Virus record (IMG/VR): IMGVR_UViG_3300039008_000325
Coordinates: 49,372 to 113,371 of that record
Strand: one strand, 5' to 3'
Length of the DNA stretch: 64,000 bases
Source of the DNA: a virus
Taxonomy: Duplodnaviria > Heunggongvirae > Uroviricota > Caudoviricetes
Part shown: in pieces, positions 1 through 64,000 of the stretch
Layout: every line of letters starts with the position of its first letter
Position numbering within the stretch: position 1 is the first letter of the stretch
Notes under the pieces: generated by a model
The model's input: only the letters and a program-made list of their open reading frames with translations
Databases searched by the model: none
What the model was told of the DNA's origin: nothing
Made by a program: the position numbers and the translations under genes

Positions 1-103
1 AATAATTTACTTCATAGTTTTTATCTATATACACGGTTTCAATTTTACAAGCATCTTTAATTAACTTTTTAACCTCTTTAATATCTATATCTGTATAAGC
101 CAT
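1..103 (-). CDS. hypothetical protein, N-terminal part only (gene runs off window start)
   Basis: minus-strand ATG at 103-101 with AAAGGAGAA SD just upstream (rc of 104-118); frame open to position 1. Confidence 0.35.
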   Translation of the reverse strand, partial: MAYTDIDIKEVKKLIKDACKIETVYIDKNYEVNY

Positions 104-158
104 TTTGTTCTCCTTTTGTGATAAGAATATATTCTTATTCTAATATTTAAACTGAATA

Positions 159-845
159 TTATTTAATTTCAAAATCGACTATATTATCATCATTTAGATG
201 TATTATTGCAAAATCTTCAATATTAATATCTTGTATATGAGCAAAATGTAAAATATCTTCAATTAATTTTGATTTGATATATGTATGTTTCTTTTCTTTC
301 TTAATAGTTCTTATGAATGAAAACATAATTACAGATGTAAAATAACCCATTGCTTCTTTATTATAATATGAAAAATTCCCGATATATTTTATACATTGAA
401 ATACAGCTTCTAACACCATCTCATCTTTAAATGTGTAACAATAATAAGATGGTAGTTTAGATATTTCTTTTGCCATTTTTAAGAAACAATTACCAATATA
501 ATCATTTGGATTTTTAACTTCAAAATAATCTAGAGTAACTAAATTCTTATTAATATCTTTATAAATTTCTTTATAGAATTTTTCTTGAAGCTTATATTCT
601 CTTTCCTTCTTTAAACCACGTTTTCTAGAAGAGTTTTGATTTCTACTTCTACTTGATATTTTATTTAGTTCTTCTTTTAAATATTTTAAATATAATTTAA
701 CGTTCTTCTTTTTTGTATCACCTAATTTCATATCAGTATTCTTTTTTAAATATTTACCTAAAAATCTTCTATGAAATAATTTATAAGCGTGTTCTTTATT
801 GTATTCACAGACTGCTTCTGCAAACTTCACTTTATCAATATACAC
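159..845 (-). CDS. late-transcription sigma factor, T4 gp55-like
   Basis: C-terminal block ...NFSYYNKEAMGYFTSVIMFSFIRTIKKEKK matches the T4 gp55 pattern [31 protein letters not shown]. Starts with GTG after an AAGAAGGGGA SD. Consistent with abundant TATAAATA late promoters in the window. Confidence 0.55.
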   Translation of the reverse strand: MYIDKVKFAEAVCEYNKEHAYKLFHRRFLGKYLKKNTDMKLGDTKKKNVKLYLKYLKEELNKISSRSRNQNSSRKRGLKKEREYKLQEKFYKEIYKDINKNLVTLDYFEVKNPNDYIGNCFLKMAKEISKLPSYYCYTFKDEMVLEAVFQCIKYIGNFSYYNKEAMGYFTSVIMFSFIRTIKKEKKHTYIKSKLIEDILHFAHIQDINIEDFAIIHLNDDNIVDFEIK

Positions 846-856
846 AATTCCCCTTC

Positions 857-2356
857 TTATATATTAAAATTAATCTCTTCCCGTACAATTAATTTATCTC
901 TCTTGTAGTATCCTAACCTATCTTTATATTGACCAACGAAAATGTTTTTATATTTAAATTTATCTACAACATCATAAATGATACCGTATTTTTTCGATTT
1001 ATGTAATCTAAGTAATCTTCCTAAAGATTGAAATATTGTTTCATATTTTCTTAATGGTTGTGCAAATATTAATTTATGAATATTTTTAACACTCCAACCA
1101 GTTGATAATAAACTATATGTAGCAATAACGATATTATTTTCACTTGATTCTAATATACCTCTAATATTAGATCTTAATTCTTTCATCTCTTTAGAAGTAT
1201 CACCATTTATTAAATAAACATTTTTATTTGGATAAATAGCTTTAGCTTGTTCGTATAAATCGTTACCATAATTAGCTAAATCGTTACATAAATATAAAAC
1301 ATTTTTATCTTGATCTTTTGCAATCTGTAATAAAAACATATTTCTATTATAAGCATGTCTCTTTACAATATCTTTTTCTTGTTGATAAGTATAAGGCATT
1401 ATTGGTTTCACTAAATCATAGTTGAATATAATAGGTTGAATTCTAACATCAGCGACTTGTTCTCTTTCCATTAATTCTTCTAATGTAGTTACTATATAAG
1501 GGTCTCCAAATACACTCTTAACTTTATTTAGTTGAATTTTTTCACTAGGAACAGTTCCTGTAAATCCACATTTATACTTTGCATTAGTACATTTAACTAT
1601 AATCTTTTGTGATGAATTATTTGATGATTTATGTGATTCATCAAATATAACTAGTTCATAATCATCAAAAAATGATGCAGGTTTATCTTTAATACCTTGA
1701 TAATTCATGATATGAATCTTTTTAGAATAATCATTTTTATCACCTTTTTTAGTAACATATTCTAAAACTTCATTTTCAGCAATAAAATCAATATCATTTC
1801 TTGAATAATCTTTAAATTCTTGTCCAAGTTGTTTAATTAAATCACAATTAGGTACAACTAGTAAAATTTTACTAGGATTTAAATATTCTAAATATGTACG
1901 AATCATCAAATACATAATTAAACTCTTACCTGAAGATGTTGGAGATATTAACAAATTATAAGGTTTCTTAGTTGATTGCAACACTGCTCTATATTGATAA
2001 GAGTGTGGTGTAATTTGTTGATTTTTATCATTAAACACTTGAATATTTTTTAAATAATCTACAACCATATCTTGATCCATAACAGGACAAACATATTCTT
2101 TAATTCTATTATCTACTCTATATTCGATTCCATTTGATTGTAGTAAAGATATTAGTTCTTTTAATAAACCAATCTTTAATAATTTATTTGTTCTATTAAA
2201 TAATCTTACAGTTGCGATATTTTTATTTTTCTTATAAGCCCACGTGAAAATCATCTTCTTATCAAAGTAAGAAAAATGATTTTCAATAAGCGTTAAGTAA
2301 TCTGTATTATCTGTATTTATCTTTACATTATTATAATTGTAAAATATTATATCCAT
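857..2356 (-). CDS. SF2 DNA/RNA helicase (UvsW-like)
   Basis: Walker A LISPTSSGKSLIM, DExH box VIFDESHK, size about 500 aa like T4 UvsW. Confidence 0.65.
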   Translation of the reverse strand: MDIIFYNYNNVKINTDNTDYLTLIENHFSYFDKKMIFTWAYKKNKNIATVRLFNRTNKLLKIGLLKELISLLQSNGIEYRVDNRIKEYVCPVMDQDMVVDYLKNIQVFNDKNQQITPHSYQYRAVLQSTKKPYNLLISPTSSGKSLIMYLMIRTYLEYLNPSKILLVVPNCDLIKQLGQEFKDYSRNDIDFIAENEVLEYVTKKGDKNDYSKKIHIMNYQGIKDKPASFFDDYELVIFDESHKSSNNSSQKIIVKCTNAKYKCGFTGTVPSEKIQLNKVKSVFGDPYIVTTLEELMEREQVADVRIQPIIFNYDLVKPIMPYTYQQEKDIVKRHAYNRNMFLLQIAKDQDKNVLYLCNDLANYGNDLYEQAKAIYPNKNVYLINGDTSKEMKELRSNIRGILESSENNIVIATYSLLSTGWSVKNIHKLIFAQPLRKYETIFQSLGRLLRLHKSKKYGIIYDVVDKFKYKNIFVGQYKDRLGYYKRDKLIVREEINFNI

Positions 2357-2357
2357 T

Positions 2358-3608
2358 TTATAAAATATCTCCTGTTGATAATGGTTTTGTTAAATATAAA
2401 CCTTCAATTGATTTACATCTTGAAAGTGCAACATACATTTGACCTGAAGAAAACATTCCACGACCTTTATCGATAATAACTTCATCTAAAGTTTTACCTT
2501 GAGATTTATGAATAGTAATAGCCCAAGCTAACTTAATTGGAAATTGAGTGAATGAACCAATTTCAATTTTTTCAATTTTATCACCATTTACTTTATAATC
2601 ATAATTAACGAATTTTTTCATTTCCACTTTAATATCTTTTCCGTTAACATCAATCTTAACATAATCATCTTCTATTTCTGTAATAGTACCTGTTGTACCA
2701 TTTACATATCTTCCATGTATATCATTAGTAATTGTCATTACTAAAGCTCCAACTTTTAATACTAATTCTTTTTCAGTTGGATATTTTCCTTCTTCAAACT
2801 TACCTTCAATATCTGCATCAAAAGTATATGAAGTACCTTTAATCATTTCTAAACGTTCTTTATTAATTTCTAACTCTTGTTTTCTATAAGGTGTTAAAGT
2901 AACAATGTCTGTTCTATTAACATCAATATGTCTTTTATTTAATTGATCTACCGTGAAATCAAGGTTCTCTTTGTCTCTGACGTTATTTAATAACTTAATA
3001 AATGAATCATCACTTTGTCTGAACACTGTATCGAATTCAACAATACTCCAATTTTCTTTATCAATTAATTTTGAATCATAGAAATAAACACCATTATATT
3101 TATTAAAATAATGTTCTTCTTCTTGTTTTGAAACAATTGGAGGTAATTGTTCTAAATCACCAACAACGATAACTCTTTTACCACCAAATTCTTTATCTGG
3201 TCTACCACATTTTTGACATGTAACATTGATAGCATCAAATACATCAGCTCTAACCATTGATATTTCATCAATGATAATTATATCAGTATTTTCAAGTAAT
3301 TGTTTTACTTTTTTACTTGGCTTAATTTGTTTTAAATTAAACATTCCAACAGGTAACTTAAAGAATGAGTGAATCGTTGATCCACCAATATTGATTGCAG
3401 CTATACCTGTAGGTGCAACTAACACGATATTCTTCGATTTATATCTCTTTAACAGTTCATTAATGAAGAATGATTTACCAGAACCAGCTTTACCTGTGAT
3501 AAATAAATTCTTTTTATCTTCTTCAATAACATCAAATGCTTGTTTAGCACCTTCAGTCATTATGAAATCTGAACTTTTAGTTTTCTTTATATTATCAAAT
3601 GTTGACAT
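2358..3608 (-). CDS. SF1 DNA helicase (Dda/RecD-like)
   Basis: Walker A ITGKAGSGKSF, Walker B IIIIDEISMV, C-terminal SF1 motifs; stop of this gene abuts start of previous ORF. Confidence 0.7.
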   Translation of the reverse strand: MSTFDNIKKTKSSDFIMTEGAKQAFDVIEEDKKNLFITGKAGSGKSFFINELLKRYKSKNIVLVAPTGIAAINIGGSTIHSFFKLPVGMFNLKQIKPSKKVKQLLENTDIIIIDEISMVRADVFDAINVTCQKCGRPDKEFGGKRVIVVGDLEQLPPIVSKQEEEHYFNKYNGVYFYDSKLIDKENWSIVEFDTVFRQSDDSFIKLLNNVRDKENLDFTVDQLNKRHIDVNRTDIVTLTPYRKQELEINKERLEMIKGTSYTFDADIEGKFEEGKYPTEKELVLKVGALVMTITNDIHGRYVNGTTGTITEIEDDYVKIDVNGKDIKVEMKKFVNYDYKVNGDKIEKIEIGSFTQFPIKLAWAITIHKSQGKTLDEVIIDKGRGMFSSGQMYVALSRCKSIEGLYLTKPLSTGDIL

Positions 3609-3680
3609 CTCTCTTCCTTATTTTTCACTATTTTATAATCTTTTATATATTTAATCATTAATAGTTTATAAAGTGAAACA

Positions 3681-3702
3681 AATTATAAATACTTATAAAT
3701 GA
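3681..3702 (+). promoter_or_regulatory. late-promoter-like element with tandem TATAAATA/TATAAATG boxes
   Basis: AATTATAAATACTTATAAATGA; exact T4 late -10 consensus TATAAATA at 3684-3691. Confidence 0.4.
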
Positions 3703-4420
3703 TCAGGAAAATAAACTTTAGTAGAACTTGTTTATTAAGTTGATTATTATAATGAATAATATCCGGAACATTTTTATGTTCAAAGGTCGTCAGGGGAATA
3801 CTTTATTGTAAGATCCTATATTATTAATTTAATATGAACATTTTAAAGAATGATGGTTAGTTGGGTTTCATTACCAGTGAAATAAGGCTTCTAGAAATAT
3901 TAGCAACCATCAATAAAGAATACCAAAGAGAGATACATAATTTAATATTTTGCAGCCTTTAATTAGGAATAACTGATATATACATTCGAAAGTTTTAGAA
4001 GTAGGTGTATATAAATATTAAAGTGAACCGTAAGTAGTTATACTTGATTTAACCTTACGTAAGCGCAAGTATACAGAAGTAATATATGAGATAATATGAT
4101 AACATTAAAGGGAGTTATCACTAAAGCTATTATCTAGTAAAATGATTAATTTCATTTCGATGTATTATAGCTGAGATACTGGACCGCATTGGAATAAAGA
4201 TTTTAGGAAGGTAAGAATGCCGCCTCTCCATGTTAATGGATATATTAACGGATCTTAATCAAGGAAGACCTGAAAAATTAGAGTTCAATTAAGAACAATT
4301 TATAAGGAGTCTTTTTCCTATTATGATAGAAATGTCATAATATTTGTATAGGATTATACTGTTAATAATCCCGGGAAAAAGACCCTTTACAGTAATTGAT
4401 TATAAAATATAGAGCTATGT

Positions 4421-4447
4421 TTATGCTGGATTATGCTAATTTATGCT
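4421..4447. repeat. three phased direct repeats TTATGCT (iteron-like)
   Basis: TTATGCT at 4421, 4431, 4441 with exact 10-bp spacing inside a 1.1-kb ORF-free region. Confidence 0.5.
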
Positions 4448-4710
4448 TTTATTAAGAAACCTCTCACTTCGTGAGATTTAATTATCTCGTTTCACTCGCT
4501 AATTAAATACTATCATTTTTTATTTAAGATATAATTAAAGAAATAATTCATTTCAATAATTAAGAAAGAAATTCATTCTAATATTTGAGCAGGAATTAAG
4601 AAGAGTCTTATTTTCCTATTCTTTTAATCTTAATTTCGAGCAGGGTTTCCTGCGAGAATAATAATAAAATTCCCTTGTTCCCCTTACATACTTACACCCT
4701 GGATGACCAT

Positions 4711-4730
4711 AATTATAAATAATAATATAA
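4711..4730 (+). promoter_or_regulatory. late promoter variant upstream of portal gene
   Basis: AATTATAAATAATAATATAA, one mismatch to the 20-nt consensus; 16 nt upstream of ATG 4746. Confidence 0.6.
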
Positions 4731-4745
4731 GATAAGGAAAAAAAT

Positions 4746-6245
4746 ATGATTTATAATTATTACGGGGATTCTCAAAAACCAGTTGTATTAAAAGATCCAA
4801 TTGATATTAAAAATCAAGCTGTGGATGATCTAAACATTGGTGGTTTAATTGGAGGGTTTGAGAACTCATTTTCATTAGGTTTCGGTAGAGCTAATCAATT
4901 TGATAGAAAAAAACAAATAAAGATATATAGATCTTTAGCTCTTTATGATGAAGTAGATAACGCAATCAACCATATTGTTAATGATATGATATATGTTGAT
5001 GATGATAAAGAATTAATCAAATTAAATTTAGATAATATTGATTCTGAATTAGATGGAATTTCTAAAAATATTAAAGAAAAAATGAATGAATGTTTCGAAG
5101 ATGTTCTTTATTTACTTAATTTTAGAAAAGAATGTTATAATATTCTAAGACAATTTTATATTGATGGTGTAATGTATTATCAAGTAGTTGAAGGTTCAAA
5201 GGGAATACAAAAGATTATTAACCTAGATCCTTTAAAAGTTACTGTTGTTAATAACGTTAAATATAAAAGAGTAAAAGATGTTGATATCGTATCAAATGAA
5301 GATAAAGTATATAAATATGAAAAAAATGGAAACTCTAAACCTATATTAATTGATAAGAATAATATAGTTTATTGTGATAGTGGATACTATATTGATATTG
5401 ATTGGAAAAATTCAAGTATTAAAGTTCCAATTTCATATTTACAAAAAGCTATTAAGTTAATTAATTGTTTACACAATCTTGAAGATTCTATCGTTATGTA
5501 CAGAATTGTAAAAGGTGTTGAAAGACAAGTTCACTACGTTGATATTGGAAACAGATCACCTAATCAAGCTAAACAATATATGGCAGATTATATTGCTAAC
5601 TTAAACAATAAAGTGGAATATAATTCAAAAACTGGAGAAATTGTTAATAATAACAATCAAGTTCCAATGTTACAAAATATATATGTTCCAAGAACAGCTA
5701 CTTCAAATAGTGAAATTGATACTATTGGTGGTAATACACAATTCTTAAATGATTTAAGTGATATTGAACATATTAAGAAAAGAGCTTATAAAGCCTTAAA
5801 TGTACCTTATTCAAGATTAGAAGATGAAAATCAAGGTTTATTTGGTAGAGCTAGTGAAATATCTAGAGAAGAACTTAATCACTATCAATTTATTGTTAAA
5901 TTAAGAAATCAATTCAATACATTGTTATTATCATTACTTAAAAAACAATTGATTCGTAAGAAAATTATGACTGAAGATTTATTTAATTCAATTAAAGAAA
6001 AAATTGGATTTATCTACAGTGAAAGTAATTATATTACTCAATTAAAACAGTTAGAAATGATGAATAATAGATATGAAGTATTAAGAAATCTTGATGAATA
6101 TGAAGGTAAATATATCTCAAGAAACTTTATATATAAGAATGTATTCAATATGACTAAAGAAGAAAAAGAAGAAGAAATCAAACAAATGTTAGCTGAAAAA
6201 GCTGAAAAGAAAAAACTTGGTATTGATCAAGAAGAAGAATTTTAG
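4746..6245 (+). CDS. portal vertex protein (T4 gp20-like)
   Basis: YRSLALYDEVDNAINHIVNDMIYVDDDKELIKLNLD aligns with the T4 gp20 pattern [36 protein letters not shown]. The acidic C-terminus ends ...QEEEF, as gp20 ends ...QEDF. Confidence 0.9.
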   Translation: MIYNYYGDSQKPVVLKDPIDIKNQAVDDLNIGGLIGGFENSFSLGFGRANQFDRKKQIKIYRSLALYDEVDNAINHIVNDMIYVDDDKELIKLNLDNIDSELDGISKNIKEKMNECFEDVLYLLNFRKECYNILRQFYIDGVMYYQVVEGSKGIQKIINLDPLKVTVVNNVKYKRVKDVDIVSNEDKVYKYEKNGNSKPILIDKNNIVYCDSGYYIDIDWKNSSIKVPISYLQKAIKLINCLHNLEDSIVMYRIVKGVERQVHYVDIGNRSPNQAKQYMADYIANLNNKVEYNSKTGEIVNNNNQVPMLQNIYVPRTATSNSEIDTIGGNTQFLNDLSDIEHIKKRAYKALNVPYSRLEDENQGLFGRASEISREELNHYQFIVKLRNQFNTLLLSLLKKQLIRKKIMTEDLFNSIKEKIGFIYSESNYITQLKQLEMMNNRYEVLRNLDEYEGKYISRNFIYKNVFNMTKEEKEEEIKQMLAEKAEKKKLGIDQEEEF

Positions 6246-6249
6246 TTAA

Positions 6250-6702
6250 ATGAGAAAGAAAAGATCTAAATATAAACAAGGTAAATATAAACCTATTAAT
6301 CCTGATAAATATGTTGGTGATATTAATAATATTATATATAGATCGGGTTGGGAATTAAAATGGTGTAAATTATTTGATAATAGTCCTTCAATTATTGAAT
6401 GGGGAAGTGAACCTTTTTCCATTCAATATGTAGGAATTGATAATAAGAATCATAGATATTTTCCAGATTTTGCTATTAAGTATAAAAGTACTAATAACGA
6501 AGTTAAGAGAATGTTAATTGAAGTTAAACCTTTTGCACAAACTCAACCACCAAAAAGACAAAGTAAATTTTACGGGGATCACATTACCACTTATTTAACT
6601 AATCAACATAAGTGGAAAGAAGCTAAGAAGTATGCAAAACGTCATAATTCAGAATTCGTTGTATTAACTGAGCATTCCCTTAACAAATTCACCAAGAGAT
6701 AA
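6250..6702 (+). CDS. head completion protein gp4-like (PD-(D/E)xK nuclease fold)
   Basis: 150 aa, same as T4 gp4; motif YFPDFAIKY...IEVKP resembles a PD-(D/E)xK core; directly downstream of portal. Confidence 0.4.
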   Translation: MRKKRSKYKQGKYKPINPDKYVGDINNIIYRSGWELKWCKLFDNSPSIIEWGSEPFSIQYVGIDNKNHRYFPDFAIKYKSTNNEVKRMLIEVKPFAQTQPPKRQSKFYGDHITTYLTNQHKWKEAKKYAKRHNSEFVVLTEHSLNKFTKR

Positions 6703-6766
6703 TTTTGTTGTTGACTTTGAAAAAACATAATATAATATCCTTAACAAGAAGAGGAGAATTGTAAAG

Positions 6767-7342
6767 ATGTTTAAGAAAAAAATTCACAAATATATTATTG
6801 AACAACATATGAGTCATGAATATTTATTTAATAAAATCATATTTAATGGTGTAAATTTCTTTGAGAAATTCGATGGTTTTTTATATCAATTTGCTGAGAT
6901 AACAAGTGATGAATTATTTAGACCAATTATGTTTAATAAGAGTCATTTACTAAATCTAGTAACAACTGTTGATCTAGTTATTAGAAAAGGTAACTTTAAT
7001 ATTTCAAAAGATAAAGATATACATTATTATCATTATGATAAATATGATGAAGTTATATTAAATAATAATTACGTAAAGGAAGATTATCATTTAATTCGTT
7101 TTGATAGTGATGTACAAGTACCATTACACTCATCAAAAGAAATTAGAAAATGTTGTGAGGTTATGAACTTTGGTGAAAGTTTTGATTTTGAAATACCACG
7201 ACATGTGTGTGATAAAATTAATATGTTGTTAGAAGTTGAAAAGAAATTTAATGTATTACGAGTATCATTAGTTGAGAATGTAATGATATTAGAAAATGAT
7301 AAAAACTATTTTATCATTGAAGATTTTAAGGTATTGAAATGA
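6767..7342 (+). CDS. hypothetical protein
   Basis: 191-aa ORF with GGAGAA SD, in the late structural operon. Confidence 0.45.
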   Translation: MFKKKIHKYIIEQHMSHEYLFNKIIFNGVNFFEKFDGFLYQFAEITSDELFRPIMFNKSHLLNLVTTVDLVIRKGNFNISKDKDIHYYHYDKYDEVILNNNYVKEDYHLIRFDSDVQVPLHSSKEIRKCCEVMNFGESFDFEIPRHVCDKINMLLEVEKKFNVLRVSLVENVMILENDKNYFIIEDFKVLK

Positions 7343-7710
7343 AGAAAGATATAGATTTAACACTAAATAAGAATTATATTACTGATAATATAAATCAACT
7401 TACTGGTGCTAAAAAATATAATCAACAATTAAAAAATTTAATGTTATTAATGGAAAATGACTTTAAATATGATGCAGATATTTCATTAAACATATATAAT
7501 CAAATAGGTGAAAATTTTTCACCTGTTGTGATTAACTTAATGAAACAAAAAATCACAGAATTAATTGATATTTATATGTCAGAAATTGAACTTGTAGATG
7601 TTATAATTAAATTTAATTTTGAACAACAATTCTATAAAATTAATATTCAATATTCGATTGTAAATACGATTGATGTAATAGAATTAACTACAACAGTAAG
7701 GAAAATTTAA
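7339..7710 (+). CDS. hypothetical protein
   Basis: start overlaps upstream stop (ATGA), operon member. Confidence 0.45.
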   Translation: MKKDIDLTLNKNYITDNINQLTGAKKYNQQLKNLMLLMENDFKYDADISLNIYNQIGENFSPVVINLMKQKITELIDIYMSEIELVDVIIKFNFEQQFYKINIQYSIVNTIDVIELTTTVRKI

Positions 7711-8780
7711 TGTCTCAAAATAATGCAATTAAAATAAATCTAATAGATTGTATTAAAGATAGAGAAGTGTTTAATATTATTGATTTAGTTCAACATATTG
7801 ATATATATGAAGATATGTATAGTACATATTTAACGTGTAATTTATCAATAATGGATACTAATAACTTTATGAGAAATATAGTTGGTAATGAAACTATATC
7901 TATATCCTTAACTGATTCGAGACAAAGATCATTTAATTATGAATTTAGAATTTATAATATTGAAATTGGTAACGAAAAATCAAATAAACAATTATATACA
8001 TTAAACTTAATTAACCCTGATGCATTAACTGTAAACAGCACTAAAATATCTGATATATATGGAAATACATCAACTACAATTATTGATAAAATATTAACTA
8101 CTGATAAAAAGAAAAATTTTGATATCGATAACAAAAATATGAGTTTATTAATACCAAATTTAAATGTATTTTCAGCAATTAATTTTGTAGCTTCTTTAAC
8201 AGAAAATTATATTTTCTTTGAAAATAAAGAGGGGTATCAATACAGAGATATTCAAAAGATGGTTCAACAAGAATCAAGTTATGAATATGTATATTTAAAC
8301 TCTAAAACACCTTCAGAGGAACAATTCTATAATATATTAGAATTTGACACACCTTATGCATTGAATATATTAGATAATCTTAATAACAATATGTATTATA
8401 AAAAAATTATATTAAATAATTTAAAAACGGGTGCAACACAAGATATAATATATGATTATGGTAAAGAATTTATTAAAACTAATTCATTTGGTGATAAAGG
8501 TTTCGTTAATTTTCAAAACTATCAACTAAATAAAGATATTAGAATTGGTAATAGATCAGATCTGCACACTAGTCATACATTTAAACACGCATTATTACAA
8601 CAATTTCAAAATAATAAAAATAAGTTATTTTGTAATGGTAATTTTGAATTAACTACTGGAAAATGTCTTACAATTAACAGTGGTAATTCTTTAAACAGAT
8701 ATTTAATAACGAGTGTTCATCACTCAATCACAAAAACATCTTATAATTGTTACGTGGAGTTATCATCTAACTCAGCATAA
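7710..8780 (+). CDS. hypothetical virion structural protein
   Basis: 356 aa; start overlaps upstream stop (TAATG); inside the late module. Confidence 0.45.
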   Translation: MSQNNAIKINLIDCIKDREVFNIIDLVQHIDIYEDMYSTYLTCNLSIMDTNNFMRNIVGNETISISLTDSRQRSFNYEFRIYNIEIGNEKSNKQLYTLNLINPDALTVNSTKISDIYGNTSTTIIDKILTTDKKKNFDIDNKNMSLLIPNLNVFSAINFVASLTENYIFFENKEGYQYRDIQKMVQQESSYEYVYLNSKTPSEEQFYNILEFDTPYALNILDNLNNNMYYKKIILNNLKTGATQDIIYDYGKEFIKTNSFGDKGFVNFQNYQLNKDIRIGNRSDLHTSHTFKHALLQQFQNNKNKLFCNGNFELTTGKCLTINSGNSLNRYLITSVHHSITKTSYNCYVELSSNSA

Positions 8781-8800
8781 CATTCGTCAATGTTTATGAA

Positions 8801-8820
8801 ATTATAAATAATTATATAGT
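8801..8820 (+). promoter_or_regulatory. late promoter cassette
   Basis: AATTATAAATAATTATATAG, 27 nt upstream of ATG 8847. Confidence 0.6.
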
Positions 8821-8846
8821 ATAATATTTATAAGGATTAAACATCT

Positions 8847-9323
8847 ATGAGTAATTTTCATCAAAATAAGAATTTTTCGTTTACATTATCTATTGATAAT
8901 GTAGACTTCGGTAATGTTCAAAGATTTAATTTACCTGGAATAACTGTAGGTACAATAGAACAACCTACACGTTTTAAAAGTAATAATATTCCTGGTGATT
9001 CAATACTAGAAGATGATTTAAATATTACAATTCTTTTAGATGAAGATTTTATTAACTATGAACAAATTAGAAACTTAGTTCATAGAACAAATCTTTATAG
9101 TAGTGATGAACAAATCGATCCAGAAAAAAAGAGATTCGATATAGTTATTCAAATGTTTAATAATTCAAATAAAAATATAATTAATTTCAAATATACAAAT
9201 GTTATGTTAGAAAATATATCAGATATTGACATTGATTCAAATTTAGAAGATGATACAGATCCTCTTATTTTTAGTATAGTTGGAAATTTCCAGGAATTTC
9301 ACATTGAACGTAATAGTGAGTAA
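8847..9323 (+). CDS. tail-tube-like fold protein (gp19 paralogue class, e.g. tube initiator or tail completion)
   Basis: FSFTLSIDNVDFGNVQRFNLPGITVG...IPGDSILEDD follows the F.F...LPG...PGD pattern of the tube protein at 11962. Confidence 0.35.
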   Translation: MSNFHQNKNFSFTLSIDNVDFGNVQRFNLPGITVGTIEQPTRFKSNNIPGDSILEDDLNITILLDEDFINYEQIRNLVHRTNLYSSDEQIDPEKKRFDIVIQMFNNSNKNIINFKYTNVMLENISDIDIDSNLEDDTDPLIFSIVGNFQEFHIERNSE

Positions 9324-9326
9324 TAT

Positions 9327-10829
9327 ATGAATAAAAGATATGATAGAATAAATATAGATACGTTATTAGATAATTATATACCTAAAGTTGTTAATGAGCA
9401 ATATCCTTTACTTCGTGCACTATTCAAAAATTATTATGAATGGGCTTCACAAGAAGGTTTTCCTTACTATAACTCAGATAAATTATTAGATAATGCTTTT
9501 ATTGATACAACAATTGATAAATATTTAAGTTATATTTATGATGAACTAATGTCTCAATTCCCTGAAATTGAAAAAGATGAAAGATTTACATTAAAGAATA
9601 TTAGGGATTTATATACATCAAAAGGTATCACAGAATCATTTAAATATTTAAGTAAATTATTATTTAATGAATCATGTACAGTATTCTTACCTGCAGAATA
9701 TCTATTAAAATCATCAAATGGAATATATAAAAAATATTATATATTTAATACATTAGATGAAGTTGATAATTCTATTATAGGTAAAACAGTTTTATATGAA
9801 GGTAACGTTTATATAGTTAATAATATTGTAAATAAAATAAGTAATTTTAGTTATCACGAAATTGAATTAATATTAGATAATACAAAAACACCTCAACAAG
9901 AACTTACATATACTCCATTACAATGTGCAAATAATATTAATATCATTGATTCAGGTTATAATTATATTCCTGGAAATACAATATCATTAGTAGAAAATAA
10001 TACTTTCCTTGCATATATACATGAAGTAGGTAATGGTGAAGTTGATAATCTTACAATTACCAATGGTGGTATAAATTATGAGATTGGTGATGTAATCTTA
10101 TTAAAAAATAGTAATAATCTAGGTACAAGTGCTAAGTTTATAGTTGATGGAGTTGACGGTTCAGGTGCAATTACTTCAATCGAAAAAATATTTTCAGGTA
10201 GTGAATTTGATGAAGTACCTAGTATAGAGATTGTTACAGATAATGGAACATTAGCTACATTTGATATAACTCACAATATTAATCATATCAAAAGAGTTTC
10301 AATTATTAAAACAGGTGTTGATATTCAACCTACTGATACAATTCAAATTAATTCTATTGGAACAGGTGCAGTTTTAACATTTGATGTTGCAAACATTGGT
10401 TTTACAATAGTTTCTGAACAAAAATCAACAACATCTGGTGAATATAAAATACAAGATTCATTTAAGTGGCAAGATTTCTCTTATATATTACAAACAACAA
10501 AAGATTTATCTAAAGTTAATCTAGATAAATTATATAACTATAGAAAATATTTCACTGATATTGTTCACCCCGCTGGTCAAGCTATGTTCAATGAAATTAT
10601 TATTAAAGATAATATATCAATAGAAACAAGTAATAATTTATTATATTCATCAAAGTCAGGTATTTTATTAGAGATATTATTTATACATTCTAAATTAAGT
10701 GAGAATTTCACATTTGATCAAAACTTATATGAATATAAATTTACATTAATTGATGATATTAAAGATTACACATTTGAAGATTTAACAACAGTAGTAAATG
10801 GTTCTACAATACATATAGAGGATCAATAA
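9327..10829 (+). CDS. hypothetical virion structural protein
   Basis: 500 aa, repeated beta-rich segments (ITNGGINYEIGDVILL...); operon member. Confidence 0.45.
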   Translation: MNKRYDRINIDTLLDNYIPKVVNEQYPLLRALFKNYYEWASQEGFPYYNSDKLLDNAFIDTTIDKYLSYIYDELMSQFPEIEKDERFTLKNIRDLYTSKGITESFKYLSKLLFNESCTVFLPAEYLLKSSNGIYKKYYIFNTLDEVDNSIIGKTVLYEGNVYIVNNIVNKISNFSYHEIELILDNTKTPQQELTYTPLQCANNINIIDSGYNYIPGNTISLVENNTFLAYIHEVGNGEVDNLTITNGGINYEIGDVILLKNSNNLGTSAKFIVDGVDGSGAITSIEKIFSGSEFDEVPSIEIVTDNGTLATFDITHNINHIKRVSIIKTGVDIQPTDTIQINSIGTGAVLTFDVANIGFTIVSEQKSTTSGEYKIQDSFKWQDFSYILQTTKDLSKVNLDKLYNYRKYFTDIVHPAGQAMFNEIIIKDNISIETSNNLLYSSKSGILLEILFIHSKLSENFTFDQNLYEYKFTLIDDIKDYTFEDLTTVVNGSTIHIEDQ

Positions 10830-11476
10830 TGAATAATCAAATTAAAAAATATGAAAAATTAGTTGGTAAGGTTTTAAAATCTATAATTAAATTATCTAGA
10901 GATGATAAACCTGTGCAAATTAAATTTGAAAATATTTCAAAACAAGAATACTACATGCTAAAAAATCAAAATGTTGTATCAGAAAAATCAGATATAGCTG
11001 TTATTTCTAAACATTTTCCATTAGTAGCTTATAATCTAGTAGAAGTTAATTATGATACTGTTAGAGCTTTAGCTAAATCGAAAATATTAAGTAATGATAA
11101 TAAATATCAAAAAGATAAAGTTCCTGTAGAATTTATTTATGATATTAATATTGGTACAACATATAGAGAAGATTATGATCAGTTAATTCAACAATTAACA
11201 ATTTTATTTAATCCTTCAATTTTAGTTAATGTAATCATGGATGATGATATTAAAGAAAAAATAACTGTACCATTTGTATTGCAAAATATGACAAGTGAAG
11301 ATTTAATATCTAATGGTGATCTAACAGAATCAAAAGTAATCACTATTAATATGTCACTTAAAGTAAAAGGTTATTTATATCAAGACACAAATGTTCAAAA
11401 TGTTATCGATTGGGCTGAAATTGATTTTTATGCAGATGAAGAATTCGATAGAAGTATTTTAATAGGAGAGAAATAA
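10829..11476 (+). CDS. hypothetical protein
   Basis: TAATG overlap with upstream stop. Confidence 0.45.
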   Translation: MNNQIKKYEKLVGKVLKSIIKLSRDDKPVQIKFENISKQEYYMLKNQNVVSEKSDIAVISKHFPLVAYNLVEVNYDTVRALAKSKILSNDNKYQKDKVPVEFIYDINIGTTYREDYDQLIQQLTILFNPSILVNVIMDDDIKEKITVPFVLQNMTSEDLISNGDLTESKVITINMSLKVKGYLYQDTNVQNVIDWAEIDFYADEEFDRSILIGEK

Positions 11477-11907
11477 TGGATGAAAACATTCACGGAATAA
11501 AAATAGATGAAATTAATGATATAGATTTAACATCTTTACCTGCTGTTGATAAAGTATCAGATGTATTAAATGATATTGCAACATTTGAAGTGCAAGAAGA
11601 TGATGATCAATATATTAGATCATTTATTAATAACACTAATATTATGATGAATTTAGCTATTAAACTATTTAATAAACTAGAAATTTATGAATCTAATGCT
11701 GAATCACCAGAAGAAGTTATTAGACAACAACTATCACTAATAAATGTTATTAAAAATATTAATAATAATATTATTACAATTAAAAAATTATTAATTGAAT
11801 CTAAAAAAGAAAAGAAAGCAAAAGAAGGTAAAAAGATACAAGATACTCCTATCAAAACACAGGATGAAGTAGTATATTTACCACCAACAGAATTGCGTAA
11901 ATTATAG
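11476..11907 (+). CDS. hypothetical protein
   Basis: ATAATG overlap; lysine-rich C-terminus. Confidence 0.45.
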   Translation: MDENIHGIKIDEINDIDLTSLPAVDKVSDVLNDIATFEVQEDDDQYIRSFINNTNIMMNLAIKLFNKLEIYESNAESPEEVIRQQLSLINVIKNINNNIITIKKLLIESKKEKKAKEGKKIQDTPIKTQDEVVYLPPTELRKL

Positions 11908-11915
11908 ATATTGAG

Positions 11916-11935
11916 AATTATAAATAATTATATAA
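11916..11935 (+). promoter_or_regulatory. late promoter cassette
   Basis: exact AATTATAAATAATTATATAA, 27 nt before ATG 11962. Confidence 0.65.
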
Positions 11936-11961
11936 AAAGATAAAATTAAGGACATTTAAAA

Positions 11962-12477
11962 ATGACAAGATCAATAAATGAATATTATAACCAATTGAAT
12001 AGAGGGTTTTCTCCTACACAATATAATGTTGTTATTAATTTACCAGATTATATTGCTAATCGTGTAGAAGCAAATCAAAAGTTTGAATTTTTAGTTAAAA
12101 ATGCTCAAGATCCTGGTGCAACTATTGGTATTACTGAAGCTCACTTCAGAAATAAAACTTTACCTATTCCTGGTGATACAACTTTTGAACCATGGGAAGG
12201 AACTGCATTAGTAGATAGAGATATGGTTATTAGAGAAGCTTTATTAGAATGGATGAAAGCTGTTAATAATTTTGAAAAAACAGGTGGATTGAGTGATATT
12301 AATGATATAACAGCTCCTGTTGTTATTCAATTATTAGATAATAATGATAATATAATTAAAGAAACAACATTAGCTAACGCTTGGTGTTCAACTGTTGGTC
12401 CTATCGATTTAAGTTTTGAATCTAAAGATACATTAGCTGAATTCCCTTTCACAATTCAATATTCACACATAGAATAA
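11962..12477 (+). CDS. tail tube protein (T4 gp19-like)
   Basis: PTQYNVVINLP...KFEFLVKNAQDPGATIG...LPIPGDTTFEPWEGT matches the T4 gp19 pattern PNLFQVEISYLGQNFTFQCKATALPAG...GDRTFDDWTVT. 171 aa. Confidence 0.8.
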   Translation: MTRSINEYYNQLNRGFSPTQYNVVINLPDYIANRVEANQKFEFLVKNAQDPGATIGITEAHFRNKTLPIPGDTTFEPWEGTALVDRDMVIREALLEWMKAVNNFEKTGGLSDINDITAPVVIQLLDNNDNIIKETTLANAWCSTVGPIDLSFESKDTLAEFPFTIQYSHIE

Positions 12478-12486
12478 TATTTTTCA

Positions 12487-12524
12487 AGTAGGTAAAATAT
12501 TATTTATTTTACCTACTGATTTTA
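12487..12524 (+). terminator. intrinsic terminator hairpin
   Basis: AGTAGGTAAAAT-loop-ATTTTACCTACT then GATTTT. Confidence 0.5.
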
Positions 12525-12590
12525 CCTAGTTTTAATAAATAGTATTTTACCTCAATTACAACTGTAATTTGAGCACTTTCTATTCTCAAT

Positions 12591-12610
12591 AATTATAAAT
12601 AATTATATAA
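12591..12610 (+). promoter_or_regulatory. late promoter cassette
   Basis: exact 20-nt consensus, 28 nt before ATG 12638. Confidence 0.65.
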
Positions 12611-12637
12611 ATAAACAAATAATAAAGGAAAATAATT

Positions 12638-14656
12638 ATGCCAAAATATCAAAGTGCTGGAGTTTACGTAAGAGAGATAGACCAAAGTTCATTCGTTGAA
12701 ACAAGTGGTGGTTCTTATGTAGGTGGTGTTATTAAATCAGCTTGGGGACCGGTTGATGACATAGTATTGTTAGGTAGTATTAATGACTACGCAACAGTAT
12801 TTGGTACACCAGATCTATATGAAAGTAAATATTTTTACGCAAGTAAATCTATTTTAAGTGGAACAAATTTATACAACATCGTAAGAGTTGTTGATGAAAA
12901 TGCAAAAAATGCTACAACTAAACAAAATTATAGCTACACTGTAGATTTAACTACTGTAGTTGGTACGTTTGAAGTTGGTGAAACTGTATCAGGTGGAACG
13001 TCTGGGGCAACAGGTGTAATCGTAAGTATCGATGGTGATACATTATCATTACAAGAAGTTGTTGGTAGATTTGTTGATACAGAAACCGTAACAGGTGGTA
13101 CATCAGCAGCTACAGGTGACGTATCTGGTCAACCTTCATTCGATTATCAAATATTTATATCAAATATTGTTGGTGATTATGAAGTTGGTGAAACTGTAAC
13201 AGGTGGTACATCAGGATCAACTGGAGAATTAATTGAATTATTAAAAGAAGATGATAAAGATTACATGGTACTTAGAAGTGAAGGCATCTTCCAAGTAGGT
13301 GAAGTATTAACTGGTGGTACATCAGCAGCTACTTCTACATCTGATTCAGTAACACAAATTAACTTCTTTAATGCTGGTATCTTAATTAAAAATAATACAG
13401 ATTTTGAAAAACTTGCTTCAAAACCATTTAAATTTATTGCAGCTTATCCAGGTGAAATTGGAAATAATATTGGTTTATCAATATGTGATAAAGATTCATA
13501 CGCTAACTGGTCATATTCAGATTTATTTGATACTGCTCCAGACGAAGGTGAATTTCATATAGTTGTTATTGATACTGTTGGTAATTTTTATAATTCTCAA
13601 AAAGATAACGTTTTAGAAACGTTTGCATATGTAACTAAAACACCAGGTTCAATTGATGAACAAGGTCAAGTATCTTATTATAAAGAAGTATTAAATACAC
13701 AATCTGCTTATGTTTATGCAGGTGATATTGATTTTGAATCAACTGACTTTAATACATTAATCAATCTATTTAAAGGTTATAATGACAACTTAGCAATCGC
13801 AGATGGTACTATTGTTAATGGATATAGCTTATTAGCTGATGTTGATAGAGTTAGATTAGATTATGTTAGTATGATGGATTATAATACAACAATTACTAAT
13901 TCAGTAATCGCTAACGTTGCTGAAGTTAGAAAAGATTGTATAGTATTTGCTTCTCCTGAATTAAGTGATGTACAAGCTGCAGATCCTAAAACAGATGTTA
14001 AAACTTGGGGTGATTCAGTTACATATTCATCATATGTGTTCTTAACTTCAAACTGGTTATATGTATTAGATACATTTAATAATACAAATGTATGGGTACC
14101 TGATAATGGTGAAATTATTAGAGGTAGATGTGCTGTAGATACTAATCAAGAAGTTTGGTATTCACAAATGGGATACACAAAAGGTATTTTACAAAACGTA
14201 ATTCAAACTGCTTGGAATCCAGATAAAACCGCTAGAGATCTTTTAACACAAGCAAGTATTAACCCTGTATTTACAGAAATTGGAACAGGTACATTATTAC
14301 TTGGTGATAGAACTCACTTATCTAGAGCTAGTTATTTAAGACAACAAGGTGTTAGAAATATGTTTAATAGTATTGAAACATCTATTAGTCAATTTGCTAA
14401 ATCAATTATCGGTGAATTCAACAATGAAAGAACTAGATTAGAATTTACATTAAAAGTAACTAAGTTTATGAATGAACTATTATCTAGAGAAGCTTTTAGA
14501 GACTTTAGAGTAATTTGTGATTCATCTAATAATACTGAACAAGTAATTGCTGAACAAGGTTTTGTAGCCTTAGTTAAAGTGTTACCTAATTCAAGTGTTA
14601 ACTGGGTTGAACTTACTTTTACACCAGTTGCATTTTCTAGTCAACTAGATAGTTAA
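12638..14656 (+). CDS. tail sheath protein (T4 gp18-like)
   Basis: N-terminal SAGVYVREIDQSS matches the sheath hallmark PGVYVxExD. 672 aa against 659 aa for T4 gp18. Carries four GETVTGGTSGATG-type insertion repeats. Confidence 0.88.
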   Translation: MPKYQSAGVYVREIDQSSFVETSGGSYVGGVIKSAWGPVDDIVLLGSINDYATVFGTPDLYESKYFYASKSILSGTNLYNIVRVVDENAKNATTKQNYSYTVDLTTVVGTFEVGETVSGGTSGATGVIVSIDGDTLSLQEVVGRFVDTETVTGGTSAATGDVSGQPSFDYQIFISNIVGDYEVGETVTGGTSGSTGELIELLKEDDKDYMVLRSEGIFQVGEVLTGGTSAATSTSDSVTQINFFNAGILIKNNTDFEKLASKPFKFIAAYPGEIGNNIGLSICDKDSYANWSYSDLFDTAPDEGEFHIVVIDTVGNFYNSQKDNVLETFAYVTKTPGSIDEQGQVSYYKEVLNTQSAYVYAGDIDFESTDFNTLINLFKGYNDNLAIADGTIVNGYSLLADVDRVRLDYVSMMDYNTTITNSVIANVAEVRKDCIVFASPELSDVQAADPKTDVKTWGDSVTYSSYVFLTSNWLYVLDTFNNTNVWVPDNGEIIRGRCAVDTNQEVWYSQMGYTKGILQNVIQTAWNPDKTARDLLTQASINPVFTEIGTGTLLLGDRTHLSRASYLRQQGVRNMFNSIETSISQFAKSIIGEFNNERTRLEFTLKVTKFMNELLSREAFRDFRVICDSSNNTEQVIAEQGFVALVKVLPNSSVNWVELTFTPVAFSSQLDS

Positions 14657-14680
14657 TATATAAATTATATTAGTAATTTA

Positions 14681-14711
14681 AGAGCTATATAATTTTATAT
14701 AGCTCTTTTTA
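14681..14711 (+). terminator. intrinsic terminator
   Basis: AGAGCTATAT-AATTTT-ATATAGCTCT followed by TTTTTATTT. Confidence 0.7.
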
Positions 14712-14741
14712 TTTGATTTATTACTAAAAATAAGGTATAAT

Positions 14742-14761
14742 AATTATAAATAACTATATAA
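14742..14761 (+). promoter_or_regulatory. late promoter cassette (1 mismatch)
   Basis: AATTATAAATAACTATATAA. Confidence 0.55.
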
Positions 14762-14785
14762 TATAGTAACAAAAGGTTAGGAAAA

Positions 14786-15034
14786 ATGGATAAAATATTA
14801 GAGAAAAAAGCACCAACAAAAAATCATAGATATAAAGATCACTTAGTTAGTTATGATGGTGGATTATATTCAGTTTATAATTTAAGTCAAACACAAGTAA
14901 TATTAGAAACAGATAATTATGATAGAGTTATAAAATTTATTGATAAATTAGATAAAGATATTCAAAAGAAAAAGAAAAAATCTATGAAAGAAGATAATGA
15001 TATATTAGAAAGAATGAAATCATTTCTAAACTAA
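14786..15034 (+). CDS. hypothetical protein
   Basis: 82 aa, GGTTAGGAAAAATG SD. Confidence 0.4.
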   Translation: MDKILEKKAPTKNHRYKDHLVSYDGGLYSVYNLSQTQVILETDNYDRVIKFIDKLDKDIQKKKKKSMKEDNDILERMKSFLN

Positions 15035-15082
15035 TATTGAAAATAATAATTAAATAAATATATTAATGTTATTAAAAGATGA

Positions 15083-15159
15083 CGCGGGATAGAGCAGTCG
15101 GGTAGCTCAACAGGCTCATAACCTGTAGGTCGCTGGTTCAAATCCAGCTCCCGCAACCA
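15083..15159 (+). tRNA. tRNA-Met (CAU), initiator-like
   Basis: cloverleaf with anticodon loop CTCATAA and acceptor C1:A72 mismatch (bacterial initiator hallmark). Confidence 0.75.
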
Positions 15160-15214
15160 AAAGATAGTTGATTTCATTTTTAAAAGTTATATAATATAAT
15201 TATAGAGGAAATTA

Positions 15215-15267
15215 CTATTAACCTTTTATAAATAATTATACAGTAACTATTTATAAAAGGTTAATAG
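15215..15267 (+). promoter_or_regulatory. perfect 20-bp inverted repeat hairpin containing a late -10 box and sequestering the SD of the downstream HNH gene
   Basis: left arm CTATTAACCTTTTATAAATA (15215-15234), right arm TATTTATAAAAGGTTAATAG (15248-15267). TATAAATA at 15227-15234. AAGG SD lies in the right arm, ATG at 15268. Confidence 0.6.
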
Positions 15268-15942
15268 ATGAATTATAAAAGAATTTACAATGAAATCATA
15301 GAAAATAGAATAAATAATCCATTTAAAGGTTATACAGAAACACATCATATTTTACCTAGATCATTAGGTGGATCAGATGAAAAAGAAAATTTAGTTAAAT
15401 TGAGTGCTAGAGAACATTTCATATGTCACTTACTTTTAACTAAAATACATAAAGATGATACTATTGAACATTATAAGATGTTAAATGCATTTATTATGAT
15501 GAAAATGAATAGTAATACACAAGATAGATATTTTAATAGTTATTTATATGAAAAAATAAGAATAAAATACTCTAAAATGCAAAGTAAAAAACAATCTGGT
15601 AAAGGTAATAACCAGTATGGTAAAATGTGGATTACAAATGGAAAAGATAATAAATTAATTTATAGAGATAATTCAATACCGGTTGGTTGGAAAAAAGGTC
15701 GTAAATTAAAATCACCTAAAACAGATGCTCTAAATGAAAAATTTAGGAAAAGAAAACAAAAAACAGCATCTAAAAAATTACAAACAACTTTAATGTATGA
15801 AGAATATTATAAAATTTATTGTGAATATGGTTGGGAAAAATTTAAAGAAATAACCGATTATAAATTTTCTCAACAAAATTTAGTAATGCAGTTTAAACAT
15901 CGTGTTAAAGATTACACATCACAACGCGGTAGAAAAAGATAG
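15268..15942 (+). CDS. HNH homing endonuclease
   Basis: TETHHILPRSLGGSDEKENLVKLSAREHFICH His-Me finger; paralogue of 18388 (both begin MNYKR(I/L)YNEIIENR). Confidence 0.85.
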   Translation: MNYKRIYNEIIENRINNPFKGYTETHHILPRSLGGSDEKENLVKLSAREHFICHLLLTKIHKDDTIEHYKMLNAFIMMKMNSNTQDRYFNSYLYEKIRIKYSKMQSKKQSGKGNNQYGKMWITNGKDNKLIYRDNSIPVGWKKGRKLKSPKTDALNEKFRKRKQKTASKKLQTTLMYEEYYKIYCEYGWEKFKEITDYKFSQQNLVMQFKHRVKDYTSQRGRKR

Positions 15943-15943
15943 A

Positions 15944-16017
15944 GGGTTCATAATTCAATGGTAGAATAACCGACTTTTAATCGGTTTACCTAAGTTCGAT
16001 TCTTAGTGAACCCACCA
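15944..16017 (+). tRNA. tRNA-Lys (UUU)
   Basis: acceptor GGGTTCA/TGAACCC, anticodon stem ACCGA/TCGGT, loop CTTTTAA; starts 2 nt after the HNH stop. Confidence 0.75.
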
Positions 16018-16030
16018 AATATTTAATTGT

Positions 16031-16107
16031 ATACCTGTAGTTCAGATGGATAGAACAACAGATTTCTAATCTGTAGGTCATAGGTTCGAGTCCTATCAGG
16101 TATGCCA
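16031..16107 (+). tRNA. tRNA-Arg (UCU)
   Basis: acceptor ATACCTG/CAGGTAT, anticodon loop TTTCTAA, T-arm ATAGG-TTCGAGT-CCTAT. Confidence 0.8.
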
Positions 16108-16117
16108 GTTTTAAGAT

Positions 16118-16194
16118 GGTGTTTGTAGCTCAATTGGTAGAGTGTTTCCTTGTGATGGAAGATGTTGCGAGTTCGAGTCTCGTCAAACACCCCA
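16118..16194 (+). tRNA. tRNA-His (GUG)
   Basis: extra G-1, acceptor GTGTTTG/CAAACAC, discriminator C, loop TTGTGAT. Confidence 0.8.
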
Positions 16195-16205
16195 TTTTAA
16201 TTTGA

Positions 16206-16244
16206 GGACTTGTAGCTCAGGTGGTTAGAGCACTAGACTGATTT
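16206..16244 (+). pseudogene. 5' tRNA fragment (acceptor + D-arm + half anticodon arm, loop CTGATTT), truncated at promoter cassette
   Basis: GGACTTG-TA-GCTC-AGGTGGTTA-GAGC then breaks inside anticodon loop where AATTATAAATAATTATATAA begins. D-arm nearly identical to tRNA-Ile at 20688. Confidence 0.55.
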
Positions 16245-16247
16245 TAA

Positions 16248-16267
16248 AATTATAAATAATTATATAA
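16248..16267 (+). promoter_or_regulatory. late promoter cassette
   Basis: exact consensus; followed by AAGGAATATAATTATG leader shared with genes at 38941 and 53518. Confidence 0.65.
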
Positions 16268-16282
16268 TAAAGGAATATAATT

Positions 16283-16990
16283 ATGAATAATATAAAAATT
16301 GATGAATCTTGGAAACAAGAAAGTGGTAAATATAAATGCCCATATTGTGATAAGGAATATACTAAAAAAGGTATATGTACACATATATGGAGAAAACATA
16401 CAGAAGAAGGTTTAAATTTTACTAAATTACACGATCCAAATAAAGGTTTTAAAGATGGTACTAGAAAAGCTTGGAATAAAGGTTTAACTAAAGAAACTGA
16501 CACAAGGTTAGAAGAAAAAAGTATTAAGTTGCGAGAAAAATTTAATAGTGGTGAATTAGAGGGTTATTGGAAAAATAAAAAACATTCTAACTCTACAATA
16601 ATAAAGATGAAAAATAATAAAAATTGTGGAGGATATAGAAAAGGGTCAGGTAGAGGTAAATCTGGCTGGTATAAAAATTATTATTGTGATAGTAGTTGGG
16701 AATTAGCTTTTGTAATTTATAATTTAGAAAACAATATAAAATTTGAAAGAAATACTAAAAAATTTAGTTATATATTTAATAGAAAAAAACATGATTATAT
16801 GCCGGATTTTATTATCAATAACGAATATATAGAAATAAAAGGTTACATAACTGAACAATGGAAAGCTAAAAAAGAACAATTTCCACATAAGTTAAAAACA
16901 TTATATCAAAAAGATATACAAAAATATTTAGATTATGTGATTAATAAATATGGAAAAGATTTTATTAAATTATACGGCTCTCTAGCTTAG
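16283..16990 (+). CDS. putative homing endonuclease: N-terminal C2H2-like zinc finger, NUMOD3-like repeats, C-terminal PD-(D/E)xK-like domain
   Basis: CPYCDKEYTKKGICTHIWRKH; WNKGLTKETD and KHSNSTIIKM NUMOD3-like; C-terminal H.Y.PDF...IEIKG; last codons overlap tRNA-Phe. Confidence 0.5.
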   Translation: MNNIKIDESWKQESGKYKCPYCDKEYTKKGICTHIWRKHTEEGLNFTKLHDPNKGFKDGTRKAWNKGLTKETDTRLEEKSIKLREKFNSGELEGYWKNKKHSNSTIIKMKNNKNCGGYRKGSGRGKSGWYKNYYCDSSWELAFVIYNLENNIKFERNTKKFSYIFNRKKHDYMPDFIINNEYIEIKGYITEQWKAKKEQFPHKLKTLYQKDIQKYLDYVINKYGKDFIKLYGSLA

Positions 16991-17051
16991 TTGGTCTGAG
17001 CGCTCGATTGAAGCTCGAGAGGTTCTGGTTCGAATCCAGGGGGAGCCACCA
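16976..17051 (+). tRNA. tRNA-Phe (GAA)
   Basis: acceptor GGCTCTC/GGGAGCC, anticodon stem CTCGA/TCGAG, loop TTGAAGC. Confidence 0.75.
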
Positions 17052-17052
17052 A

Positions 17053-17355
17053 ATGAAAATAAAAAAATTAATACTAATATTATTCCTACTAATTAGTAAT
17101 ACGACATACGCAAGTAATTTCATATCAGATAAAGATAATAAAGTAGTAGGTGTTAAAACAGATACAATTAGGTTAGATAAAAGATTATTATATAGAGCAG
17201 AATACAACCATATGAAAGAACGTACACAAACGAGTGCTGCTTACGAGATTAATAAAAATAATTACATAATAATATACTTAATACATAGTAAAGAGAACAA
17301 TATGTTTGAAGAATTTGATGATACTATTAAGATTAGGTATAAATATAAATTTTAG
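17053..17355 (+). CDS. small secreted protein (signal peptide MKIKKLILILFLLISNTTYA)
   Basis: ORF-track call starts inside tRNA-Phe. The in-frame ATG at 17053 gives a canonical signal peptide and uses GGGGGAG of the tRNA 3' end as SD. Confidence 0.45.
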   Translation: MKIKKLILILFLLISNTTYASNFISDKDNKVVGVKTDTIRLDKRLLYRAEYNHMKERTQTSAAYEINKNNYIIIYLIHSKENNMFEEFDDTIKIRYKYKF

Positions 17356-17431
17356 GGGATGTAGCTCAGTTGATTAGAGCACTGCACTGTCACTGCAGAG
17401 GTCGCCGGTTTGAGCCCGGTCATTCCCGCCA
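17355..17431 (+). tRNA. tRNA-Asp (GUC)
   Basis: 77 nt, anticodon stem CTGCA/TGCAG, loop CTGTCAC. Confidence 0.8.
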
Positions 17432-17437
17432 GTTTAA

Positions 17438-17514
17438 GTAGGGGTAGTAGCAATTGGTTAAAACAGTTGACTCCAAATCTTCAGTTCTAGGTTCGAGTCC
17501 TAGCCCCTATGCCA
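17438..17514 (+). tRNA. tRNA-like gene with canonical acceptor and T-arm but non-canonical D/anticodon arms (identity unresolved)
   Basis: 77 nt; acceptor GTAGGGG/CCCCTAT, T-arm CTAGG-TTCGAGT-CCTAG, CCA encoded; no 5-bp anticodon stem could be drawn by hand. Confidence 0.4.
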
Positions 17515-17521
17515 AGATAAT

Positions 17522-17598
17522 GTATCTGTAGCTCAATTGGATAGAGCACTTGGCTACGAACTAAGAGGTTGTGGGTTCGAGTCCTACCAGGTATGCCA
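17522..17598 (+). tRNA. tRNA-Arg (ACG)
   Basis: anticodon stem CTTGG/CTAAG (2 GU), loop CTACGAA, T-arm GTGGG-TTCGAGT-CCTAC. Confidence 0.75.
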
Positions 17599-17630
17599 GT
17601 TAATATAAAACATTTGAAAAGGGAGATAAA

Positions 17631-17867
17631 ATGTTTTTTAAGAGTAGGAAAAGATTTAAAATAGGTACATATTACATTGATGAAAGAAGTAGATTAAGAA
17701 TACTTTGGTTAGATGAGATATGTGAGAAATCAATATTAAAGTTTAATTTTTGCAAATTTATGATGGATAATAAAATCATAACATCAAGTAGTGTAGTGTT
17801 ATTTGATAAGCAAACAAAATATACAGTAAAAGGTGATTGTATAGTAAATTATATACAATCAATATAA
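17631..17867 (+). CDS. hypothetical protein
   Basis: 78 aa, AAAGGGAGATAAAATG SD. Confidence 0.4.
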   Translation: MFFKSRKRFKIGTYYIDERSRLRILWLDEICEKSILKFNFCKFMMDNKIITSSSVVLFDKQTKYTVKGDCIVNYIQSI

Positions 17868-17872
17868 GTTGT

Positions 17873-17946
17873 TACCCCGTCGTCTAATGGTAAGACATGT
17901 GTTTTTGGTGCACATTATCGAGGTTCGAATCCTTGCGGGGTAACCA
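17873..17946 (+). tRNA. tRNA-Gln (UUG)
   Basis: acceptor TACCCCG/CGGGGTA, loop TTTTGGT. Confidence 0.75.
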
Positions 17947-17950
17947 ATTA

Positions 17951-18026
17951 GGGGCCTTAGCTCATCTGGGAGAGCGCTACATTTGCAATGTAGAGGTGGC
18001 GAGTTCGAGTCTCGCAGGCTCCACCA
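17951..18026 (+). tRNA. tRNA-Ala (UGC)
   Basis: acceptor GGGGCCT, anticodon stem CTACA/TGTAG, loop TTTGCAA. Confidence 0.8.
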
Positions 18027-18045
18027 AATTTGAAGGAGAGATAAT

Positions 18046-18291
18046 ATGGTACATCAAGCTCAATTAGTACCAAATATTAATAAAAAAGTTATTAAATTAT
18101 ATAGTCCAGATGGTGATGATGTAAATACAGTATTCTTAAGTTCAATACATGATGTAGTTGAACAACATTTAAAACATGTAGGTGATTTTTATTATGTTAA
18201 TTTTAAAAATAAAACACAAACAGAAGTAAATAAAGAATCATATGATTTAGTTAAAGAGTTATTATTTAAAGATTGTGAATACGTAAATTAA
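18046..18291 (+). CDS. hypothetical protein
   Basis: 81 aa, GAAGGAGAGATAATATG SD. Confidence 0.4.
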   Translation: MVHQAQLVPNINKKVIKLYSPDGDDVNTVFLSSIHDVVEQHLKHVGDFYYVNFKNKTQTEVNKESYDLVKELLFKDCEYVN

Positions 18292-18347
18292 GCAGGTGTA
18301 GTATAATGGCTATTATTACAGTCTTCCAAACTGAGGATAGGAGTTCG
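18292..18347 (+). pseudogene. 5' tRNA fragment (acceptor to mid T-loop, anticodon region CTTCCAAAC), truncated at promoter cassette
   Basis: GCAGGTG-TA-... AGGAGTTCG then CTAAAATTATAAATAATTATATAA; no matching 3' acceptor strand downstream. Confidence 0.45.
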
Positions 18348-18351
18348 CTAA

Positions 18352-18371
18352 AATTATAAATAATTATATAA
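18352..18371 (+). promoter_or_regulatory. late promoter cassette
   Basis: exact consensus 17 nt before ATG 18388. Confidence 0.65.
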
Positions 18372-18387
18372 TAGGAGTTATATAATT

Positions 18388-18957
18388 ATGAACTATAAAA
18401 GACTTTACAATGAAATAATAGAAAATAGAAAACAAAACCCAATTAAAGGCTATACTGAAAAACATCATATTATACCAAGAAGCCTAAATGGAACTGATGA
18501 GAAAGAAAACTTAGTTAATCTAACAGCTAGAGAACATTTCATTTGCCATTATTTACTAACTAAAATGTATGATAAAAGAACAAACAATCATTATAAATTA
18601 GTTTGTGCATTTAATATGATGAATATGAGTGGAGAATATCACACAAGGTATTTTAACAGTTATTTATATGAAGCAAATAAAATACAATTTTCTAAATTAC
18701 AAAGTAAAAACCAAAAAGGTCAAAAAAATTCTCAATTTGGTAAAATGTGGATTACTAATGGAAAAGATAATAAAAAAATTCGAAAAGATGAAATTATTCC
18801 TGAAGGTTTTAGAAAGGGTAGGGTCATACCTAAAGAAATAAAAGAAAAAATAAGAAAATCTATGAAAGGTGTTGGTGTTGGTCGTGTTCGAAGTGATAAA
18901 ACAAAAGCAAAAATAAGTCGAACATTGAAATTGAGACACAGATCAATAAATTTATAG
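18388..18957 (+). CDS. HNH homing endonuclease
   Basis: TEKHHIIPRSLNGTDEKENLVNLTAREHFICH; stop overlaps first nt of tRNA-Ser. Confidence 0.85.
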   Translation: MNYKRLYNEIIENRKQNPIKGYTEKHHIIPRSLNGTDEKENLVNLTAREHFICHYLLTKMYDKRTNNHYKLVCAFNMMNMSGEYHTRYFNSYLYEANKIQFSKLQSKNQKGQKNSQFGKMWITNGKDNKKIRKDEIIPEGFRKGRVIPKEIKEKIRKSMKGVGVGRVRSDKTKAKISRTLKLRHRSINL

Positions 18958-19044
18958 GAGCGATGTCTGAGTGGTTTAAGGTGCTTCCCTGCTAAGGAAG
19001 TGTAGTGAAAGCTACCGCAGGTTCGAATCCTGCTCGTTCCGCCA
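18957..19044 (+). tRNA. tRNA-Ser (GCU)
   Basis: type II tRNA, long variable arm, anticodon stem CTTCC/GGAAG, loop CTGCTAA. Confidence 0.75.
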
Positions 19045-19046
19045 TT

Positions 19047-19120
19047 GAGCTATTGTCCGAGTAGTTAGGTGATAGTCTGCAAAACTATTTACATTGGTGC
19101 AAATCCAATATAGCTCTCCA
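19047..19120 (+). tRNA. tRNA-Cys (GCA)
   Basis: acceptor GAGCTAT/ATAGCTC, stem ATAGT/ACTAT, loop CTGCAAA. Confidence 0.75.
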
Positions 19121-19137
19121 TAATTTAATACAGTTTA

Positions 19138-19225
19138 GCTGGGGTGGTGGAATTGGTATACACGCTAGTCTTAGGAACTAGTTTTCAGAAATGATTTATG
19201 GGTTCGAATCCCATCTCCAGCACCA
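19138..19225 (+). tRNA. tRNA-Leu (UAG)
   Basis: type II, anticodon stem CTAGT/ACTAG, loop CTTAGGA. Confidence 0.75.
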
Positions 19226-19277
19226 TAAACTATTGTTGAATTATGATAAAATTACATTTAAAATGTTAATACATTTA

Positions 19278-19362
19278 GGAAGAGAGGCGAGTGGTTAGCA
19301 AGTGCACTTGAAATGCATCAGAGGTCAAACTCCTGCAGGTTCGAATCCTGTCTCTTCCGCCA
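19278..19362 (+). tRNA. tRNA-Ser (UGA)
   Basis: type II, GGAAGAG... loop CTTGAAA, T-arm CAGG-TTCGAAT-CCTG. Confidence 0.75.
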
Positions 19363-19382
19363 TTATTTTAAGGAGAGTTAAA

Positions 19383-19757
19383 ATGAAAAAAAGATTAGGT
19401 TTCGTAAGTAATAGTTCAAGTAGTTCATTTGTAGTTTGGGGTATTCAATTAGATACTTGTGAAGATAAACTAAAAGAAAAATGTACTGAACAATTGTTCA
19501 AAAGATTATATGATGAACAAGAAGAATATATAAAAGAAGATTTAGTTGAAGAATTATATGATTGGACTGAAGATGATGGATTAGTTGCTAATGATGATGA
19601 ATCAGGCTATATCCAAATAGGTTTATATGCTGAAAAAATGAAAGATGATGAGACATTAAAACAATATAAAGAAAAAGTTCTTCAAAAATTAATAGAAAAA
19701 GGTATAAAAGCTAAATATGAAGATATCCATTGGATAGAAGAAGTTTCATATTGCTAA
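19383..19757 (+). CDS. small acidic protein, MKKRLGFVSNSSSSSF family member 1
   Basis: AAGGAGAGTTAAAATG SD immediately after tRNA-Ser. ORF-track N-terminal extension would overlap the tRNA. C-terminus rich in D/E. Confidence 0.6.
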   Translation: MKKRLGFVSNSSSSSFVVWGIQLDTCEDKLKEKCTEQLFKRLYDEQEEYIKEDLVEELYDWTEDDGLVANDDESGYIQIGLYAEKMKDDETLKQYKEKVLQKLIEKGIKAKYEDIHWIEEVSYC

Positions 19758-19759
19758 CA

Positions 19760-19836
19760 GGGGCATTAGCTCAGCTGGTTAGAGCGGTACGCTCATAACG
19801 TATAGGTCCCTGGTTCGAATCCAGGATGCCCCACCA
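19760..19836 (+). tRNA. tRNA with CAU anticodon (elongator Met or Ile2-lysidine type)
   Basis: acceptor GGGGCAT, loop CTCATAA. Confidence 0.7.
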
Positions 19837-19842
19837 AGTTAT

Positions 19843-19919
19843 GGTACTTTAGCTCAGTTGGTTAGAGCATTCGCTTCATACGTGAAAGGTCGTTGGTTCG
19901 AATCCAACAAGTACCACCA
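19843..19919 (+). tRNA. tRNA with CAU anticodon (second copy, Met/Ile2)
   Basis: acceptor GGTACTT/AAGTACC, loop TTCATAC. Confidence 0.7.
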
Positions 19920-19938
19920 TTTTAAAAGGAGAGTTAAA

Positions 19939-20364
19939 ATGAAAAAAAGATTAGGTTTTGTGAGCAATAGTAGCTCAAGTAGCTTTATTATAGGTATTGC
20001 TAAAGTTAAAGATAGAAAAAAATTAGAAGAAAAATATTCTGACATACTTAGTTGTTTAGATATTAGAACTATTCAATCTTTCGTTGATGAAAAATGGGGT
20101 GGTCTTTATGAACAAAGTGATAGATATATGCATGAATCATTTGACGGTACTGAAGTAACTATATCTAAAGATAATATTAATAAAGATGATCTTGTATTAG
20201 TGGTTGATGATTATGAAGATATTTACCCTGAAGATGATGATTGGGATATAGATTATGATAAAGATTATTATCATCCATATGAAGATAGAATTGATGAATT
20301 ATTATCAGATGATGAAGTAGTTGAACACGGTGAATTTGCTAAAGGTGCTGGTTACAACGGATAG
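19939..20364 (+). CDS. small acidic protein, MKKRLGFVSNSSSSSF family member 2
   Basis: identical SD-ATG context AAGGAGAGTTAAAATG; N-terminal 16 aa identical to member 1; C-terminus DDYEDIYPEDDDWDIDYDKDYYHPYEDRIDELLSDDE. Confidence 0.6.
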   Translation: MKKRLGFVSNSSSSSFIIGIAKVKDRKKLEEKYSDILSCLDIRTIQSFVDEKWGGLYEQSDRYMHESFDGTEVTISKDNINKDDLVLVVDDYEDIYPEDDDWDIDYDKDYYHPYEDRIDELLSDDEVVEHGEFAKGAGYNG

Positions 20365-20374
20365 GAGAGAAGTT

Positions 20375-20680
20375 ATGAAAAAAAGAAACGGTTTTGTAAG
20401 TAATAGTTCAAGTAGTAGTTTTATTTTATTTTTAGATAAAAATGAAAAGACTAAAAATAAACCACAATTCGATGGAGCACATCATTATATCTGGGAAAAA
20501 GATGATGATGGTAACTTTGAATGTGATAGTCAATACTATGTAGATATTAGAAATAAAATATCTAAAGCAAAAGAAGATAATAAACTTGTAATTGAATTTG
20601 AAACAGAAATGAATTCAGATTATGAAACAAGAGAATTATTAGACTTATTAGGTGTTGAATACATCTCATTAGATAATTAA
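20375..20680 (+). CDS. small acidic protein, MKKRLGFVSNSSSSSF family member 3
   Basis: MKKRNGFVSNSSSSSF, GGAGAGAAGTTATG SD, 4 nt after member 2 stop region. Confidence 0.55.
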   Translation: MKKRNGFVSNSSSSSFILFLDKNEKTKNKPQFDGAHHYIWEKDDDGNFECDSQYYVDIRNKISKAKEDNKLVIEFETEMNSDYETRELLDLLGVEYISLDN

Positions 20681-20687
20681 AGTTAAA

Positions 20688-20763
20688 GTCTATTAGCTCA
20701 GTTGGTTAGAGCGTACGTCTGATACACGTGAGGTCCCAAGTTCGAATCTTGGATAGACTACCA
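20688..20763 (+). tRNA. tRNA-Ile (GAU)
   Basis: acceptor GTCTATT/GGATAGAC, loop CTGATAC. Confidence 0.75.
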
Positions 20764-20770
20764 AAAATAT

Positions 20771-20857
20771 GCGTCGGTGGCTGAGCGGTCAAAGGCACCG
20801 GACTGTAAATCCGGCGGGATTATCCCTACCTAGGTTCGAATCCTAGCTGGCGCACCA
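20771..20857 (+). tRNA. tRNA-Tyr (GUA)
   Basis: type II, anticodon stem CCGGA/TCCGG, loop CTGTAAA. Confidence 0.75.
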
Positions 20858-20876
20858 AAATATCATAGAGGAGAGA

Positions 20877-21416
20877 TTGATGACTATTTTACTTAAACCG
20901 CAAGAAACATGGTTAGATTATCCAGATAATGAAAGTCTAGCTATAATAGTTTTCATGGTTGGTTGTGATAATAGATGTGTAAATTGTCAATCTCCTTTTA
21001 TGGCTGATGAAAGTAAATTAGATCTAGATAAAAAATGGCTAGATAGTAAAGAAGATTCGTTCGAATCAATTACCAATAAAATAAAAATAATATTAAATAG
21101 ATATCAAACCAATAAACTTGTTTTATCTGGTGGTGATCCTTTGTTCAAAGGAAATATCGAATTTACAAAGAAGTTATGTAAATATCTATCATTAGAAGGG
21201 ATAGATATTTGCATCTATACAGGTCACAGTATTGATTATGTAAAGAGAAATAAAGTAAAAGATTTTAAATTTGTTAAATGTGGTAAATATACACCTAGTT
21301 TAAAACAAGAATCTTTTAAAAGTGATGAAATAATGCAACTAGCTTCTTCTAATCAAAATTTTTATGATAGTGAATATAATATTATTTCAGATAAAGGATT
21401 TATAAGGTTTAAATAA
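20877..21416 (+). CDS. nrdG: anaerobic ribonucleotide reductase activating protein (radical SAM)
   Basis: CDNRCVNCQSP CxxxCxxC cluster near N-terminus, 179 aa, upstream of nrdD. Confidence 0.75.
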   Translation: MMTILLKPQETWLDYPDNESLAIIVFMVGCDNRCVNCQSPFMADESKLDLDKKWLDSKEDSFESITNKIKIILNRYQTNKLVLSGGDPLFKGNIEFTKKLCKYLSLEGIDICIYTGHSIDYVKRNKVKDFKFVKCGKYTPSLKQESFKSDEIMQLASSNQNFYDSEYNIISDKGFIRFK

Positions 21417-22102
21417 TGAAGATAACAGAAATTATTTTAAATTATATGCAATATTTAGAAAGTTATGAATATGCAAAAATTAACTATAGTGATGATATTG
21501 ATATAGTTAAGTTAGATAATGAAGGAAACACTTCAACAGTTAAAATTGATCATGTAAAAAATAGAGTTTATTTTAATGATGATTTTATATTATGGAGAAA
21601 AGAAGATTTAAATATATTTAAACATTATATAAGAAAAATGGATATATGCACTAACTATTTATGTTTCTTAGAAGATTATTTAGATCAAAAAGGTAAATTA
21701 TATATTGACACATTCACATTCAAACTAAGATACGTAATTGCATATGCTAGTGATGAAATGGATTATAATATAGTTGGTATTACTTCTGATAATAAAAGAT
21801 ATTTCGATTGTTTAGGTATTGAGATGGCTGAAATTAAAGATGAAAATATAATTAGAGCTTTTAAAGAACGTGTAGCTCGTAATGAAATATTTGACAATCA
21901 CGAAGAATATTCTGATATAGCAGAAAGAATTGAAAAAGAAAAAAATCCAATGATATTGGAAAATGAAATTATAGAAAATACATCAAAATATTTTAATAAA
22001 GCTATTCGTAGAAAAATATTAAAATTAGTTGATGATGAAACAATAACGCTTTTTAAGCACATACAACAAACTAAAATAGAAGGAAATAGTAATGAACACT
22101 AA
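21416..22102 (+). CDS. hypothetical protein inserted between nrdG and nrdD
   Basis: ATGA overlap with nrdG stop and 11-nt overlap with nrdD start; no recognised motif. Confidence 0.45.
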   Translation: MKITEIILNYMQYLESYEYAKINYSDDIDIVKLDNEGNTSTVKIDHVKNRVYFNDDFILWRKEDLNIFKHYIRKMDICTNYLCFLEDYLDQKGKLYIDTFTFKLRYVIAYASDEMDYNIVGITSDNKRYFDCLGIEMAEIKDENIIRAFKERVARNEIFDNHEEYSDIAERIEKEKNPMILENEIIENTSKYFNKAIRRKILKLVDDETITLFKHIQQTKIEGNSNEH

Positions 22103-24239
22103 ACCGATTAATGTTAATTATCCTGTGAATAGTGAAGTAAATGAACTATCAGAGGATATGATTAAAGATATAGAATCATTATCAAATGATATGTTTACAG
22201 ATGCTAGTACAGCTAGATCTATTAAAAATATCAAAAAAACTTTAGCAACATCTGTTAAGAAATATAATAAAGATTGGTCTAAAGAAGATATTAAAACAAG
22301 AGTTGATGAAATTCTTAAAATTCATGGTTTATCAGAATCTAATTTTGATTTCATGAAATCATTTGAAAAATTTACTAGTGAAAAATTGAACGATACATCT
22401 ATTGATGATAATTCTAATAAAAATGAAACAACAGTAGGTTCATTATTAGCTGAAACTACAAAATCAGTAAATAAAGTTTTAGGTTATGATTACTTATATA
22501 GAACAATGAAAGAACTGTATGGTAAGAAAGAAGCTAAAAGATTATCTGGTGAGATGTATGACTTTAGTTTAGGTCTATCTGATTCAAGTAATATTTTAAT
22601 ACCTTATTGCTGGGCAGGTGACTTCTCTAAGTTAGTTACTTCAGGTAGAGAATTTGGTGTATTACATTCTAAACCAGCTAAAAGAGTTAATTCATATGTA
22701 TCAATGTTAAATGAAACAATACATCAAATGTCACACCATTTAGCAGGTGCAATTGCTGTAGGTACATTCTTCTTAGATATAGCTCATTTATCAATTTATA
22801 AAGAAAGAATATCTTTAGAAGATTTAAAACATAATAAAGAAACAAGAAAATATTTTGAAAATAGTTTCCAACATTTTATTCACTCTGTTAATCATTTAAC
22901 TAGATCAGGTGGATCAGAATCTCCATTTACAAATGTTTCTGTATTTGATAGAGATAAATTAGTAGGTTTAGTTAGTGAAGATAATTATGGTTGGTACTTC
23001 CCTAAAAGACAAGGTGTATTTAATGACAATTGTAAAGATATTTTAAATGCAGATGAAAATTATACTAAAGAAAATCATCAAGAATTTATTTTAGATTATA
23101 TTGAAGAATTACAAAAAATATTTATTAATTTCTTTGATAAAGGTGATCCAACAAAAAATGGAATGAATTATAGATTCCCAGTTGTTACTGTTAACCTATC
23201 TAAATATGCTGATGAAGAAGGTAAATTAAATGTTAGAGATGATAATGAATTACTTAAATTTATCGTAACAAAAGATATTTCTAAATATAATATATTTAAT
23301 AGTGAAGGTACTAAAGTTTCATCTTGTTGTAGAATGATTAACTCAGAAGAAATGATGGATATGGCTAGTTCAGTTAATTCATTTGGTGGTTCATCAATTT
23401 CAATGGGATCACATAGAGTTGTTACAACAAACTTTGCTAGGTTATCATTATTATCAGATAATAAAGAAGAATATTTTAAGTTATTAGAACAAAGAGTTTC
23501 AGATTCAGCTAAAATATTAAAAGCTCATAAAATATTACTTTATAAATTAACTGGTATGAAATTAAATAGTTTTATTGATAACGGTTTCATTAATTTAAAT
23601 AGAATGTTTTCTACATTTGGTGTTATTGGAGTTGTTGAAGCAGATGAAATAGCTAAACAAAAGGGATTTGTTTCTAATGATGAAGATTTCCAAGGTGAAA
23701 TATTAATTAGATTTGAAGAATTAACTAAAAAATATTCTAGAGAATTTGAAATTATTTCTAACATTGAACAAATACCAGCTGAATCATTTGCAGTTAGATT
23801 AGTTAATACAGATAGATTAATATTTGGAGATACTAATTTACCTTATAAATTATATGCTAATCAATTTGTACCTCTTTGGAAAGATGCTTCAATATTTGAA
23901 AAACTAGAAGCTGATGGTAAATATAATCAATTATTATCAGGTGGTGGTATTGTTCATATTCAATGTAATGAAAACTTAACATCAAAACAAGCCACTAAAT
24001 TAATTAATAAAGCTTGTAGTGTAGGTTGTGAACATTTTGCAATTAATTGTGTTTACTCTCATTGTAAAAGTTGTGGTTATGTTGAAAAATCTAGGAATGA
24101 AAAATGTTCTAAATGTGAAGGACAAAATGAATTCTTAACAAGAGTGGTTGGTTTCTTTACACCAATTGATAGTTGGAATAAGACTAGAAGAGATTGGGAA
24201 TTTGAAAATAGAAACTTTACAACATTAAAAGATGTGTAA
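22092..24239 (+). CDS. nrdD: anaerobic (class III) ribonucleoside-triphosphate reductase
   Basis: C-terminal zinc ribbon CKSCGYVEKSRNEKCSKCEG followed by glycyl-radical region TRVVGFFTPIDSWNKTRRDWEFENRNF. Confidence 0.8.
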   Translation: MNTKPINVNYPVNSEVNELSEDMIKDIESLSNDMFTDASTARSIKNIKKTLATSVKKYNKDWSKEDIKTRVDEILKIHGLSESNFDFMKSFEKFTSEKLNDTSIDDNSNKNETTVGSLLAETTKSVNKVLGYDYLYRTMKELYGKKEAKRLSGEMYDFSLGLSDSSNILIPYCWAGDFSKLVTSGREFGVLHSKPAKRVNSYVSMLNETIHQMSHHLAGAIAVGTFFLDIAHLSIYKERISLEDLKHNKETRKYFENSFQHFIHSVNHLTRSGGSESPFTNVSVFDRDKLVGLVSEDNYGWYFPKRQGVFNDNCKDILNADENYTKENHQEFILDYIEELQKIFINFFDKGDPTKNGMNYRFPVVTVNLSKYADEEGKLNVRDDNELLKFIVTKDISKYNIFNSEGTKVSSCCRMINSEEMMDMASSVNSFGGSSISMGSHRVVTTNFARLSLLSDNKEEYFKLLEQRVSDSAKILKAHKILLYKLTGMKLNSFIDNGFINLNRMFSTFGVIGVVEADEIAKQKGFVSNDEDFQGEILIRFEELTKKYSREFEIISNIEQIPAESFAVRLVNTDRLIFGDTNLPYKLYANQFVPLWKDASIFEKLEADGKYNQLLSGGGIVHIQCNENLTSKQATKLINKACSVGCEHFAINCVYSHCKSCGYVEKSRNEKCSKCEGQNEFLTRVVGFFTPIDSWNKTRRDWEFENRNFTTLKDV

Positions 24240-24255
24240 AAATAATAATTTTTTA

Positions 24256-24285
24256 AAAGCATTAACTTAATTGTTAATGCTTTTT
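24256..24285. terminator. bidirectional intrinsic terminator
   Basis: AAAGCATTAAC-TTAATT-GTTAATGCTTT flanked by T/A runs on both strands. Confidence 0.65.
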
Positions 24286-24401
24286 ACCATTTGTAATTCT
24301 ATATTTGTTGCTTTTTTATAACCTTGTACAAAACCTAAAGCTTCAGCTTTATTACTAGTTTTATAGATTGGTGAGTTTTCTTTAAATACTATATATTTCA
24401 T
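24267..24401 (-). CDS. small hypothetical protein (44 aa)
   Basis: minus-strand ATG at 24401 with AAGGAGAATATAAAATG SD (rc); MKYIVFKENSPIYKTSNKAEALGFVQGYKKATNIELQMVKSINN. Confidence 0.3.
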   Translation of the reverse strand: MKYIVFKENSPIYKTSNKAEALGFVQGYKKATNIELQMVKSINN

Positions 24402-24481
24402 TTTATATTCTCCTTATTGTTTCTTTTAATATAATTATATTATAATATAATTATATTCTTAAATCAACTAAAAAAGTTAAA

Positions 24482-24501
24482 AATTATAAATAATTATATA
24501 A
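24482..24501 (+). promoter_or_regulatory. late promoter cassette
   Basis: exact consensus 26 nt before ATG 24527. Confidence 0.65.
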
Positions 24502-24526
24502 TTAAAGATAAAATAAGGAATTTATA

Positions 24527-25804
24527 ATGGGTACTACATTAGCTACATATAGAATTAATTCAGCTAAAAATTTTAATAAATCGTTTGATGCAACTTCAAA
24601 TGATAAAACATATGCATTCTTTGGTAAAACATTACCATTTGATAATGAAACTGATATACCTGTATATAGTGATAATAACATTTTTAGTAATGAAACTTGG
24701 AGAACAATGATTTCTTTTAAAAAGATTATTTCATCTGATGCTATTTTAGGTATACGTAATGTTTTATGGACTAATAATACAATATATGAACAATATGATG
24801 ATGCTGATTCAAATTTATCAACAAAAGATTTTTATGTTATGACATCAGCTTATAATGTTTACAAGTGTTTAAATAATAATGATAGATCACCATCTACAAT
24901 AACTCCTACTAGTACAACAACTGATAGAGTTACATTAGCAGATGGTTATACGTGGAAATATATGTATACATTAGATGCTGTTTTAGTTACAAAATTCTTA
25001 AATGATGATTTAATTCCAGTTAAGTTTTTAGAAATGGATGATGGTTCAAATCAATGGGATGTTCAAATCAATGCAATACCAGGTACATTAGATAGAGTAG
25101 ATATCGAAAAGAATGAAGGTACATTTACAAGTACTCCCGTTGTTAATATTACTGGAGATGGTACTGGTGCTACAGCAGTTGCACAATTAAATGGTAACGT
25201 ATTAGAAAAAATCGTTGTTACATCATTAGGTTCTGGTTATAGTTACATTAATGTAGTTATACCTGGTAGAGAAGATGATATTGAATTAAGAGGTATATTA
25301 TCACCAGCAAATGGACATGGAAGTAATGCTTCAGAAGAATTATTTGGATTTAATAGTATTATTAACTTTGATTTCGAAGGAGATGAAGGTGGTACTATTA
25401 TGACAGGTAATGATTATCGTAGTATTGGAATATTAAGAAATCCTTTTGCTTATGGAACTACTAATGTTATTGATGTTGATAGTGGTAATCAAACAACTAA
25501 ATTAACATGTACAACACCAGCTGTATTTGATTTAGATGAAACAGTTGTAGGTGGTACATCAGGAGCTAAAGGTGTTGTTGTATGGCAAGATGGTAATGAT
25601 GTTAATGTAAATAATTTAGAAGGTGAATTTACACCAGGTGAAACAATTACCGGTCAAGATAGTATTTTAAACAACACTATTAATACAATTACAGATGCTG
25701 AATTAGAAAGATTCACAGGTGAATTTCTTTATTCAGGATTTAGAGTACCGGTTGAACACGATAATACATCAACAGAAATTTATAAATTAAATATATTTAT
25801 GTAA
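24527..25804 (+). CDS. virion structural protein (baseplate/tail candidate) carrying GGTSGAKG repeat module
   Basis: late promoter; DETVVGGTSGAKGVVV...GEFTPGETITG resembles sheath insertion repeats. Confidence 0.5.
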   Translation: MGTTLATYRINSAKNFNKSFDATSNDKTYAFFGKTLPFDNETDIPVYSDNNIFSNETWRTMISFKKIISSDAILGIRNVLWTNNTIYEQYDDADSNLSTKDFYVMTSAYNVYKCLNNNDRSPSTITPTSTTTDRVTLADGYTWKYMYTLDAVLVTKFLNDDLIPVKFLEMDDGSNQWDVQINAIPGTLDRVDIEKNEGTFTSTPVVNITGDGTGATAVAQLNGNVLEKIVVTSLGSGYSYINVVIPGREDDIELRGILSPANGHGSNASEELFGFNSIINFDFEGDEGGTIMTGNDYRSIGILRNPFAYGTTNVIDVDSGNQTTKLTCTTPAVFDLDETVVGGTSGAKGVVVWQDGNDVNVNNLEGEFTPGETITGQDSILNNTINTITDAELERFTGEFLYSGFRVPVEHDNTSTEIYKLNIFM

Positions 25805-25813
25805 GGATTTACA

Positions 25814-26962
25814 ATGGTTAAAGATTTAGGATCAGCAAAATCTATTGAAGATGCTGCAGAAAAAATTAAAAAATGGTTAGATTCATTAGATAACACTAAT
25901 GATTCAAAAACTAAAAATGAAGATACGGTTGCAGCGGATGTTGCAGGTTATACAGCACCACTTCAATTAAAAAAGAAAAAAATTAAAGAGGAATTCGAAA
26001 TGGAAGAATTAAAAGCATATACACTTGCAACAAGTATTGGAAGTGAAACAATCATTAATGTTGATGGTCAAATCGCATTTATTGATTATAAAAATAGAGT
26101 GTTATTTTCATATGATTGTATTAATAGTAATTACGAAGTATTAGATTTAGAAACTGAAGAGTTAGTTTCTATTGATGGTTGGGAATTAAGAAATATGATG
26201 TTATATGGTAACGAAGAAAAGAGACCTGAAGCTAGTGATGGTAGTAGAGATTACGTTTCAGTAGATTCACCTTCAGATATATACAGACAATCAATCAAAT
26301 CATTAGATGGTTATAAAATCGTTAAAACATGTACAGAAAAATATGTGGATTTACTTAATCAACTATTTAGTGGTGAAGCTGAATTTGATTTAATTAATCC
26401 AAAAACAGTAGATAACTTTAAAAACTTTTTAGATACTACATATAATGTTACATTATCTAAAAATGATGCCGTAAATTATAGATTAAAAGAAAAAGATCTA
26501 ATGATTTTAAATGGTAAAAAATATATTGATTTCAAAAACATGATGGTTGTTGATTCTAGTGATGATAACAATAAAATGTCTGTTGCTGAATTTGCAGAAC
26601 AAAACTTATGGTCAAATCCTGAAGTTATTATCAATATTGTTAAAGCTAATAGTGAAACATTAAACGAACAAATGTATGGTGGTAATAGAGATGAAGAACA
26701 AATGAAAAAAGCTGCTAAAGTAATTGATAAAGAAACTGATGGAAGTGGTAAACCTTTATCAGATGATACTAATGAAATGAATGAAGCTAAATCAGGTATT
26801 GAAAAAGTGCATGATGAAATTATGAAAGCTACTGAACAAATCGAAATGAAAATGACTAAATTAGCTAAATATGCGACAGGTAATAAATCTAAAAAAGCTT
26901 TAGAAAAAGTTAAAGCTGAATTAGAAAAAGCTGTTACTGCAATGAAAAGTGATTTACAATAA
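25814..26962 (+). CDS. hypothetical protein with C-terminal coiled coil
   Basis: 382 aa; acidic; K/E-rich C-terminal heptads. Confidence 0.45.
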   Translation: MVKDLGSAKSIEDAAEKIKKWLDSLDNTNDSKTKNEDTVAADVAGYTAPLQLKKKKIKEEFEMEELKAYTLATSIGSETIINVDGQIAFIDYKNRVLFSYDCINSNYEVLDLETEELVSIDGWELRNMMLYGNEEKRPEASDGSRDYVSVDSPSDIYRQSIKSLDGYKIVKTCTEKYVDLLNQLFSGEAEFDLINPKTVDNFKNFLDTTYNVTLSKNDAVNYRLKEKDLMILNGKKYIDFKNMMVVDSSDDNNKMSVAEFAEQNLWSNPEVIINIVKANSETLNEQMYGGNRDEEQMKKAAKVIDKETDGSGKPLSDDTNEMNEAKSGIEKVHDEIMKATEQIEMKMTKLAKYATGNKSKKALEKVKAELEKAVTAMKSDLQ

Positions 26963-26977
26963 TAAGGAACAATAAAA

Positions 26978-27460
26978 ATGACACCACAAGAATTAAAAAC
27001 AAAAATCAATTCTGGTTTTTATGCAGATAATATTTTACAATTCAATATCGACTTACCTGAAGCATTTAATCTAGAATATAACACAAGAGCAGATGATGCT
27101 GTTAACTTAGCTTATGATGAAGCTAAAGTATCTGTAGCTTCTAATTTAATTAACGTATTTGACTATTTTGAAAAACATTCAGAATTATTACAAGCATCAG
27201 AAATGTATACAGCTAGTGTAAATGATGTTGATAATACATTAATAGTAACAGGAGTAACTGATATATTACCAGTTGGAACAGAAGTAGTATTCTCAGGTAC
27301 ATTACCTCCAGAATTAAATGAAAACTGTACTTACTTTATTAGACAAAGCGCTGGTGTTGAATATGCTATATTTACATCACTAGAAGATGCTCAAGGTAAT
27401 ACAAATCAAATTACATTTGCTACATTTGCTGGTAACTTCAATATGGAAGCTATGATTTAA
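26978..27460 (+). CDS. hypothetical protein
   Basis: 160 aa, AAGGAACAATAAAAATG SD. Confidence 0.45.
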   Translation: MTPQELKTKINSGFYADNILQFNIDLPEAFNLEYNTRADDAVNLAYDEAKVSVASNLINVFDYFEKHSELLQASEMYTASVNDVDNTLIVTGVTDILPVGTEVVFSGTLPPELNENCTYFIRQSAGVEYAIFTSLEDAQGNTNQITFATFAGNFNMEAMI

Positions 27461-27542
27461 AATAATCATTGATTTAAATTTGAGATAATATATAATACTC
27501 TTATATTAATTTATAGGGGTATTTTTTTTATAGGAGGAAAAT

Positions 27543-27968
27543 ATGTTATCAAGAAAAAATCAAATTGGTGATTCTTTAATCGAAATGTTAGGTGTTCTAG
27601 GTATTATGTCTGTAATTACAGTTTTAAGTATTACAGCTTATGAAAAAGCTAGACAAAAACTTGGTAAATCTGAATCTTATCAATTAGAACGAACTACGTC
27701 TACAAAATGTGATGAGGTTAGTTATTCAATTGTAGATGCTAATTGTAAAATATCAGAATATAATATTACTAAAGAACAAATAGATAATTGTATTAAAAAT
27801 GAATTACAAAAAGATTTATTTCAAGGTTTAGAATATGAGACTATAAGATGTGTTGATAAAATTGCTTTAAAAATTGAACAAGAAAAATTGAAAAAAGAAT
27901 ATGGTGTAGAAGATAAAGTAATTGAAACAGAAAGTAGTGTAGATGTTAACACTGATTATAATTGGTAA
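27543..27968 (+). CDS. prepilin-like protein (class III signal-peptide-like N-terminus)
   Basis: MLSRKNQIG/DSLIEMLGVLGIMSVITVLSI has G at -1, E at +5 and a 20-aa hydrophobic helix; TAGGAGGAAAATATG SD. Confidence 0.4.
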   Translation: MLSRKNQIGDSLIEMLGVLGIMSVITVLSITAYEKARQKLGKSESYQLERTTSTKCDEVSYSIVDANCKISEYNITKEQIDNCIKNELQKDLFQGLEYETIRCVDKIALKIEQEKLKKEYGVEDKVIETESSVDVNTDYNW

Positions 27969-27983
27969 TATAAAGGAAATTAA

Positions 27984-28400
27984 ATGAAAGATAATATATT
28001 AGATAAGTTAGTTAATTGTAAAAAAGATAAGAAAGTTGTTAAAGGTTTTGGTAAACAAAAATATATTTGGTTACCAACTAAAGAAAAATGTTACAAGTTT
28101 ACAGAAAAATTAATTAATAAAATGAATATGTATGAACATAATATTACCAATGTTCACTTTTGTGGATCATATAGTGGTGGTATCGGTATTACTATCAAAA
28201 ACAATAACCTTAAAATTTGTATAGAAGTAGAAGAAAAAGAAACAGAGTTAATTGCTAAATTAATAGATTCTATTAAATTAGCTCACTTGCGTTGTGATAC
28301 TTTTTATAAAAATATAGATAGTATTATTAATATAATGATTCAAAATAAAATTCTTCTACCTAAAACTAAAGGTGGAAAAAATGTCAAAAGAACTAAATAA
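27984..28400 (+). CDS. hypothetical protein
   Basis: 138 aa. Confidence 0.4.
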   Translation: MKDNILDKLVNCKKDKKVVKGFGKQKYIWLPTKEKCYKFTEKLINKMNMYEHNITNVHFCGSYSGGIGITIKNNNLKICIEVEEKETELIAKLIDSIKLAHLRCDTFYKNIDSIINIMIQNKILLPKTKGGKNVKRTK

Positions 28401-28599
28401 ACATATTGCTCAAAAAATTGATGCATATGAACATTCAAGTAATTGGAAAGATAATCAAAAAAGAGATTATAAAACTATGTTAAAGTTCATGTGTGGTGGG
28501 AATATCCGAAAAGATAGCTTATTATATAAGATAACTGAATGTAGAAATATTAACGAATATATAGAAAAATATAATTTTAATGAAAATATAGTTGATTAG
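28372..28599 (+). CDS. hypothetical protein
   Basis: 75 aa, overlaps upstream gene end. Confidence 0.35.
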   Translation: MEKMSKELNKHIAQKIDAYEHSSNWKDNQKRDYKTMLKFMCGGNIRKDSLLYKITECRNINEYIEKYNFNENIVD

Positions 28600-28658
28600 T
28601 GTTTAAAAAGTTATTATAATATAGATATTAAAAGAGGATATTTAAAAGGAGAGTCAAA

Positions 28659-28772
28659 ATGTTTTCAATAGAACAAGAAAATCTTATAGAAGAACCTGTA
28701 GCTAAAGGTAGTAATTTAGCTTATGTAGTAGCACTTTCACCACTATTTATACTTATGTTAATGATATTCTAA
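28659..28772 (+). CDS. small membrane protein (37 aa)
   Basis: AAAGGAGAGTCAAAATG SD; C-terminal TM LAYVVALSPLFILMLMIF; below ORF-track size cut-off. Confidence 0.35.
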   Translation: MFSIEQENLIEEPVAKGSNLAYVVALSPLFILMLMIF

Positions 28773-28811
28773 AACGAAATAGACTATTTTTAAACTTAAT
28801 AATTTTTAATT

Positions 28812-29012
28812 ATGAATAATAAAGGAAAATTCACTACACCTGTATACATGTATTATGTACCAACATTAGAAAATGTCAAAGTAATTGAAATTGACGATAA
28901 CGAAGATTATAAAATTGAATTAACTAATGGTGAAATACTTGAAGGTATTGATGATGAGCTATTATGTTTATCTTTAGAAGAAGCTAAAGATATGCAGCAA
29001 TTAAGAGCTTAA
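28812..29012 (+). CDS. hypothetical protein
   Basis: 66 aa. Confidence 0.35.
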   Translation: MNNKGKFTTPVYMYYVPTLENVKVIEIDDNEDYKIELTNGEILEGIDDELLCLSLEEAKDMQQLRA

Positions 29013-29074
29013 TTTTTTTAGTGGTATGTAGAAATATGTATCACTCGATGAGTTAAGGAAAATAGGAGAGAACA

Positions 29075-30355
29075 ATGTTACAATTTTTCACAGAAATGAG
29101 AAATGAATTAACTAATACTAATTCAAGAAAAGAAAAAGAAGAAATTCTAAAAAAATATTATGAAAAAGATTCTAAATTGTATACTATAGGTTTTTCTTAT
29201 ATGTATAATTATGATCAAATTTATGGTGTTACATTTGATAAATGTCAAGAAAGATCTGATTTAATAACGCTACCTGCTAGTGATGATTATAAGATCACAG
29301 ATTTATTAGATAGTTTAAATAGTAGACATATTACTGGTCATAATGCAATTGCAGAGGTGAACACATTTGTATTATGTCATGAAAAATATAAAGAGATTAT
29401 TAGTTGTTTTATTGATAAAGATTTAAAATGTGGTGTTGGTATTCCTTCAATTAATAGACATAGAAAGGTTGTTAAAACATTTGATGTAGCTTTAGCTAAT
29501 AAATTTGATGAAAAACATCTTAAGAAACATGAAAAATGGTTAATATCTAGAAAATTAGATGGTGTTAGGTGTATAGCTATTATTAAAGATAATGATGTTA
29601 AATTCTATTCTAGACAAGGTAAAGAATTCTTTACATTAGGTGTGTTAAGAGAAGAATTACTAAAAAGTGATATTAAAGAAGGTGTATTAGATGGTGAACT
29701 TTGTTTAACTGATGAAAATGGTAATGAAGATTTTATTGGTATTATTAAACAAATGAGAAAAAAAGATCACACAATTGAAAACCCTCAATATAAAGTATTT
29801 GATTTCTTAACAATTGAAGAATTTGAATCTAAAAAAAGTGACAGAGATCTTTACTTAAGATTAGGTACTTTACATGCACGTAATATATTTAAGCTTGATC
29901 ATGTAGAAATATTGCAACAATATGAATATAATGATGATAATTTAGCAGATATGACAACTAAAGCTGAAGAAAATAATTGGGAAGGTTTAATGCTTAGAGC
30001 TAATACTGGTTATGAAGGTAAAAGATCTAATAATCTTCTTAAAGTTAAGAAAATGCAAGATGAAGAATTTAAAATTGTAGATGTTATATATGGTAAGAAA
30101 CCTATGTTATGTGGTGATAATGTAATGCATGAACAAGATACATTAGCAGCTGTTGTAATTGACTTAGGAGATGGTAATAAGGTTCAAGTTGGTAGTGGAT
30201 TTAGTGATTATGATAGATTAGCATATTATAACAAACCTGAACTATTAGTCGGGAAAATGATAACAGTTCAATTCTTTGAAAAGACTGTTGATAAAAATGG
30301 TAAACCAAGTTTAAGGTTCCCAGTATTTAAATGTATTAGAGAAAATGGAGAATAA
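29075..30355 (+). CDS. ATP-dependent DNA ligase
   Basis: nucleotidyltransferase motif I KLDGVRC (KxDGxR), motif-V-like LLKVKK, 426 aa. Confidence 0.7.
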   Translation: MLQFFTEMRNELTNTNSRKEKEEILKKYYEKDSKLYTIGFSYMYNYDQIYGVTFDKCQERSDLITLPASDDYKITDLLDSLNSRHITGHNAIAEVNTFVLCHEKYKEIISCFIDKDLKCGVGIPSINRHRKVVKTFDVALANKFDEKHLKKHEKWLISRKLDGVRCIAIIKDNDVKFYSRQGKEFFTLGVLREELLKSDIKEGVLDGELCLTDENGNEDFIGIIKQMRKKDHTIENPQYKVFDFLTIEEFESKKSDRDLYLRLGTLHARNIFKLDHVEILQQYEYNDDNLADMTTKAEENNWEGLMLRANTGYEGKRSNNLLKVKKMQDEEFKIVDVIYGKKPMLCGDNVMHEQDTLAAVVIDLGDGNKVQVGSGFSDYDRLAYYNKPELLVGKMITVQFFEKTVDKNGKPSLRFPVFKCIRENGE

Positions 30356-30356
30356 A

Positions 30357-30611
30357 ATGAAAAGAATATTAATAGCATTATTGTTAGTTAGTAATATATC
30401 GGTAGCTAGTGAAATTCAATGTAATAAATTTATTAAATTAGATTGTGATGAATCTATCACATATATAAATCCTTGTCATATTCAAGAGATTAAAACATCT
30501 AATGGATATATCGATCAAATAGATAATGGTATATATTTAGATGATGAATGTTTAAACAGTTTAATCGAACAACTAAATGTAGTTGAAGCAAAAAAAGTAG
30601 GTGAAGAATAA
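30357..30611 (+). CDS. small secreted protein
   Basis: signal peptide MKRILIALLLVSNISVA-SE; start chosen at ATG with GGAG SD. Confidence 0.4.
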   Translation: MKRILIALLLVSNISVASEIQCNKFIKLDCDESITYINPCHIQEIKTSNGYIDQIDNGIYLDDECLNSLIEQLNVVEAKKVGEE

Positions 30612-31147
30612 TGATAATAGGAATTTGTGGAAAGAAAATGTCAGGTAAAACGTTTACTTCAAATGCTTTAGTTGATATTTTAGATGCAAAACGTTTAGCT
30701 CTAGGAGATGGAGTTAAAGAAGCAGCAATGCTAATATATGGTTTAACATATGATGAATGTTATGATCAAAATCTCAAAGAAAAAGTTCTGGATAGATATC
30801 CGTTCATATCACCTAGAGAAATCTTACAAAGATTAGGTACAGATGGGTGTAGAGATATTGAACCAGCAACTTGGGTAGAATATTTAAAGCGTAATAACAA
30901 AACAGATGGTAAAGATGTTCATATTATTGAAGATATCAGATTTCCAAATGAATTACCTTTATGTGATTTAGTATTCTATATTAAAAGTGATACTGTAGAA
31001 GATATCGATACACATGAATCAGAAAACAGTATTAATGAATCACATGCAGATTATGTTATGTTAAATGATATGAAAACATATGTACATGTAGAAAAGATTC
31101 AAAGAATTATTAAAGATAAACAAAAGGAGATGGAAAATGGTAGCTAG
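30611..31147 (+). CDS. deoxynucleoside monophosphate kinase (T4 gp1-like)
   Basis: P-loop GICGKKMSGKT. ILQRLGTDGCRDIEPATWVEY matches the T4 gp1 pattern LMQALGTDLIVNNFDRMYWVKL. GVKEAAMLIYGL matches PIKDALAYAWGV. Confidence 0.7.
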   Translation: MIIGICGKKMSGKTFTSNALVDILDAKRLALGDGVKEAAMLIYGLTYDECYDQNLKEKVLDRYPFISPREILQRLGTDGCRDIEPATWVEYLKRNNKTDGKDVHIIEDIRFPNELPLCDLVFYIKSDTVEDIDTHESENSINESHADYVMLNDMKTYVHVEKIQRIIKDKQKEMENGS

Positions 31148-31352
31148 TACTTTATTTACATTAATTTTGATTATAAGTTTATTTTCTTGGTTATGGAAGA
31201 AATTCTCAGAAGAAGATAAAACGGTTGTTGATAATAAAATCGATAAGATTAATAATATCACAAAAGAATATGATAAAATAGTTAACTTTGAAAAGAATAA
31301 TAAAGATTATGAAAACAAAGTTAACAAAGTAAATACATTTAAACAAAAATAA
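31137..31352 (+). CDS. small membrane protein
   Basis: N-terminal TM LFTLILIISLFSWLW. Confidence 0.35.
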   Translation: MVASTLFTLILIISLFSWLWKKFSEEDKTVVDNKIDKINNITKEYDKIVNFEKNNKDYENKVNKVNTFKQK

Positions 31353-31373
31353 TAAACAAAAAGGAGAACAATC

Positions 31374-32648
31374 ATGTATAATGATAATTACAATACAAAC
31401 GCTCAATCAAGTTCAGATGCTCTTGGTTGGTTACAATCACTAACACCAAAGAAAATTAAACTTCTTGTAGTTGGAGTAATAGCATTTATAGCTCTATGTT
31501 GGACAGCACCAAATCTATTTGAAACAAATGAATTTGGTAACTATCAAATCAAACAAGCAGCTGTAACAGGTGAAATTTCAGTTAGAAATAAACCAGGTCT
31601 ATATGGACAAAACTTTGGAACAATTCACACTTATAAAATTTCAGATGAAAATTACTTCTCAGATTCTGCTATCGAAGGTGGTAATGATGAAATGGAACAA
31701 CCTATTAAAGTTCTATTTAGTGATGGATCAACAGTAACAATTAAAGGTATGATTAAATTTAGATTATCTCAAAATGAAGAAATGCAAAAGAAACTTCATA
31801 AAGATTTTAAATCATATGAAAATGTTAAAAGAGGTCTTATTAGACAAGTAGTTGTTGAATCTTTAATGCAAACTGCAACATTAATGACAGCTGAAGAACT
31901 TTATTCTTCTAGAAGAGCTGAATTTACAGCAGTAACTGAAGATCAAATCAGAAATGGTATATACACTACAGTAACAACTGAAGTTCAAGATATAGATACT
32001 GATGGTACTAAATTTAGAAGAAAAGTAACAAGCTTAAAAACAGATAAAGATGGTAACTTTATTATTAGAAAAGAATCACCATTCAAAAAATATGGTATTG
32101 AAATTCTACAATTTGTTATTAAGAAACCTAAATTTGATAACACTATTACAGCTCTAATTGCTAAGAAAAAAGAAGCAGAACAAAAGAAAGTAGTTGCTAA
32201 AGCAGATGCAGAAAAAGCAAAACAAGATGCTATTACAGTTAGAGAACAAGGTAAAGCTAAAGTTGCTAAAGCAGAAGCAGAAGCGTTAATTGAAAAGAAA
32301 AAAGCTGTAATTGAAGCTCAAAAGAATAGAGAAGTTGCTGAAGAAAATGCTAAGAAAGCACTTGCAGAAGCAAAAGCTATTAGAGCAAAAGGTGAAGCTG
32401 AAGCACATGCTGCTAAATTAAAAGTTAAAGCTGGTCTTACACCTCTTGAAAAAGCTACAATTGAAAAAGAAACTAGAATTGGTATAGCTGAAGCGAATGC
32501 AAAATTCCAACCAGCACCTAATGCAAAAGTTGTATATGTTAATTCAGGTGGAGCTAAAGGTACTAATCAAGGATCAGGAAATGTATTAATGGATACATTA
32601 AGCATTTCAATGATGAAAAACTTGATTGATACTAATAATAACAAATAA
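31374..32648 (+). CDS. SPFH/band-7-like membrane protein
   Basis: N-terminal TM LLVVGVIAFIALCW, central SPFH-like beta/alpha region, A/K/E-rich coiled coil C-terminus. Confidence 0.45.
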   Translation: MYNDNYNTNAQSSSDALGWLQSLTPKKIKLLVVGVIAFIALCWTAPNLFETNEFGNYQIKQAAVTGEISVRNKPGLYGQNFGTIHTYKISDENYFSDSAIEGGNDEMEQPIKVLFSDGSTVTIKGMIKFRLSQNEEMQKKLHKDFKSYENVKRGLIRQVVVESLMQTATLMTAEELYSSRRAEFTAVTEDQIRNGIYTTVTTEVQDIDTDGTKFRRKVTSLKTDKDGNFIIRKESPFKKYGIEILQFVIKKPKFDNTITALIAKKKEAEQKKVVAKADAEKAKQDAITVREQGKAKVAKAEAEALIEKKKAVIEAQKNREVAEENAKKALAEAKAIRAKGEAEAHAAKLKVKAGLTPLEKATIEKETRIGIAEANAKFQPAPNAKVVYVNSGGAKGTNQGSGNVLMDTLSISMMKNLIDTNNNK

Positions 32649-32660
32649 TTATTGAAATAA

Positions 32661-32692
32661 ATTGAGTGGTATTTTAAATAATATCACTCAAT
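32661..32692 (+). terminator. RNA hairpin (weak terminator)
   Basis: ATTGAGTGGTAT-loop-ATATCACTCAAT, no strong T tract. Confidence 0.3.
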
Positions 32693-32711
32693 TAACTTAG
32701 GGAGAGTTAAA

Positions 32712-33179
32712 ATGCTTTGGATAGTAGGAATTACAATTTGCTTATTCATTTTTGTACTTTTATTAGCAATATATTTTGATACGCGAGATGAAGATACAAT
32801 ACCAGGAATACTTTTTTCAGGACTTATAGCGATTGGATTATTTTTCAGTTTACATGGTGAAAATAAAGATCTTTATTACTTAGTAATGCGACAACCCATT
32901 ACTGAATGTTTTGATAAAATAAATTATAATGGTCAAGAACACAATTTAGAGTTAGTTGAAACACTTCGTGATATTGAAATTGATGGTGTTAGATTTGAAA
33001 TGACTATGTATGAATATAATAGAATAAAATCTAGAGTTGATAGATCTTGTAATAAAGTTGATAATATATTTAAAGAATTAGGTGCTCGTAGACTAATTGA
33101 TGAAAGTATTCAAACAGAGCTTGATAAAGAAGAAAATGAAGCTAATATAGAAGTCAATACAGAATATGATAACTGGTAG
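32712..33179 (+). CDS. membrane protein
   Basis: two N-terminal TM segments. Confidence 0.4.
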   Translation: MLWIVGITICLFIFVLLLAIYFDTRDEDTIPGILFSGLIAIGLFFSLHGENKDLYYLVMRQPITECFDKINYNGQEHNLELVETLRDIEIDGVRFEMTMYEYNRIKSRVDRSCNKVDNIFKELGARRLIDESIQTELDKEENEANIEVNTEYDNW

Positions 33180-33188
33180 GAGAATAAA

Positions 33189-33482
33189 ATGAAATATAAA
33201 TTATTATCAGCTAAATTTTCTCAATTAGAAAAAATGGTGAATTCATATATTGAAGATGGTTGGACTCCACTAGGTGGGTTAACTACTGATGGACCTGAAT
33301 TAGTTCAAGCAATGATAAAATATGATGTTGAAGATTATTTAGGAAAACCTAATTTATCTGATATAAAAGAAACTGAAGAATCTAAATTGAAAGAAATGAT
33401 GAAAGATCCTAGATATTGGAAAGAAAAAGATCCTAAATTTAGAGAACAAGTAGAAGAAGGATTTAAAAGATTATATAGTTAA
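33189..33482 (+). CDS. hypothetical protein
   Basis: 97 aa. Confidence 0.4.
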   Translation: MKYKLLSAKFSQLEKMVNSYIEDGWTPLGGLTTDGPELVQAMIKYDVEDYLGKPNLSDIKETEESKLKEMMKDPRYWKEKDPKFREQVEEGFKRLYS

Positions 33483-33502
33483 TCATAATAGAGGAGAGAG
33501 TT

Positions 33503-33925
33503 ATGAGTATCAAACAAAACATCAAAGAGAAGATGTTATCTAATATACCAGAAAAGCAAGCTTATAAAAATATCTATGCAATATTAGAACGTATTGAAAA
33601 AGATAATATGAAAGAGCTTACTGATGCTGAAGTTATTAAAATATTTGAAAAACAAGTAAAGAAACAAGAAGTTACTTATAAATTATATGTTGATAATAAT
33701 AGAAGTGAACTTGCAGAAAAAGAAAAGGTAGAAATTGATATAATGACTCCTTTTATTCCTCAAAAAATGTCTGAAGATGAAGTTAAACAACATATTAATG
33801 AATATTTAGAAGAATGTAAATCTAATTCAGAAGAACCTAATATGAGAGGTGTTATGAATTTCTTTAACAAATATTCAGATGTTGATAGAAAACTATTATC
33901 AGAACTATTCAGACAATCAATTTGA
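33503..33925 (+). CDS. GatB/YqeY-domain protein
   Basis: KELTDAEVIKIFEKQVKKQEV...AEKEKVEIDIMTPFIPQKMSEDEVKQHINEYL matches YqeY signature ELTDEEV...AEKEK.EI..L..YLP...SEEE. Confidence 0.65.
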   Translation: MSIKQNIKEKMLSNIPEKQAYKNIYAILERIEKDNMKELTDAEVIKIFEKQVKKQEVTYKLYVDNNRSELAEKEKVEIDIMTPFIPQKMSEDEVKQHINEYLEECKSNSEEPNMRGVMNFFNKYSDVDRKLLSELFRQSI

Positions 33926-33936
33926 GGAGATTAGAA

Positions 33937-34154
33937 TGTTATTTATACAAATTTATTCATTACTATTATTAGGTATAATAATGTCATTTATGCTTGACTT
34001 TGAAGATTATATGAAGATGATAGATGAACATCTTAGAGATAACCCTGATTTAAATATTTATTCATTTATATTTTTATCTACACTATTTTCACCAATTTCA
34101 TTTATATATGCACTAATTGTGTGTGTAGCAGATTATTTTAAAGGAGAGAAATAA
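33937..34154 (+). CDS. small membrane protein
   Basis: start trimmed to ATG after GGAGATTAGA; two TM helices. Confidence 0.35.
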
Positions 34155-34525
34155 TGAGAAAAACAGAAGATTTATTTTATATAATAATTGCAATTGCATT
34201 CATATTATCAATACCATTTATGATTGGATGGTCTTATAAAACATTTGGTAAAACTTATCCAGCAGAAATATGTGTAAAATCAAAAGATATTCATATTATG
34301 AATTCTCAAAATGGAACTAAAAGAGAGAAGGTTGTTTTTGCTAAAGATGATGTATATAGTGTTAATGACTCAATGTGGGTTGGTCACTATAATTCATATA
34401 CAACTTATAATAAATTAGAACCTGGACATTGTTATGCAATTTTATATAATGGTCAAAGAATTGGTTCTATGAATATGAAAAGAAATATTATATCTGTTGT
34501 TAAAGAATTAGATGGAGAAGAATAA
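34154..34525 (+). CDS. membrane-anchored protein
   Basis: N-terminal TM FYIIIAIAFILSIPFMIGW. Confidence 0.4.
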   Translation: MRKTEDLFYIIIAIAFILSIPFMIGWSYKTFGKTYPAEICVKSKDIHIMNSQNGTKREKVVFAKDDVYSVNDSMWVGHYNSYTTYNKLEPGHCYAILYNGQRIGSMNMKRNIISVVKELDGEE

Positions 34526-34887
34526 TGTTTAAAGTGCCAGTTGATATTCAATTAACAGAAGATGTTAAAATAAAAGCTGATGTAAAAGTCGAAACTGTTA
34601 TTGAAAATATATTAAATAAATATAATTCTGATATAATTCTACGTGATTTAGATAATGAAGATATTTTTAATTGGGCTTGTGAAGCATCATACGGTTATCA
34701 ATATGATACAATGTGGGAATGGTTTCCAGAAGAAAAACAAGAAGAACTTGCTGCAACATTCTTTAATGTAGAAGATTTAGAACATAAATCTAAAACATTA
34801 GATAGATTGTGTAAAGCTATAGAAGAAAAAGATCAACATTTAATTGATTTATTAGTACATGAAGTTAATTTAACGAAAAAGGACTAG
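34525..34887 (+). CDS. hypothetical protein
   Basis: 120 aa. Confidence 0.4.
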   Translation: MFKVPVDIQLTEDVKIKADVKVETVIENILNKYNSDIILRDLDNEDIFNWACEASYGYQYDTMWEWFPEEKQEELAATFFNVEDLEHKSKTLDRLCKAIEEKDQHLIDLLVHEVNLTKKD

Positions 34888-34889
34888 TT

Positions 34890-36053
34890 ATGAAAGTAAT
34901 AAGCACAGAAAAAAAGCCAATAAAAACATGGTGTAATGAACCAGAAGAAGGTGCAATTGAACAAGCTAAAAATTTAGCTAATTTACCGTTCATCTTCAAA
35001 CACGTTGCTCTAATGCCAGATACACATCAAGGTTATGGAATGCCAATTGGTGGTGTTATAGCTACTGAAGGTGTGATAATTCCTAATGCTGTTGGTGTTG
35101 ATATTGGTTGTGGAATGTGTGCAGTTAAAACGAATCTTAAAGTATTTGATTTAGGTGATGATTTAGGTAATATTATGAGAGATATTAGACAAGCAATTCC
35201 ATTAGGAATGAATCATCATAAAGAAGATCAAGAATGGGAAGGTTTTATTAATTACCCAGATATAGATATATTATGTTCCAACATGAATAAAGCTAAAAGA
35301 TCGTTAGGTACATTAGGTGGCGGAAATCATTTCATTGAAATACAAAAAGATACTGATAATAATGTTTGGATAATGTTACATAGTGGTAGTAGAAACTTAG
35401 GTAAACAAATAGCAGATCATTATAATAAAAAAGCTTTGACATTATGTAAAATGTGGCATTCTAATGTTTATCCATTAGAAGGAAATGATGTATTACCATT
35501 CTTACCATTAGCTACTCAAGAAGGTAAAGAATATTTAGAAGCAATGAACTTTGCATTAGATTTTGCATTAGCTAACAGAATGCAAATGATTAATAAGTGC
35601 AAAGAAGCTTTCCAAAAATATATTGATTGTGAATTTGGTGAAGTTATTAATATACATCATAACTATGCAGCTATGGAAAATCATTTTGGTAAGAATGTTA
35701 TGGTTCATAGAAAAGGTGCAACCTCAGCTAGAAAAGGGCAATATGGAATTATACCAGGTAGTCAAGGAACATCTTCTTATATAGTTGAAGGATTAGGTAA
35801 TCCAGATAGTTTTATGAGTTGTTCACATGGTGCTGGTAGAAAAATGAGTAGAAAAGCTGCTAGAGAAAATCTATCAGTTGAAGAAGAAGTTAAATTACTT
35901 AATGATCAAGGTATTAAACACGCTATCAGAAATGTTAGTGATTTAGATGAAGCTCCTTCTGCTTATAAAGATATTAAAACTGTAATGGAAGAACAAGAGG
36001 ATCTTGTTAAAATATTAGTAGAACTTAAGCCATTAGGTGTTATTAAAGGGTAA
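34890..36053 (+). CDS. rtcB: RNA-splicing ligase RtcB
   Basis: RtcB metal/GTP motifs GGGNHFIEIQ, HNYAAMENHFG, MVHRKGAT, cysteine CGMCA. Confidence 0.85.
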   Translation: MKVISTEKKPIKTWCNEPEEGAIEQAKNLANLPFIFKHVALMPDTHQGYGMPIGGVIATEGVIIPNAVGVDIGCGMCAVKTNLKVFDLGDDLGNIMRDIRQAIPLGMNHHKEDQEWEGFINYPDIDILCSNMNKAKRSLGTLGGGNHFIEIQKDTDNNVWIMLHSGSRNLGKQIADHYNKKALTLCKMWHSNVYPLEGNDVLPFLPLATQEGKEYLEAMNFALDFALANRMQMINKCKEAFQKYIDCEFGEVINIHHNYAAMENHFGKNVMVHRKGATSARKGQYGIIPGSQGTSSYIVEGLGNPDSFMSCSHGAGRKMSRKAARENLSVEEEVKLLNDQGIKHAIRNVSDLDEAPSAYKDIKTVMEEQEDLVKILVELKPLGVIKG

Positions 36054-36057
36054 TATT

Positions 36058-36408
36058 ATGACAAAACAAGTAATTGTACAACTAATAGAAGATGAGCTAA
36101 ACAAAATCAAAGGTATAGATAGTAAATCTATTGAATCTTTTAAACGTATTAAAAATATGTGTGATACAGTTTTAAACGTATATGAAGAACTTAATCAATA
36201 TTTTGAAAAGTTAAAGGAACAACAAGAACCTATGTTAGGTATTGGTTTAACTAAACCACCATATAGTTTTGCAACAACTGAAGCTTGTCCTCACTGCGGT
36301 GAATTAAGTTGTACTCAAAGAACACATTGTCCAAAATGTGGTAAAATTAAAATAAGTTTCGAAGTTGGAGATACATTAGATGATAGAAAAGACCCTTATA
36401 TTACTTAA
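36058..36408 (+). CDS. zinc-ribbon protein
   Basis: CPHCGELSCTQRTHCPKCGK; start trimmed to internal ATG. Confidence 0.4.
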   Translation: MTKQVIVQLIEDELNKIKGIDSKSIESFKRIKNMCDTVLNVYEELNQYFEKLKEQQEPMLGIGLTKPPYSFATTEACPHCGELSCTQRTHCPKCGKIKISFEVGDTLDDRKDPYIT

Positions 36409-36820
36409 ACCAGATGCAATTGGAAGAAAATTAATAGGTAAAATTATTAATATTCTAGAAGAAGCTGATTTATTAATTAAAGAAATAAAGACAGTTGAAC
36501 CAGAAATAGATCAACTAAAAAGACACTATAATCATTTACCAGAAGATATATTGAGAAATGTTATTCTATATATGACAAGTGATTTAATAGCTATGTCAGT
36601 TGAAGGTGAAAATGCTATATCTAAAGTTAGAAAATTGGTGGGTGATACTCAACCACTTGAAGCTGATATTGCAAGTATTCGTGGAAGATTTTCTAGTGAT
36701 AGTTATGCACAATCAAATAATGAAGGTAGAGCTATATTTAATCTAATACATGCTTCAGATAGTGTTGAAAATGCTAAAAGAGAATATGATATTTGGTTTA
36801 AATATGATAATACATTCTAA
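36380..36820 (+). CDS. ndk: nucleoside diphosphate kinase
   Basis: LILLKPDAIGRKLIGKII, IRGRFS, NLIHASDSVENAKREYDIWF match NDK signature incl. catalytic His. Confidence 0.85.
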   Translation: MIEKTLILLKPDAIGRKLIGKIINILEEADLLIKEIKTVEPEIDQLKRHYNHLPEDILRNVILYMTSDLIAMSVEGENAISKVRKLVGDTQPLEADIASIRGRFSSDSYAQSNNEGRAIFNLIHASDSVENAKREYDIWFKYDNTF

Positions 36821-36874
36821 TAGTTGATTCCCTTGTAAAAATATACTATAATAATATAAACGAAGGAGAATAAT

Positions 36875-37072
36875 ATGAATTTAGAAACTGTAATAAAAAC
36901 TGATGAAGATCTAACAAGAGCTAAAGAATGTTTACTTTATTTATCTAATGGTATAGATAAATTCCAAAATATTGTTAATTCAATTACTACTAAAGAGCAA
37001 ATAGTTAAATTATCTAGTAAATTTAGTATAAAATTACATCACAGAGTTGTGAGAGCTGTTTTAGAAAAGTAA
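36875..37072 (+). CDS. hypothetical protein
   Basis: 65 aa, AAGGAGAATAATATG SD. Confidence 0.35.
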   Translation: MNLETVIKTDEDLTRAKECLLYLSNGIDKFQNIVNSITTKEQIVKLSSKFSIKLHHRVVRAVLEK

Positions 37073-37073
37073 T

Positions 37074-37093
37074 AATTATAAATAATTATATAA
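37074..37093 (+). promoter_or_regulatory. late promoter cassette
   Basis: exact consensus 16 nt before ATG 37110. Confidence 0.6.
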
Positions 37094-37109
37094 CAATAAA
37101 GGAAGAGAA

Positions 37110-37436
37110 ATGAAACCAAATAACTATTTAAAAAGAGTTGGAGCTAAAATCAATGAAAAAGGTTGGGTAGATCCTAAAACTGGTCATATTTTAGTTGTTA
37201 ATAGAAGTCTTTTAGCAAAAGCTAAAGAAGATGAAACATTAAAGAAATATATCTTAGATGCTGAAATAGAAGAAACAACACCTGTAACTGAAGTAGAGGA
37301 AACAATCTCTGAAGAAGAAGCAAAAGTGAAAGCTGAAGTTGTTGCAGAAATTACTGAATCTGAAGATAAAGAAAATAAAAAAGAAACAAGTAAAGCTAAA
37401 AAGATCTTAGAAAATCTTTTTAAAGGAAGTAAATAA
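37110..37436 (+). CDS. acidic hypothetical protein
   Basis: E/K-rich 108 aa. Confidence 0.4.
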   Translation: MKPNNYLKRVGAKINEKGWVDPKTGHILVVNRSLLAKAKEDETLKKYILDAEIEETTPVTEVEETISEEEAKVKAEVVAEITESEDKENKKETSKAKKILENLFKGSK

Positions 37437-37630
37437 TGCAAGGTATTACAGAACAAATTATATCACATTTAGAAGCTAAAAAAGCAGATGATAAAGCTTA
37501 TCAAGCTTATTTTGCTAAAATGTTAAAGAAATACAAAGTAGAATCACCTGAAGATTTATCTGACGAAGATAGAAAGAAATTCTTTGCAGATGTTGATAAA
37601 GGTTGGAATTCAGATCACGAACAAGATTAG
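37436..37630 (+). CDS. hypothetical protein
   Basis: 64 aa, ATAATG overlap. Confidence 0.35.
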   Translation: MQGITEQIISHLEAKKADDKAYQAYFAKMLKKYKVESPEDLSDEDRKKFFADVDKGWNSDHEQD

Positions 37631-37631
37631 A

Positions 37632-37651
37632 AATTATAAATAATTATATAA
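37632..37651 (+). promoter_or_regulatory. late promoter cassette
   Basis: exact consensus before GIY-YIG gene. Confidence 0.65.
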
Positions 37652-37675
37652 TAAACGAAAATATAAGGATTTATA

Positions 37676-38461
37676 ATGTATTATATAATTTACAAAATTA
37701 CTAACAGTTTAAATGATAAATTTTATATAGGTCAACATAGAACAAATAATTTAGAAGATGGTTATATGGGAAGTGGTTTATATATTAAAAATGCAAAGAA
37801 TAAATATAAAGAAGAATTTATTAAAATATTCAAAAAAGAAATATTAGAATATTGTGATAATTTTGATGATATGCAAATAAAAGAGGAATATTATATTAAA
37901 AATGAATATGATAATCCTCTTTGCACTAATATAAGATATGGTGGAAGTCAATCAATACATAGTGAAAAAACTAAAGAAAAGTTAAGTGAGTCACATAAGG
38001 GTAAAAAACTATCTAATGAACACAAAAATAAAATTCGTCAAGCTAATTTAGGTAAAGTTTTATCTCAAGAAACAAAAGATAAAATATCAAATTCTAAAAA
38101 ATTAAACATGACAGATGATATTAGAAAAAAGATATCAAAAGCAAGTAAAAATAGAAAAGTTTCACAAGAAACAAAAGATAAAATATCAAAAGCTAATAAA
38201 GGTAGAATTTTAGGTTCTCCATCTGAAAATACTAGGAAAAAGATATCAGATGCAACAAAAGGAAAACTTGTAAGTCAAGCCACTAAAGAAAAAATCAGTA
38301 TAGCTAGAAAAGGTTTAAAAAGATTAGATAGCACTAAATTAAAAATTTCAGAAAAACTTAAAAATAAATCAATTGAAATACATAAATGTCCTCATTGTGG
38401 TAAAGAAGGTAAAGGTCCAATTATGTTTAGATTTCATTTCCATAATTGTAAGAAGAAATAA
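37676..38461 (+). CDS. GIY-YIG homing endonuclease with NUMOD3 repeats
   Basis: YIIYKITNSLNDKFYIGQ...GYMGSG; five S..TK.KIS NUMOD3-like repeats; C-terminal CPHCG...HNC zinc finger. Confidence 0.8.
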   Translation: MYYIIYKITNSLNDKFYIGQHRTNNLEDGYMGSGLYIKNAKNKYKEEFIKIFKKEILEYCDNFDDMQIKEEYYIKNEYDNPLCTNIRYGGSQSIHSEKTKEKLSESHKGKKLSNEHKNKIRQANLGKVLSQETKDKISNSKKLNMTDDIRKKISKASKNRKVSQETKDKISKANKGRILGSPSENTRKKISDATKGKLVSQATKEKISIARKGLKRLDSTKLKISEKLKNKSIEIHKCPHCGKEGKGPIMFRFHFHNCKKK

Positions 38462-38463
38462 TA

Positions 38464-38757
38464 ATGATTAAAAATAAACAACAATTATACAAATTTTTAA
38501 AAGATCACAATTATACTATTGAAATGGTTAATGATTTCAATAGTAAAGTGTTAGCATCTATAGAATTTGCTAAGAATAAATCTATTAATATATCATTAGA
38601 TAAGAAAACTAATAAAGTTACGTTTTCTACTTCTGGTAAAAAGATTAAAGCAGATGATATGAAAGAATTTGAAAAAGAATTTAATAATCAATTAAAGAAT
38701 TATAAAGTAAAAGAGTCTAATATTATAGAAAGAATGAAAGATTTTTTAAAAGATTAA
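38464..38757 (+). CDS. hypothetical protein
   Basis: 97 aa. Confidence 0.4.
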   Translation: MIKNKQQLYKFLKDHNYTIEMVNDFNSKVLASIEFAKNKSINISLDKKTNKVTFSTSGKKIKADDMKEFEKEFNNQLKNYKVKESNIIERMKDFLKD

Positions 38758-38835
38758 CGAAATTATTGTACATTTAAACGTAAGACATTACTCATCTTGA
38801 AATTTAAAGTTTAGTTTAAAGTTAATTGTCGAAGA

Positions 38836-38866
38836 AAAGAGGTATCAAATTAATGATACCTCTTTT
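38836..38866 (+). terminator. intrinsic terminator
   Basis: AAAGAGGTATCA-AATTAA-TGATACCTCTTT + TTTG. Confidence 0.75.
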
Positions 38867-38870
38867 TGAT

Positions 38871-38890
38871 TATTATAAATAATTATATAA
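38871..38890 (+). promoter_or_regulatory. late promoter cassette (plus second TATAAATA at 38909)
   Basis: TATTATAAATAATTATATAA then CTTATAAATAAA; AAGGAATATAATTATG leader. Confidence 0.6.
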
Positions 38891-38940
38891 TAAGAACACA
38901 AAAGTTCTTATAAATAAAACATGAAATAAGGAATATAATT

Positions 38941-39483
38941 ATGGCAGTTAAAGCAGTAAGATGGTGGTTAAGAAAAGCTGATAGTGAAATTAACTACAAA
39001 GGATGGATCAATAGAAAAAGAGGATTCATTTTAAACGTAAGAAGAACACTTCTTTCAACAATTAAAGCAGATGCATTTACAGATGATACTTGGGATGCAC
39101 ATTTTCAATATTGTAGATTTGCAGCATCAGAATTAGGTACAGATCTAGTTGTTGATGGTGATTTTGCACAACCAACAGGATGGACATTAGGTGGAGACGC
39201 TGCAGTTGCATCAGATGTATTAACTTTAGACACAGGAACAGCTTCTCAAGATATCGCTCTTGAAGAAAATTCATTATATCAATTAACTTTTGATATTAAT
39301 AAAGTTACAGATCCATTTGAATTAGCTATTTCATTAGATGGTGTTGATATTACTCGTAAATTCCGTAATGGTGTTATGTCAGCTACATTTAAGAATACAA
39401 CAGCAACAACAGCTACATTACTTATCGAAGGTACTGGTGCTGGATTAGAATTAGAAGAAATTAAATTACAAAAAGTTTCATAA
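38941..39483 (+). CDS. late-expressed hypothetical protein of atypical (higher GC) composition; possible capsid-associated protein
   Basis: own promoter and terminator; Gly/Thr/Ala-rich beta-type sequence; positioned just upstream of prohead protease. Confidence 0.45.
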   Translation: MAVKAVRWWLRKADSEINYKGWINRKRGFILNVRRTLLSTIKADAFTDDTWDAHFQYCRFAASELGTDLVVDGDFAQPTGWTLGGDAAVASDVLTLDTGTASQDIALEENSLYQLTFDINKVTDPFELAISLDGVDITRKFRNGVMSATFKNTTATTATLLIEGTGAGLELEEIKLQKVS

Positions 39484-39595
39484 TTTCTAAAACATATATG
39501 GATAAAAAAGTTTTAAGTATATATAATATGTTTATATTAATACATTTAAAACTTTTTTCATTTCCTCCATATATAATAAATATAAATGGTCATTA

Positions 39596-39629
39596 AGAGC
39601 TGTTGATTAGTCATCAACAGCTCTTTTTT
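39596..39629 (+). terminator. intrinsic terminator
   Basis: AGAGCTGTTGAT-TAGTC-ATCAACAGCTCT + TTTTT. Confidence 0.8.
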
Positions 39630-39643
39630 CGTGTGTTTCCTAA

Positions 39644-39663
39644 AATTATAAATAATTATATAA
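39644..39663 (+). promoter_or_regulatory. late promoter cassette
   Basis: exact consensus before prohead protease gene. Confidence 0.65.
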
Positions 39664-39685
39664 ATAAATAATAAAGGGAATAATT

Positions 39686-40321
39686 ATGATTAATTTAATT
39701 GAAAATAATTTTAGTGATGGTATCCAAATAAATGAAGCTAAAGATAAATCATTACATATTCAAGGTCCTTTCATTCAAGTAAATGAAAAGAATCAAAATG
39801 GTAGAATTTATCCAGGTGATATGATGGAATCAGCTGTTGCTTTATATACTGAAAAATATATTATACCTGGTAGAGCTTTAGGTGAATTAAATCACCCTGA
39901 ATCTAGAATGGATGTAGATCCTGAAAGAGCTTGTATCTTAATTAAAGAATTTAACAAAGAAGGAAACTATTATATTGGTAAAGCTAAGGTTTTATCACAC
40001 GTACCTATGGGTAAATTAGTTGAAGGTCTATTAAAAGATGGTGTTAAATTAGGTGTATCTACTAGAGGAACAGGTAAATTAGTTGAAGGTAACAAAGTTG
40101 CTAATTTCAGTTTAAAAACAGTTGATGTTGTACATGATCCATCTGCTCAAACAGCATTTGTTGATAGTTTAATGGAACAAGTAAATAACAATATGCAACA
40201 CTTATATGAAATTAAATCATTAAAAGAAGAAGTTGATAATCTTAAAGAATCATTAAAGACTGGTTCATATAAATCAGATGAAAGCTTCTTAGATGTAATT
40301 AAAAACTTAAAAATACAATAA
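39686..40321 (+). CDS. prohead core protease (T4 gp21-like)
   Basis: 211 aa against 212 aa for T4 gp21; RALGELNHPES and STRGTG blocks; followed by scaffold and capsid genes as in T4. Confidence 0.8.
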   Translation: MINLIENNFSDGIQINEAKDKSLHIQGPFIQVNEKNQNGRIYPGDMMESAVALYTEKYIIPGRALGELNHPESRMDVDPERACILIKEFNKEGNYYIGKAKVLSHVPMGKLVEGLLKDGVKLGVSTRGTGKLVEGNKVANFSLKTVDVVHDPSAQTAFVDSLMEQVNNNMQHLYEIKSLKEEVDNLKESLKTGSYKSDESFLDVIKNLKIQ

Positions 40322-40339
40322 TTTTTAAGGAGATTTAAC

Positions 40340-41137
40340 ATGGTATCATTAACGGAGAGAGTTAATACAGCTTTTAATAAAGGTGTAGCTGCAGTAGAGA
40401 ATGTTATTGATTTGGCTATTAATGCTGAATTTAAATCAGTATCTACAGGTACATTTTATTCATTATTAACTAATGGTTTACAAAAAGGTTGTAATTATAG
40501 TGTAACAATAAGATATCCAGATATGATTACTGATCGTTATAGTAAAAGTATTGATAAATATAATATATTTTGTGAAGAAATTGACGCTCCATCAAATAGT
40601 TTATTAACACATATACATAGAGTAAACGGTAAATCAAGACGTGTTCCTTATGCAAGAGAACAAGCTGATGTTAATATGACATTTATGAATGATGGTAGAT
40701 TAAGAATGAATGAAATATTTGTTTATTGGATGAATCACATGATTGATCAACAAACAAATAAGACTATGAATTTTGAACAAGATTATGTGTGTGATATTAT
40801 CATTGCAGTTTTAGATAACACTGATCAAGTTATAATGAAATATACATTAAAAAACGCTAAACCAATTAATTTAGCTCCTGTTAATTATAATTATGGTTTA
40901 AAAAATGAATATACGAAATCACAAGTAACATTTACATATGATTATGTTGTTGATGAGTTCTTATTAAGTGAAAAAGTAGAAAAAATATTAGAAAATGTAA
41001 CAGTGTTTGGTAAATCTGCTTCAGACTTTATTCCATTCATTGATGATGTTGATAATCTTTATAATAATGTTATTAACACTAAAGATTCACTTACCAATAA
41101 TTTAAGAAGTGCTAGTAATTCTATACTTGACTTCTAA
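40340..41137 (+). CDS. hypothetical head-module protein
   Basis: 265 aa between protease and scaffold genes. Confidence 0.45.
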   Translation: MVSLTERVNTAFNKGVAAVENVIDLAINAEFKSVSTGTFYSLLTNGLQKGCNYSVTIRYPDMITDRYSKSIDKYNIFCEEIDAPSNSLLTHIHRVNGKSRRVPYAREQADVNMTFMNDGRLRMNEIFVYWMNHMIDQQTNKTMNFEQDYVCDIIIAVLDNTDQVIMKYTLKNAKPINLAPVNYNYGLKNEYTKSQVTFTYDYVVDEFLLSEKVEKILENVTVFGKSASDFIPFIDDVDNLYNNVINTKDSLTNNLRSASNSILDF

Positions 41138-41157
41138 GGGAAAAAGTAAGTATCGAA

Positions 41158-41177
41158 AATTATAAATAATTATATAA
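41158..41177 (+). promoter_or_regulatory. late promoter cassette (followed by degenerate second copy 41195-41217)
   Basis: exact consensus. Confidence 0.6.
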
Positions 41178-41237
41178 TAAGGTTTTTAATAAAAATAATT
41201 ATAAATAAATATATAACAACCAAAAAGAGAAGAAAAT

Positions 41238-41624
41238 ATGTTGCAAGAAAAATTAAGTAATTTATTAACTGATAAATTAAAATCTTTAGAGCTTCAAGAA
41301 AGAAAAGCAGCCTTTGTTGATATGTCAGAAATCAATGAAGAATTAGACAATGATAAAAGAGCTGTTATTATCGAAGAAGATGTAGAAGAAATCGAAGAAG
41401 AAATTACAGAAGCTAAAAAAGATGTAAAAATTAACAGCAAGGTATCAGTTAACGTTGAATCATTAGATGATAAGATTCAAAAGAAAGTTCAAAAACTTAT
41501 GAAGAAAACTAATGACAAGAAACTATTAGTTATTTCTTTAGATGGTGATAATGTAGAGCTTGGTGCAAATAGAACAGATGTTTCAAATACAGTTCTTGTA
41601 CCATTAAAGAGCGTAGGAGAATAA
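41238..41624 (+). CDS. acidic prohead-core-like protein
   Basis: 128 aa, E/D-rich (EEDVEEIEEEITEAKKD). Confidence 0.4.
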   Translation: MLQEKLSNLLTDKLKSLELQERKAAFVDMSEINEELDNDKRAVIIEEDVEEIEEEITEAKKDVKINSKVSVNVESLDDKIQKKVQKLMKKTNDKKLLVISLDGDNVELGANRTDVSNTVLVPLKSVGE

Positions 41625-41625
41625 A

Positions 41626-41988
41626 ATGTCATTTATGGGTAAATTAGAAAAAACATCTAAAATGGATTTTAGCGAATTGGTGCAAAAAGTATTACAAGAA
41701 AAATACGAAGCTTCTCTAAAAGAAATGGATAAAAATGAAGAAGAATTACCTCTAGAAGAAAGAGTAATTAAGAAATTAGTTATCAGAGGTGGTAAAAAAG
41801 TACGTAAAAAAACTTCAACAAGAGATAAAGCTAAAATCGTAGGTGGTAAAGAAGTTCTTATGAAATCATCTGAAAGATTAGCTAGAAAGAAAGCTGCTAA
41901 ACGTAGAGCTATTAAATTAAGAAGCAAACAATCTGTGATTAGTAGAAAACAAAAAAAATCAATGAAAAAGAGAAAATTTATTAAATAA
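41626..41988 (+). CDS. highly basic small protein (internal/DNA-binding head protein candidate)
   Basis: K/R-rich C-terminal half KKVRKKTSTRDKAK...RKKAAKRRAIKLRSKQSVISRKQKKSMKKRKFIK. Confidence 0.4.
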   Translation: MSFMGKLEKTSKMDFSELVQKVLQEKYEASLKEMDKNEEELPLEERVIKKLVIRGGKKVRKKTSTRDKAKIVGGKEVLMKSSERLARKKAAKRRAIKLRSKQSVISRKQKKSMKKRKFIK

Positions 41989-42003
41989 CAAAAGGAGTTT
42001 AAT

Positions 42004-42789
42004 ATGTCAATTAAATTAGATAAATATAATTTAACAGAAGCAGACGCTAATGAAATCCTTGATGCTATTAAAGAAAAAGTTATTTCTGAAAAAGCTGAAT
42101 TAGAAGCTCAAAAAGCTGAATTAGAAGCTAAATTAGAAGAATCAAAAACTTTAATTAAAGAGGGTGTAGAAGCTCTTGAAGAAGCTAAAGCAGAAAAATC
42201 TGATGATGAAAAGATTGCTGAAGCTGTTAATGCACAAGTTAAGTTATATAAAGAAGCTAAAGATAAAGAAATTGAAAGTTTCTTAGAAGCAGAAGTTGAA
42301 AAATTCGTTGAATCAAACAAAACAAACATCGTTAATAACATGAAGCTAAATTTTGCTGAAAATCTTATCGAAGATGTTTATGAAGTATTTGAAAAATACA
42401 ACATTACGTTTGATGCTGAAAAAGTAGATGCTTTAGAAGAAGCTTATGCTGAAATCGAAGTTAAAGATGCAAATAATGTTGAATTAACTGCTAAATTAGA
42501 AGAAGCAAACAATAAAATTGCTGAAGCTGAAGAAAAAATGAAATTAGAAGAAAAAATTGCTGATTTAGATGAAGTATCAAAAGAAAAAGCAATTGCTCTT
42601 TACAATGAATCAAAATCATTAGATTCTATAGACGTAATCATAGAAGCAGCTAAAAAACCATCAAAAGATGATGAAACAGATGTTGATGACGTTGATTTAG
42701 AAGATGATGACAAAAAGAAAAAAGATATCAAAGAGAAAGAAAAAAATATGAAAGAATCTAAAGCTCTTGATATTACAGTTAATATTTAA
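42004..42789 (+). CDS. prohead core scaffold protein (T4 gp22-like)
   Basis: 261 aa acidic coiled-coil (EAE/KAELEA repeats) immediately upstream of the major capsid gene. Confidence 0.7.
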   Translation: MSIKLDKYNLTEADANEILDAIKEKVISEKAELEAQKAELEAKLEESKTLIKEGVEALEEAKAEKSDDEKIAEAVNAQVKLYKEAKDKEIESFLEAEVEKFVESNKTNIVNNMKLNFAENLIEDVYEVFEKYNITFDAEKVDALEEAYAEIEVKDANNVELTAKLEEANNKIAEAEEKMKLEEKIADLDEVSKEKAIALYNESKSLDSIDVIIEAAKKPSKDDETDVDDVDLEDDDKKKKDIKEKEKNMKESKALDITVNI

Positions 42790-42814
42790 TTAATTAAATA
42801 AAGGAAAACAAAAA

Positions 42815-44170
42815 ATGAAAACACTATCATTAAAAGAAAGAAAAGCGATTTTAGATTATGCTTCTAAAGTAGTTGTTTCTGAAAATAAAAAAATGGATGA
42901 AGGTAGTTTAAAAGAAAGAGTGTTCGCTCAATTAGTTAGCAACCAAAAAGATGCTAAACATGAAGGACGTTCTGGTGAATTCTTTGAAAAAACATTCCAA
43001 GATGTTAATGCTGAAATCTTAGATGCTAAAGAAGAAGATATCAAAGAATCTAAAGAAAACTTAAAAGAAGCTACTTTATCTGGTAATATCGCTGGTTATA
43101 CTCCAGTAATGATCCAAATGTTAAGAAGAACAGTTGTTGATTCAATTTCATTCGAAATTATTGGTGTTCAACCAATGGCTCAACCAACTGGATATATCTT
43201 CTCATATGTTCCTAGATATGGATCTGGTGCTCAAGATGGTCATGAAGCGTTCAAAACTGAACCAAATTCAGCTTTCACAGGTACTGGTACTCAAACAGGT
43301 ACTAACCCTTCAGTATTAAATGATGCTGTTCCTGGACCTTATACAGCTGGTGACGGAATGTCAACTGCAGCTTTAGAAGCTTTAGAAACTGGTGTTAATG
43401 ACTGGGCTGAAATGAAATTCACTATCGAAAGAGCATCTGTTGAAGCTAAAGGTAGAGGTGTAAGAGCTGAATATTCTGAAGAAATGATCACAGATCTTAA
43501 AAACTTACACGGATTAGACGCTGGTATGTTATTAGCTGACTTACTTTCTCAAGAAGTTGTTGTAGAACAAAACAGAGAAATCGTAAGAAAAATTTATATC
43601 TCAGCTTTACCTGGTGCACAAGAAGGTACTACAACAGCTGGTATTTGGAACTTAGATAACGATTCTAAAGGTAGATGGGTAGATGAAAATGTTAAATCAT
43701 TTGTTACTCAAATCAACAGAGAATCAAGCTCAATCTTCCAATCAATCAGAATGGGTAGAGGTAACTTTGGTATTACTACATTAGATTTATCTGATGCATT
43801 AGCAATCTTACCACAATTCAGACCAACTTCAGTTACAGCTGACGGTACTGCTTCATTAACTGGTATGTTAGGTGATAAAAAGATCATAGTTGATCCATAT
43901 TTATCAGACATCGCTGACGGTGTATTCTTATCAGGATACAAAGGTTCTAACGAACTTAAAGCTGGTATGTTCTTCACTCCTTACGTTGGAATGCAATATT
44001 ATGATGCAGTTCACTCTGAATCTTTCCAACCTACTAAAGGTGTTAAGTCTAGATATGGTTTAATTGCTAATCCATTCGCAACAGCTACAGCTACAACTCA
44101 AGGTGACGGTACAATTGCTGCTAACACTAACCAATTCTTCAGAAGATTGAAAGTAGAAGCTGTATTTTAA
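42815..44170 (+). CDS. major capsid protein (T4 gp23-like)
   Basis: ISFEIIGVQPMAQPTGYIF matches the T4 gp23 pattern IAFDICGVQPMNSPTGQVF. The C-terminus FFTPYVGMQYY...FQPTKGVKSRYGLIANPFA...FFRRLKV matches gp23 YYAPYVAL...FQPVMGFKTRYGIGINPFA...YFRRVYV. Confidence 0.93.
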   Translation: MKTLSLKERKAILDYASKVVVSENKKMDEGSLKERVFAQLVSNQKDAKHEGRSGEFFEKTFQDVNAEILDAKEEDIKESKENLKEATLSGNIAGYTPVMIQMLRRTVVDSISFEIIGVQPMAQPTGYIFSYVPRYGSGAQDGHEAFKTEPNSAFTGTGTQTGTNPSVLNDAVPGPYTAGDGMSTAALEALETGVNDWAEMKFTIERASVEAKGRGVRAEYSEEMITDLKNLHGLDAGMLLADLLSQEVVVEQNREIVRKIYISALPGAQEGTTTAGIWNLDNDSKGRWVDENVKSFVTQINRESSSIFQSIRMGRGNFGITTLDLSDALAILPQFRPTSVTADGTASLTGMLGDKKIIVDPYLSDIADGVFLSGYKGSNELKAGMFFTPYVGMQYYDAVHSESFQPTKGVKSRYGLIANPFATATATTQGDGTIAANTNQFFRRLKVEAVF

Positions 44171-44211
44171 TTGATAGTAATCGTTAGATTACAAAGATTA
44201 AAAGAAAAATA

Positions 44212-44243
44212 AAAAGAGTTAACTTAATTGTTAACTCTTTTTT
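44212..44243. terminator. bidirectional intrinsic terminator (between capsid gene and convergent minus-strand gene)
   Basis: AAAAGAGTTAAC-TTAATT-GTTAACTCTTTT; A-run upstream and T-run downstream. Confidence 0.8.
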
Positions 44244-44244
44244 A

Positions 44245-45267
44245 TTAGTAATCACATAACATATCAAATTTAGATATCATTTTATCTACATCACATTGAG
44301 GTATTACTTTCCCATAACGATACTCATTCATCTCTTTCTGTTCTTTTAATCCAACTAATCTAAATAAGTATTTTATATTTCTATCATCTCTCTTAAAGAT
44401 TCTACGTTCTTTACGTGATACATTAACTTCATCAATTATAATATCATAGCCTTCTCGACAATATCTATTATAATCTTTTAATAGTTCTTTATCTATTTGT
44501 TTTTGTTGTTCATTACTTAATGAATTCCATCTATCAACATATGTTTCACCAGTACCGTGTTTCATTACATATTCATCTCTACTAATAACAACAGTATCAG
44601 GATTTTCTTTTAATATTTCTTTACATAAAGATGATTTACCAGAAGCTGGTAACCCTATTAAAATAGTAGTTGTAGGTTTACCCTCATCATATTCAACTTC
44701 TTGACTAATTAATCTTGGTGGAAAGAATCCATCTCCTGATGAAATTCTACCTTGACTATCATATATAGTAAAGTTATGTAATAGATCTAACTCTTCTTGA
44801 GTCATATTCTTTTCTACTAATCTTAAAGTCTTTTCATCTTTTACCAATAATTGATGAAAATTAATTACTTTAATAATTGGTAACATATCAGATTCTTTAA
44901 TATAACCTAATTTAACTAATTCTAATAGTAAATCAATAGCATACATAGAAGACACCTTTTCATGATTCTTAAAGAAGACTCTTGTTCTTTTACCACTATC
45001 ATCAACATCTCTAGTATACACCTTACCAATATCATGTAATAAAGCAATAACTCTTTCTACATTAGTCTTACATAATTTATAAACCATCATAGTATGAACC
45101 CAAACAGAACCTTCTTCATGATAAGGGTTACTGTAATAAACACCTTGACCACTAGATATTACTCTATAATCATCACTTACATAACCGTGATCACAATTTG
45201 ACATTTTAATATAAAGGTCGAAATGAAAATTTCTAAACCATTCAATTAAATTCATTTTTTCTTCCAT
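44245..45267 (-). CDS. HD-domain phosphohydrolase fused to T4-Pnk-like polynucleotide 5'-kinase
   Basis: N-terminal ALLHDIGK HD motif. C-terminal TTTILIGLPASGKSSLCKEILKENPDTVVISRDEY matches the T4 Pnk kinase pattern ILTIGCPGSGKSTWAREF...INRDDY. Confidence 0.65.
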   Translation of the reverse strand: MEEKMNLIEWFRNFHFDLYIKMSNCDHGYVSDDYRVISSGQGVYYSNPYHEEGSVWVHTMMVYKLCKTNVERVIALLHDIGKVYTRDVDDSGKRTRVFFKNHEKVSSMYAIDLLLELVKLGYIKESDMLPIIKVINFHQLLVKDEKTLRLVEKNMTQEELDLLHNFTIYDSQGRISSGDGFFPPRLISQEVEYDEGKPTTTILIGLPASGKSSLCKEILKENPDTVVISRDEYVMKHGTGETYVDRWNSLSNEQQKQIDKELLKDYNRYCREGYDIIIDEVNVSRKERRIFKRDDRNIKYLFRLVGLKEQKEMNEYRYGKVIPQCDVDKMISKFDMLCDY

Positions 45268-45325
45268 AATTTTTCTCCTCTTTGTGTATTATATATTATT
45301 TCCAAGTATAAATCAAATAAACATT

Positions 45326-45355
45326 AAAAAAGACTTATACTATTGCATAAGTCTT
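45326..45355 (-). terminator. intrinsic terminator for minus-strand HNH gene
   Basis: rc reads AAGACTTAT-GCAATAGT-ATAAGTCTT + TTTTT. Confidence 0.7.
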
Positions 45356-45405
45356 AATGTTACAACTAAGGAGAGAAAGAAGTAACATCTATATAATTAT
45401 TAATC

Positions 45406-46149
45406 TTAACCTTCATATCTATTACCTTTAATGAGATTTTCTTCAGCCCATAAAGGTTGTAAATTATTTAATGACCAGCACTCTTTTAGTTCTTCTTCAT
45501 TCTCACAACTAAACCAACTTTTAGGTTTAATATGATCAATATGCCAATCTCCATAATTGTTCCAAGACATACCAGGTCGAAATTGTTTTTCTAAATGTTG
45601 TTTTAAATCATCTATTGTATATCCAAACAATTTGAGATATTTAGATGTGGTTTTTGTTTTATTAATCGTTCGATTAAGTGTGGTTGAGATAATATGATTT
45701 AATTTATAATTAATATTTTCATTATATCTTTTATTTTGATATATCTTATTATAATTTTTTAATTTTTCCTTATTTTTCAATTTATATTGCTTTTGATATT
45801 CTCGAATCTTATTTCTTTTTAATTCTTTATATTCTTTAGAGTTTAATAGTTTCTGTTTTTCTAACTTTGCTAATAACTTTACTTCATCTTTAGCTTGTTG
45901 TTTTATAATTTTAAGTTGTTGTTTTTGATTTCTCGCTACTTCAGTTTTTAATAGGTATTTTTGCTGATATTTATTACGATTCTTTAAATAGTAATTTTTA
46001 GCTCGCTCTTTGTTATTTGTGTAGTAATTACTCTCACACAATTTACAACTATACTGATAACCATCTCCACTCGTTTTATTTTTATGAAACTCGTTTATAT
46101 TTTTTACTTCTTTACATTTAGTACATTTTTTATAAATAATTATAGACAT
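45406..46149 (-). CDS. HNH endonuclease with N-terminal zinc finger
   Basis: CTKC...CKLC N-terminus; GDWHIDHIKPKS...NLQPLWAEENLIKGN His-Me finger; paralogue of 54731 (both begin MSIIIYKK). Confidence 0.8.
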   Translation of the reverse strand: MSIIIYKKCTKCKEVKNINEFHKNKTSGDGYQYSCKLCESNYYTNNKERAKNYYLKNRNKYQQKYLLKTEVARNQKQQLKIIKQQAKDEVKLLAKLEKQKLLNSKEYKELKRNKIREYQKQYKLKNKEKLKNYNKIYQNKRYNENINYKLNHIISTTLNRTINKTKTTSKYLKLFGYTIDDLKQHLEKQFRPGMSWNNYGDWHIDHIKPKSWFSCENEEELKECWSLNNLQPLWAEENLIKGNRYEG

Positions 46150-46216
46150 TGATTAACTCCTTACGTTAATTTTTGTTTAGAATGGTATAAGTGTTGGTGC
46201 ATTTATACCTTTCGCT

Positions 46217-46236
46217 TTATATAATTATTTATAATT
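46217..46236 (-). promoter_or_regulatory. late promoter cassette on minus strand (drives HNH gene 45406-46149)
   Basis: TTATATAATTATTTATAATT is exact reverse complement of the consensus. Confidence 0.6.
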
Positions 46237-46247
46237 TCCAAGAACAT

Positions 46248-46267
46248 AATTATAAATAATTATATAA
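46248..46267 (+). promoter_or_regulatory. late promoter cassette (drives terminase gene); divergent with 46217-46236
   Basis: exact consensus 10 nt before TAAGGAG SD. Confidence 0.65.
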
Positions 46268-46277
46268 GGAGATTAAA

Positions 46278-47858
46278 ATGAGTATGAAAGATAATAGAGA
46301 TATCAACGGTAAAGAGTTATATTATAATAGGATAGAAGGTCTACGTAATAATAATGTAATAACACCTACATCTCTACAACAAGTTGAAGAAATTAAAAAA
46401 TGTCAAAATAGTTTTGAATATTTCTGTCGTAATTACTTTACAATTGTAACATTAGATAAAGGTGAGTGTTTATTTGAACCTTATGATTATCAAATAGAGT
46501 TCGCTGATTTAATTGAAGAAAATAGATTCGTTGTTGGTATGATGGCTAGACAGTTAGGTAAAGGTACAATTGTAACAGCTATATTAACATGGTATATGTT
46601 ATTTAAAAAAGATTATTCAGTTACTTATCTAGCACATGATCATAAAACAGCAATAGAAATGTTAAAGAGAATAAAATTAGCTTATTCATTACTACCAATG
46701 TGGTTACAAGTTGGTGTAACTAAATGGAATGAAAAATCAATTGAATTTGAAAATGGTTGTAGATTAGATGCTGCTGCTTGTACAGAAACCGCTGCTCGTG
46801 GTAGTTCTAGAAACATGATTGTATTAGACGAGTTCGCTTTCGTTAGATCAACTATTTCATCTGAATTCTTATCATCAGTTATACCTGCATTATCATCAGG
46901 TAGAAATACAAAATTAGTTATATTCTCTACACCAAATGGATTTAATGCATTTAGTAAGATATTTATCGATGCACAAAATGGTAAAAACGACTTTAAATGG
47001 ATTAAAAAAGATTGGAGAGCAATTCCAACAAGAGATGATAAATGGGCTAAGACTCAAAGAGATATCATGGGTGATGAGAAGTTTAATCAAGAGCACGAAT
47101 TAGAAATTTTAGGATCATCAGCAACACTATTAGATGCAGAATCATTAAATAAATTAAATAAAATAACACCTGTTTATGAAAATTCAGAACTAAGTGTTTA
47201 TGAACATCCTCAAGAAAAACATAGATATATAATCGGTGTCGATGTTGCTAGAGGTTTAGGTAAAGATTATACAGTTTGTCAAGTAGTAGATTATACAGAA
47301 TATCCATATAAGCAAGTTGCTATATTTAGATGTAATAAAACATCATATTTATTTATGCCAAAAATTATAAGTGATTTAGGTGTACATTATAATAATGCAA
47401 AGGTAATAGTAGAAGGTAATGATTTAGGTCAATCTGTAAGTGACTCATTATTTTATGGTACTGATGAAATGTCAGAATATGAAAATTTATTAGGTACAGG
47501 TAAAGATCCACATTCGGGTCAAATCATATTAAATGGAGTTAAAGATTTTAGAACATGTTTAATTACTACTAATAGAACAAAACTTTTAGGTTGTCGAAAA
47601 CTAAGAGAATTGATTAAATATGATAAACTTAAAATATATGATAAGTCAACAATTGAAGAATTCTACACATTTGTAGAAACAAACAGTGGTTATGCTGCTG
47701 AAGATCCAAATCATGATGACACTATTATGGGACTAGCTCTTATTGCTTGGTGTTTCTCACAAAAACAATTTATTGATGAAATTGAAAGCGACGTTTATGG
47801 TGATATCGCTGTGGAAAATGATGTTTGTTTAGCATTCAAAGATGCTAACACATTCTAA
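46278..47858 (+). CDS. terminase large subunit (T4 gp17-like)
   Basis: [20 protein letters not shown] matches the T4 gp17 pattern [38 protein letters not shown] matches AVRGNSFAMIYIDECAFI. C-terminal nuclease block [14 protein letters not shown] matches YHDDLVMSLVIFGW. Confidence 0.93.
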   Translation: [526 protein letters not shown]

Positions 47859-47859
47859 T

Positions 47860-47879
47860 AATTATAAATAATTATATAA
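47860..47879 (+). promoter_or_regulatory. late promoter cassette
   Basis: exact consensus 18 nt before ATG 47898. Confidence 0.65.
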
Positions 47880-47897
47880 GAAAATAAGGAAATAAAA

Positions 47898-48422
47898 ATG
47901 AATATACAAGAAAAAATGTTAAATTTCTTAGAAGCTAATAGTGTAGAAGAATTATTAGAAGCTAAAGATGAAATGTTAGCTGCATTAAATGATATTGCAA
48001 AGATTACAAAATCAGGTAGAACAGCAGTAAGTAAATTAGAAAAACAAGTTGCTAAGAATCCTTTAGCTGATGCTAACTATAATATTGGTAAACAATTAGA
48101 TAGTATCGATTTATCTTTTAGTAATGCGCAAATGTATTGTGAAGAATTAAAAACAGAATATAAGAAATTAGTAGATGAAAAAAGAAAAGCAGATGATAAG
48201 ATTATTAAAAATATTAACAATCTTAAAGTTGTTGATAATACAGCTACCAACAACACTATTAAATCAAACCTTAAAAATGCAATTAAAAAGGGTGCTACAA
48301 TATCAGATGTAAATAATACATCAGTTACGTTTGAAGATGAAAAGAGTTTAGCTATTGGTAAAAAAGAATTAAGTAGTGGATTCAAATATCAATCATCTAA
48401 AGGAAACACTATTAAATTCTAA
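47898..48422 (+). CDS. hypothetical protein
   Basis: 174 aa, coiled-coil N-terminus. Confidence 0.45.
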   Translation: MNIQEKMLNFLEANSVEELLEAKDEMLAALNDIAKITKSGRTAVSKLEKQVAKNPLADANYNIGKQLDSIDLSFSNAQMYCEELKTEYKKLVDEKRKADDKIIKNINNLKVVDNTATNNTIKSNLKNAIKKGATISDVNNTSVTFEDEKSLAIGKKELSSGFKYQSSKGNTIKF

Positions 48423-48450
48423 TTATAGGAGTTTATTATAGGAGTTTATT

Positions 48451-48978
48451 ATGGGTAAACAATTAACAAAACATTTTTCATTAGAAGAGGTTTGTAACTC
48501 TTCATCAGCAACAAGATTAGGTATTAATAATTATATTGATCCACAAAATAATAAACAAATCTATGATTGTGTATTAGATACATTAAAATATGTTTGTGAA
48601 CCGATTAGAGAATATTATGGAATACCATATAGCTTCAATAGTTTTTATAGAAGCTCTGCATTAAATACAGCTATTGGAGGATCAAAAACTTCAGATCACT
48701 GTAAAGGTAAAGCAGCAGATATTGAAATTCCATCTATTCATAATATCGATTTAGGTATCTGGTGTTATTACAATTTAGAATTTAAACAATTAATTTTTGA
48801 ATTTGTAGATGTAGATAGTCCAAGAGCAGGATGGATACATATATCATATGATAAAAATAATAACAAAGGTCAAGTTTTATTTGCAAAGAAAAACTCTTTA
48901 GGTAAAACATATTACGAAAGTAAATCTTATGAAGAGATGACTGACTTTATTCAAAAATGGAATAATAACGAATTTTAA
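48451..48978 (+). CDS. peptidase M15 family cell-wall hydrolase (endolysin candidate)
   Basis: SFYRSSALNTAIGGSKTSDHCKGKAADIEI matches M15 zinc-ligand motif (S.H..G.A.D). Confidence 0.65.
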   Translation: MGKQLTKHFSLEEVCNSSSATRLGINNYIDPQNNKQIYDCVLDTLKYVCEPIREYYGIPYSFNSFYRSSALNTAIGGSKTSDHCKGKAADIEIPSIHNIDLGIWCYYNLEFKQLIFEFVDVDSPRAGWIHISYDKNNNKGQVLFAKKNSLGKTYYESKSYEEMTDFIQKWNNNEF

Positions 48979-48988
48979 GGAACATAAA

Positions 48989-49264
48989 ATGGATACTCTT
49001 GAAAAAATGAAAGCGTTTTTAGAAAAATCAATCACTGATGTTAAGGTTAAACCTGGTAAGATGCATAAAGCTTTAGGTATTGAACAAGGTAAAGATATAT
49101 CAGATGTATATGATTCAGGTGAAAAGCTAGCTAAAGCGTTACTCAATAAAGTGGGGAGAAAAGAAGCTGCTGGCATGATAAATTATGCTGCAAATATATC
49201 TAAAAAGAAAAATATATTTGATGCAGCTCAAAAATATTTAAGTGATACAAGCGAAGAGGATTAA
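48989..49264 (+). CDS. hypothetical protein
   Basis: 91 aa. Confidence 0.4.
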   Translation: MDTLEKMKAFLEKSITDVKVKPGKMHKALGIEQGKDISDVYDSGEKLAKALLNKVGRKEAAGMINYAANISKKKNIFDAAQKYLSDTSEED

Positions 49265-49266
49265 TC

Positions 49267-49515
49267 ATGAAAAAAATATTAGAAAACATTAAAGCATTTT
49301 TTAAAACATTAACATTTAAAAAGATCAAAGATGAGTCTAAAGAACTTGTTGTAAGATCAATAAATGATATATCAGAAAATTTAATCGTAGCAGCTAAAGG
49401 TGTATATGCATTGTTAAAGCTTGCTAGAGATATTATACTTTTAAGTGGATTTTCTTATATCGTATACAAAATTTTAACGTTACTATATACAGTAATTTTA
49501 TTAATCATTCAATAA
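49267..49515 (+). CDS. small membrane protein (holin candidate)
   Basis: 82 aa with C-terminal hydrophobic helices LLSGFSYIVYKILTLLYTVILLII, located in the lysis cassette. Confidence 0.35.
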   Translation: MKKILENIKAFFKTLTFKKIKDESKELVVRSINDISENLIVAAKGVYALLKLARDIILLSGFSYIVYKILTLLYTVILLIIQ

Positions 49516-49538
49516 TATTTAAACTATAGGAGAAATGA

Positions 49539-49793
49539 ATGAGCAACCTTAAATTGTTAAAAATTATATCTACAATTATACTAGCAGTATTTTTACTGAC
49601 ACTTAGTGGTTGCTCTTCTCCAAACGTTGGTGGTACAAAAGTACAATTAACACCTTTAACATACCCAGAGGATGTTAATCCAGAAGCCCCTGAAGTTAAT
49701 ATAAACAGAATGGCTTATGGTTTGCTTCATGATTTAAAAATTCAAAGAGAAGCAGTAAAATTACATAATCAAGCAATTGATAAAAGTAATTAA
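49539..49793 (+). CDS. outer-membrane lipoprotein spanin (o-spanin-like)
   Basis: lipobox LTLSGC after signal peptide; 84 aa. Confidence 0.5.
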   Translation: MSNLKLLKIISTIILAVFLLTLSGCSSPNVGGTKVQLTPLTYPEDVNPEAPEVNINRMAYGLLHDLKIQREAVKLHNQAIDKSN

Positions 49794-49824
49794 ACATTTC
49801 CTAGGTAAAATAACGAGGAAGATA

Positions 49825-50124
49825 ATGAAGACTAAATTATATTTTGGTTTATTTATTCTTTGGACTTGTTTGGTATCATATTTAACATATGACTATTCAA
49901 ATGCAAAGTCCTTAGCTAAAGAGAATAAAAAGCTAAACGAAAAAATAGTGACATTGGAAGACAACGAAGAAAAGTTAAATAAGTTTATACAAAAGCAAAA
50001 CAAAGAATATCAAATAAACCTTTCAAAAGCTTCAAAAGCAAAATGTGGAAATACAGAAGCATTGCAAACAGAAGCAGAAAAGATTAGAAGTTTAGTAATA
50101 CAATTAATAGAAGAAGATCAATAA
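49825..50124 (+). CDS. inner-membrane spanin (i-spanin-like)
   Basis: N-terminal TM LYFGLFILWTCLVSYL followed by coiled coil; start trimmed to ATG after GAGGAAGATA. Confidence 0.45.
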   Translation: MKTKLYFGLFILWTCLVSYLTYDYSNAKSLAKENKKLNEKIVTLEDNEEKLNKFIQKQNKEYQINLSKASKAKCGNTEALQTEAEKIRSLVIQLIEEDQ

Positions 50125-50732
50125 TGACAACCAACCAATTTTTCAACACAACGGGATACACACCGACGCAAGATTTAATTGATTCTTTAAAAATAGAAGC
50201 AATTCAAATGTATGGTCAAGATATGTACTATATTGTTAGAACTGAAAATGATGTAGATACTCTTTACGGAGAAGATACATTAAATATTTTTAAAATAAAA
50301 TATCAAATAGAGATGTATGTTGAAACTATTGAAAATTTCGATGGTGAAAATGAATTTATGAGTAAATTTGGATTTGAGTTAAATGATAAATCTGAATTTT
50401 TAGTAAATGCAACTAGATTCACAGAAGAAACTGGTAAAGAAAAACCAGATGAAGGTGATTTAGTATACTGGCCTTTAGCTAATAAATTGTTTCAAATTAC
50501 TAAAGTAGATCATGATGATGATTTTTATGAATTAGGTAAAAATTATAATCATAAATTATCATTAGAACTATTTACTTATAATCAAGAAGAACTAGATACA
50601 GATATTGTAGCAATTGATAGTTTAGAAGAAATAAATTTTGAAGATGTTTCATCAGAAGAATCATCTTATAGTGATAATAAAGTATTAGAAGATAGTCTAA
50701 ATGAAAATGATTTAGAAATAAATGATAACTAG
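50124..50732 (+). CDS. hypothetical acidic structural protein
   Basis: 202 aa, ATAATG overlap. Confidence 0.45.
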   Translation: MTTNQFFNTTGYTPTQDLIDSLKIEAIQMYGQDMYYIVRTENDVDTLYGEDTLNIFKIKYQIEMYVETIENFDGENEFMSKFGFELNDKSEFLVNATRFTEETGKEKPDEGDLVYWPLANKLFQITKVDHDDDFYELGKNYNHKLSLELFTYNQEELDTDIVAIDSLEEINFEDVSSEESSYSDNKVLEDSLNENDLEINDN

Positions 50733-50740
50733 GAAATAAA

Positions 50741-52345
50741 ATGAGAACTTTAGAAGAAATTAGAACAAGTTTAAGAGATTATATGAAATCACAACCAGAA
50801 TTTTCTGAATATGATTTTGATACAATTACAGGTGGTATGAATGTAATTAATGAAATGAATAGTAAATCTGCCTATGATGTTGATGTATCTAATACATTAT
50901 CAGGTAATGAATTTTGGTTAGCTACATTAGAAACATCAACAGCTTTATTTAGAAAGGCAGTTGAAATACAATACCCTATTACTAATAGAGTGTCATCTCG
51001 TATTAGTATTCAAATTACTGGTGATAGTAGTGTAAATGTTACTATACCTAAATTTACTAAATTTGCTTCAGCTGATGGAACTATACAATTTCTTACAACT
51101 GAAGATGTAATATTAGTTTCTCAAGACGGTAAAGTATCTGGTGAATTATATCTTATTCAAGGTATTGTTTATAACTATGTAAAGACTATAGAAGAAGTTA
51201 ACGAGATAATAAGAATACCTAATATAAACATTGATTCTACCACATTTAATGTAACAGTAACACAAGATGTTATTAATAAAACATTAGTAGAAAAGAATAA
51301 CGTCTTATTTGATAACAGCTATTTTGTTAAACAAATCGTAGATGGTGGTTATATTGAGTTATATTGTGATGATAATTATCTTAATATAAATGATATATTT
51401 AATGTTGATTATTTGGTAAGTGAAGGTGCTGCTGGTAATGATATTAATAATATTACTTTACTTGATGATTTAAATATGACTAATATTACAATTACTCCAT
51501 TAGGTTCAAGTTTCGGTGGTAAAGATCAAGTTGATATTGTTAAAGAAACAATTAATATGAAACAATGGACTAATGCACAAAATAGAGCTGTAACAGCTGA
51601 AGATTATAGAGTATTAGTATCTGCACATTTCCCAGAATTCAAAGATGTATATGTATTTGGTGGTGAAGATGCATCACCTCCACAATATAATAAAGTATTT
51701 ATCAATGTTGATATCGAAGACGGGTTTTTATCTGATAGATTAGAAGATAATATTATTAATACAATTAGACGTTACAATTACTTAAATGGTCAGGTTGATG
51801 TTGAACAAGCACAAAAATTATGGTTTAATATCAATGGTACAATTTATACAGGTAATAATATTGTAAGTATTGAAGATATGAGTGCTCAAGCACAAACAAC
51901 AGTAGAAAATTATTTTGATAATATTAGTAATCTATTTAGTGTATCACAATTACAAAGTCAATTAAATGAAGGTGAATATGTTGATACAAGTTATGTTGAT
52001 TTCAGTTGTTTTAAGAAAATTAACCCACAAGGTTCTACTTCAATTGTTATAGATTATGGTAATCAAATTATAACATTTAAAACTAGTAACTTTGTTTATA
52101 AAAATGAAAATCATTATATTGAATATGTAAATGGTTCATTAAACTTATATAAAGCCACAGGTGGTGGAATATTAGTAAAACCAAATGTTGGAGATGTTAG
52201 TTCAAGTGGTATAGTTACAATATTTAATGTAGAAATAAATGAAGAAATTACATGTACAGTTAATTTCGTAAATCAAGATATTAAAAAAATTAGAAACAAT
52301 ACATTCTATTTAAGTGAAGTAAATATAGAAGGTAGAAGACTTTAA
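50741..52345 (+). CDS. hypothetical virion structural protein (baseplate candidate)
   Basis: 534 aa beta-rich. Confidence 0.45.
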   Translation: MRTLEEIRTSLRDYMKSQPEFSEYDFDTITGGMNVINEMNSKSAYDVDVSNTLSGNEFWLATLETSTALFRKAVEIQYPITNRVSSRISIQITGDSSVNVTIPKFTKFASADGTIQFLTTEDVILVSQDGKVSGELYLIQGIVYNYVKTIEEVNEIIRIPNINIDSTTFNVTVTQDVINKTLVEKNNVLFDNSYFVKQIVDGGYIELYCDDNYLNINDIFNVDYLVSEGAAGNDINNITLLDDLNMTNITITPLGSSFGGKDQVDIVKETINMKQWTNAQNRAVTAEDYRVLVSAHFPEFKDVYVFGGEDASPPQYNKVFINVDIEDGFLSDRLEDNIINTIRRYNYLNGQVDVEQAQKLWFNINGTIYTGNNIVSIEDMSAQAQTTVENYFDNISNLFSVSQLQSQLNEGEYVDTSYVDFSCFKKINPQGSTSIVIDYGNQIITFKTSNFVYKNENHYIEYVNGSLNLYKATGGGILVKPNVGDVSSSGIVTIFNVEINEEITCTVNFVNQDIKKIRNNTFYLSEVNIEGRRL

Positions 52346-52367
52346 ACAAAATTATAAGGAGAAATAA

Positions 52368-52745
52368 ATGAGAGATTTTGATAAGTTCACAGAAGCAAAT
52401 TATAAAGCATTTTTAGATGTGTTTTATTATAAATATGAAAGTGTTAATTTAAGTAAAACAGATATTGGTAGATTTAAAGCTAGATTTAAATCAGATGAAA
52501 AATGTGATGTAACTATATACAGTTTTCATAAAGATTATAGAATAATATTACAATCTATTGAAAAACTTTATGATGCAATCATCAAAGGTACAAACACTTT
52601 ACAACATATTAATAATGTATCATATATGATAACATCTTTAGCTGATAAAAAACTTAAAAAAGAATTATATAATCATGTTATTAATAAAAAATATAACAAA
52701 CATAAAAAAGCATATTTAAAGTTAACTGAAAATGAAAATAAATAA
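52368..52745 (+). CDS. hypothetical protein
   Basis: 125 aa. Confidence 0.4.
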   Translation: MRDFDKFTEANYKAFLDVFYYKYESVNLSKTDIGRFKARFKSDEKCDVTIYSFHKDYRIILQSIEKLYDAIIKGTNTLQHINNVSYMITSLADKKLKKELYNHVINKKYNKHKKAYLKLTENENK

Positions 52746-52894
52746 ACTACATATAGAATATATTCTTAAAAGTCAACTTTCTTTAGATCAATTTAAAGAG
52801 ACTGAAGAAAGAGAAGACTATGAAACTTCTGTACGTTTTTTACAACGTGGTTTAGAAGGTATTCTAGAAGATTTTAAAAAAGAATTGAAGAATA

Positions 52895-53479
52895 ATGGCA
52901 GATAAAACACAAGATGTATTTAGCGATATACAATCGTTTGCAACCTTAAGAGGTTTTACTAGTGATAAAACTAAAAAATCTATTAAGTGGTATCAAGATC
53001 AAGTATCTCAATTTCAAAATATTAAACGTTTTGATATATTAGCAAGTAATAAGAAAAATCAAAGAGCAACTATTAAACCTGGAACAATGGCATTTTATTT
53101 CTATTCTCCAAAGATGAAAAAAGAGTTACCTTATTATGATACATTTCCATTAATAATTTATGTTGAACCCGCAGATGGTGGTTGGTATGGTCTTAATATG
53201 CACTATTTACCACCTGCACTCAGAGCTAAATTATATACTAAACTATTAAAATATAATTCGGAAAATAAATTTGATTTATCATATCAATTATTAAAATCAC
53301 TTGGTAATATATGGAAACCTGCTTTCAAAAGATACCTTAAGAAACAAGTTAAATCAAATTTTGTAATTGTTCCTGAAGAAAGTATGACAGCTAGTATATT
53401 TTTACCGGTTGCTAGTTGGAAAGGTGCAACACAGTCTCAAATATGGAAAGATAGTAGGAAGCAACTGGTAAAAACATAA
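52895..53479 (+). CDS. hypothetical protein
   Basis: 194 aa. Confidence 0.4.
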   Translation: MADKTQDVFSDIQSFATLRGFTSDKTKKSIKWYQDQVSQFQNIKRFDILASNKKNQRATIKPGTMAFYFYSPKMKKELPYYDTFPLIIYVEPADGGWYGLNMHYLPPALRAKLYTKLLKYNSENKFDLSYQLLKSLGNIWKPAFKRYLKKQVKSNFVIVPEESMTASIFLPVASWKGATQSQIWKDSRKQLVKT

Positions 53480-53498
53480 ATTATAAATAATTATATAA
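53479..53498 (+). promoter_or_regulatory. late promoter cassette (overlaps stop of upstream gene)
   Basis: exact consensus + AAGGAATATAATTATG leader. Confidence 0.65.
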
Positions 53499-53517
53499 CT
53501 TAAAAAGGAATATAATT

Positions 53518-54195
53518 ATGAAAAGACAATATAAATATTTTTATATATATAAAATAACAAATCTAATAACAAATAAAATATACATAGGTCAAAAAAGATC
53601 TTTTAAACACCCTTCTTGTGACGGGTATATGGGAAGTGGTAAATGTTTAAAAAATTCTATAAATAAACATGGTATTGAACATTTTAAAAAAGATATTTTA
53701 GAAGAATTCGATAATGAATCACTTTTAAATGAAAGAGAAATATATTGGATTGATAAACTAGATGCTACTGATATTAATATAGGTTATAATATATCTAGAG
53801 GTGGTATAGGTGGAACTGGACACAAAGGTTGTAAACATTCTAAAGAATCCAGAGATAAAATGTCTAAAAAATTAAAAGGTAGAACTGCATGGAATAAAGG
53901 TAAAAAATTACCACCTATGTCTGATGAACAAAAAGAAAAAAGAAGAATAAAAGCTCAAGGTAAAAAACATTATCATAATCCATTAACATTAGAGCAAAAA
54001 TGTTTAATACCAGGAACACAACCAATTGGTTGGATTTTAGGTATGAATCCAAAATCAGTTGAAAAGAGAAGACAAACAGTATTACAAGAAAAAACATATA
54101 AGGGAAATAAACACCCTATGTATGGTAAAAAACACACTGAGCAATCTAAGAAAAAAATGTCTCTTTCTTCAAGAAAAATGGCTACAGGGAAGTAA
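53518..54195 (+). CDS. GIY-YIG homing endonuclease
   Basis: YFYIYKITNLITNKIYIGQ...GYMGSG; NUMOD3-like HSKESRDKMS. Confidence 0.8.
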   Translation: MKRQYKYFYIYKITNLITNKIYIGQKRSFKHPSCDGYMGSGKCLKNSINKHGIEHFKKDILEEFDNESLLNEREIYWIDKLDATDINIGYNISRGGIGGTGHKGCKHSKESRDKMSKKLKGRTAWNKGKKLPPMSDEQKEKRRIKAQGKKHYHNPLTLEQKCLIPGTQPIGWILGMNPKSVEKRRQTVLQEKTYKGNKHPMYGKKHTEQSKKKMSLSSRKMATGK

Positions 54196-54583
54196 GTATG
54201 ATCTTTTCTAGATCATCTACTTCCTTTCTGTCTATAATTATATTATTAGGTTTACCTTTGACAGTATACTTAACAAGTATTTCATCTTGACCGTGTGCAA
54301 TTAACGATTCAATTACAACACCTTCAGCTTTTTCTTTTATTTTTTGTTGAGCTTTTTGTTCTTCAATTCTTTTCTTAATAAATTTACTACAACAACTATA
54401 ACATTCTGATTCAAAAACATCATTAAATGTTCTAAATTTTTTAATACACATTGAAAGTGTAGGTGTTCCTTTACCTTTAATCTTTTGATAAATTGCATTA
54501 TCATAATTATCAATTTCTAATACAACAAAATTAACTGTATTATCATATAAATCTTTTGCAATAGCATAATATTTTTTACTCAT
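54182..54583 (-). CDS. hypothetical protein
   Basis: 133 aa minus strand, 14-nt tail overlap with GIY-YIG gene. Confidence 0.4.
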   Translation of the reverse strand: MSKKYYAIAKDLYDNTVNFVVLEIDNYDNAIYQKIKGKGTPTLSMCIKKFRTFNDVFESECYSCCSKFIKKRIEEQKAQQKIKEKAEGVVIESLIAHGQDEILVKYTVKGKPNNIIIDRKEVDDLEKIILTSL

Positions 54584-54643
54584 AACTTATCCTTCTAATC
54601 TTTCTTATATTATAGTATATTTTTCAACTATCATCAACTAAAA

Positions 54644-54663
54644 AATTATAAATAATTATATAA
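54644..54663 (+). promoter_or_regulatory. late promoter cassette followed by hairpin 54670-54697
   Basis: exact consensus; downstream AGATATAAATG-CGCTAA-CATTTATATCT stem-loop then AAGAAGGA SD. Confidence 0.6.
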
Positions 54664-54730
54664 AGCGAAAGATATAAATGCGCTAACATTTATATCTCTC
54701 TAACATCAATTAATAAGAAGGATTAATCGA

Positions 54731-55312
54731 ATGTCTATAATTATTTATAAAAAAGTGTGTACTAAATGCTCACTCGAAAAGAATATTAATGAATTTTATA
54801 AGGATAGTAGTAAATATGATGGCTATGCTTGTGCTTGTAAAGAATGTTGTATTAAACATCGTAATAAATACCGTAAAGAAAATAAATCTAAAATTAAAGA
54901 ATATTATCAAAATTATTACAAATCTAATAACTATAGTAAAGAATATTATAGGTTAAATAAAGATAAAATCAAGCAATATTATAAACATAAATATCACAAT
55001 AATATCAATAAGAGATTACATCATATTATTTCCGTAACATTAAATAATATGATAAACAAGAAATATGACACATCCAAATATTTAAAATTATTTGGATATA
55101 CGATAGAAGAGTTAAAGACTCATTTAGAAAAGAAATTTAAAGAGAATATGTCATGGGACAATTATGGAGAATGGCATATTGACCACATTAAACCTAAGAG
55201 TTGGTTTAGTGTTGACAGTGAACAAGAATTAAAAAAGTGTTGGAGTTTAGATAACTTACAACCTCTATGGGCTGATGAAAATTGGTCAAAAGGAAATAGA
55301 TATAAAGGATAA
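54731..55312 (+). CDS. HNH endonuclease with N-terminal zinc finger
   Basis: CTKCSLEK...CACKECC; GEWHIDHIKPKS...NLQPLWADENWSKGN. Confidence 0.8.
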   Translation: MSIIIYKKVCTKCSLEKNINEFYKDSSKYDGYACACKECCIKHRNKYRKENKSKIKEYYQNYYKSNNYSKEYYRLNKDKIKQYYKHKYHNNINKRLHHIISVTLNNMINKKYDTSKYLKLFGYTIEELKTHLEKKFKENMSWDNYGEWHIDHIKPKSWFSVDSEQELKKCWSLDNLQPLWADENWSKGNRYKG

Positions 55313-55318
55313 TATTTT

Positions 55319-58300
55319 ATGACTTATGAAAATAAATTCAATAAACCTCCATATTACGATGATTTCAATAAAGAAAAAAATTACGTAAAAATTCTTATAA
55401 AACCTGAAGTTTCTCTTCAAACAAGAGAACTTAATCAAATTCAAACAAACACTCAATGGCAAAATTCACAAATATATGATTATATTTTACCTAATACTAC
55501 GTTTGTTACAAATGGTGAATTAGATACATTTAGATGTGATTACGTTAAAATTGAACAAGTTGAATTTGATCATACTAATTATGAAGGTAATTATTTTGTA
55601 GATGTAGATGGATTAGTATCTAAATACATTACTGGTGCAAACAGTGATGGTGCAGATGTTACAAATACATTATATATTAACTATACAAATACTACTTCAA
55701 CTTCAACAAAATATACACAAAACACTGATATTACAAAATGTGCTGTATTAGATGTTATTAATATTTCAGGTGAATATGTAATTGGTGATGTTATTACAGG
55801 AAGTATTTCAGGTGCTCAAGCTACAGTTTACGCTACAGATTTTGTTAATAATCAAATACATATAACATATGTAGATGCTAGTAGATTTACTTTTAATGAA
55901 TCATTAATTGGTGCAAGTACAGGTTCATCAACGTTTGTAGAAGAAGTTGAAGAAGAAGAAACATTACATATTTATGATTCAGTAACAGTTGCAAATCCAA
56001 TAGGTTATGGAAGACTAGCTTCTTTAAGTTCAGGTGTTTACTATTATAATGGTTATTTTATTAATATACCTAGACAAATATCAGTTATTGAACATTATAA
56101 CTATATTAATGGCTATAAAATTGGTTTAACAATGGAAGAAAAAGTAATTACATCAAGTGATGATAGTACTTTACTTGATAATGCAGCTGGTTTTAGTAAT
56201 GAAAATGCTCCAGGTGCTGATAGATATCAAATTAGTGGTATATTAAGTAGTGTTGGTTTATTTGCTGAAACACCAGAAAATTTCTTCACATTAGTTAAAA
56301 TTAATAACAATGAACTAATTAAAGATATTAATCAAGAGCAAACAAGTCTTGATAGAAGATTAGCTGATAGAACATATGAAGAAAGTGGTAACTATATCTT
56401 AAATGAACCAAAATATAACATATTTGATTTCGGCGATGTATATACTCCAGATGATTATAAGTTTACAACACAAGCTCAAGCATTAAATTTTGCAAATGAA
56501 AAATTTGGTATTGATGGTGCATTCTCATCAGGTGGTTTCTGGTATCCATGTAACACACAAAATGAATTAGATGAAAATGTTGAATCTCACTATATCATTC
56601 AATTTGAACCTAATATTGCTTATATTAAAGGTTATAGATATGAATATGAAACATTACAAGAAATAATTTGTGATAAAACTAGAGATTCTAGAACAAATAA
56701 CAATATTACATCTATTAAAGAAACATCTCCATATGTAAAGGTATCACCTATTACAAACTTACCAGATATCTCAAACTTAGAAGAGTTAGATATATTAGAT
56801 GGTACTGATACTGTTATCGGAAAGATGAGAGTTGTTAATTTTGATAAAGAATCAACTTATTATAGAGTTTACTTTATTGAACATTCACTTAATCCAGGTA
56901 AAGAATTTGCCGTAGATGCTAAAAAATTAAGCGGAACAAATTTTGAAGGTACATTATTAATAGAAAACGATGTAGCTGTTCTTTATAACACAAACACAAA
57001 TCTATTAATAGAAACACAATTTAACTCAGTTAGATCAATTTCTGATTTATCAATTAATGTTAAAAAATATGTTACTGGTACAACAGATGGTTCTGGTACA
57101 ATATCATTTAATGCTGAAGCAAATGAAGCATTCTTACCATATAATGATGTATATTATACATTAACAGATCAAAGTGGTAATGTAGTTGATATTTCAGGTT
57201 CATTCAATTTAGCAAACCCTACTTTAACTTTAACATTAGGTGGTGCTTATGCTAATCAAGATATTGAATTTATCTATACTGTATTAGTTACAAATCCAAT
57301 ACAAAGAAATAAAACGTTAGTTGCTGATTATAATCAAGCTGTTGCTTCACCAGCAAATGAGATTGATTTAGATCATATCGATATATTTAGAATTAAAGGT
57401 ATCTATGATTCAGGTGATACTGGTACTCCAGCAACAATAAGTGATACAAATGTTACTAATAACTATATACTAAACACTGGTCAAAGAGACTTATTCTATG
57501 ATTTTGGATCAATTACATTAAAAGATGGTTATAATGAACCTACAGGTCAATTATTAATTGTTTATGATCACTTTACACACAGTAATGGAGATTATTTCTC
57601 AATATCTAGTTATAGTGTTGATTATGTTGATATTCCAACTTATACAGGTACTGAAAAAACATATGATTTAACAGATTGTTTAGATTTTAGACAAATTAAA
57701 ACAGGTTCAGGTTTTGATGTTGCAGGTAAATCAGCAAACATATTGAATAATACAATTACACAATATGATGTTGAATATTATTTACCTAGAAAAGATCACA
57801 TTATAATTAACTCATTAGGTGATTTAAATATTAAATATGGATATCCAAATGAAACATCTAAATACCCAATTATAAATAACAATAATATACTAATATTTAA
57901 GTTAGATTTACAACCATATGTAAAAACAATTAAAGATGTAAATGTAATTCCAGTATTCAAAAGAAGATATACAATGGAACAAATTGGTGAATTAGAATCA
58001 AGAATTAGATTCTTAGAAGATTATATCAAAAATATTTCATCAAATACATCTTCTGATGATGCAAATATCAATAGTATCTTTACAGATGATTTCACTAAAT
58101 TATCTGGAGATATTGAAAACAAAGATTATAAAGCATCTGTTGATTTATATAATAACATATTAAGAGCTTATTCAGATACATATAGTTGTTCTTCTGAAGT
58201 AGAAAGTCAAAACAATGTAGTTGTAAATAATAATATCGTAAGTTTACCATTTACAGAAGCTACATACGTTACAACAGATACTCCAAATACATCTCTTAAA

Positions 58301-58477
58301 ATATTAGTAAGTGATAAAGATAAAAATAACATCTATTTTCATATTGATACAGATACAATCACTAATTTTGATTTAGATAAACAATTTAAAGATAACACAA
58401 ATAACACAGATATAAGTGATAATAACTTTATATATAACAGTCCATTAAATAACTGGATAGGAAACGAAGATGAATAA
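55319..58477 (+). CDS. large virion structural protein (baseplate wedge or fibre component)
   Basis: 1052 aa; contains VIGDVITGSISGAQATV module related to sheath insertion repeat. Confidence 0.55.
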   Translation: MTYENKFNKPPYYDDFNKEKNYVKILIKPEVSLQTRELNQIQTNTQWQNSQIYDYILPNTTFVTNGELDTFRCDYVKIEQVEFDHTNYEGNYFVDVDGLVSKYITGANSDGADVTNTLYINYTNTTSTSTKYTQNTDITKCAVLDVINISGEYVIGDVITGSISGAQATVYATDFVNNQIHITYVDASRFTFNESLIGASTGSSTFVEEVEEEETLHIYDSVTVANPIGYGRLASLSSGVYYYNGYFINIPRQISVIEHYNYINGYKIGLTMEEKVITSSDDSTLLDNAAGFSNENAPGADRYQISGILSSVGLFAETPENFFTLVKINNNELIKDINQEQTSLDRRLADRTYEESGNYILNEPKYNIFDFGDVYTPDDYKFTTQAQALNFANEKFGIDGAFSSGGFWYPCNTQNELDENVESHYIIQFEPNIAYIKGYRYEYETLQEIICDKTRDSRTNNNITSIKETSPYVKVSPITNLPDISNLEELDILDGTDTVIGKMRVVNFDKESTYYRVYFIEHSLNPGKEFAVDAKKLSGTNFEGTLLIENDVAVLYNTNTNLLIETQFNSVRSISDLSINVKKYVTGTTDGSGTISFNAEANEAFLPYNDVYYTLTDQSGNVVDISGSFNLANPTLTLTLGGAYANQDIEFIYTVLVTNPIQRNKTLVADYNQAVASPANEIDLDHIDIFRIKGIYDSGDTGTPATISDTNVTNNYILNTGQRDLFYDFGSITLKDGYNEPTGQLLIVYDHFTHSNGDYFSISSYSVDYVDIPTYTGTEKTYDLTDCLDFRQIKTGSGFDVAGKSANILNNTITQYDVEYYLPRKDHIIINSLGDLNIKYGYPNETSKYPIINNNNILIFKLDLQPYVKTIKDVNVIPVFKRRYTMEQIGELESRIRFLEDYIKNISSNTSSDDANINSIFTDDFTKLSGDIENKDYKASVDLYNNILRAYSDTYSCSSEVESQNNVVVNNNIVSLPFTEATYVTTDTPNTSLKILVSDKDKNNIYFHIDTDTITNFDLDKQFKDNTNNTDISDNNFIYNSPLNNWIGNEDE

Positions 58478-60146
58478 AAAGATTGATAACAATTATAAAC
58501 CATATAGCTCACCAATTTCAACGGCAGTGAGTGTTAGTAATTTGAAACCTAATAAAGTTTATTATGTTTATATAGATAATAATCTGCTACAAGGTCAAGA
58601 TTTTGTAGCAGATGCTGAAGGTAAGTTCAGTGGTACATTCCATACTGATGCACTTTTAGCAGGTATACATACATTGATGATTGCTGATAGTGATATATTA
58701 GTAAATATTGATTGGAAAATGGAATCAAAAATTAATGTTTCTAATGATCCATCAACTAATGCTTCACAATTAGTGTTAAAAGCTAATAATGTTTCTAATG
58801 AAACACAAGGTATATTTCAATCATTCTTTATAAACAATAACTCAGGTATATTTATTAATAAAATAGGTTTATTCTTTAAAAATAAACCAAATAAAGGTGT
58901 TAGAGTTGACATTAGATTAATTGAAAATGGTGAAGTTACAGGTTACATCGTACCTTCTACAATTAAAAATATTGACGTTGTTGATATTAATGTTGAAACA
59001 GAAACAGTGGTTGAATTTGATTACCCTATTCAATTAAGTGGTAACACTGAATATTGTTTACATGTTTTAACAGAAGACAGTAATTGTGAATTACTTGCAC
59101 AAGATTACGGTATTATTGAAACATCAGAAACTATTTCTTCTAATTTAAAGAAAGAAAAACCTCAAGCAATTGGTTCATTATATTATTTTAATAAAAAATG
59201 GGAAAAAATATCAACTCAATCAATTTCATTTAAGATTTATCAATGTGTATTTAATACATCAGTTAACGGTGAAGTTAATTTAAATATCATAAATGATAAT
59301 ATTAAAACATTAAAATATAACCCATTATATAGTACTAATGGTTCAAATGTACTAACAGTATATGACGTATCTAATTTCAACGTAAATGACACTATTTATA
59401 TTCAAGGTACAGGTGTTACAGAGATTGATGCTGAACACATCGTTACAGCTGTAGGTGATGGTTATATTGAAACTGATAACTATATAGATGGTACTCAACA
59501 ACCTTTACCAAACTTCACAAAAACAGAATTCTTTGGTGGTACAAATGTTACTACAAATAATAACCTATCATTTGACAGATGTATTTTAAATATGAATGAT
59601 ATGGAGTTAGATAATACAGATGTTAAATATACAATTAACACAACTCCAATCGATAGAGTTATTAATACAAATTATGAATCAGTTTATAATAAAAAATTAA
59701 ACGAATTTGAAAACAAAAAAATTATATTAGATGATTATAATAAAGGTTCAAATGAATACTTTAAAGTTAAATATGACATATCTTCAAATGATACTAATAT
59801 TTCACCTTTATTAGATCTTAATAATATCAATGTATTTTTAATTAATGATAGTACAAATTCAAGTAGTTATCTATCAAAACCTATTACGTCAAGTGTTGCA
59901 GTTAATAGAGTTCAAGTTATATTTGAAACAATTAGAACACTTGATGCAGACTTCAGTGTATTTTTAATTTTAGATGGTGTTGAATATGAAATAACATCAA
60001 ATAAATACTCATTATCTAATGAATGGATTAATTTTAATTATACATATCAAGGTGTTAGTTTTAGTGAATGTCAATTAAAAATTACATTTGATACAGCTAA
60101 ATCAGCACAAATAAGAAATTTAAGAATTAAACTATTAAACAGTTAA
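58470..60146 (+). CDS. virion structural protein (tail fibre/baseplate)
   Basis: 558 aa, 8-nt overlap with upstream gene (translational coupling). Confidence 0.5.
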   Translation: MNKKIDNNYKPYSSPISTAVSVSNLKPNKVYYVYIDNNLLQGQDFVADAEGKFSGTFHTDALLAGIHTLMIADSDILVNIDWKMESKINVSNDPSTNASQLVLKANNVSNETQGIFQSFFINNNSGIFINKIGLFFKNKPNKGVRVDIRLIENGEVTGYIVPSTIKNIDVVDINVETETVVEFDYPIQLSGNTEYCLHVLTEDSNCELLAQDYGIIETSETISSNLKKEKPQAIGSLYYFNKKWEKISTQSISFKIYQCVFNTSVNGEVNLNIINDNIKTLKYNPLYSTNGSNVLTVYDVSNFNVNDTIYIQGTGVTEIDAEHIVTAVGDGYIETDNYIDGTQQPLPNFTKTEFFGGTNVTTNNNLSFDRCILNMNDMELDNTDVKYTINTTPIDRVINTNYESVYNKKLNEFENKKIILDDYNKGSNEYFKVKYDISSNDTNISPLLDLNNINVFLINDSTNSSSYLSKPITSSVAVNRVQVIFETIRTLDADFSVFLILDGVEYEITSNKYSLSNEWINFNYTYQGVSFSECQLKITFDTAKSAQIRNLRIKLLNS

Positions 60147-60156
60147 GGAAATAACA

Positions 60157-63100
60157 ATGACATTAAATTTAAATGAAGTTCAATTAACAGATCAAGTTAA
60201 TGTATTAAGAAATCGTGTAAATGATTTAATTATTAACTTGAACAACGGTTATAATTCTATAGCTGTTATAGCTTCAGAAGCATCGCTACCATTAGTAGCA
60301 GAAAGAGAAAGTGATTTCTATTTAATTAGAGAACATACAGTAACTAAACAACCTGCAGTTGCGTACGTTGTTGATACTGCATGGTTCTTTGACACAATAG
60401 AAAAATATCCATATTTAACAGCTCAATATAAACCTGTAGATGCATCTCTTATTGGTTCTGGAGTAATAACAAATAAAGTAGTATTTAAATCAGCAACAAC
60501 AGGTAAATGGGAACTTGCTAGTGGAACAGTAGATGATAAAAACCCAATGGCAATAGTAGGTATTGATAATAACTTAGTATTTTCTGGAATGTATTATAGT
60601 TCATCATTAAGTTTAACACCAGGTTCAAGATACTACTGTGATAATGTTGGTCAATTAACAACTACAGCAAATAATTATTATGTTGGTACAGCTGTTGATA
60701 CTAAAAACATTTTACTAGATGGTTTTGGCTATAAATATGAAAAAGTAAACGCTTTAGAAACAGAATTAGATAATCACGTTCAAAACTTATCTAACCCTCA
60801 CGCAACTAAAGCTGAAAATCTTTTATCAGATTCAACTAATGTAAATTACGTTTTAAAACCAAATGGTATTGGTGGATGTCAATGGCAACCAGTTAATTCA
60901 AGTGAATCAATGATAGGTGGTTTATTACCAAAATGGTATAATGCTTCATTACAATCATATACACCTGGTAATATATTTAGTGTAATTAGTCAAGACACGT
61001 TATCATTAAGTTCATTAAAAACAGGATTAGAACTATCATATACAGATAATATTACAATGCAATTATCTAATGGTTCAGCTATATTCTTAAATAATCAATT
61101 AATTAATGCACAAACAATTACTACAGAAGATTTTACACTATTTGGTAATGGTAAATTATTATTAAAACCTACATGTGTAGATTTATATGAAGGAATTACT
61201 TGGACAGATAATACAGAAGGTGATTGGACTGTTTCTTCTAGTGATAGAGCTGATGATATTTATGAAGTTATGAACGGTACTAACCTTAGTACGTCTATTA
61301 CTGCACCTTCAAAAAATTATTGGATACAAGGACAAACAACAGGTTCTGCAGTTACATTATGTAAATATGCAATTAGAGCTGATAGTAATAGTGGTGTTGA
61401 ACATCCAATTGATTGGACATTTGAAGGAAGTAGTAATGGTATTGATTGGACAGTTTTAGATTCTAGAGTAAATGAAGACTTTACTTCTGGTCAAGAAAGA
61501 GAATATGAATTTGAACCTCAAGGTGCATTTACTTATTGGAGATTAAATGTTTCTAATACAGTAATTGCTAGTAATACTGCTGAACTTAGAAAATTAACTA
61601 TTTACGATTTAAAAGGTTCTTTAACTAGTACTTCTATAGATGCTTTTATAGTTTATGATGATACAGATCCTTCAGTTTATAATTATTTATTAACTAATGA
61701 TCCAGAATGGGCTATTGTTCAAACTGAATTAAACGGTTATACAGATTATTTTAAATTGAATTCAGAAGCAATTACAACAGATGTTAATGGTGATTTAGAA
61801 GTATTTACAACTAAAAATATGCCAGATGATTGGTCTAAAGAAAATGAAATGTATATAAATGGACCAACTAAAGGTGGAACATTATTCTGGGGTGATTATG
61901 ACTATTTAAATGCTATTGATTCAAGACAAACTAAAGAAAAATATTATGATAATGGTATATATACTACAGATACTTCAGATGTAGATGATTACCCTGGTTA
62001 TCACGTATTTGATAACACACCAAGTACAAAATGGATATCAATGCAAAATATTTTATTATTACAACACACTTCACGTTTTAGTACACCTACGTATAGAGTA
62101 GATACTAACTCTATCGACTATGATGGAACTGATGATTTATCAGCATTTGAACTTTATAATAATGATTTATCTACAGCAGATGATTTTAGATATCATATAA
62201 GAATTAATTTCGATGCATTAAATAGAAATGCTGGATTCTCTTCTAACGGTAGTGATGGTGTAGAATGTTTACAATTATGGATGATGTCTGATAATAGATT
62301 AAAAATACACTTATCATCAAATGGTACATCATGGGATATTGCAGAGATAGAAGGTACTAAAAATGATTGGGTTACTGGAGTAGATTATGATTTTAGAATT
62401 TGGAAAGATACACCTAATGATAAATGGATTGTAGATTGGTCAGATGATGGTAAAGATATTGATGATATTACTAAAATATGGACAGTAGAATTTGATATTA
62501 CTAATTCAAACAATTTATTTAACCCTACAACTGATAGATTCTTCACTCTTGGTGGTGACTTATATGGTGCAAATTATCATTTAAATGGTAAAGTTAGATT
62601 AAATAATACAGGAATGTATGCTAATGGTGCTTGGATATTACAACCTGTTCCAGATGCTGACATTAAACCAACTGCTTATATTGGTAGAAAAAATAGTGAT
62701 AAAGAAGTTAATAGTGTTAAAATGATATCAGCTAATGATACCAGCACTAGAGACCCTATTTCATTTGAAGTTTTATCTACATCAGATGAAGTATTAAAAC
62801 AAACTAAGAAAGGTTTATATAATTTTAATATTGATGAAGAGGGTAATGTTGATAGATGTTGGAGTACACCAAATGAAATTTTAAATCCTTCTACACCTTA
62901 TTTTGTTACAAAATTATTTAATGAAACAAATAAAAGTGCTGATGACTGTTTCTTTGGTTCAACATTAGATTTAGATGACAATCCATTCTTTGTTGGTAGA
63001 GAAAATAAAACTGGTCAATCAATTAAATTCTTAGAATTGTGGAGTAGAAATAGTTCAATTACAGCTACACCAGCAGATTGGGAAGTGGTATATACTACAG

Positions 63101-64000
63101 ATAATATTGCAGATACAGAAGAAATTGCTAATAATATTACTTATTATAATTCAGAAGCTAATTTTATTGATAATGTAAAGGGTGAATATTATTATGATAC
63201 AAGTACTAATTTTAGTGATACTTCATATAATTATTTATCTCAAAATCTATTTAATAAGATTATGGCACATGCTGGAGATGCTTGGGAATCTTCATTATAT
63301 CCAAGTGGATTACCATTAGTAAATCCTGTTCATGTTGGTAGAAAGAATAATACAAATTATGAATTGAATGCAGTTACTATTACAACATCTTCTGCTACTA
63401 ATTATCATTGTCCAACTAAATTTGATATTGTTTATACTTTAGATAATATTGGATTCCAAGAAAATGATACTCCTAAATTAAGTGAATGTTGGTCAACAGG
63501 TGATCTTAACACAACTTATTCTAAAGATAAAGCTTTTGCTTTAAGAAATATTAATCTAAATGAAGGTTGGTTAGCTCCTAATAAAACTGAAGTTCATTTA
63601 GTTGGTAGAGTTAATACATCTGGTGCTGCAATTGAAATGATTCAATTAGAAACTAGAAATGATGGAACTAATGTTACATATCCTACTGATATTGATATTG
63701 TTTATACAACAGATCCAATTGCAGATGGTGCAACTGGTAATGATATTAGAAATCTTAACTTTACAACTGTTTGGACAGGAACTACAAGTTTTACCGGTTC
63801 TAAACAATTAGAAGATTTCACTCTTACTACACCAATTCCAGCTGGAGCAAAATATTTCTTAAGAATTAATGCAACAGGTGGTTCTACCTCTAATACAGGT
63901 ATTGGTGTTATGAGACCTATTCCAAGATTAGATAATAAATCTATGGTTACAGCTTATACAACTGAAGCTTCAGGATTTACAGGTAGTTCTCAAGAAAGAA
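60157..64000 (+). CDS. giant tail-fibre/receptor-binding-like protein, partial (open to window end)
   Basis: ATG 60157 after AAGGAAATAACA. No stop in 1281 codons. C-terminal tandem repeats with (F/Y)(I/V)GR(K/E)N ... (I/V)VYTTD signatures. Confidence 0.55.
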   Translation, partial: MTLNLNEVQLTDQVNVLRNRVNDLIINLNNGYNSIAVIASEASLPLVAERESDFYLIREHTVTKQPAVAYVVDTAWFFDTIEKYPYLTAQYKPVDASLIGSGVITNKVVFKSATTGKWELASGTVDDKNPMAIVGIDNNLVFSGMYYSSSLSLTPGSRYYCDNVGQLTTTANNYYVGTAVDTKNILLDGFGYKYEKVNALETELDNHVQNLSNPHATKAENLLSDSTNVNYVLKPNGIGGCQWQPVNSSESMIGGLLPKWYNASLQSYTPGNIFSVISQDTLSLSSLKTGLELSYTDNITMQLSNGSAIFLNNQLINAQTITTEDFTLFGNGKLLLKPTCVDLYEGITWTDNTEGDWTVSSSDRADDIYEVMNGTNLSTSITAPSKNYWIQGQTTGSAVTLCKYAIRADSNSGVEHPIDWTFEGSSNGIDWTVLDSRVNEDFTSGQEREYEFEPQGAFTYWRLNVSNTVIASNTAELRKLTIYDLKGSLTSTSIDAFIVYDDTDPSVYNYLLTNDPEWAIVQTELNGYTDYFKLNSEAITTDVNGDLEVFTTKNMPDDWSKENEMYINGPTKGGTLFWGDYDYLNAIDSRQTKEKYYDNGIYTTDTSDVDDYPGYHVFDNTPSTKWISMQNILLLQHTSRFSTPTYRVDTNSIDYDGTDDLSAFELYNNDLSTADDFRYHIRINFDALNRNAGFSSNGSDGVECLQLWMMSDNRLKIHLSSNGTSWDIAEIEGTKNDWVTGVDYDFRIWKDTPNDKWIVDWSDDGKDIDDITKIWTVEFDITNSNNLFNPTTDRFFTLGGDLYGANYHLNGKVRLNNTGMYANGAWILQPVPDADIKPTAYIGRKNSDKEVNSVKMISANDTSTRDPISFEVLSTSDEVLKQTKKGLYNFNIDEEGNVDRCWSTPNEILNPSTPYFVTKLFNETNKSADDCFFGSTLDLDDNPFFVGRENKTGQSIKFLELWSRNSSITATPADWEVVYTTDNIADTEEIANNITYYNSEANFIDNVKGEYYYDTSTNFSDTSYNYLSQNLFNKIMAHAGDAWESSLYPSGLPLVNPVHVGRKNNTNYELNAVTITTSSATNYHCPTKFDIVYTLDNIGFQENDTPKLSECWSTGDLNTTYSKDKAFALRNINLNEGWLAPNKTEVHLVGRVNTSGAAIEMIQLETRNDGTNVTYPTDIDIVYTTDPIADGATGNDIRNLNFTTVWTGTTSFTGSKQLEDFTLTTPIPAGAKYFLRINATGGSTSNTGIGVMRPIPRLDNKSMVTAYTTEASGFTGSSQER

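What the first reader, a model, noticed from the sequence alone, without database searches (positions are those of the whole stretch)
29075..45267. tRNA-repair/translation-maintenance island adjacent to a 20-tRNA array
The following are all encoded within a 16-kb stretch. RtcB RNA ligase (34890-36053) joins 2',3'-cyclic-P/5'-OH ends. An HD-phosphohydrolase-polynucleotide-kinase fusion lies at 44245-45267 on the minus strand. There are also a GatB/YqeY-domain protein (33503-33925, a tRNA-associated fold), a DNA ligase, NDK and dNMP kinase. Together with 20 tRNA genes, this looks like a counter-defence against host anticodon nucleases of the PrrC/RloC/VapC/colicin type. It is analogous to T4 Pnk+Rnl1 but uses RtcB chemistry.
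Basis: partly seen in the sequence, partly recalled or inferred. Interest (0 to 1): 0.6.

Follow-up and report, generated by a model that had tools for sequence, protein, structure and literature searches.

The report
Two separate phage RNA-repair enzymes
A large T4-like phage from a metagenome carries an RtcB RNA ligase, an HD-domain polynucleotide kinase and 18 tRNA genes, which is the familiar large-phage kit for keeping translation running; the genes are not one island and the two repair enzymes use incompatible chemistries.

Summary
RtcB is intact, with every catalytic residue conserved. The HD-kinase fusion is a genuine HD-Pnk, and its kinase half is structurally closest to T4 polynucleotide kinase. 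YqeY, ATP-dependent DNA ligase, NDK and dNMP kinase are confirmed.

The framing fails. There are 18 intact tRNAs, plus 2 fragments truncated by homing-endonuclease cassettes, and the array ends 8.2 kb upstream. The 16-kb stretch mixes nucleotide-metabolism genes, a homing endonuclease and the whole capsid module.

RtcB and HD-Pnk lie 8 kb apart on opposite strands in separate transcription units. Their chemistries are alternatives. HD-Pnk makes 3'-OH/5'-P ends, which RtcB cannot seal. In 18 of 23 related phage loci, HD-Pnk sits within 5.4 kb of a T4 Rnl1-type ligase, and none has RtcB within 10 kb. No Rnl1 occurs in the 80 kb I could read; 57 kb of the contig remain unread.

None of the 21 closest RtcB loci shares any neighbour with this one. 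One real link exists: the tRNA array, the ligase-to-NDK block and HD-Pnk each follow an enriched sigma-70-like motif, so all three are probably early.

The counter-defence idea is already published for large phages. This is a new member of a known kind, of low to moderate interest.

The parts
34890..36053 (+). RtcB 3'-phosphate/5'-hydroxyl RNA ligase (387 aa, bacterial-size, no intein)
   Evidence: Pfam RtcB E 4e-118 and phrog_1075 E 2e-129. The alignment to P. horikoshii RtcB conserves Asp/Cys (GVDIGCG), Asn-His (GGGNHF), His (LHSGSR), His (HHN), the GMP-accepting His (SHGAGR) and the C-terminal Lys.
44245..45267 (-). HD-Pnk: N-terminal HD phosphoesterase fused to a C-terminal P-loop polynucleotide 5'-kinase (340 aa)
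45288..45316 (-). Sigma-70-like promoter TTGATT-N17-TATAAT directly upstream of HD-Pnk, followed by an AGGAG ribosome-binding site
   Evidence: The motif occurs 5 times in the window against 0.27 expected; 0 of 100 shuffles reach 5.
45330..45355 (-). Terminator-like hairpin separating the HNH endonuclease gene from HD-Pnk
44211..44242 (-). Terminator-like hairpin just after the HD-Pnk stop codon, between HD-Pnk and the convergent gp23 gene
33503..33925 (+). YqeY/GatB-tail domain protein (140 aa), same strand and block as RtcB
   Evidence: Pfam YqeY E 3.8e-20, phrog_1460 and PDB YqeY 8xje E 1.6e-9. It is rare in phages: 10 of 50,697 records match, and at least one (probably both) of the two 'Acinetobacter phage MD-2021a' records is bacterial chromosome DNA.
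28592..28620 (+). Sigma-70-like promoter TTGATT-N17-TATAAT ahead of the ligase-to-NDK block
   Evidence: No terminator-like site (region from 28500) and no TATAAATA on the + strand lies between here and 36820.
29075..30355 (+). ATP-dependent DNA ligase (T4 gp30-like). It belongs to the same early block but is a DNA-replication gene, not part of RNA repair.
   Evidence: Pfam DNA_ligase_A_M + OB_2, phrog_114 E 4e-80, and PDB DNA ligases 6rau E 6e-30 and T4 ligase 6dt1 E 8e-20.
30611..31147 (+). dNMP kinase (nucleotide metabolism)
   Evidence: Pfam DNMK E 1e-13
36380..36820 (+). Nucleoside diphosphate kinase (nucleotide metabolism)
   Evidence: Pfam NDK E 9e-34
15083..20857 (+). Array of 18 intact tRNA genes, all with an encoded 3' CCA. 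Homing-endonuclease ORFs and two truncated tRNA fragments are interspersed. A TTGATT-N17-TATAAT promoter lies upstream at 14713-14741.

Best explanation
The window is part of a T4-like myovirus genome of at least 141 kb and about 26% G+C, from an anaerobic setting. Its host is unknown.

It carries three physically separate, probably early-expressed units that bear on the translation apparatus:
1. An array of 18 tRNA genes.
2. RtcB, inside an 8-kb same-strand block of early genes running from the DNA ligase to NDK. The block also holds a YqeY tRNA-binding-fold protein.
3. HD-Pnk, a self-contained cassette on the opposite strand with its own promoter and terminators. It is wedged next to an HNH endonuclease, between the capsid gene and the terminase gene.

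RtcB would reseal RNA broken by metal-independent ribonucleases, which leave 2',3'-cyclic-P or 3'-P plus 5'-OH ends. It does so in one enzyme, using GTP and Mn2+ through a His-GMP intermediate. HD-Pnk would take the same kind of break down the other route. The HD domain removes the 2',3'-cyclic or 3'-phosphate and the kinase domain phosphorylates the 5'-OH. That yields 3'-OH/5'-P ends for an ATP-dependent Rnl1-type ligase, exactly as T4 Pnkp feeds Rnl1.

The two are therefore parallel, mutually exclusive routes, not steps of one pathway. The Rnl1 partner is not in the 80 kb examined. By analogy with Campylobacter phage CP220, I expect it elsewhere in the genome.

What is shown: gene identities, catalytic motifs, the fold, gene order, promoter-motif enrichment, and the HD-Pnk/Rnl1 linkage in relatives. 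What is inferred: early timing, RNA (tRNA) as the substrate, and the purpose, which is keeping translation alive against host anticodon or ribosomal RNA nucleases. DNA ligase, dNMP kinase and NDK are ordinary replication and nucleotide-supply genes that merely share the early block.
For: - Phage identity: portal, gp15, sheath, NrdD/G, prohead protease, scaffold, gp23 and TerL. The window maps to positions 49094-113093 of a 141,128-bp JGI contig.
- RtcB is intact.
- HD-Pnk motifs and fold.
- HD-Pnk linkage to Rnl1: 18 of 23 two-domain HD-Pnk loci have a T4 Rnl1-type ligase (Pfam RNA_lig_T4_1 and T4_Rnl1_C) within 5.4 kb or less, and 0 of 23 have RtcB within 10 kb. In Campylobacter phage F336 the two genes are 1.2 kb apart.
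- An unlinked precedent: CP220 keeps HD-Pnk at 53.5 kb and RnlA at 162.7 kb.
- Separate transcription units: terminator-like hairpins and a promoter bracket HD-Pnk.
- Promoter classes: TTGATT-N17-TATAAT occurs 5 times against 0.27 expected. Copies sit before the tRNA array, the ligase-to-NDK block and HD-Pnk. The T4-type late motif TATAAATA sits 25-45 nt before most structural genes and homing-endonuclease genes, and is absent from the + strand between 24492 and 37077.
- Chemistry and the general paradigm: PMC7824862 states that polynucleotide kinases and phosphoesterases go with ATP-grasp ligases, and that RtcB acts directly on 3'-P or cyclic-P ends. PMC6097658 describes Runella HD-Pnk.
- Need for repair as well as replacement: the phage tRNAs can read only about half of the codons in the window's genes. 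Glu, Asn, Thr, Val, Gly, Pro and Leu-UUR are not covered.
Against: - No Rnl1 or Rnl2 was found in the window or in the 16 kb of flanks I could read; the best profile hit had E 0.74. The heal-and-seal route is therefore incomplete as far as seen.
- 57 kb of the contig could not be read.
- The sigma-70-like scan as a whole is not enriched: 112 sites against 131 expected. The early-timing claim rests on one specific motif.
- Nothing here identifies the RNA substrate, the host or any host nuclease.
- Runella HD-Pnk also acts on DNA ends, so an RNA role is not the only possibility.
- I found no experimental demonstration that a phage RtcB counters a defence system in the held literature.
Confidence: 0.6

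Rival explanations
1. The 16-kb stretch is one tRNA-repair and translation-maintenance island. HD-Pnk, RtcB, YqeY, DNA ligase, NDK and dNMP kinase cooperate with the tRNA array in a single pathway that mimics T4 Pnk+Rnl1 with RtcB as the sealing enzyme.
For: All the named genes exist within 16 kb. RtcB, YqeY, DNA ligase, dNMP kinase and NDK share one tightly packed same-strand block. That block, the tRNA array and HD-Pnk all follow the same enriched promoter motif.
Against: - HD-Pnk products (3'-OH, 5'-P) are not RtcB substrates. This is established enzymology, summarised.
- HD-Pnk lies on the other strand. The capsid module separates it from RtcB, and its own terminators bracket it.
- 0 of 23 HD-Pnk loci have RtcB nearby, and 18 of 23 have Rnl1.
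- 0 of the 21 closest RtcB loci have YqeY, HD-Pnk, NDK or a DNA ligase within 10 kb.
- YqeY-bearing phages show no RtcB nearby.
- The DNA ligase is a T4 gp30-type DNA ligase.
Confidence: 0.08
2. HD-Pnk heals DNA ends rather than RNA ends. It would convert 3'-P/5'-OH nicks or breaks in phage DNA into ends that the phage's ATP-dependent DNA ligase (29075-30355) can join. Such breaks could arise from host nucleases or from the many homing endonucleases. On this reading it has nothing to do with tRNA.
For: - Runella HD-Pnk is described as a DNA/RNA end-healing enzyme (title cited).
- The only ATP-dependent ligase in the 80 kb examined is a DNA ligase.
- Locus L019 has Rnl1, a DNA ligase and HD-Pnk within 4 kb. 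Several loci that carry only the kinase domain have a DNA ligase nearby.
- HD-Pnk sits next to an HNH endonuclease both here and in CP220.
Against: - The dominant conserved neighbour of two-domain HD-Pnk is Rnl1, which carries the tRNA-specific C-terminal domain. It is found in 18 of 23 loci, against a DNA ligase in 1 of 23.
- The closest structural relatives of the kinase domain are RNA-repair kinases: T4 Pnk and Pnkp1 of the Pnkp1/Rnl/Hen1 complex.
Confidence: 0.15
3. RtcB, and perhaps HD-Pnk, serve housekeeping RNA maintenance rather than counter-defence. They would repair ribosomal RNA or tRNA damaged by the phage's own takeover nucleases or by stress, or process phage transcripts. No host anticodon nuclease would be involved.
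For: Bacterial RtcB repairs damaged rRNA and tRNA in non-phage contexts (the abstracts of PMC9304027 and PMC7790460, listed). RtcB homologues occur in 708 phage records across very different hosts, which suggests a general benefit.
Against: Nothing in the window encodes an obvious RNase that would create such substrates. Among the ORFs of 29-46 kb that were scanned, including all of 100 aa or more (several small ORFs were not scanned), Pfam, PHROGs and NCBIfam show none. The T4 Pnkp-Rnl1 precedent is a counter-defence.
Confidence: 0.15

Closest known systems
T4 Pnkp + Rnl1 (pseT/rnlA) tRNA heal-and-seal pathway against the PrrC anticodon nuclease
   Different: An HD domain replaces the HAD (DxDxT) phosphatase, and it sits N-terminal instead of C-terminal to the kinase. 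No Rnl1 was found in the 80 kb examined.
Runella slithyformis HD-Pnk (Munir & Shuman 2017; described in PMC6097658)
   Same: The domain order is the same: an N-terminal HD 2',3'-phosphoesterase followed by a C-terminal 5'-OH polynucleotide kinase. Both families tend to lie beside an ATP-dependent polynucleotide ligase.
   Different: Runella's is bacterial and sits in a four-gene cluster with Tpt1 and a methyltransferase-HIT protein. Here it is a stand-alone phage cassette. I could not test direct sequence homology to the Runella protein because its sequence is not held.
HD-kinase proteins of Campylobacter T4-like phages (Eucampyvirinae: CP220, CPt10, F336; phrog_6931)
   Same: These are the closest named homologues, at 31-34% identity over 82-93% of the protein. 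In CP220 the gene also lies near the capsid gene and a homing endonuclease, and is unlinked to RnlA.
   Different: No RtcB lies within 8 kb of the HD-kinase gene in the two loci examined, F336 and CP220; their whole genomes were not checked for RtcB. Fletcherviruses keep Rnl1 1.2 kb away.
Phage-encoded RtcB ('tRNA splicing ligase', phrog_1075), together with large tRNA sets, in jumbo and other large phages (Iyer et al. 2021, PMC7824862)
   Same: The enzyme family and the proposed role are the same. [quoted passage not shown]
   Different: This phage is about 141 kb or larger and T4-like rather than jumbo. Its RtcB is at most 64% identical to any IMG/VR relative and 45% to any isolated phage.
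E. coli RtcB/RtcA RNA repair operon
   Same: RtcB is of the short bacterial size with identical catalytic residues.
   Different: There is no RtcA cyclase, RtcR regulator, archease or PrfH partner nearby. The protein scores below the cut-offs of the NCBIfam RtcB equivalog models.

Membership tests
RtcB RNA ligase | Full-length match to the RtcB family profile | tested here: met
   Pfam PF01139 at 395.7 bits against a cut-off of 27; phrog_1075 E 2e-129
RtcB RNA ligase | Metal-binding Asp/Cys/His residues and the GMP-accepting histidine | tested here: met
   The alignment to P. horikoshii RtcB (1uc2) conserves D95/C98, N202/H203, H234, H329 and H404, plus the following Arg residues and the C-terminal Lys. 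The residue numbering is from my own knowledge of that structure.
RtcB RNA ligase | GTP/Mn2+-dependent joining of 3'-P or 2',3'-cyclic-P ends to 5'-OH ends | not testable with these tools
   Biochemistry is required
HD-Pnk end-healing enzyme (Runella type) | N-terminal HD domain with the H...HD...H...D metal-binding motif | tested here: met
HD-Pnk end-healing enzyme (Runella type) | C-terminal P-loop polynucleotide 5'-kinase domain | tested here: met
   GLPASGKS P-loop, R229-D230, D278-x-x-N281 and R287. The best structural matches are T4 Pnk and Pnkp1. phrog_505 'polynucleotide kinase' scores 5.7e-12.
HD-Pnk end-healing enzyme (Runella type) | Encoded beside an ATP-dependent polynucleotide ligase | tested here: not met
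   No RNA ligase lies in the window or the 16 kb of flanks, and the DNA ligase is 14 kb away. The feature is met in 18 of 23 homologous phage loci. CP220 is an unlinked precedent.
HD-Pnk end-healing enzyme (Runella type) | Direct sequence homology to the characterised Runella protein, and its enzymatic activities | not tested
   The Runella sequence and the primary paper (PMC5237116) are not held. The activities need biochemistry.
T4 Pnkp-Rnl1 pathway | HAD-type (DxDxT) 3'-phosphatase domain fused C-terminal to the kinase | tested here: not met
   The domain order is HD then kinase. There is no HAD match, and the protein ends about 50 residues after the kinase core.
T4 Pnkp-Rnl1 pathway | Rnl1 ligase encoded by the same phage | tested here: inconclusive
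   Rnl1 is absent from the 80 kb read; the best profile HMM hit has E 0.74. 57 kb of the contig are unread. A database search listed only the best 120 of 384 hits, none from this contig.
YqeY / GatB C-terminal domain | Match to the YqeY profile and to solved YqeY structures | tested here: met
   Pfam PF09424 at 72.9 bits against a cut-off of 27; PDB 8xje E 1.6e-9 and 1ng6 E 3.8e-7. The tRNA-affinity role of the domain in D. radiodurans GlnRS comes from PMC1865053. No function is known for the free protein.
Genomic island / functional gene cluster | Members contiguous, co-oriented and found together in related genomes | tested here: not met
   The capsid module and a homing endonuclease interrupt the stretch, and HD-Pnk is on the opposite strand. 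No shared neighbours appear in the 21 RtcB loci, the 23 HD-Pnk loci or the 4 YqeY-bearing phage loci with 6-10 kb flanks.

The most novel reading that the evidence does not exclude
The phage may truly lack any ATP-dependent RNA ligase. In that case the free-standing YqeY protein, encoded about 1 kb upstream of RtcB in the same early operon, could act as a tRNA-binding adaptor that directs RtcB to broken tRNAs. That would make it a functional counterpart of the tRNA-specificity domain of Rnl1, or of archease. The orphan HD-Pnk would then have a role other than feeding a ligase, for example destroying 2',3'-cyclic-phosphate RNA ends that signal damage to host defence or RtcR-type sensors.
Probability: 0.05. 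Interest if true: 0.6.

Novelty: new member of a known kind. Interest (0 to 1): 0.3.

Why it matters
As it stands, this is one more large phage with the known translation-protection kit of tRNAs plus RNA-end repair enzymes. Three things give it some value.

1. PHROGs files the phage HD-kinase fusion family (phrog_6931) as 'unknown function', and GenBank records annotate it inconsistently as AAA ATPase, polyA polymerase or polynucleotide kinase. The motif, fold and Rnl1-linkage evidence gathered here supports annotating it as an HD-type replacement of the T4 Pnkp phosphatase module.

2. One genome carries both RtcB and an HD-Pnk. That makes it a natural system for asking whether the direct-ligation and heal-and-seal routes compete, or serve different nucleases.

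3. A free YqeY gene is very rare in phages, and here it sits in the RtcB operon.

None of this changes current understanding unless experiments show an unexpected interplay.

Tried and rejected
1. I looked for the rest of the 141-kb contig to find an Rnl partner. Two exact-pattern scans of metagenome contigs found nothing, so the contig is not in that collection. The look-up of encoding contigs reaches only 10 kb beyond window genes; that gave -10 kb and +6 kb, with no RNA ligase.

2. I ran an Rnl1 profile against the 5.8-billion-protein set, hoping to spot a hit whose longest contig is 141,128 bp. Only the best 120 of 384 hits are listed and none comes from this contig, so the result is inconclusive.

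3. I tested the split-tRNA or tRNA-intron idea for RtcB. The two truncated tRNA 5' fragments beside homing-endonuclease cassettes have no matching 3' halves anywhere in the window, so they are remnants rather than split genes awaiting ligation. Rejected.

4. I tested for YqeY-RtcB linkage in other phages. The few phage records with YqeY show no RtcB, HD-Pnk or Rnl1 within 6-10 kb.

5. I checked whether the DNA ligase might really be an RNA ligase. The weak Pfam RNA_ligase hit is below its cut-off, and the best PDB and NCBIfam matches are all DNA ligases. Rejected.

6. I looked for archease, RtcA or PrfH partners among the small ORFs flanking RtcB. Pfam, NCBIfam and PHROGs give nothing relevant, and none of these ORFs recurs beside RtcB in 21 related loci.

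7. I compared codon usage of late and early genes against the tRNA set. There is no difference between the gene classes. The tRNAs cover some major codons (AAA, CAA, AGA, UCA) but not others (UUA, GAA, AAU, ACA, GUU, GGU). Without the host genome this cannot discriminate between hypotheses.

8. A megablast of the 16 kb against 50,697 phage records found no match.

Full report
WHAT THE WINDOW IS

The sequence has about 26% G+C. It encodes a T4-type portal, gp15, tail sheath, anaerobic ribonucleotide reductase NrdD/NrdG, prohead protease, scaffold, gp23 major capsid protein and large terminase. It has no near-identical relative among 50,697 deposited phage genomes.

The exact HD-kinase protein occurs on a 141,128-bp JGI metagenome contig and on several Logan contigs. 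From the reported ranges, the window is positions 49094-113093 of that contig. This is therefore an uncultured T4-like myovirus of at least 141 kb, of which I could read 80 kb: the window plus 10 kb upstream and 6 kb downstream.

CHECKING THE OBSERVATION

- RtcB (34890-36053) matches Pfam RtcB at E 4e-118. Aligned to the Pyrococcus horikoshii structure, it keeps the Asp/Cys pair, the Asn-His, the three further histidines including the GMP-accepting one in SHGAGR, and the C-terminal lysine.
- The minus-strand ORF at 44245-45267 has a Pfam HD domain and an AAA_33 P-loop kinase domain. It matches phage family phrog_6931 over its full length at E 1.8e-52.
- YqeY (33503-33925) is confirmed by Pfam and by solved YqeY structures.
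- The ligase at 29075-30355 is a DNA ligase by Pfam, NCBIfam, PHROGs and PDB. Its best solved relatives are ATP-dependent DNA ligases, including T4 DNA ligase.
- dNMP kinase and NDK are confirmed.

Three parts of the description do not hold.

1. The tools find 18 intact tRNA genes, not 20. ARAGORN finds 18. Rfam finds 17 above its gathering score, with tRNA-Trp just under it. The missing two are probably the truncated tRNA 5' fragments I saw in the raw sequence, described under 'Other things seen' below.
2. The array (15083-20857) is not adjacent. NrdG, NrdD, a baseplate-wedge gene and several unknown ORFs fill the 8.2 kb before 29075.
3. The 16-kb 'island' also contains an SPFH protein, a GIY-YIG/NUMOD3 homing endonuclease and the whole capsid-morphogenesis module: protease, a tail-tube-like gene, scaffold and gp23.

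WHAT THE HD-KINASE IS

Eleven homologues with the same domain order share these invariant residues: H49, H57, H77-D78, H101, H137 and D169 in the N-terminal half; a GLPASGKS P-loop, R229-D230, D278 and R287 in the C-terminal half. The ISRD and D-x-x-N...R motifs are those I know from T4 Pnk and other polynucleotide kinases. That comparison rests on my own knowledge.

An AlphaFold model built on that alignment has mean pLDDT 78.

- Foldseek's top hits are all T4 polynucleotide kinase.

[quoted passage not shown] I could not compare it directly with the Runella sequence. Its nearest named relatives are proteins of Campylobacter T4-like phages, at 31-34% identity. Those are annotated variously as AAA ATPase, polyA polymerase or polynucleotide kinase/phosphatase.

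DO THE TWO REPAIR ENZYMES WORK TOGETHER?

Chemistry says no. RtcB joins a 3'-phosphate (or 2',3'-cyclic phosphate) to a 5'-hydroxyl. HD-Pnk removes the 3' or cyclic phosphate and phosphorylates the 5'-hydroxyl, which gives the 3'-OH/5'-P ends used by ATP-dependent ligases. The jumbo-phage survey by Iyer et al. says the same. [quoted passage not shown]

Comparative genomics agrees.

- I collected 23 loci with a two-domain HD-Pnk homologue: 21 IMG/VR contigs and Campylobacter phages F336 and CP220.
- A profile built from their neighbouring ligases belongs to Pfam RNA_lig_T4_1 and T4_Rnl1_C, which is the T4 Rnl1 tRNA-repair ligase type. It finds an Rnl1 within 0.04-5.4 kb of HD-Pnk in 18 of the 23.
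- Nine of those loci are close relatives of one another, so the number of independent lineages is nearer nine.
- None of the 23 has an RtcB within 10 kb.
- Conversely, none of the 21 IMG/VR loci with the closest RtcB relatives (42-64% identity) has a YqeY, HD-Pnk, NDK or DNA-ligase homologue within 10 kb.
- None of the small ORFs flanking RtcB here recurs there either.

The natural partner of HD-Pnk is therefore Rnl1. The window's gene neighbourhood is not a conserved module.

In this phage, the Rnl1 profile finds nothing in the window or in the readable flanks; the best E-value is 0.74. CP220 shows that HD-Pnk and RnlA can lie far apart in one genome, at 53.5 kb and 162.7 kb. An Rnl1 in the unread 57 kb is therefore a reasonable expectation, but it is unproven. 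My attempts to read that part failed.

TRANSCRIPTION UNITS

The T4 late-promoter octamer TATAAATA lies 25-45 nt upstream of the portal, sheath, protease and terminase genes, many other structural genes, and the homing-endonuclease ORFs. It is absent from the + strand between 24492 and 37077. Its overall count is only mildly above chance, at 45 against 31 expected.

A different motif, TTGATT-N17-TATAAT, occurs five times against 0.27 expected, and 0 of 100 shuffles reach five. All five copies are intergenic:

- 14713 (+), ahead of the tRNA array;
- 28592 (+), ahead of the block running from the small ORFs through DNA ligase, dNMP kinase, SPFH, YqeY and RtcB to NDK;
- 36824 (+), just after NDK;
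- 24467 (-);
- 45316 (-), directly ahead of HD-Pnk.

Variants with N16 spacing lie at 15168 and 27469.

HD-Pnk is bracketed by terminator-like hairpins at 45355-45330 and 44242-44211 and has an AGGAG ribosome-binding site. No terminator-like site lies between 28592 and 36820.

I infer, but have not shown, that the tRNAs, the RtcB-containing block and HD-Pnk are all early units read by host RNA polymerase, while the structural genes are late. The link is one of timing, not of position or pathway.

THE tRNA SET

The 18 tRNAs carry these anticodons: CAU three times (one with the initiator-like C1-A72 mismatch), UUU, UCU, ACG, GUG, GAA, GUC, CCA, UUG, UGC, GCU, UGA, GCA, UAG, GAU and GUA. All end in an encoded CCA.

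Codon usage in 67 window genes shows no difference between late and early genes. The tRNAs match several dominant codons (AAA, CAA, AGA, UCA) but not others (UUA is 74% of Leu; also GAA, AAU, ACA, GUU and GGU). With standard wobble they can read roughly half of all codons. The phage therefore still depends on host tRNAs for Glu, Asn, Thr, Val, Gly, Pro and most Leu.

That is compatible with needing repair as well as replacement. Without the host genome it discriminates nothing.

YqeY

The domain raises tRNA affinity when fused to Deinococcus GlnRS, and part of it forms the tRNA-binding tail of GatB. The function of the free protein is unknown (PMC1865053).

It is rare in phages. Ten of 50,697 records match. 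The 'Acinetobacter phage MD-2021a' record I inspected carries an rpsU-yqeY chromosomal context with purF and pyrD, so it is bacterial DNA. The remaining records are megaphages, two Stenotrophomonas jumbo phages and faecal contigs. Where I could look, no RtcB, HD-Pnk or Rnl1 lies within 6-10 kb.

Its position about 1 kb upstream of RtcB in the same block is suggestive, but nothing else supports a functional link.

COMPARISON WITH WHAT IS KNOWN, AND VERDICT

The closest system in logic is T4 Pnkp-Rnl1 against PrrC. HD-Pnk is a domain-swapped analogue of Pnkp: an HD domain in place of the HAD phosphatase, with the opposite domain order. RtcB is a second, independent route.

[quoted passage not shown] That survey mentions HD-like phosphoesterases 'in a small number' of phages. 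RtcB homologues occur in 708 deposited phage records.

I found no paper in the held library showing experimentally that a phage RtcB defeats a defence system. The physiological role remains an inference, here as elsewhere.

The finding is a correct gene inventory wrapped in an over-integrated model. It is a new member of a known kind, and the interest is low to moderate.

OTHER THINGS SEEN

The tRNA array is riddled with homing-endonuclease cassettes.

- Two truncated tRNA 5' portions are present. One is Ile-GAU-like and breaks in the anticodon loop at about 16241. The other is Gly-UCC-like and breaks in the T loop at about 18351.
- Each is followed at once by the same 24-nt sequence, AAAATTATAAATAATTATATAATA, which contains a late-promoter octamer, and then by an endonuclease ORF.
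- Each endonuclease ORF ends exactly where the next intact tRNA begins.
- No 3' halves exist in the window, so these are disrupted genes, not split genes needing a ligase.

Noticed in passing
window 16205-16990 and 18296-18957 (also 15227-15942): Two truncated tRNA 5' fragments are present. One is Ile-GAU-like and is cut in the anticodon loop; the other is Gly-UCC-like and is cut in the T loop. Each is followed by the identical 24-nt AAAATTATAAATAATTATATAATA and then a homing-endonuclease ORF (16283-16990 zinc-finger/endonuclease-I-like; 18388-18957 HNH). Each ORF ends exactly at the start of the next intact tRNA. No 3' halves occur in the window.
   Followed up: partly
window 19380-19757, 19936-20364, 20372-20680: Three paralogous small ORFs lie between tRNA genes. 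All start MKKR(L/N)GFVSNSSSSSF and have acidic C-terminal halves. No informative Pfam or PHROGs match was found; there is only a borderline hit to phrog_7397, of unknown function.
   Followed up: partly
window 14713, 24467(-), 28592, 36824, 45316(-); variants at 15168 and 27469: The motif TTGATT-N17-TATAAT is strongly enriched: 5 found, 0.27 expected, and 0 of 100 shuffles reach 5. Every copy is intergenic, so it is probably this phage's early promoter class. TATAAATA (the T4 late type) precedes most structural genes and the homing-endonuclease genes.
   Followed up: partly
proteins P0013-P0040, aligned in A1: Bacterial homologues of about 300 aa have the reverse domain order, with the kinase first and the HD domain second. 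They include one on a Clostridium perfringens plasmid. The same two modules have therefore been fused in both orientations.
   Followed up: no
L111 (CAKLQH020000004.1, 'Acinetobacter phage MD-2021a'): This record in the phage collection carries rpsU-yqeY, purF, pyrD, type II secretion genes and a haemagglutinin. It looks like bacterial chromosome DNA rather than phage, so it inflates the count of phage YqeY genes.
   Followed up: no
L108 13861-15459 (about 3-4.6 kb upstream of the window start): The same phage contig encodes a Cpn60/GroEL-family chaperonin of 532 aa, next to UvsY-like, Metallophos (gp46/47-like) and PDDEXK genes.
   Followed up: no
window 45406-46149 (-) and 54731-55312 (+): These are paralogous HNH/endonuclease-VII-like ORFs, 47% identical. 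One of them is the immediate neighbour of HD-Pnk, and in CP220 the HD-kinase gene also lies beside a homing endonuclease. With the GIY-YIG gene at 37676-38461 and the NUMOD3 ORF at 53518-54195, the window holds at least seven endonuclease-like genes.
   Followed up: no
window 40340-41137: A tail-tube-like gene (weak Pfam gp19 hit; JGI annotates Phage_TTP_2) sits inside the head module, between the prohead protease and the scaffold and capsid genes. That placement is unusual for a T4-like gene order.
   Followed up: no
window 15083-20857: All 18 tRNA genes encode their 3' CCA. The first CAU tRNA (15083-15159) has the initiator-type C1-A72 mismatch.
   Followed up: partly
window 6250-6702: An ORF directly after the portal gene carries a Tn7 TnsA-like N-terminal (restriction-endonuclease-fold) domain, according to JGI's precomputed Pfam hits.
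   Followed up: no

What the first reader, a model, noticed from the sequence alone, without database searches (positions are those of the whole stretch)
44245..45267. Polynucleotide kinase with an HD-domain rather than a HAD phosphatase partner
The C-terminal P-loop block GLPASGKSS...VISRDEY matches the T4 Pnk kinase pattern GCPGSGKST...INRDDY. The N-terminal half instead carries an HD metal-dependent phosphohydrolase motif (ALLHDIGK). T4 Pnk is kinase plus HAD-family 3'-phosphatase, so this is an alternative end-healing architecture, HD phosphoesterase plus kinase with the domain order reversed. It is encoded on the minus strand, convergent with the capsid gene, and shares a bidirectional terminator with it.
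Basis: partly seen in the sequence, partly recalled or inferred. Interest (0 to 1): 0.55.

Follow-up and report, generated by a model that had tools for sequence, protein, structure and literature searches.

The report
Phage HD-type polynucleotide kinase-phosphatase (HD-Pnk)

Summary

The interpretation (HD phosphoesterase + Pnk, order reversed relative to T4 Pnkp) is right but not new:
- Blasius et al. 2007 cite phage RM378 PNK (2005) as a viral PNKP with an HD phosphatase.
- Deinococcus DRB0098 and Runella HD-Pnk (2017) are characterised HD(N)-kinase(C) enzymes.
- The query is collinear with RM378 gene p110 (28% identity, E 5e-27; same PHROG, phrog_6931) and with Deinococcus HD-Pnk (hhalign 99%, E 9e-18).
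- Campylobacter phage homologues are already annotated as polynucleotide kinase/phosphatase.
- The family is large: 849 representatives at E<=1e-30.

Fifteen of 23 full-length viral homologues sit next to an Rnl-type RNA ligase, which supports heal-and-seal RNA repair. The one oddity is that this phage shows no Rnl-type ligase in the 84 kb I could see. It has RtcB 8 kb away, plus 18 tRNA genes and a DNA ligase.

Verdict: new member of a known kind; low-to-moderate interest.

The parts
44245..45267 (-). HD-Pnk ORF, 340 aa (stop codon included)
   Evidence: full-length match to phrog_6931 (E 2e-52)
44746..45129 (-). HD phosphoesterase domain, residues ~47-174. Ligand set: H50 (NPYHEEG), H78-D79 (LLHDIGK), H102 (NHEKV), H138 (NFHQ), D170 (YDSQGR)
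44674..44745 (-). Inter-domain linker, residues ~175-198; low model confidence
   Evidence: pLDDT < 50 at residues 179-192
44260..44673 (-). P-loop 5'-OH polynucleotide kinase domain, residues ~199-336. P-loop G205-K211-S212; R230-D231 (T4 R34-D35); D279/N282 (DxTN); R317 (T4 R126, Dra R371); K320
44211..44242 (.). Symmetric hairpin between the capsid and HD-Pnk stop codons; putative bidirectional intrinsic terminator
   Evidence: read directly from the sequence
45288..45316 (-). Sigma-70-like promoter match (TTGATT-17-TATAAT, 10 of 12), 21 nt upstream of the ATG, followed by RBS GAGGAG at 45275-45280
   Evidence: Weak evidence: such matches are no more frequent than in shuffled sequence (23 found vs 22 expected)
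45330..45355 (-). Terminator-like hairpin between the upstream HNH gene and the HD-Pnk promoter, which would make HD-Pnk its own transcription unit
   Evidence: MFE -15.1 kcal/mol, z -5.5
45406..46149 (-). Upstream gene on the same strand: HNH / endonuclease VII-type nuclease with an N-terminal zinc-finger-like region. Together with HD-Pnk it forms a two-gene minus-strand island between gp23 and the large terminase
   Evidence: phrog_1035 E 1e-20; no Pfam hit
34890..36053 (+). RtcB tRNA-splicing ligase, the only RNA ligase seen in this phage (context)
   Evidence: PF01139 E 4e-118; phrog_1075 E 2e-129
29075..30355 (+). ATP-dependent DNA ligase, a possible sealing partner if the substrate is DNA (context)
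   Evidence: PF01068 + PF14743; phrog_114 E 4e-80
15083..20857 (+). Array of 18 tRNA genes interspersed with homing endonuclease genes (context: possible repair substrates or replacements)

Best explanation
The ORF encodes a bifunctional nucleic-acid end-healing enzyme of the HD-Pnk type, the family that includes RM378 gene p110 (phrog_6931). The C-terminal P-loop domain would transfer the gamma-phosphate of an NTP to a 5'-OH polynucleotide end. K211/S212 hold the phosphates and Mg2+, D231 acts as general base on the 5'-OH, and R317 in the lid contacts the NTP phosphates. The N-terminal HD domain, with a metal centre held by H50, H78-D79, H102, H138 and D170, would hydrolyse 2',3'-cyclic phosphate, 3'-phosphate or 2'-phosphate ends to 3'-OH. 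Together they would convert the 5'-OH / 2',3'>P ends left by metal-independent ribonucleases (for example host anticodon nucleases) into 5'-P / 3'-OH ends that an ATP-dependent ligase can seal, as T4 Pnkp does for Rnl1. What is shown: the domain architecture, conservation of the catalytic residues, the fold, homology to characterised members, and gene linkage to Rnl1-type ligases in relatives. What is inferred: the two activities themselves, RNA (tRNA) as the physiological substrate, and the identity of the sealing ligase in this phage.
Against: No Rnl-type ligase was found in the 84 kb of this phage that could be inspected (window plus 10-kb extensions). The RNA ligase that is present, RtcB, joins unhealed 3'-P/>P and 5'-OH ends, so it does not need HD-Pnk and would compete with it (property of RtcB as described in PMC7824862). 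The query has Met in place of the first lid arginine (T4 R122), which the 10 other group members keep. It has Val where the DxTN threonine usually sits. Like RM378 p110 and its whole group, it lacks the T4 R38 equivalent. The HD Pfam score is only just above the cut-off (24.2 vs 22), and the HDIG model is just below its own (26.1 vs 27.6). No biochemistry exists for this protein, and the primary RM378 and Runella papers could not be read here.
Confidence: 0.8

Rival explanations
1. Same enzyme, but its main substrate is DNA. It would heal 3'-phosphate / 5'-OH DNA breaks so that the phage's own ATP-dependent DNA ligase (29075-30355) can seal them, as proposed for Deinococcus HD-Pnk in radiation resistance.
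For: DRB0098 phosphorylates a 5'-OH DNA 25-mer and belongs to a radiation-induced operon with an ATP-dependent ligase; the mutant is sensitive to ionising radiation (PMC1997131; PMC6300522). Runella HD-Pnk is described as a DNA/RNA end-healing enzyme (title quoted). This phage has a DNA ligase but no visible Rnl.
Against: In 15 of 23 viral homologue loci the linked ligase is Rnl-type, not a DNA ligase. The DNA ligase here is 14 kb away and looks like an ordinary replicative ligase (phrog_114). The two roles are not mutually exclusive.
Confidence: 0.2
2. The kinase half mainly serves RNA turnover rather than repair. By phosphorylating the 5'-OH ends of endonucleolytically cut mRNAs it would license them for host 5'-monophosphate-stimulated RNases, as reported for T4 PNK.
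For: T4 PNK is reported to stimulate host endoribonucleases and reduce mRNA stability (PMC9409239, citing Durand et al. 2012). This would explain why HD-Pnk can coexist with RtcB without a cognate Rnl.
Against: It does not explain the conserved, intact HD phosphoesterase half, nor the frequent linkage to Rnl ligases in relatives. No RegB-like nuclease was identified in the window.
Confidence: 0.12
3. It is a small-molecule (nucleotide) enzyme: an AAA_33 nucleotide kinase fused to an HD nucleotidase or dNTPase that acts on the nucleotide pool, not on polynucleotide ends.
For: AAA_33 and HD are broad superfamilies. There are weak hits to 6PF2K, Zeta toxin, CMP kinase and phrog_318 'deoxyribonucleoside 5' monophosphate phosphatase' (E 0.078). 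The window has other nucleotide-metabolism genes: NrdD/G, NDK and dNMP kinase.
Confidence: 0.04
4. It is a poly(A) polymerase or CCA-adding enzyme, as homologues are annotated in RM378 and several Campylobacter phage records.
Against: There is no Pol-beta nucleotidyltransferase head domain in the query or its homologues. The similarity is confined to the HD domain, and the rest of the protein is a P-loop kinase.
Confidence: 0.01

Closest known systems
Rhodothermus phage RM378 polynucleotide kinase/3'-phosphatase (Blondal et al. 2005, J Biol Chem 280:5188; taken here to be gene Rm378p110)
   Same: Phage-encoded. HD domain at the N-terminus and P-loop Pnk at the C-terminus, of similar size (361 vs 340 aa). 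28% identity over 279 aa, E 5e-27. Same PHROG (phrog_6931). Same SRD motif without the T4 R38 equivalent. Both come from T4-like myoviruses (gp20, gp23 and gp17 homologues).
   Different: RM378 also encodes an Rnl1-type RNA ligase (p103), and none is visible here. RM378 p110 keeps the first lid arginine and the DATN threonine, where the query has M313 and V281. That p110 is the published enzyme is my inference: it is the only Pnk-like gene in the genome, and the paper itself could not be read.
Bacterial HD-Pnk: Runella slithyformis HD-Pnk (Munir & Shuman 2017) and Deinococcus radiodurans DRB0098 (Blasius 2007; Schmier & Shuman 2018)
   Same: Same two domains in the same order, the same catalytic residues, and collinear homology (hhalign 99%, E 9e-18 against DRB0098). 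In Runella the stated activities are a 2',3'-phosphoesterase HD domain plus a 5'-OH polynucleotide kinase.
   Different: Only about 19-28% identity. DRB0098 has a linker roughly 70 aa longer and keeps the T4 R38-type arginine (SLDALR). The bacterial genes sit in operons with an ATP-dependent ligase (plus a macro/PARG-like or Tpt1 gene), whereas this gene stands alone.
T4 Pnkp (kinase + HAD-type DxDxT 3'-phosphatase)
   Different: The phosphatase module is unrelated (HD metal-dependent versus a HAD acyl-phosphatase). The domain order is reversed. There is no R38 or R122 equivalent.
Campylobacter phage homologues (Fletchervirus / Firehammervirus, e.g. F336_083)
   Same: Closest cultured relatives (31-36% identity, full length). 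Same PHROG. Some are already annotated 'putative polynucleotide 5' kinase and 3' phosphatase'.
   Different: In F336 the gene lies 1.2 kb upstream of a T4 Rnl1-type ligase among replication and nucleotide-metabolism genes. Here it lies between the capsid and terminase genes, next to an HNH nuclease, with no Rnl in view.
Clostridial kinase-HD proteins of about 300 aa (e.g. P0013, P0016 from a C. perfringens plasmid)
   Same: Homologous HD and Pnk-like domains with the same motifs.
   Different: The order is circularly permuted (kinase at the N-terminus, HD at the C-terminus). They are cellular or plasmid-borne, and they keep the SSDxxR arginine.

Membership tests
HD-Pnk (HD phosphoesterase + 5'-OH polynucleotide kinase; RM378 PNK / Runella / Deinococcus type) | N-terminal HD-superfamily domain with a complete metal-ligand set (H..HD..H..H..D) | tested here: met
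   PF01966 24.2 bits, above the 22-bit cut-off. H50, H78, D79, H102, H138 and D170 are invariant in A2 and align with RM378 p110 and DRB0098 (H81/D82).
HD-Pnk (HD phosphoesterase + 5'-OH polynucleotide kinase; RM378 PNK / Runella / Deinococcus type) | C-terminal P-loop kinase of the polynucleotide-kinase clade: GxxxxGKS/T, general-base Asp, DxTN, lid Arg | tested here: met
   K211/S212, D231, D279/N282 and R317 are present. Best profile and fold matches are Pnks. Deviations: V234 (T4 R38), V281 (DxTN Thr), M313 (T4 R122).
HD-Pnk (HD phosphoesterase + 5'-OH polynucleotide kinase; RM378 PNK / Runella / Deinococcus type) | Domain order HD then kinase in a single polypeptide of about 340-410 aa | tested here: met
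   HD at residues 47-174 and kinase at 199-336, in a 340-aa protein.
HD-Pnk (HD phosphoesterase + 5'-OH polynucleotide kinase; RM378 PNK / Runella / Deinococcus type) | Collinear sequence homology to characterised members | tested here: met
   RM378 p110: E 5e-27. DRB0098: hhalign 99%, E 9e-18 over 294 columns. Shared phrog_6931. The Runella sequence itself was not available.
HD-Pnk (HD phosphoesterase + 5'-OH polynucleotide kinase; RM378 PNK / Runella / Deinococcus type) | Genetic linkage to an ATP-dependent polynucleotide ligase (frequent, but not strictly defining) | tested here: not met
   No Rnl-type ligase was found in the window or in the 10-kb extensions. Linkage is present in 15 of 23 viral relatives and in F336. 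57 kb of the contig were not inspected.
HD-Pnk (HD phosphoesterase + 5'-OH polynucleotide kinase; RM378 PNK / Runella / Deinococcus type) | 5'-OH kinase and 2',3'-phosphoesterase activities | not testable with these tools
   Requires purified protein and end-labelled substrates.
T4-type Pnkp (kinase + HAD phosphatase) | C-terminal HAD/DxDxT acyl-phosphatase domain, with the kinase at the N-terminus | tested here: not met
   No HAD hit in Pfam, NCBIfam or PHROGs. The kinase is C-terminal. Only the kinase domain is shared.
Bacterial Pnkp / Pnkp1 (kinase + calcineurin-type metallophosphoesterase + ligase-like domain; Hen1-linked) | Central binuclear metallophosphoesterase domain | tested here: not met
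   No Metallophos hit in the query. The PDB matches to 4xrp and 4gp7 cover the kinase domain only.
Class II tRNA nucleotidyltransferase / poly(A) polymerase (annotation carried by some homologues) | Pol-beta nucleotidyltransferase head domain (PF01743) | tested here: not met
   Absent from the query, RM378 p110 and F336_083. The similarity is restricted to the HD domain.

The most novel reading that the evidence does not exclude
In this lineage HD-Pnk has become uncoupled from a classic Rnl ligase and coexists with RtcB. On this reading it is not part of a Pnkp-Rnl tRNA heal-and-seal pathway. Instead it does something else with broken ends. It might feed the phage DNA ligase, or tag 5'-OH RNA fragments for decay. 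It might also remodel ends so that RtcB (phage or host) cannot or need not act on them, giving the phage two deliberately separated end-processing routes. The unique Met at the first lid-arginine position could go with altered NTP-donor use.
Probability: 0.2. Interest if true: 0.4.

Novelty: new member of a known kind. Interest (0 to 1): 0.22.

Why it matters
The value is mainly in annotation. The family (phrog_6931) is labelled 'unknown function' in PHROGs, and GenBank and RefSeq records variously call its members 'AAA family ATPase', 'polyA polymerase' or 'hypothetical'. Yet the family includes RM378 p110, the apparent gene for the RM378 PNK cited in the literature, and it is clearly homologous to the characterised bacterial HD-Pnk. 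Linking these lets hundreds of phage proteins be named. It also shows that HD-type end healing, usually next to an Rnl1-type ligase, is a widespread alternative among large phages to the T4 HAD-type Pnkp. For this phage it adds a third element, alongside 18 tRNA genes and RtcB, to what looks like a heavy investment against RNA-targeting host defences. It opens no new question of principle.

Tried and rejected
- **Primary papers.** I tried to read Munir & Shuman 2017, Blondal 2005 and Schmier & Shuman 2018. None is held, so the precedents rest on what PMC6097658, PMC1997131 and PMC6300522 say about them.
- **Runella sequence.** I could not obtain Runella HD-Pnk for a direct comparison. The one genome-contig scan returned only partial, mostly HD-only matches in assorted MAGs, with no Runella and no host clue. 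DRB0098 from the Deinococcus megaplasmid served instead.
- **Rnl-type ligase in this phage.** I probed with 25 sequences (RM378 Rnl, DraRnl, DRB0100, the F336 Rnl1-type ligase and ligase ORFs from viral loci) against all ORFs of at least 60 aa in the window and both 10-kb extensions. There were no hits even at E 0.1-1. The other 57 kb of the 141-kb contig could not be reached with the available tools.
- **Close relatives.** Megablast of 10 kb around the gene against cultured phages found nothing. tblastn against plasmids gave only weak single-domain hits.
- **Single-sequence PDB search.** It was uninformative (best E 0.014 to an unrelated protein). The profile search was needed.
- **Promoter evidence.** I considered the sigma-70-like promoter as evidence of early expression but rejected it. 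Such matches are at the chance level in this AT-rich DNA.
- **Synteny.** Placement between capsid and terminase is not conserved. Only L023 shares the arrangement convergent with gp23.

Full report
**1. The observation**

The ORF is real and sits at the stated coordinates: 44245-45267 on the minus strand, 340 aa, with an ATG start preceded by GAGGAG. The identical protein is on record on seven metagenomic contigs, the longest 141,128 bp (JGI 3300045488). The window corresponds to about bases 49,094-113,093 of that contig (my arithmetic).

Pfam assigns HD (PF01966, residues 70-117, 24.2 bits against a cut-off of 22) and AAA_33 (PF13671, residues 202-334, E 3e-11). No HAD, metallophosphoesterase or nucleotidyltransferase domain is found.

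The convergent upstream gene (42815-44170, +) is a gp23-type major capsid protein (E 1e-87). It is flanked by a T4-type scaffold gene, and a T4-type large terminase lies beyond the minus-strand island. The 74-nt gap between the two stop codons contains a 13-bp hairpin (44211-44242) with an A-run on one side and a T-run on the other. It therefore reads as stem-loop plus U-tract in both directions, and it folds far better than shuffled controls on both strands (z -5.7 and -4.8). All parts of the observation are confirmed.

**2. What the two halves are**

*Kinase half.* A profile built from the query and its ten nearest full-length relatives (A2) was searched against all PDB sequences. The top hits are nucleic-acid kinases:

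| Hit | E-value |
|---|---|
| PSTK | 1.5e-12 |
| Capnocytophaga Pnkp1 | 5.5e-12 |
| T4 Pnk | 7e-12 |
| CthPnkp kinase domain | 1.7e-10 |
| Mucorales tRNA-splicing RNA kinase | 2.6e-9 |
| Mammalian PNKP | 1.4e-7 |

Residue mapping against T4 Pnk:

| T4 Pnk | Query | Note |
|---|---|---|
| K15 / S16 | K211 / S212 | P-loop |
| R34-D35 | R230-D231 | D231 invariant |
| DxTN motif | D279, N282 | query reads DEVN |
| R126 | R317 | aligns with DRB0098 R371, which Blasius et al. mutated as the T4 R126 equivalent; R371K reduced kinase activity |

There are three deviations:
- The T4 R38 position is V234. RM378 p110 and the whole query group lack that arginine too, while DRB0098 and the Clostridial group keep it.
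- The DxTN threonine is V281.
- The first lid arginine (T4 R122) is M313. The ten other group members have Arg there.

From my own recollection of the T4 and CthPnkp structures, the first lid arginine stacks on the NTP base rather than taking part in chemistry. I therefore read M313 as a possible change in donor binding, not as inactivation. This is inference.

*HD half.* H50, E52, H58, L76-K82 (LLHDIGK), H102, H138, D170 and G173 are invariant in A2. They align with the corresponding residues of RM378 p110 and of DRB0098, whose HD doublet is H81/D82.

**3. Relatives and family size**

The query has no close relative. The best hits among 5.8 billion proteins are 34% identical. Megablast of the surrounding 10 kb against cultured phages finds nothing. 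The capsid protein is at most 41% identical to any cultured phage, cyanomyoviruses being the best. This is a deep-branching T4-like phage with 26.6% G+C that encodes an anaerobic ribonucleotide reductase.

The family itself is large. A profile search of 1.84 billion cluster representatives gives 849 proteins at E<=1e-30, and the best 150 are nearly all single full-length collinear matches of 310-500 aa. IMG/VR holds at least 23 full-length homologues on large viral contigs. Sixty-six cultured phage records hold a match, 52 of them T4-like Campylobacter phages. The Campylobacter genes are annotated as 'putative polynucleotide 5' kinase and 3' phosphatase', 'polyA polymerase' or 'AAA family ATPase'.

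The query, Campylobacter phage F336_083 and RM378 p110 all fall full-length in phrog_6931, which PHROGs labels 'unknown function'. A second group of about 300-aa Clostridial proteins has the same two domains in the opposite order.

**4. Comparison with what is known**

The architecture is not new.
- PMC1997131 (Blasius et al. 2007) says a subfamily of PNKPs with a 5'-kinase and an HD 3'-phosphohydrolase had been proposed. It says phage RM378 PNK (Blondal et al. 2005) was the one such enzyme shown to have 3'-phosphatase activity. It also shows that D. radiodurans DRB0098 (HD + kinase) has 5'-kinase activity.
- PMC6097658 summarises Runella slithyformis HD-Pnk (Munir & Shuman 2017). [quoted passage not shown]
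- PMC6300522 records that DRB0098 is needed for radiation resistance.
- PMC7824862 notes that in a few jumbo phages the end-healing phosphatase is HD-like.

I fetched DRB0098 from the Deinococcus megaplasmid and RM378 p110 from the phage genome. The query is collinear with p110 (28% identity over 279 aa, E 5e-27). p110 is the only Pnk-like gene in RM378. The query's group aligns with DRB0098 over 294 columns spanning both domains (hhalign 99%, E 9e-18).

All structural membership criteria for HD-Pnk are met. The T4-type (HAD), bacterial Pnkp (metallophosphoesterase) and nucleotidyltransferase families each fail on a defining domain.

**5. How it most likely works, and in what pathway**

The enzymology is inferred from conserved residues and characterised homologues. 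An NTP-dependent reaction phosphorylates 5'-OH ends in the kinase domain. A metal-dependent reaction hydrolyses 2',3'-cyclic, 3'- or 2'-phosphate ends in the HD domain. The product ends are 5'-P and 3'-OH.

The pathway context comes from gene neighbourhoods. In Campylobacter phage F336 the homologue lies 1.2 kb upstream of a T4 Rnl1-type ligase (PF09511) on the same strand. In 15 of 23 full-length viral homologue loci an Rnl-type ligase lies 15-4,404 bp away on the same strand, and none of the 23 has RtcB within the flanks. RM378 also encodes an RNA ligase. This is the Pnkp-Rnl1 'heal and seal' logic that T4 uses against anticodon nucleases (established knowledge of the T4 system; see also PMC7824862).

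This phage differs from that pattern. The gene is a stand-alone unit with its own promoter-like site and terminators. It sits next to an HNH/endonuclease VII-type gene in a two-gene minus-strand island between the capsid and terminase genes. I found no Rnl-type ligase in the window or in the 10 kb beyond each edge, 84 of 141 kb in all.

What the window does contain is RtcB (E 4e-118), 8 kb away, along with a replicative-type ATP-dependent DNA ligase and 18 tRNA genes. RtcB joins 3'-P/>P to 5'-OH directly, so HD-Pnk is dispensable for it, and healed ends are not RtcB substrates. There are three possibilities:
- an Rnl lies in the unseen 57 kb;
- a host ligase or the phage DNA ligase does the sealing;
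- the enzyme has a role other than tRNA resealing, such as DNA end healing as in Deinococcus, or licensing 5'-OH RNA fragments for decay as reported for T4 PNK (PMC9409239).

I rank bifunctional end healing as near certain at the enzyme level. I rank RNA repair as the most likely role but not a secure one.

**6. Verdict**

This is a divergent new member of a known, large family. Interest is low to moderate. The value lies in transferring a function to phrog_6931, correcting the 'polyA polymerase' and 'AAA ATPase' annotations, and noting the unusual pairing with RtcB.

Noticed in passing
window 34890-36053 (+), relative to 44245-45267 (-): RtcB and HD-Pnk occur in the same phage, with no Rnl-type ligase in the 84 kb inspected. 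The two end-processing chemistries are mutually exclusive on a given break. None of 23 related HD-kinase loci has RtcB within 10 kb, while 15 have an Rnl-type ligase.
   Followed up: partly
window 15083-20857 (+): An array of 18 tRNA genes, including three tRNA-Met(CAT), Lys(TTT), two Arg, His, Asp and Tyr. It is interspersed with homing endonuclease genes (phrog_655 at 15268-15942 and 18388-18957; an endonuclease-like ORF at 16283-16990).
   Followed up: partly
window 45406-46149 (-): A 247-aa HNH/endonuclease VII-type protein with an N-terminal Cys-rich region (phrog_1035, E 1e-20; no Pfam hit), directly upstream of HD-Pnk. Two Logan contigs (L086, L087) end inside this gene, which may reflect presence/absence variation of a mobile nuclease.
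   Followed up: partly
P0013-P0040; alignment A1: A group of about 300-aa Clostridia-type proteins, one on a C. perfringens plasmid, carries the same kinase and HD domains in the opposite order (kinase at the N-terminus, HD at the C-terminus). They keep the SSDxxR arginine that the phage group lacks. This is a circularly permuted sister architecture.
   Followed up: partly
phrog_6931; RM378 Rm378p110 (L003 48060-49145); Campylobacter phage records: Annotation problem. The family that includes RM378 p110, the likely gene for the published RM378 PNK, is 'unknown function' in PHROGs. Its members are named 'polyA polymerase', 'AAA family ATPase' or 'hypothetical protein' in GenBank and RefSeq records.
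   Followed up: yes
window 33503-33925 (+): A YqeY-like protein (PF09424, E 4e-20; GatB-C-terminal-like domain) is encoded 1 kb upstream of RtcB. NDK (36380-36820) and a dNMP kinase (30611-31147) are nearby.
   Followed up: no
window 25814-26962 (+): A 382-aa ORF next to the baseplate wedge gene has no Pfam or PHROG match at all.
   Followed up: no
L088 15372-16970 (contig Ga0495723_43156, about 5 kb left of the window): The phage encodes a Cpn60/GroEL-type chaperonin (532 aa). Nearby are Mre11-like metallophosphoesterases and a UvsY-like protein.
   Followed up: no
L023 9974-12370: One uncultured viral contig shares the window's arrangement: the HD-kinase gene is convergent with a gp23-like capsid gene 22 bp away, and an Rnl-like ligase lies 4.4 kb upstream.
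   Followed up: no
window 37676-38461 (+); L085 1073-1639: Further homing endonuclease genes (GIY-YIG + NUMOD3; NUMOD3) are scattered among the structural genes, so this genome is rich in mobile nucleases.
   Followed up: no
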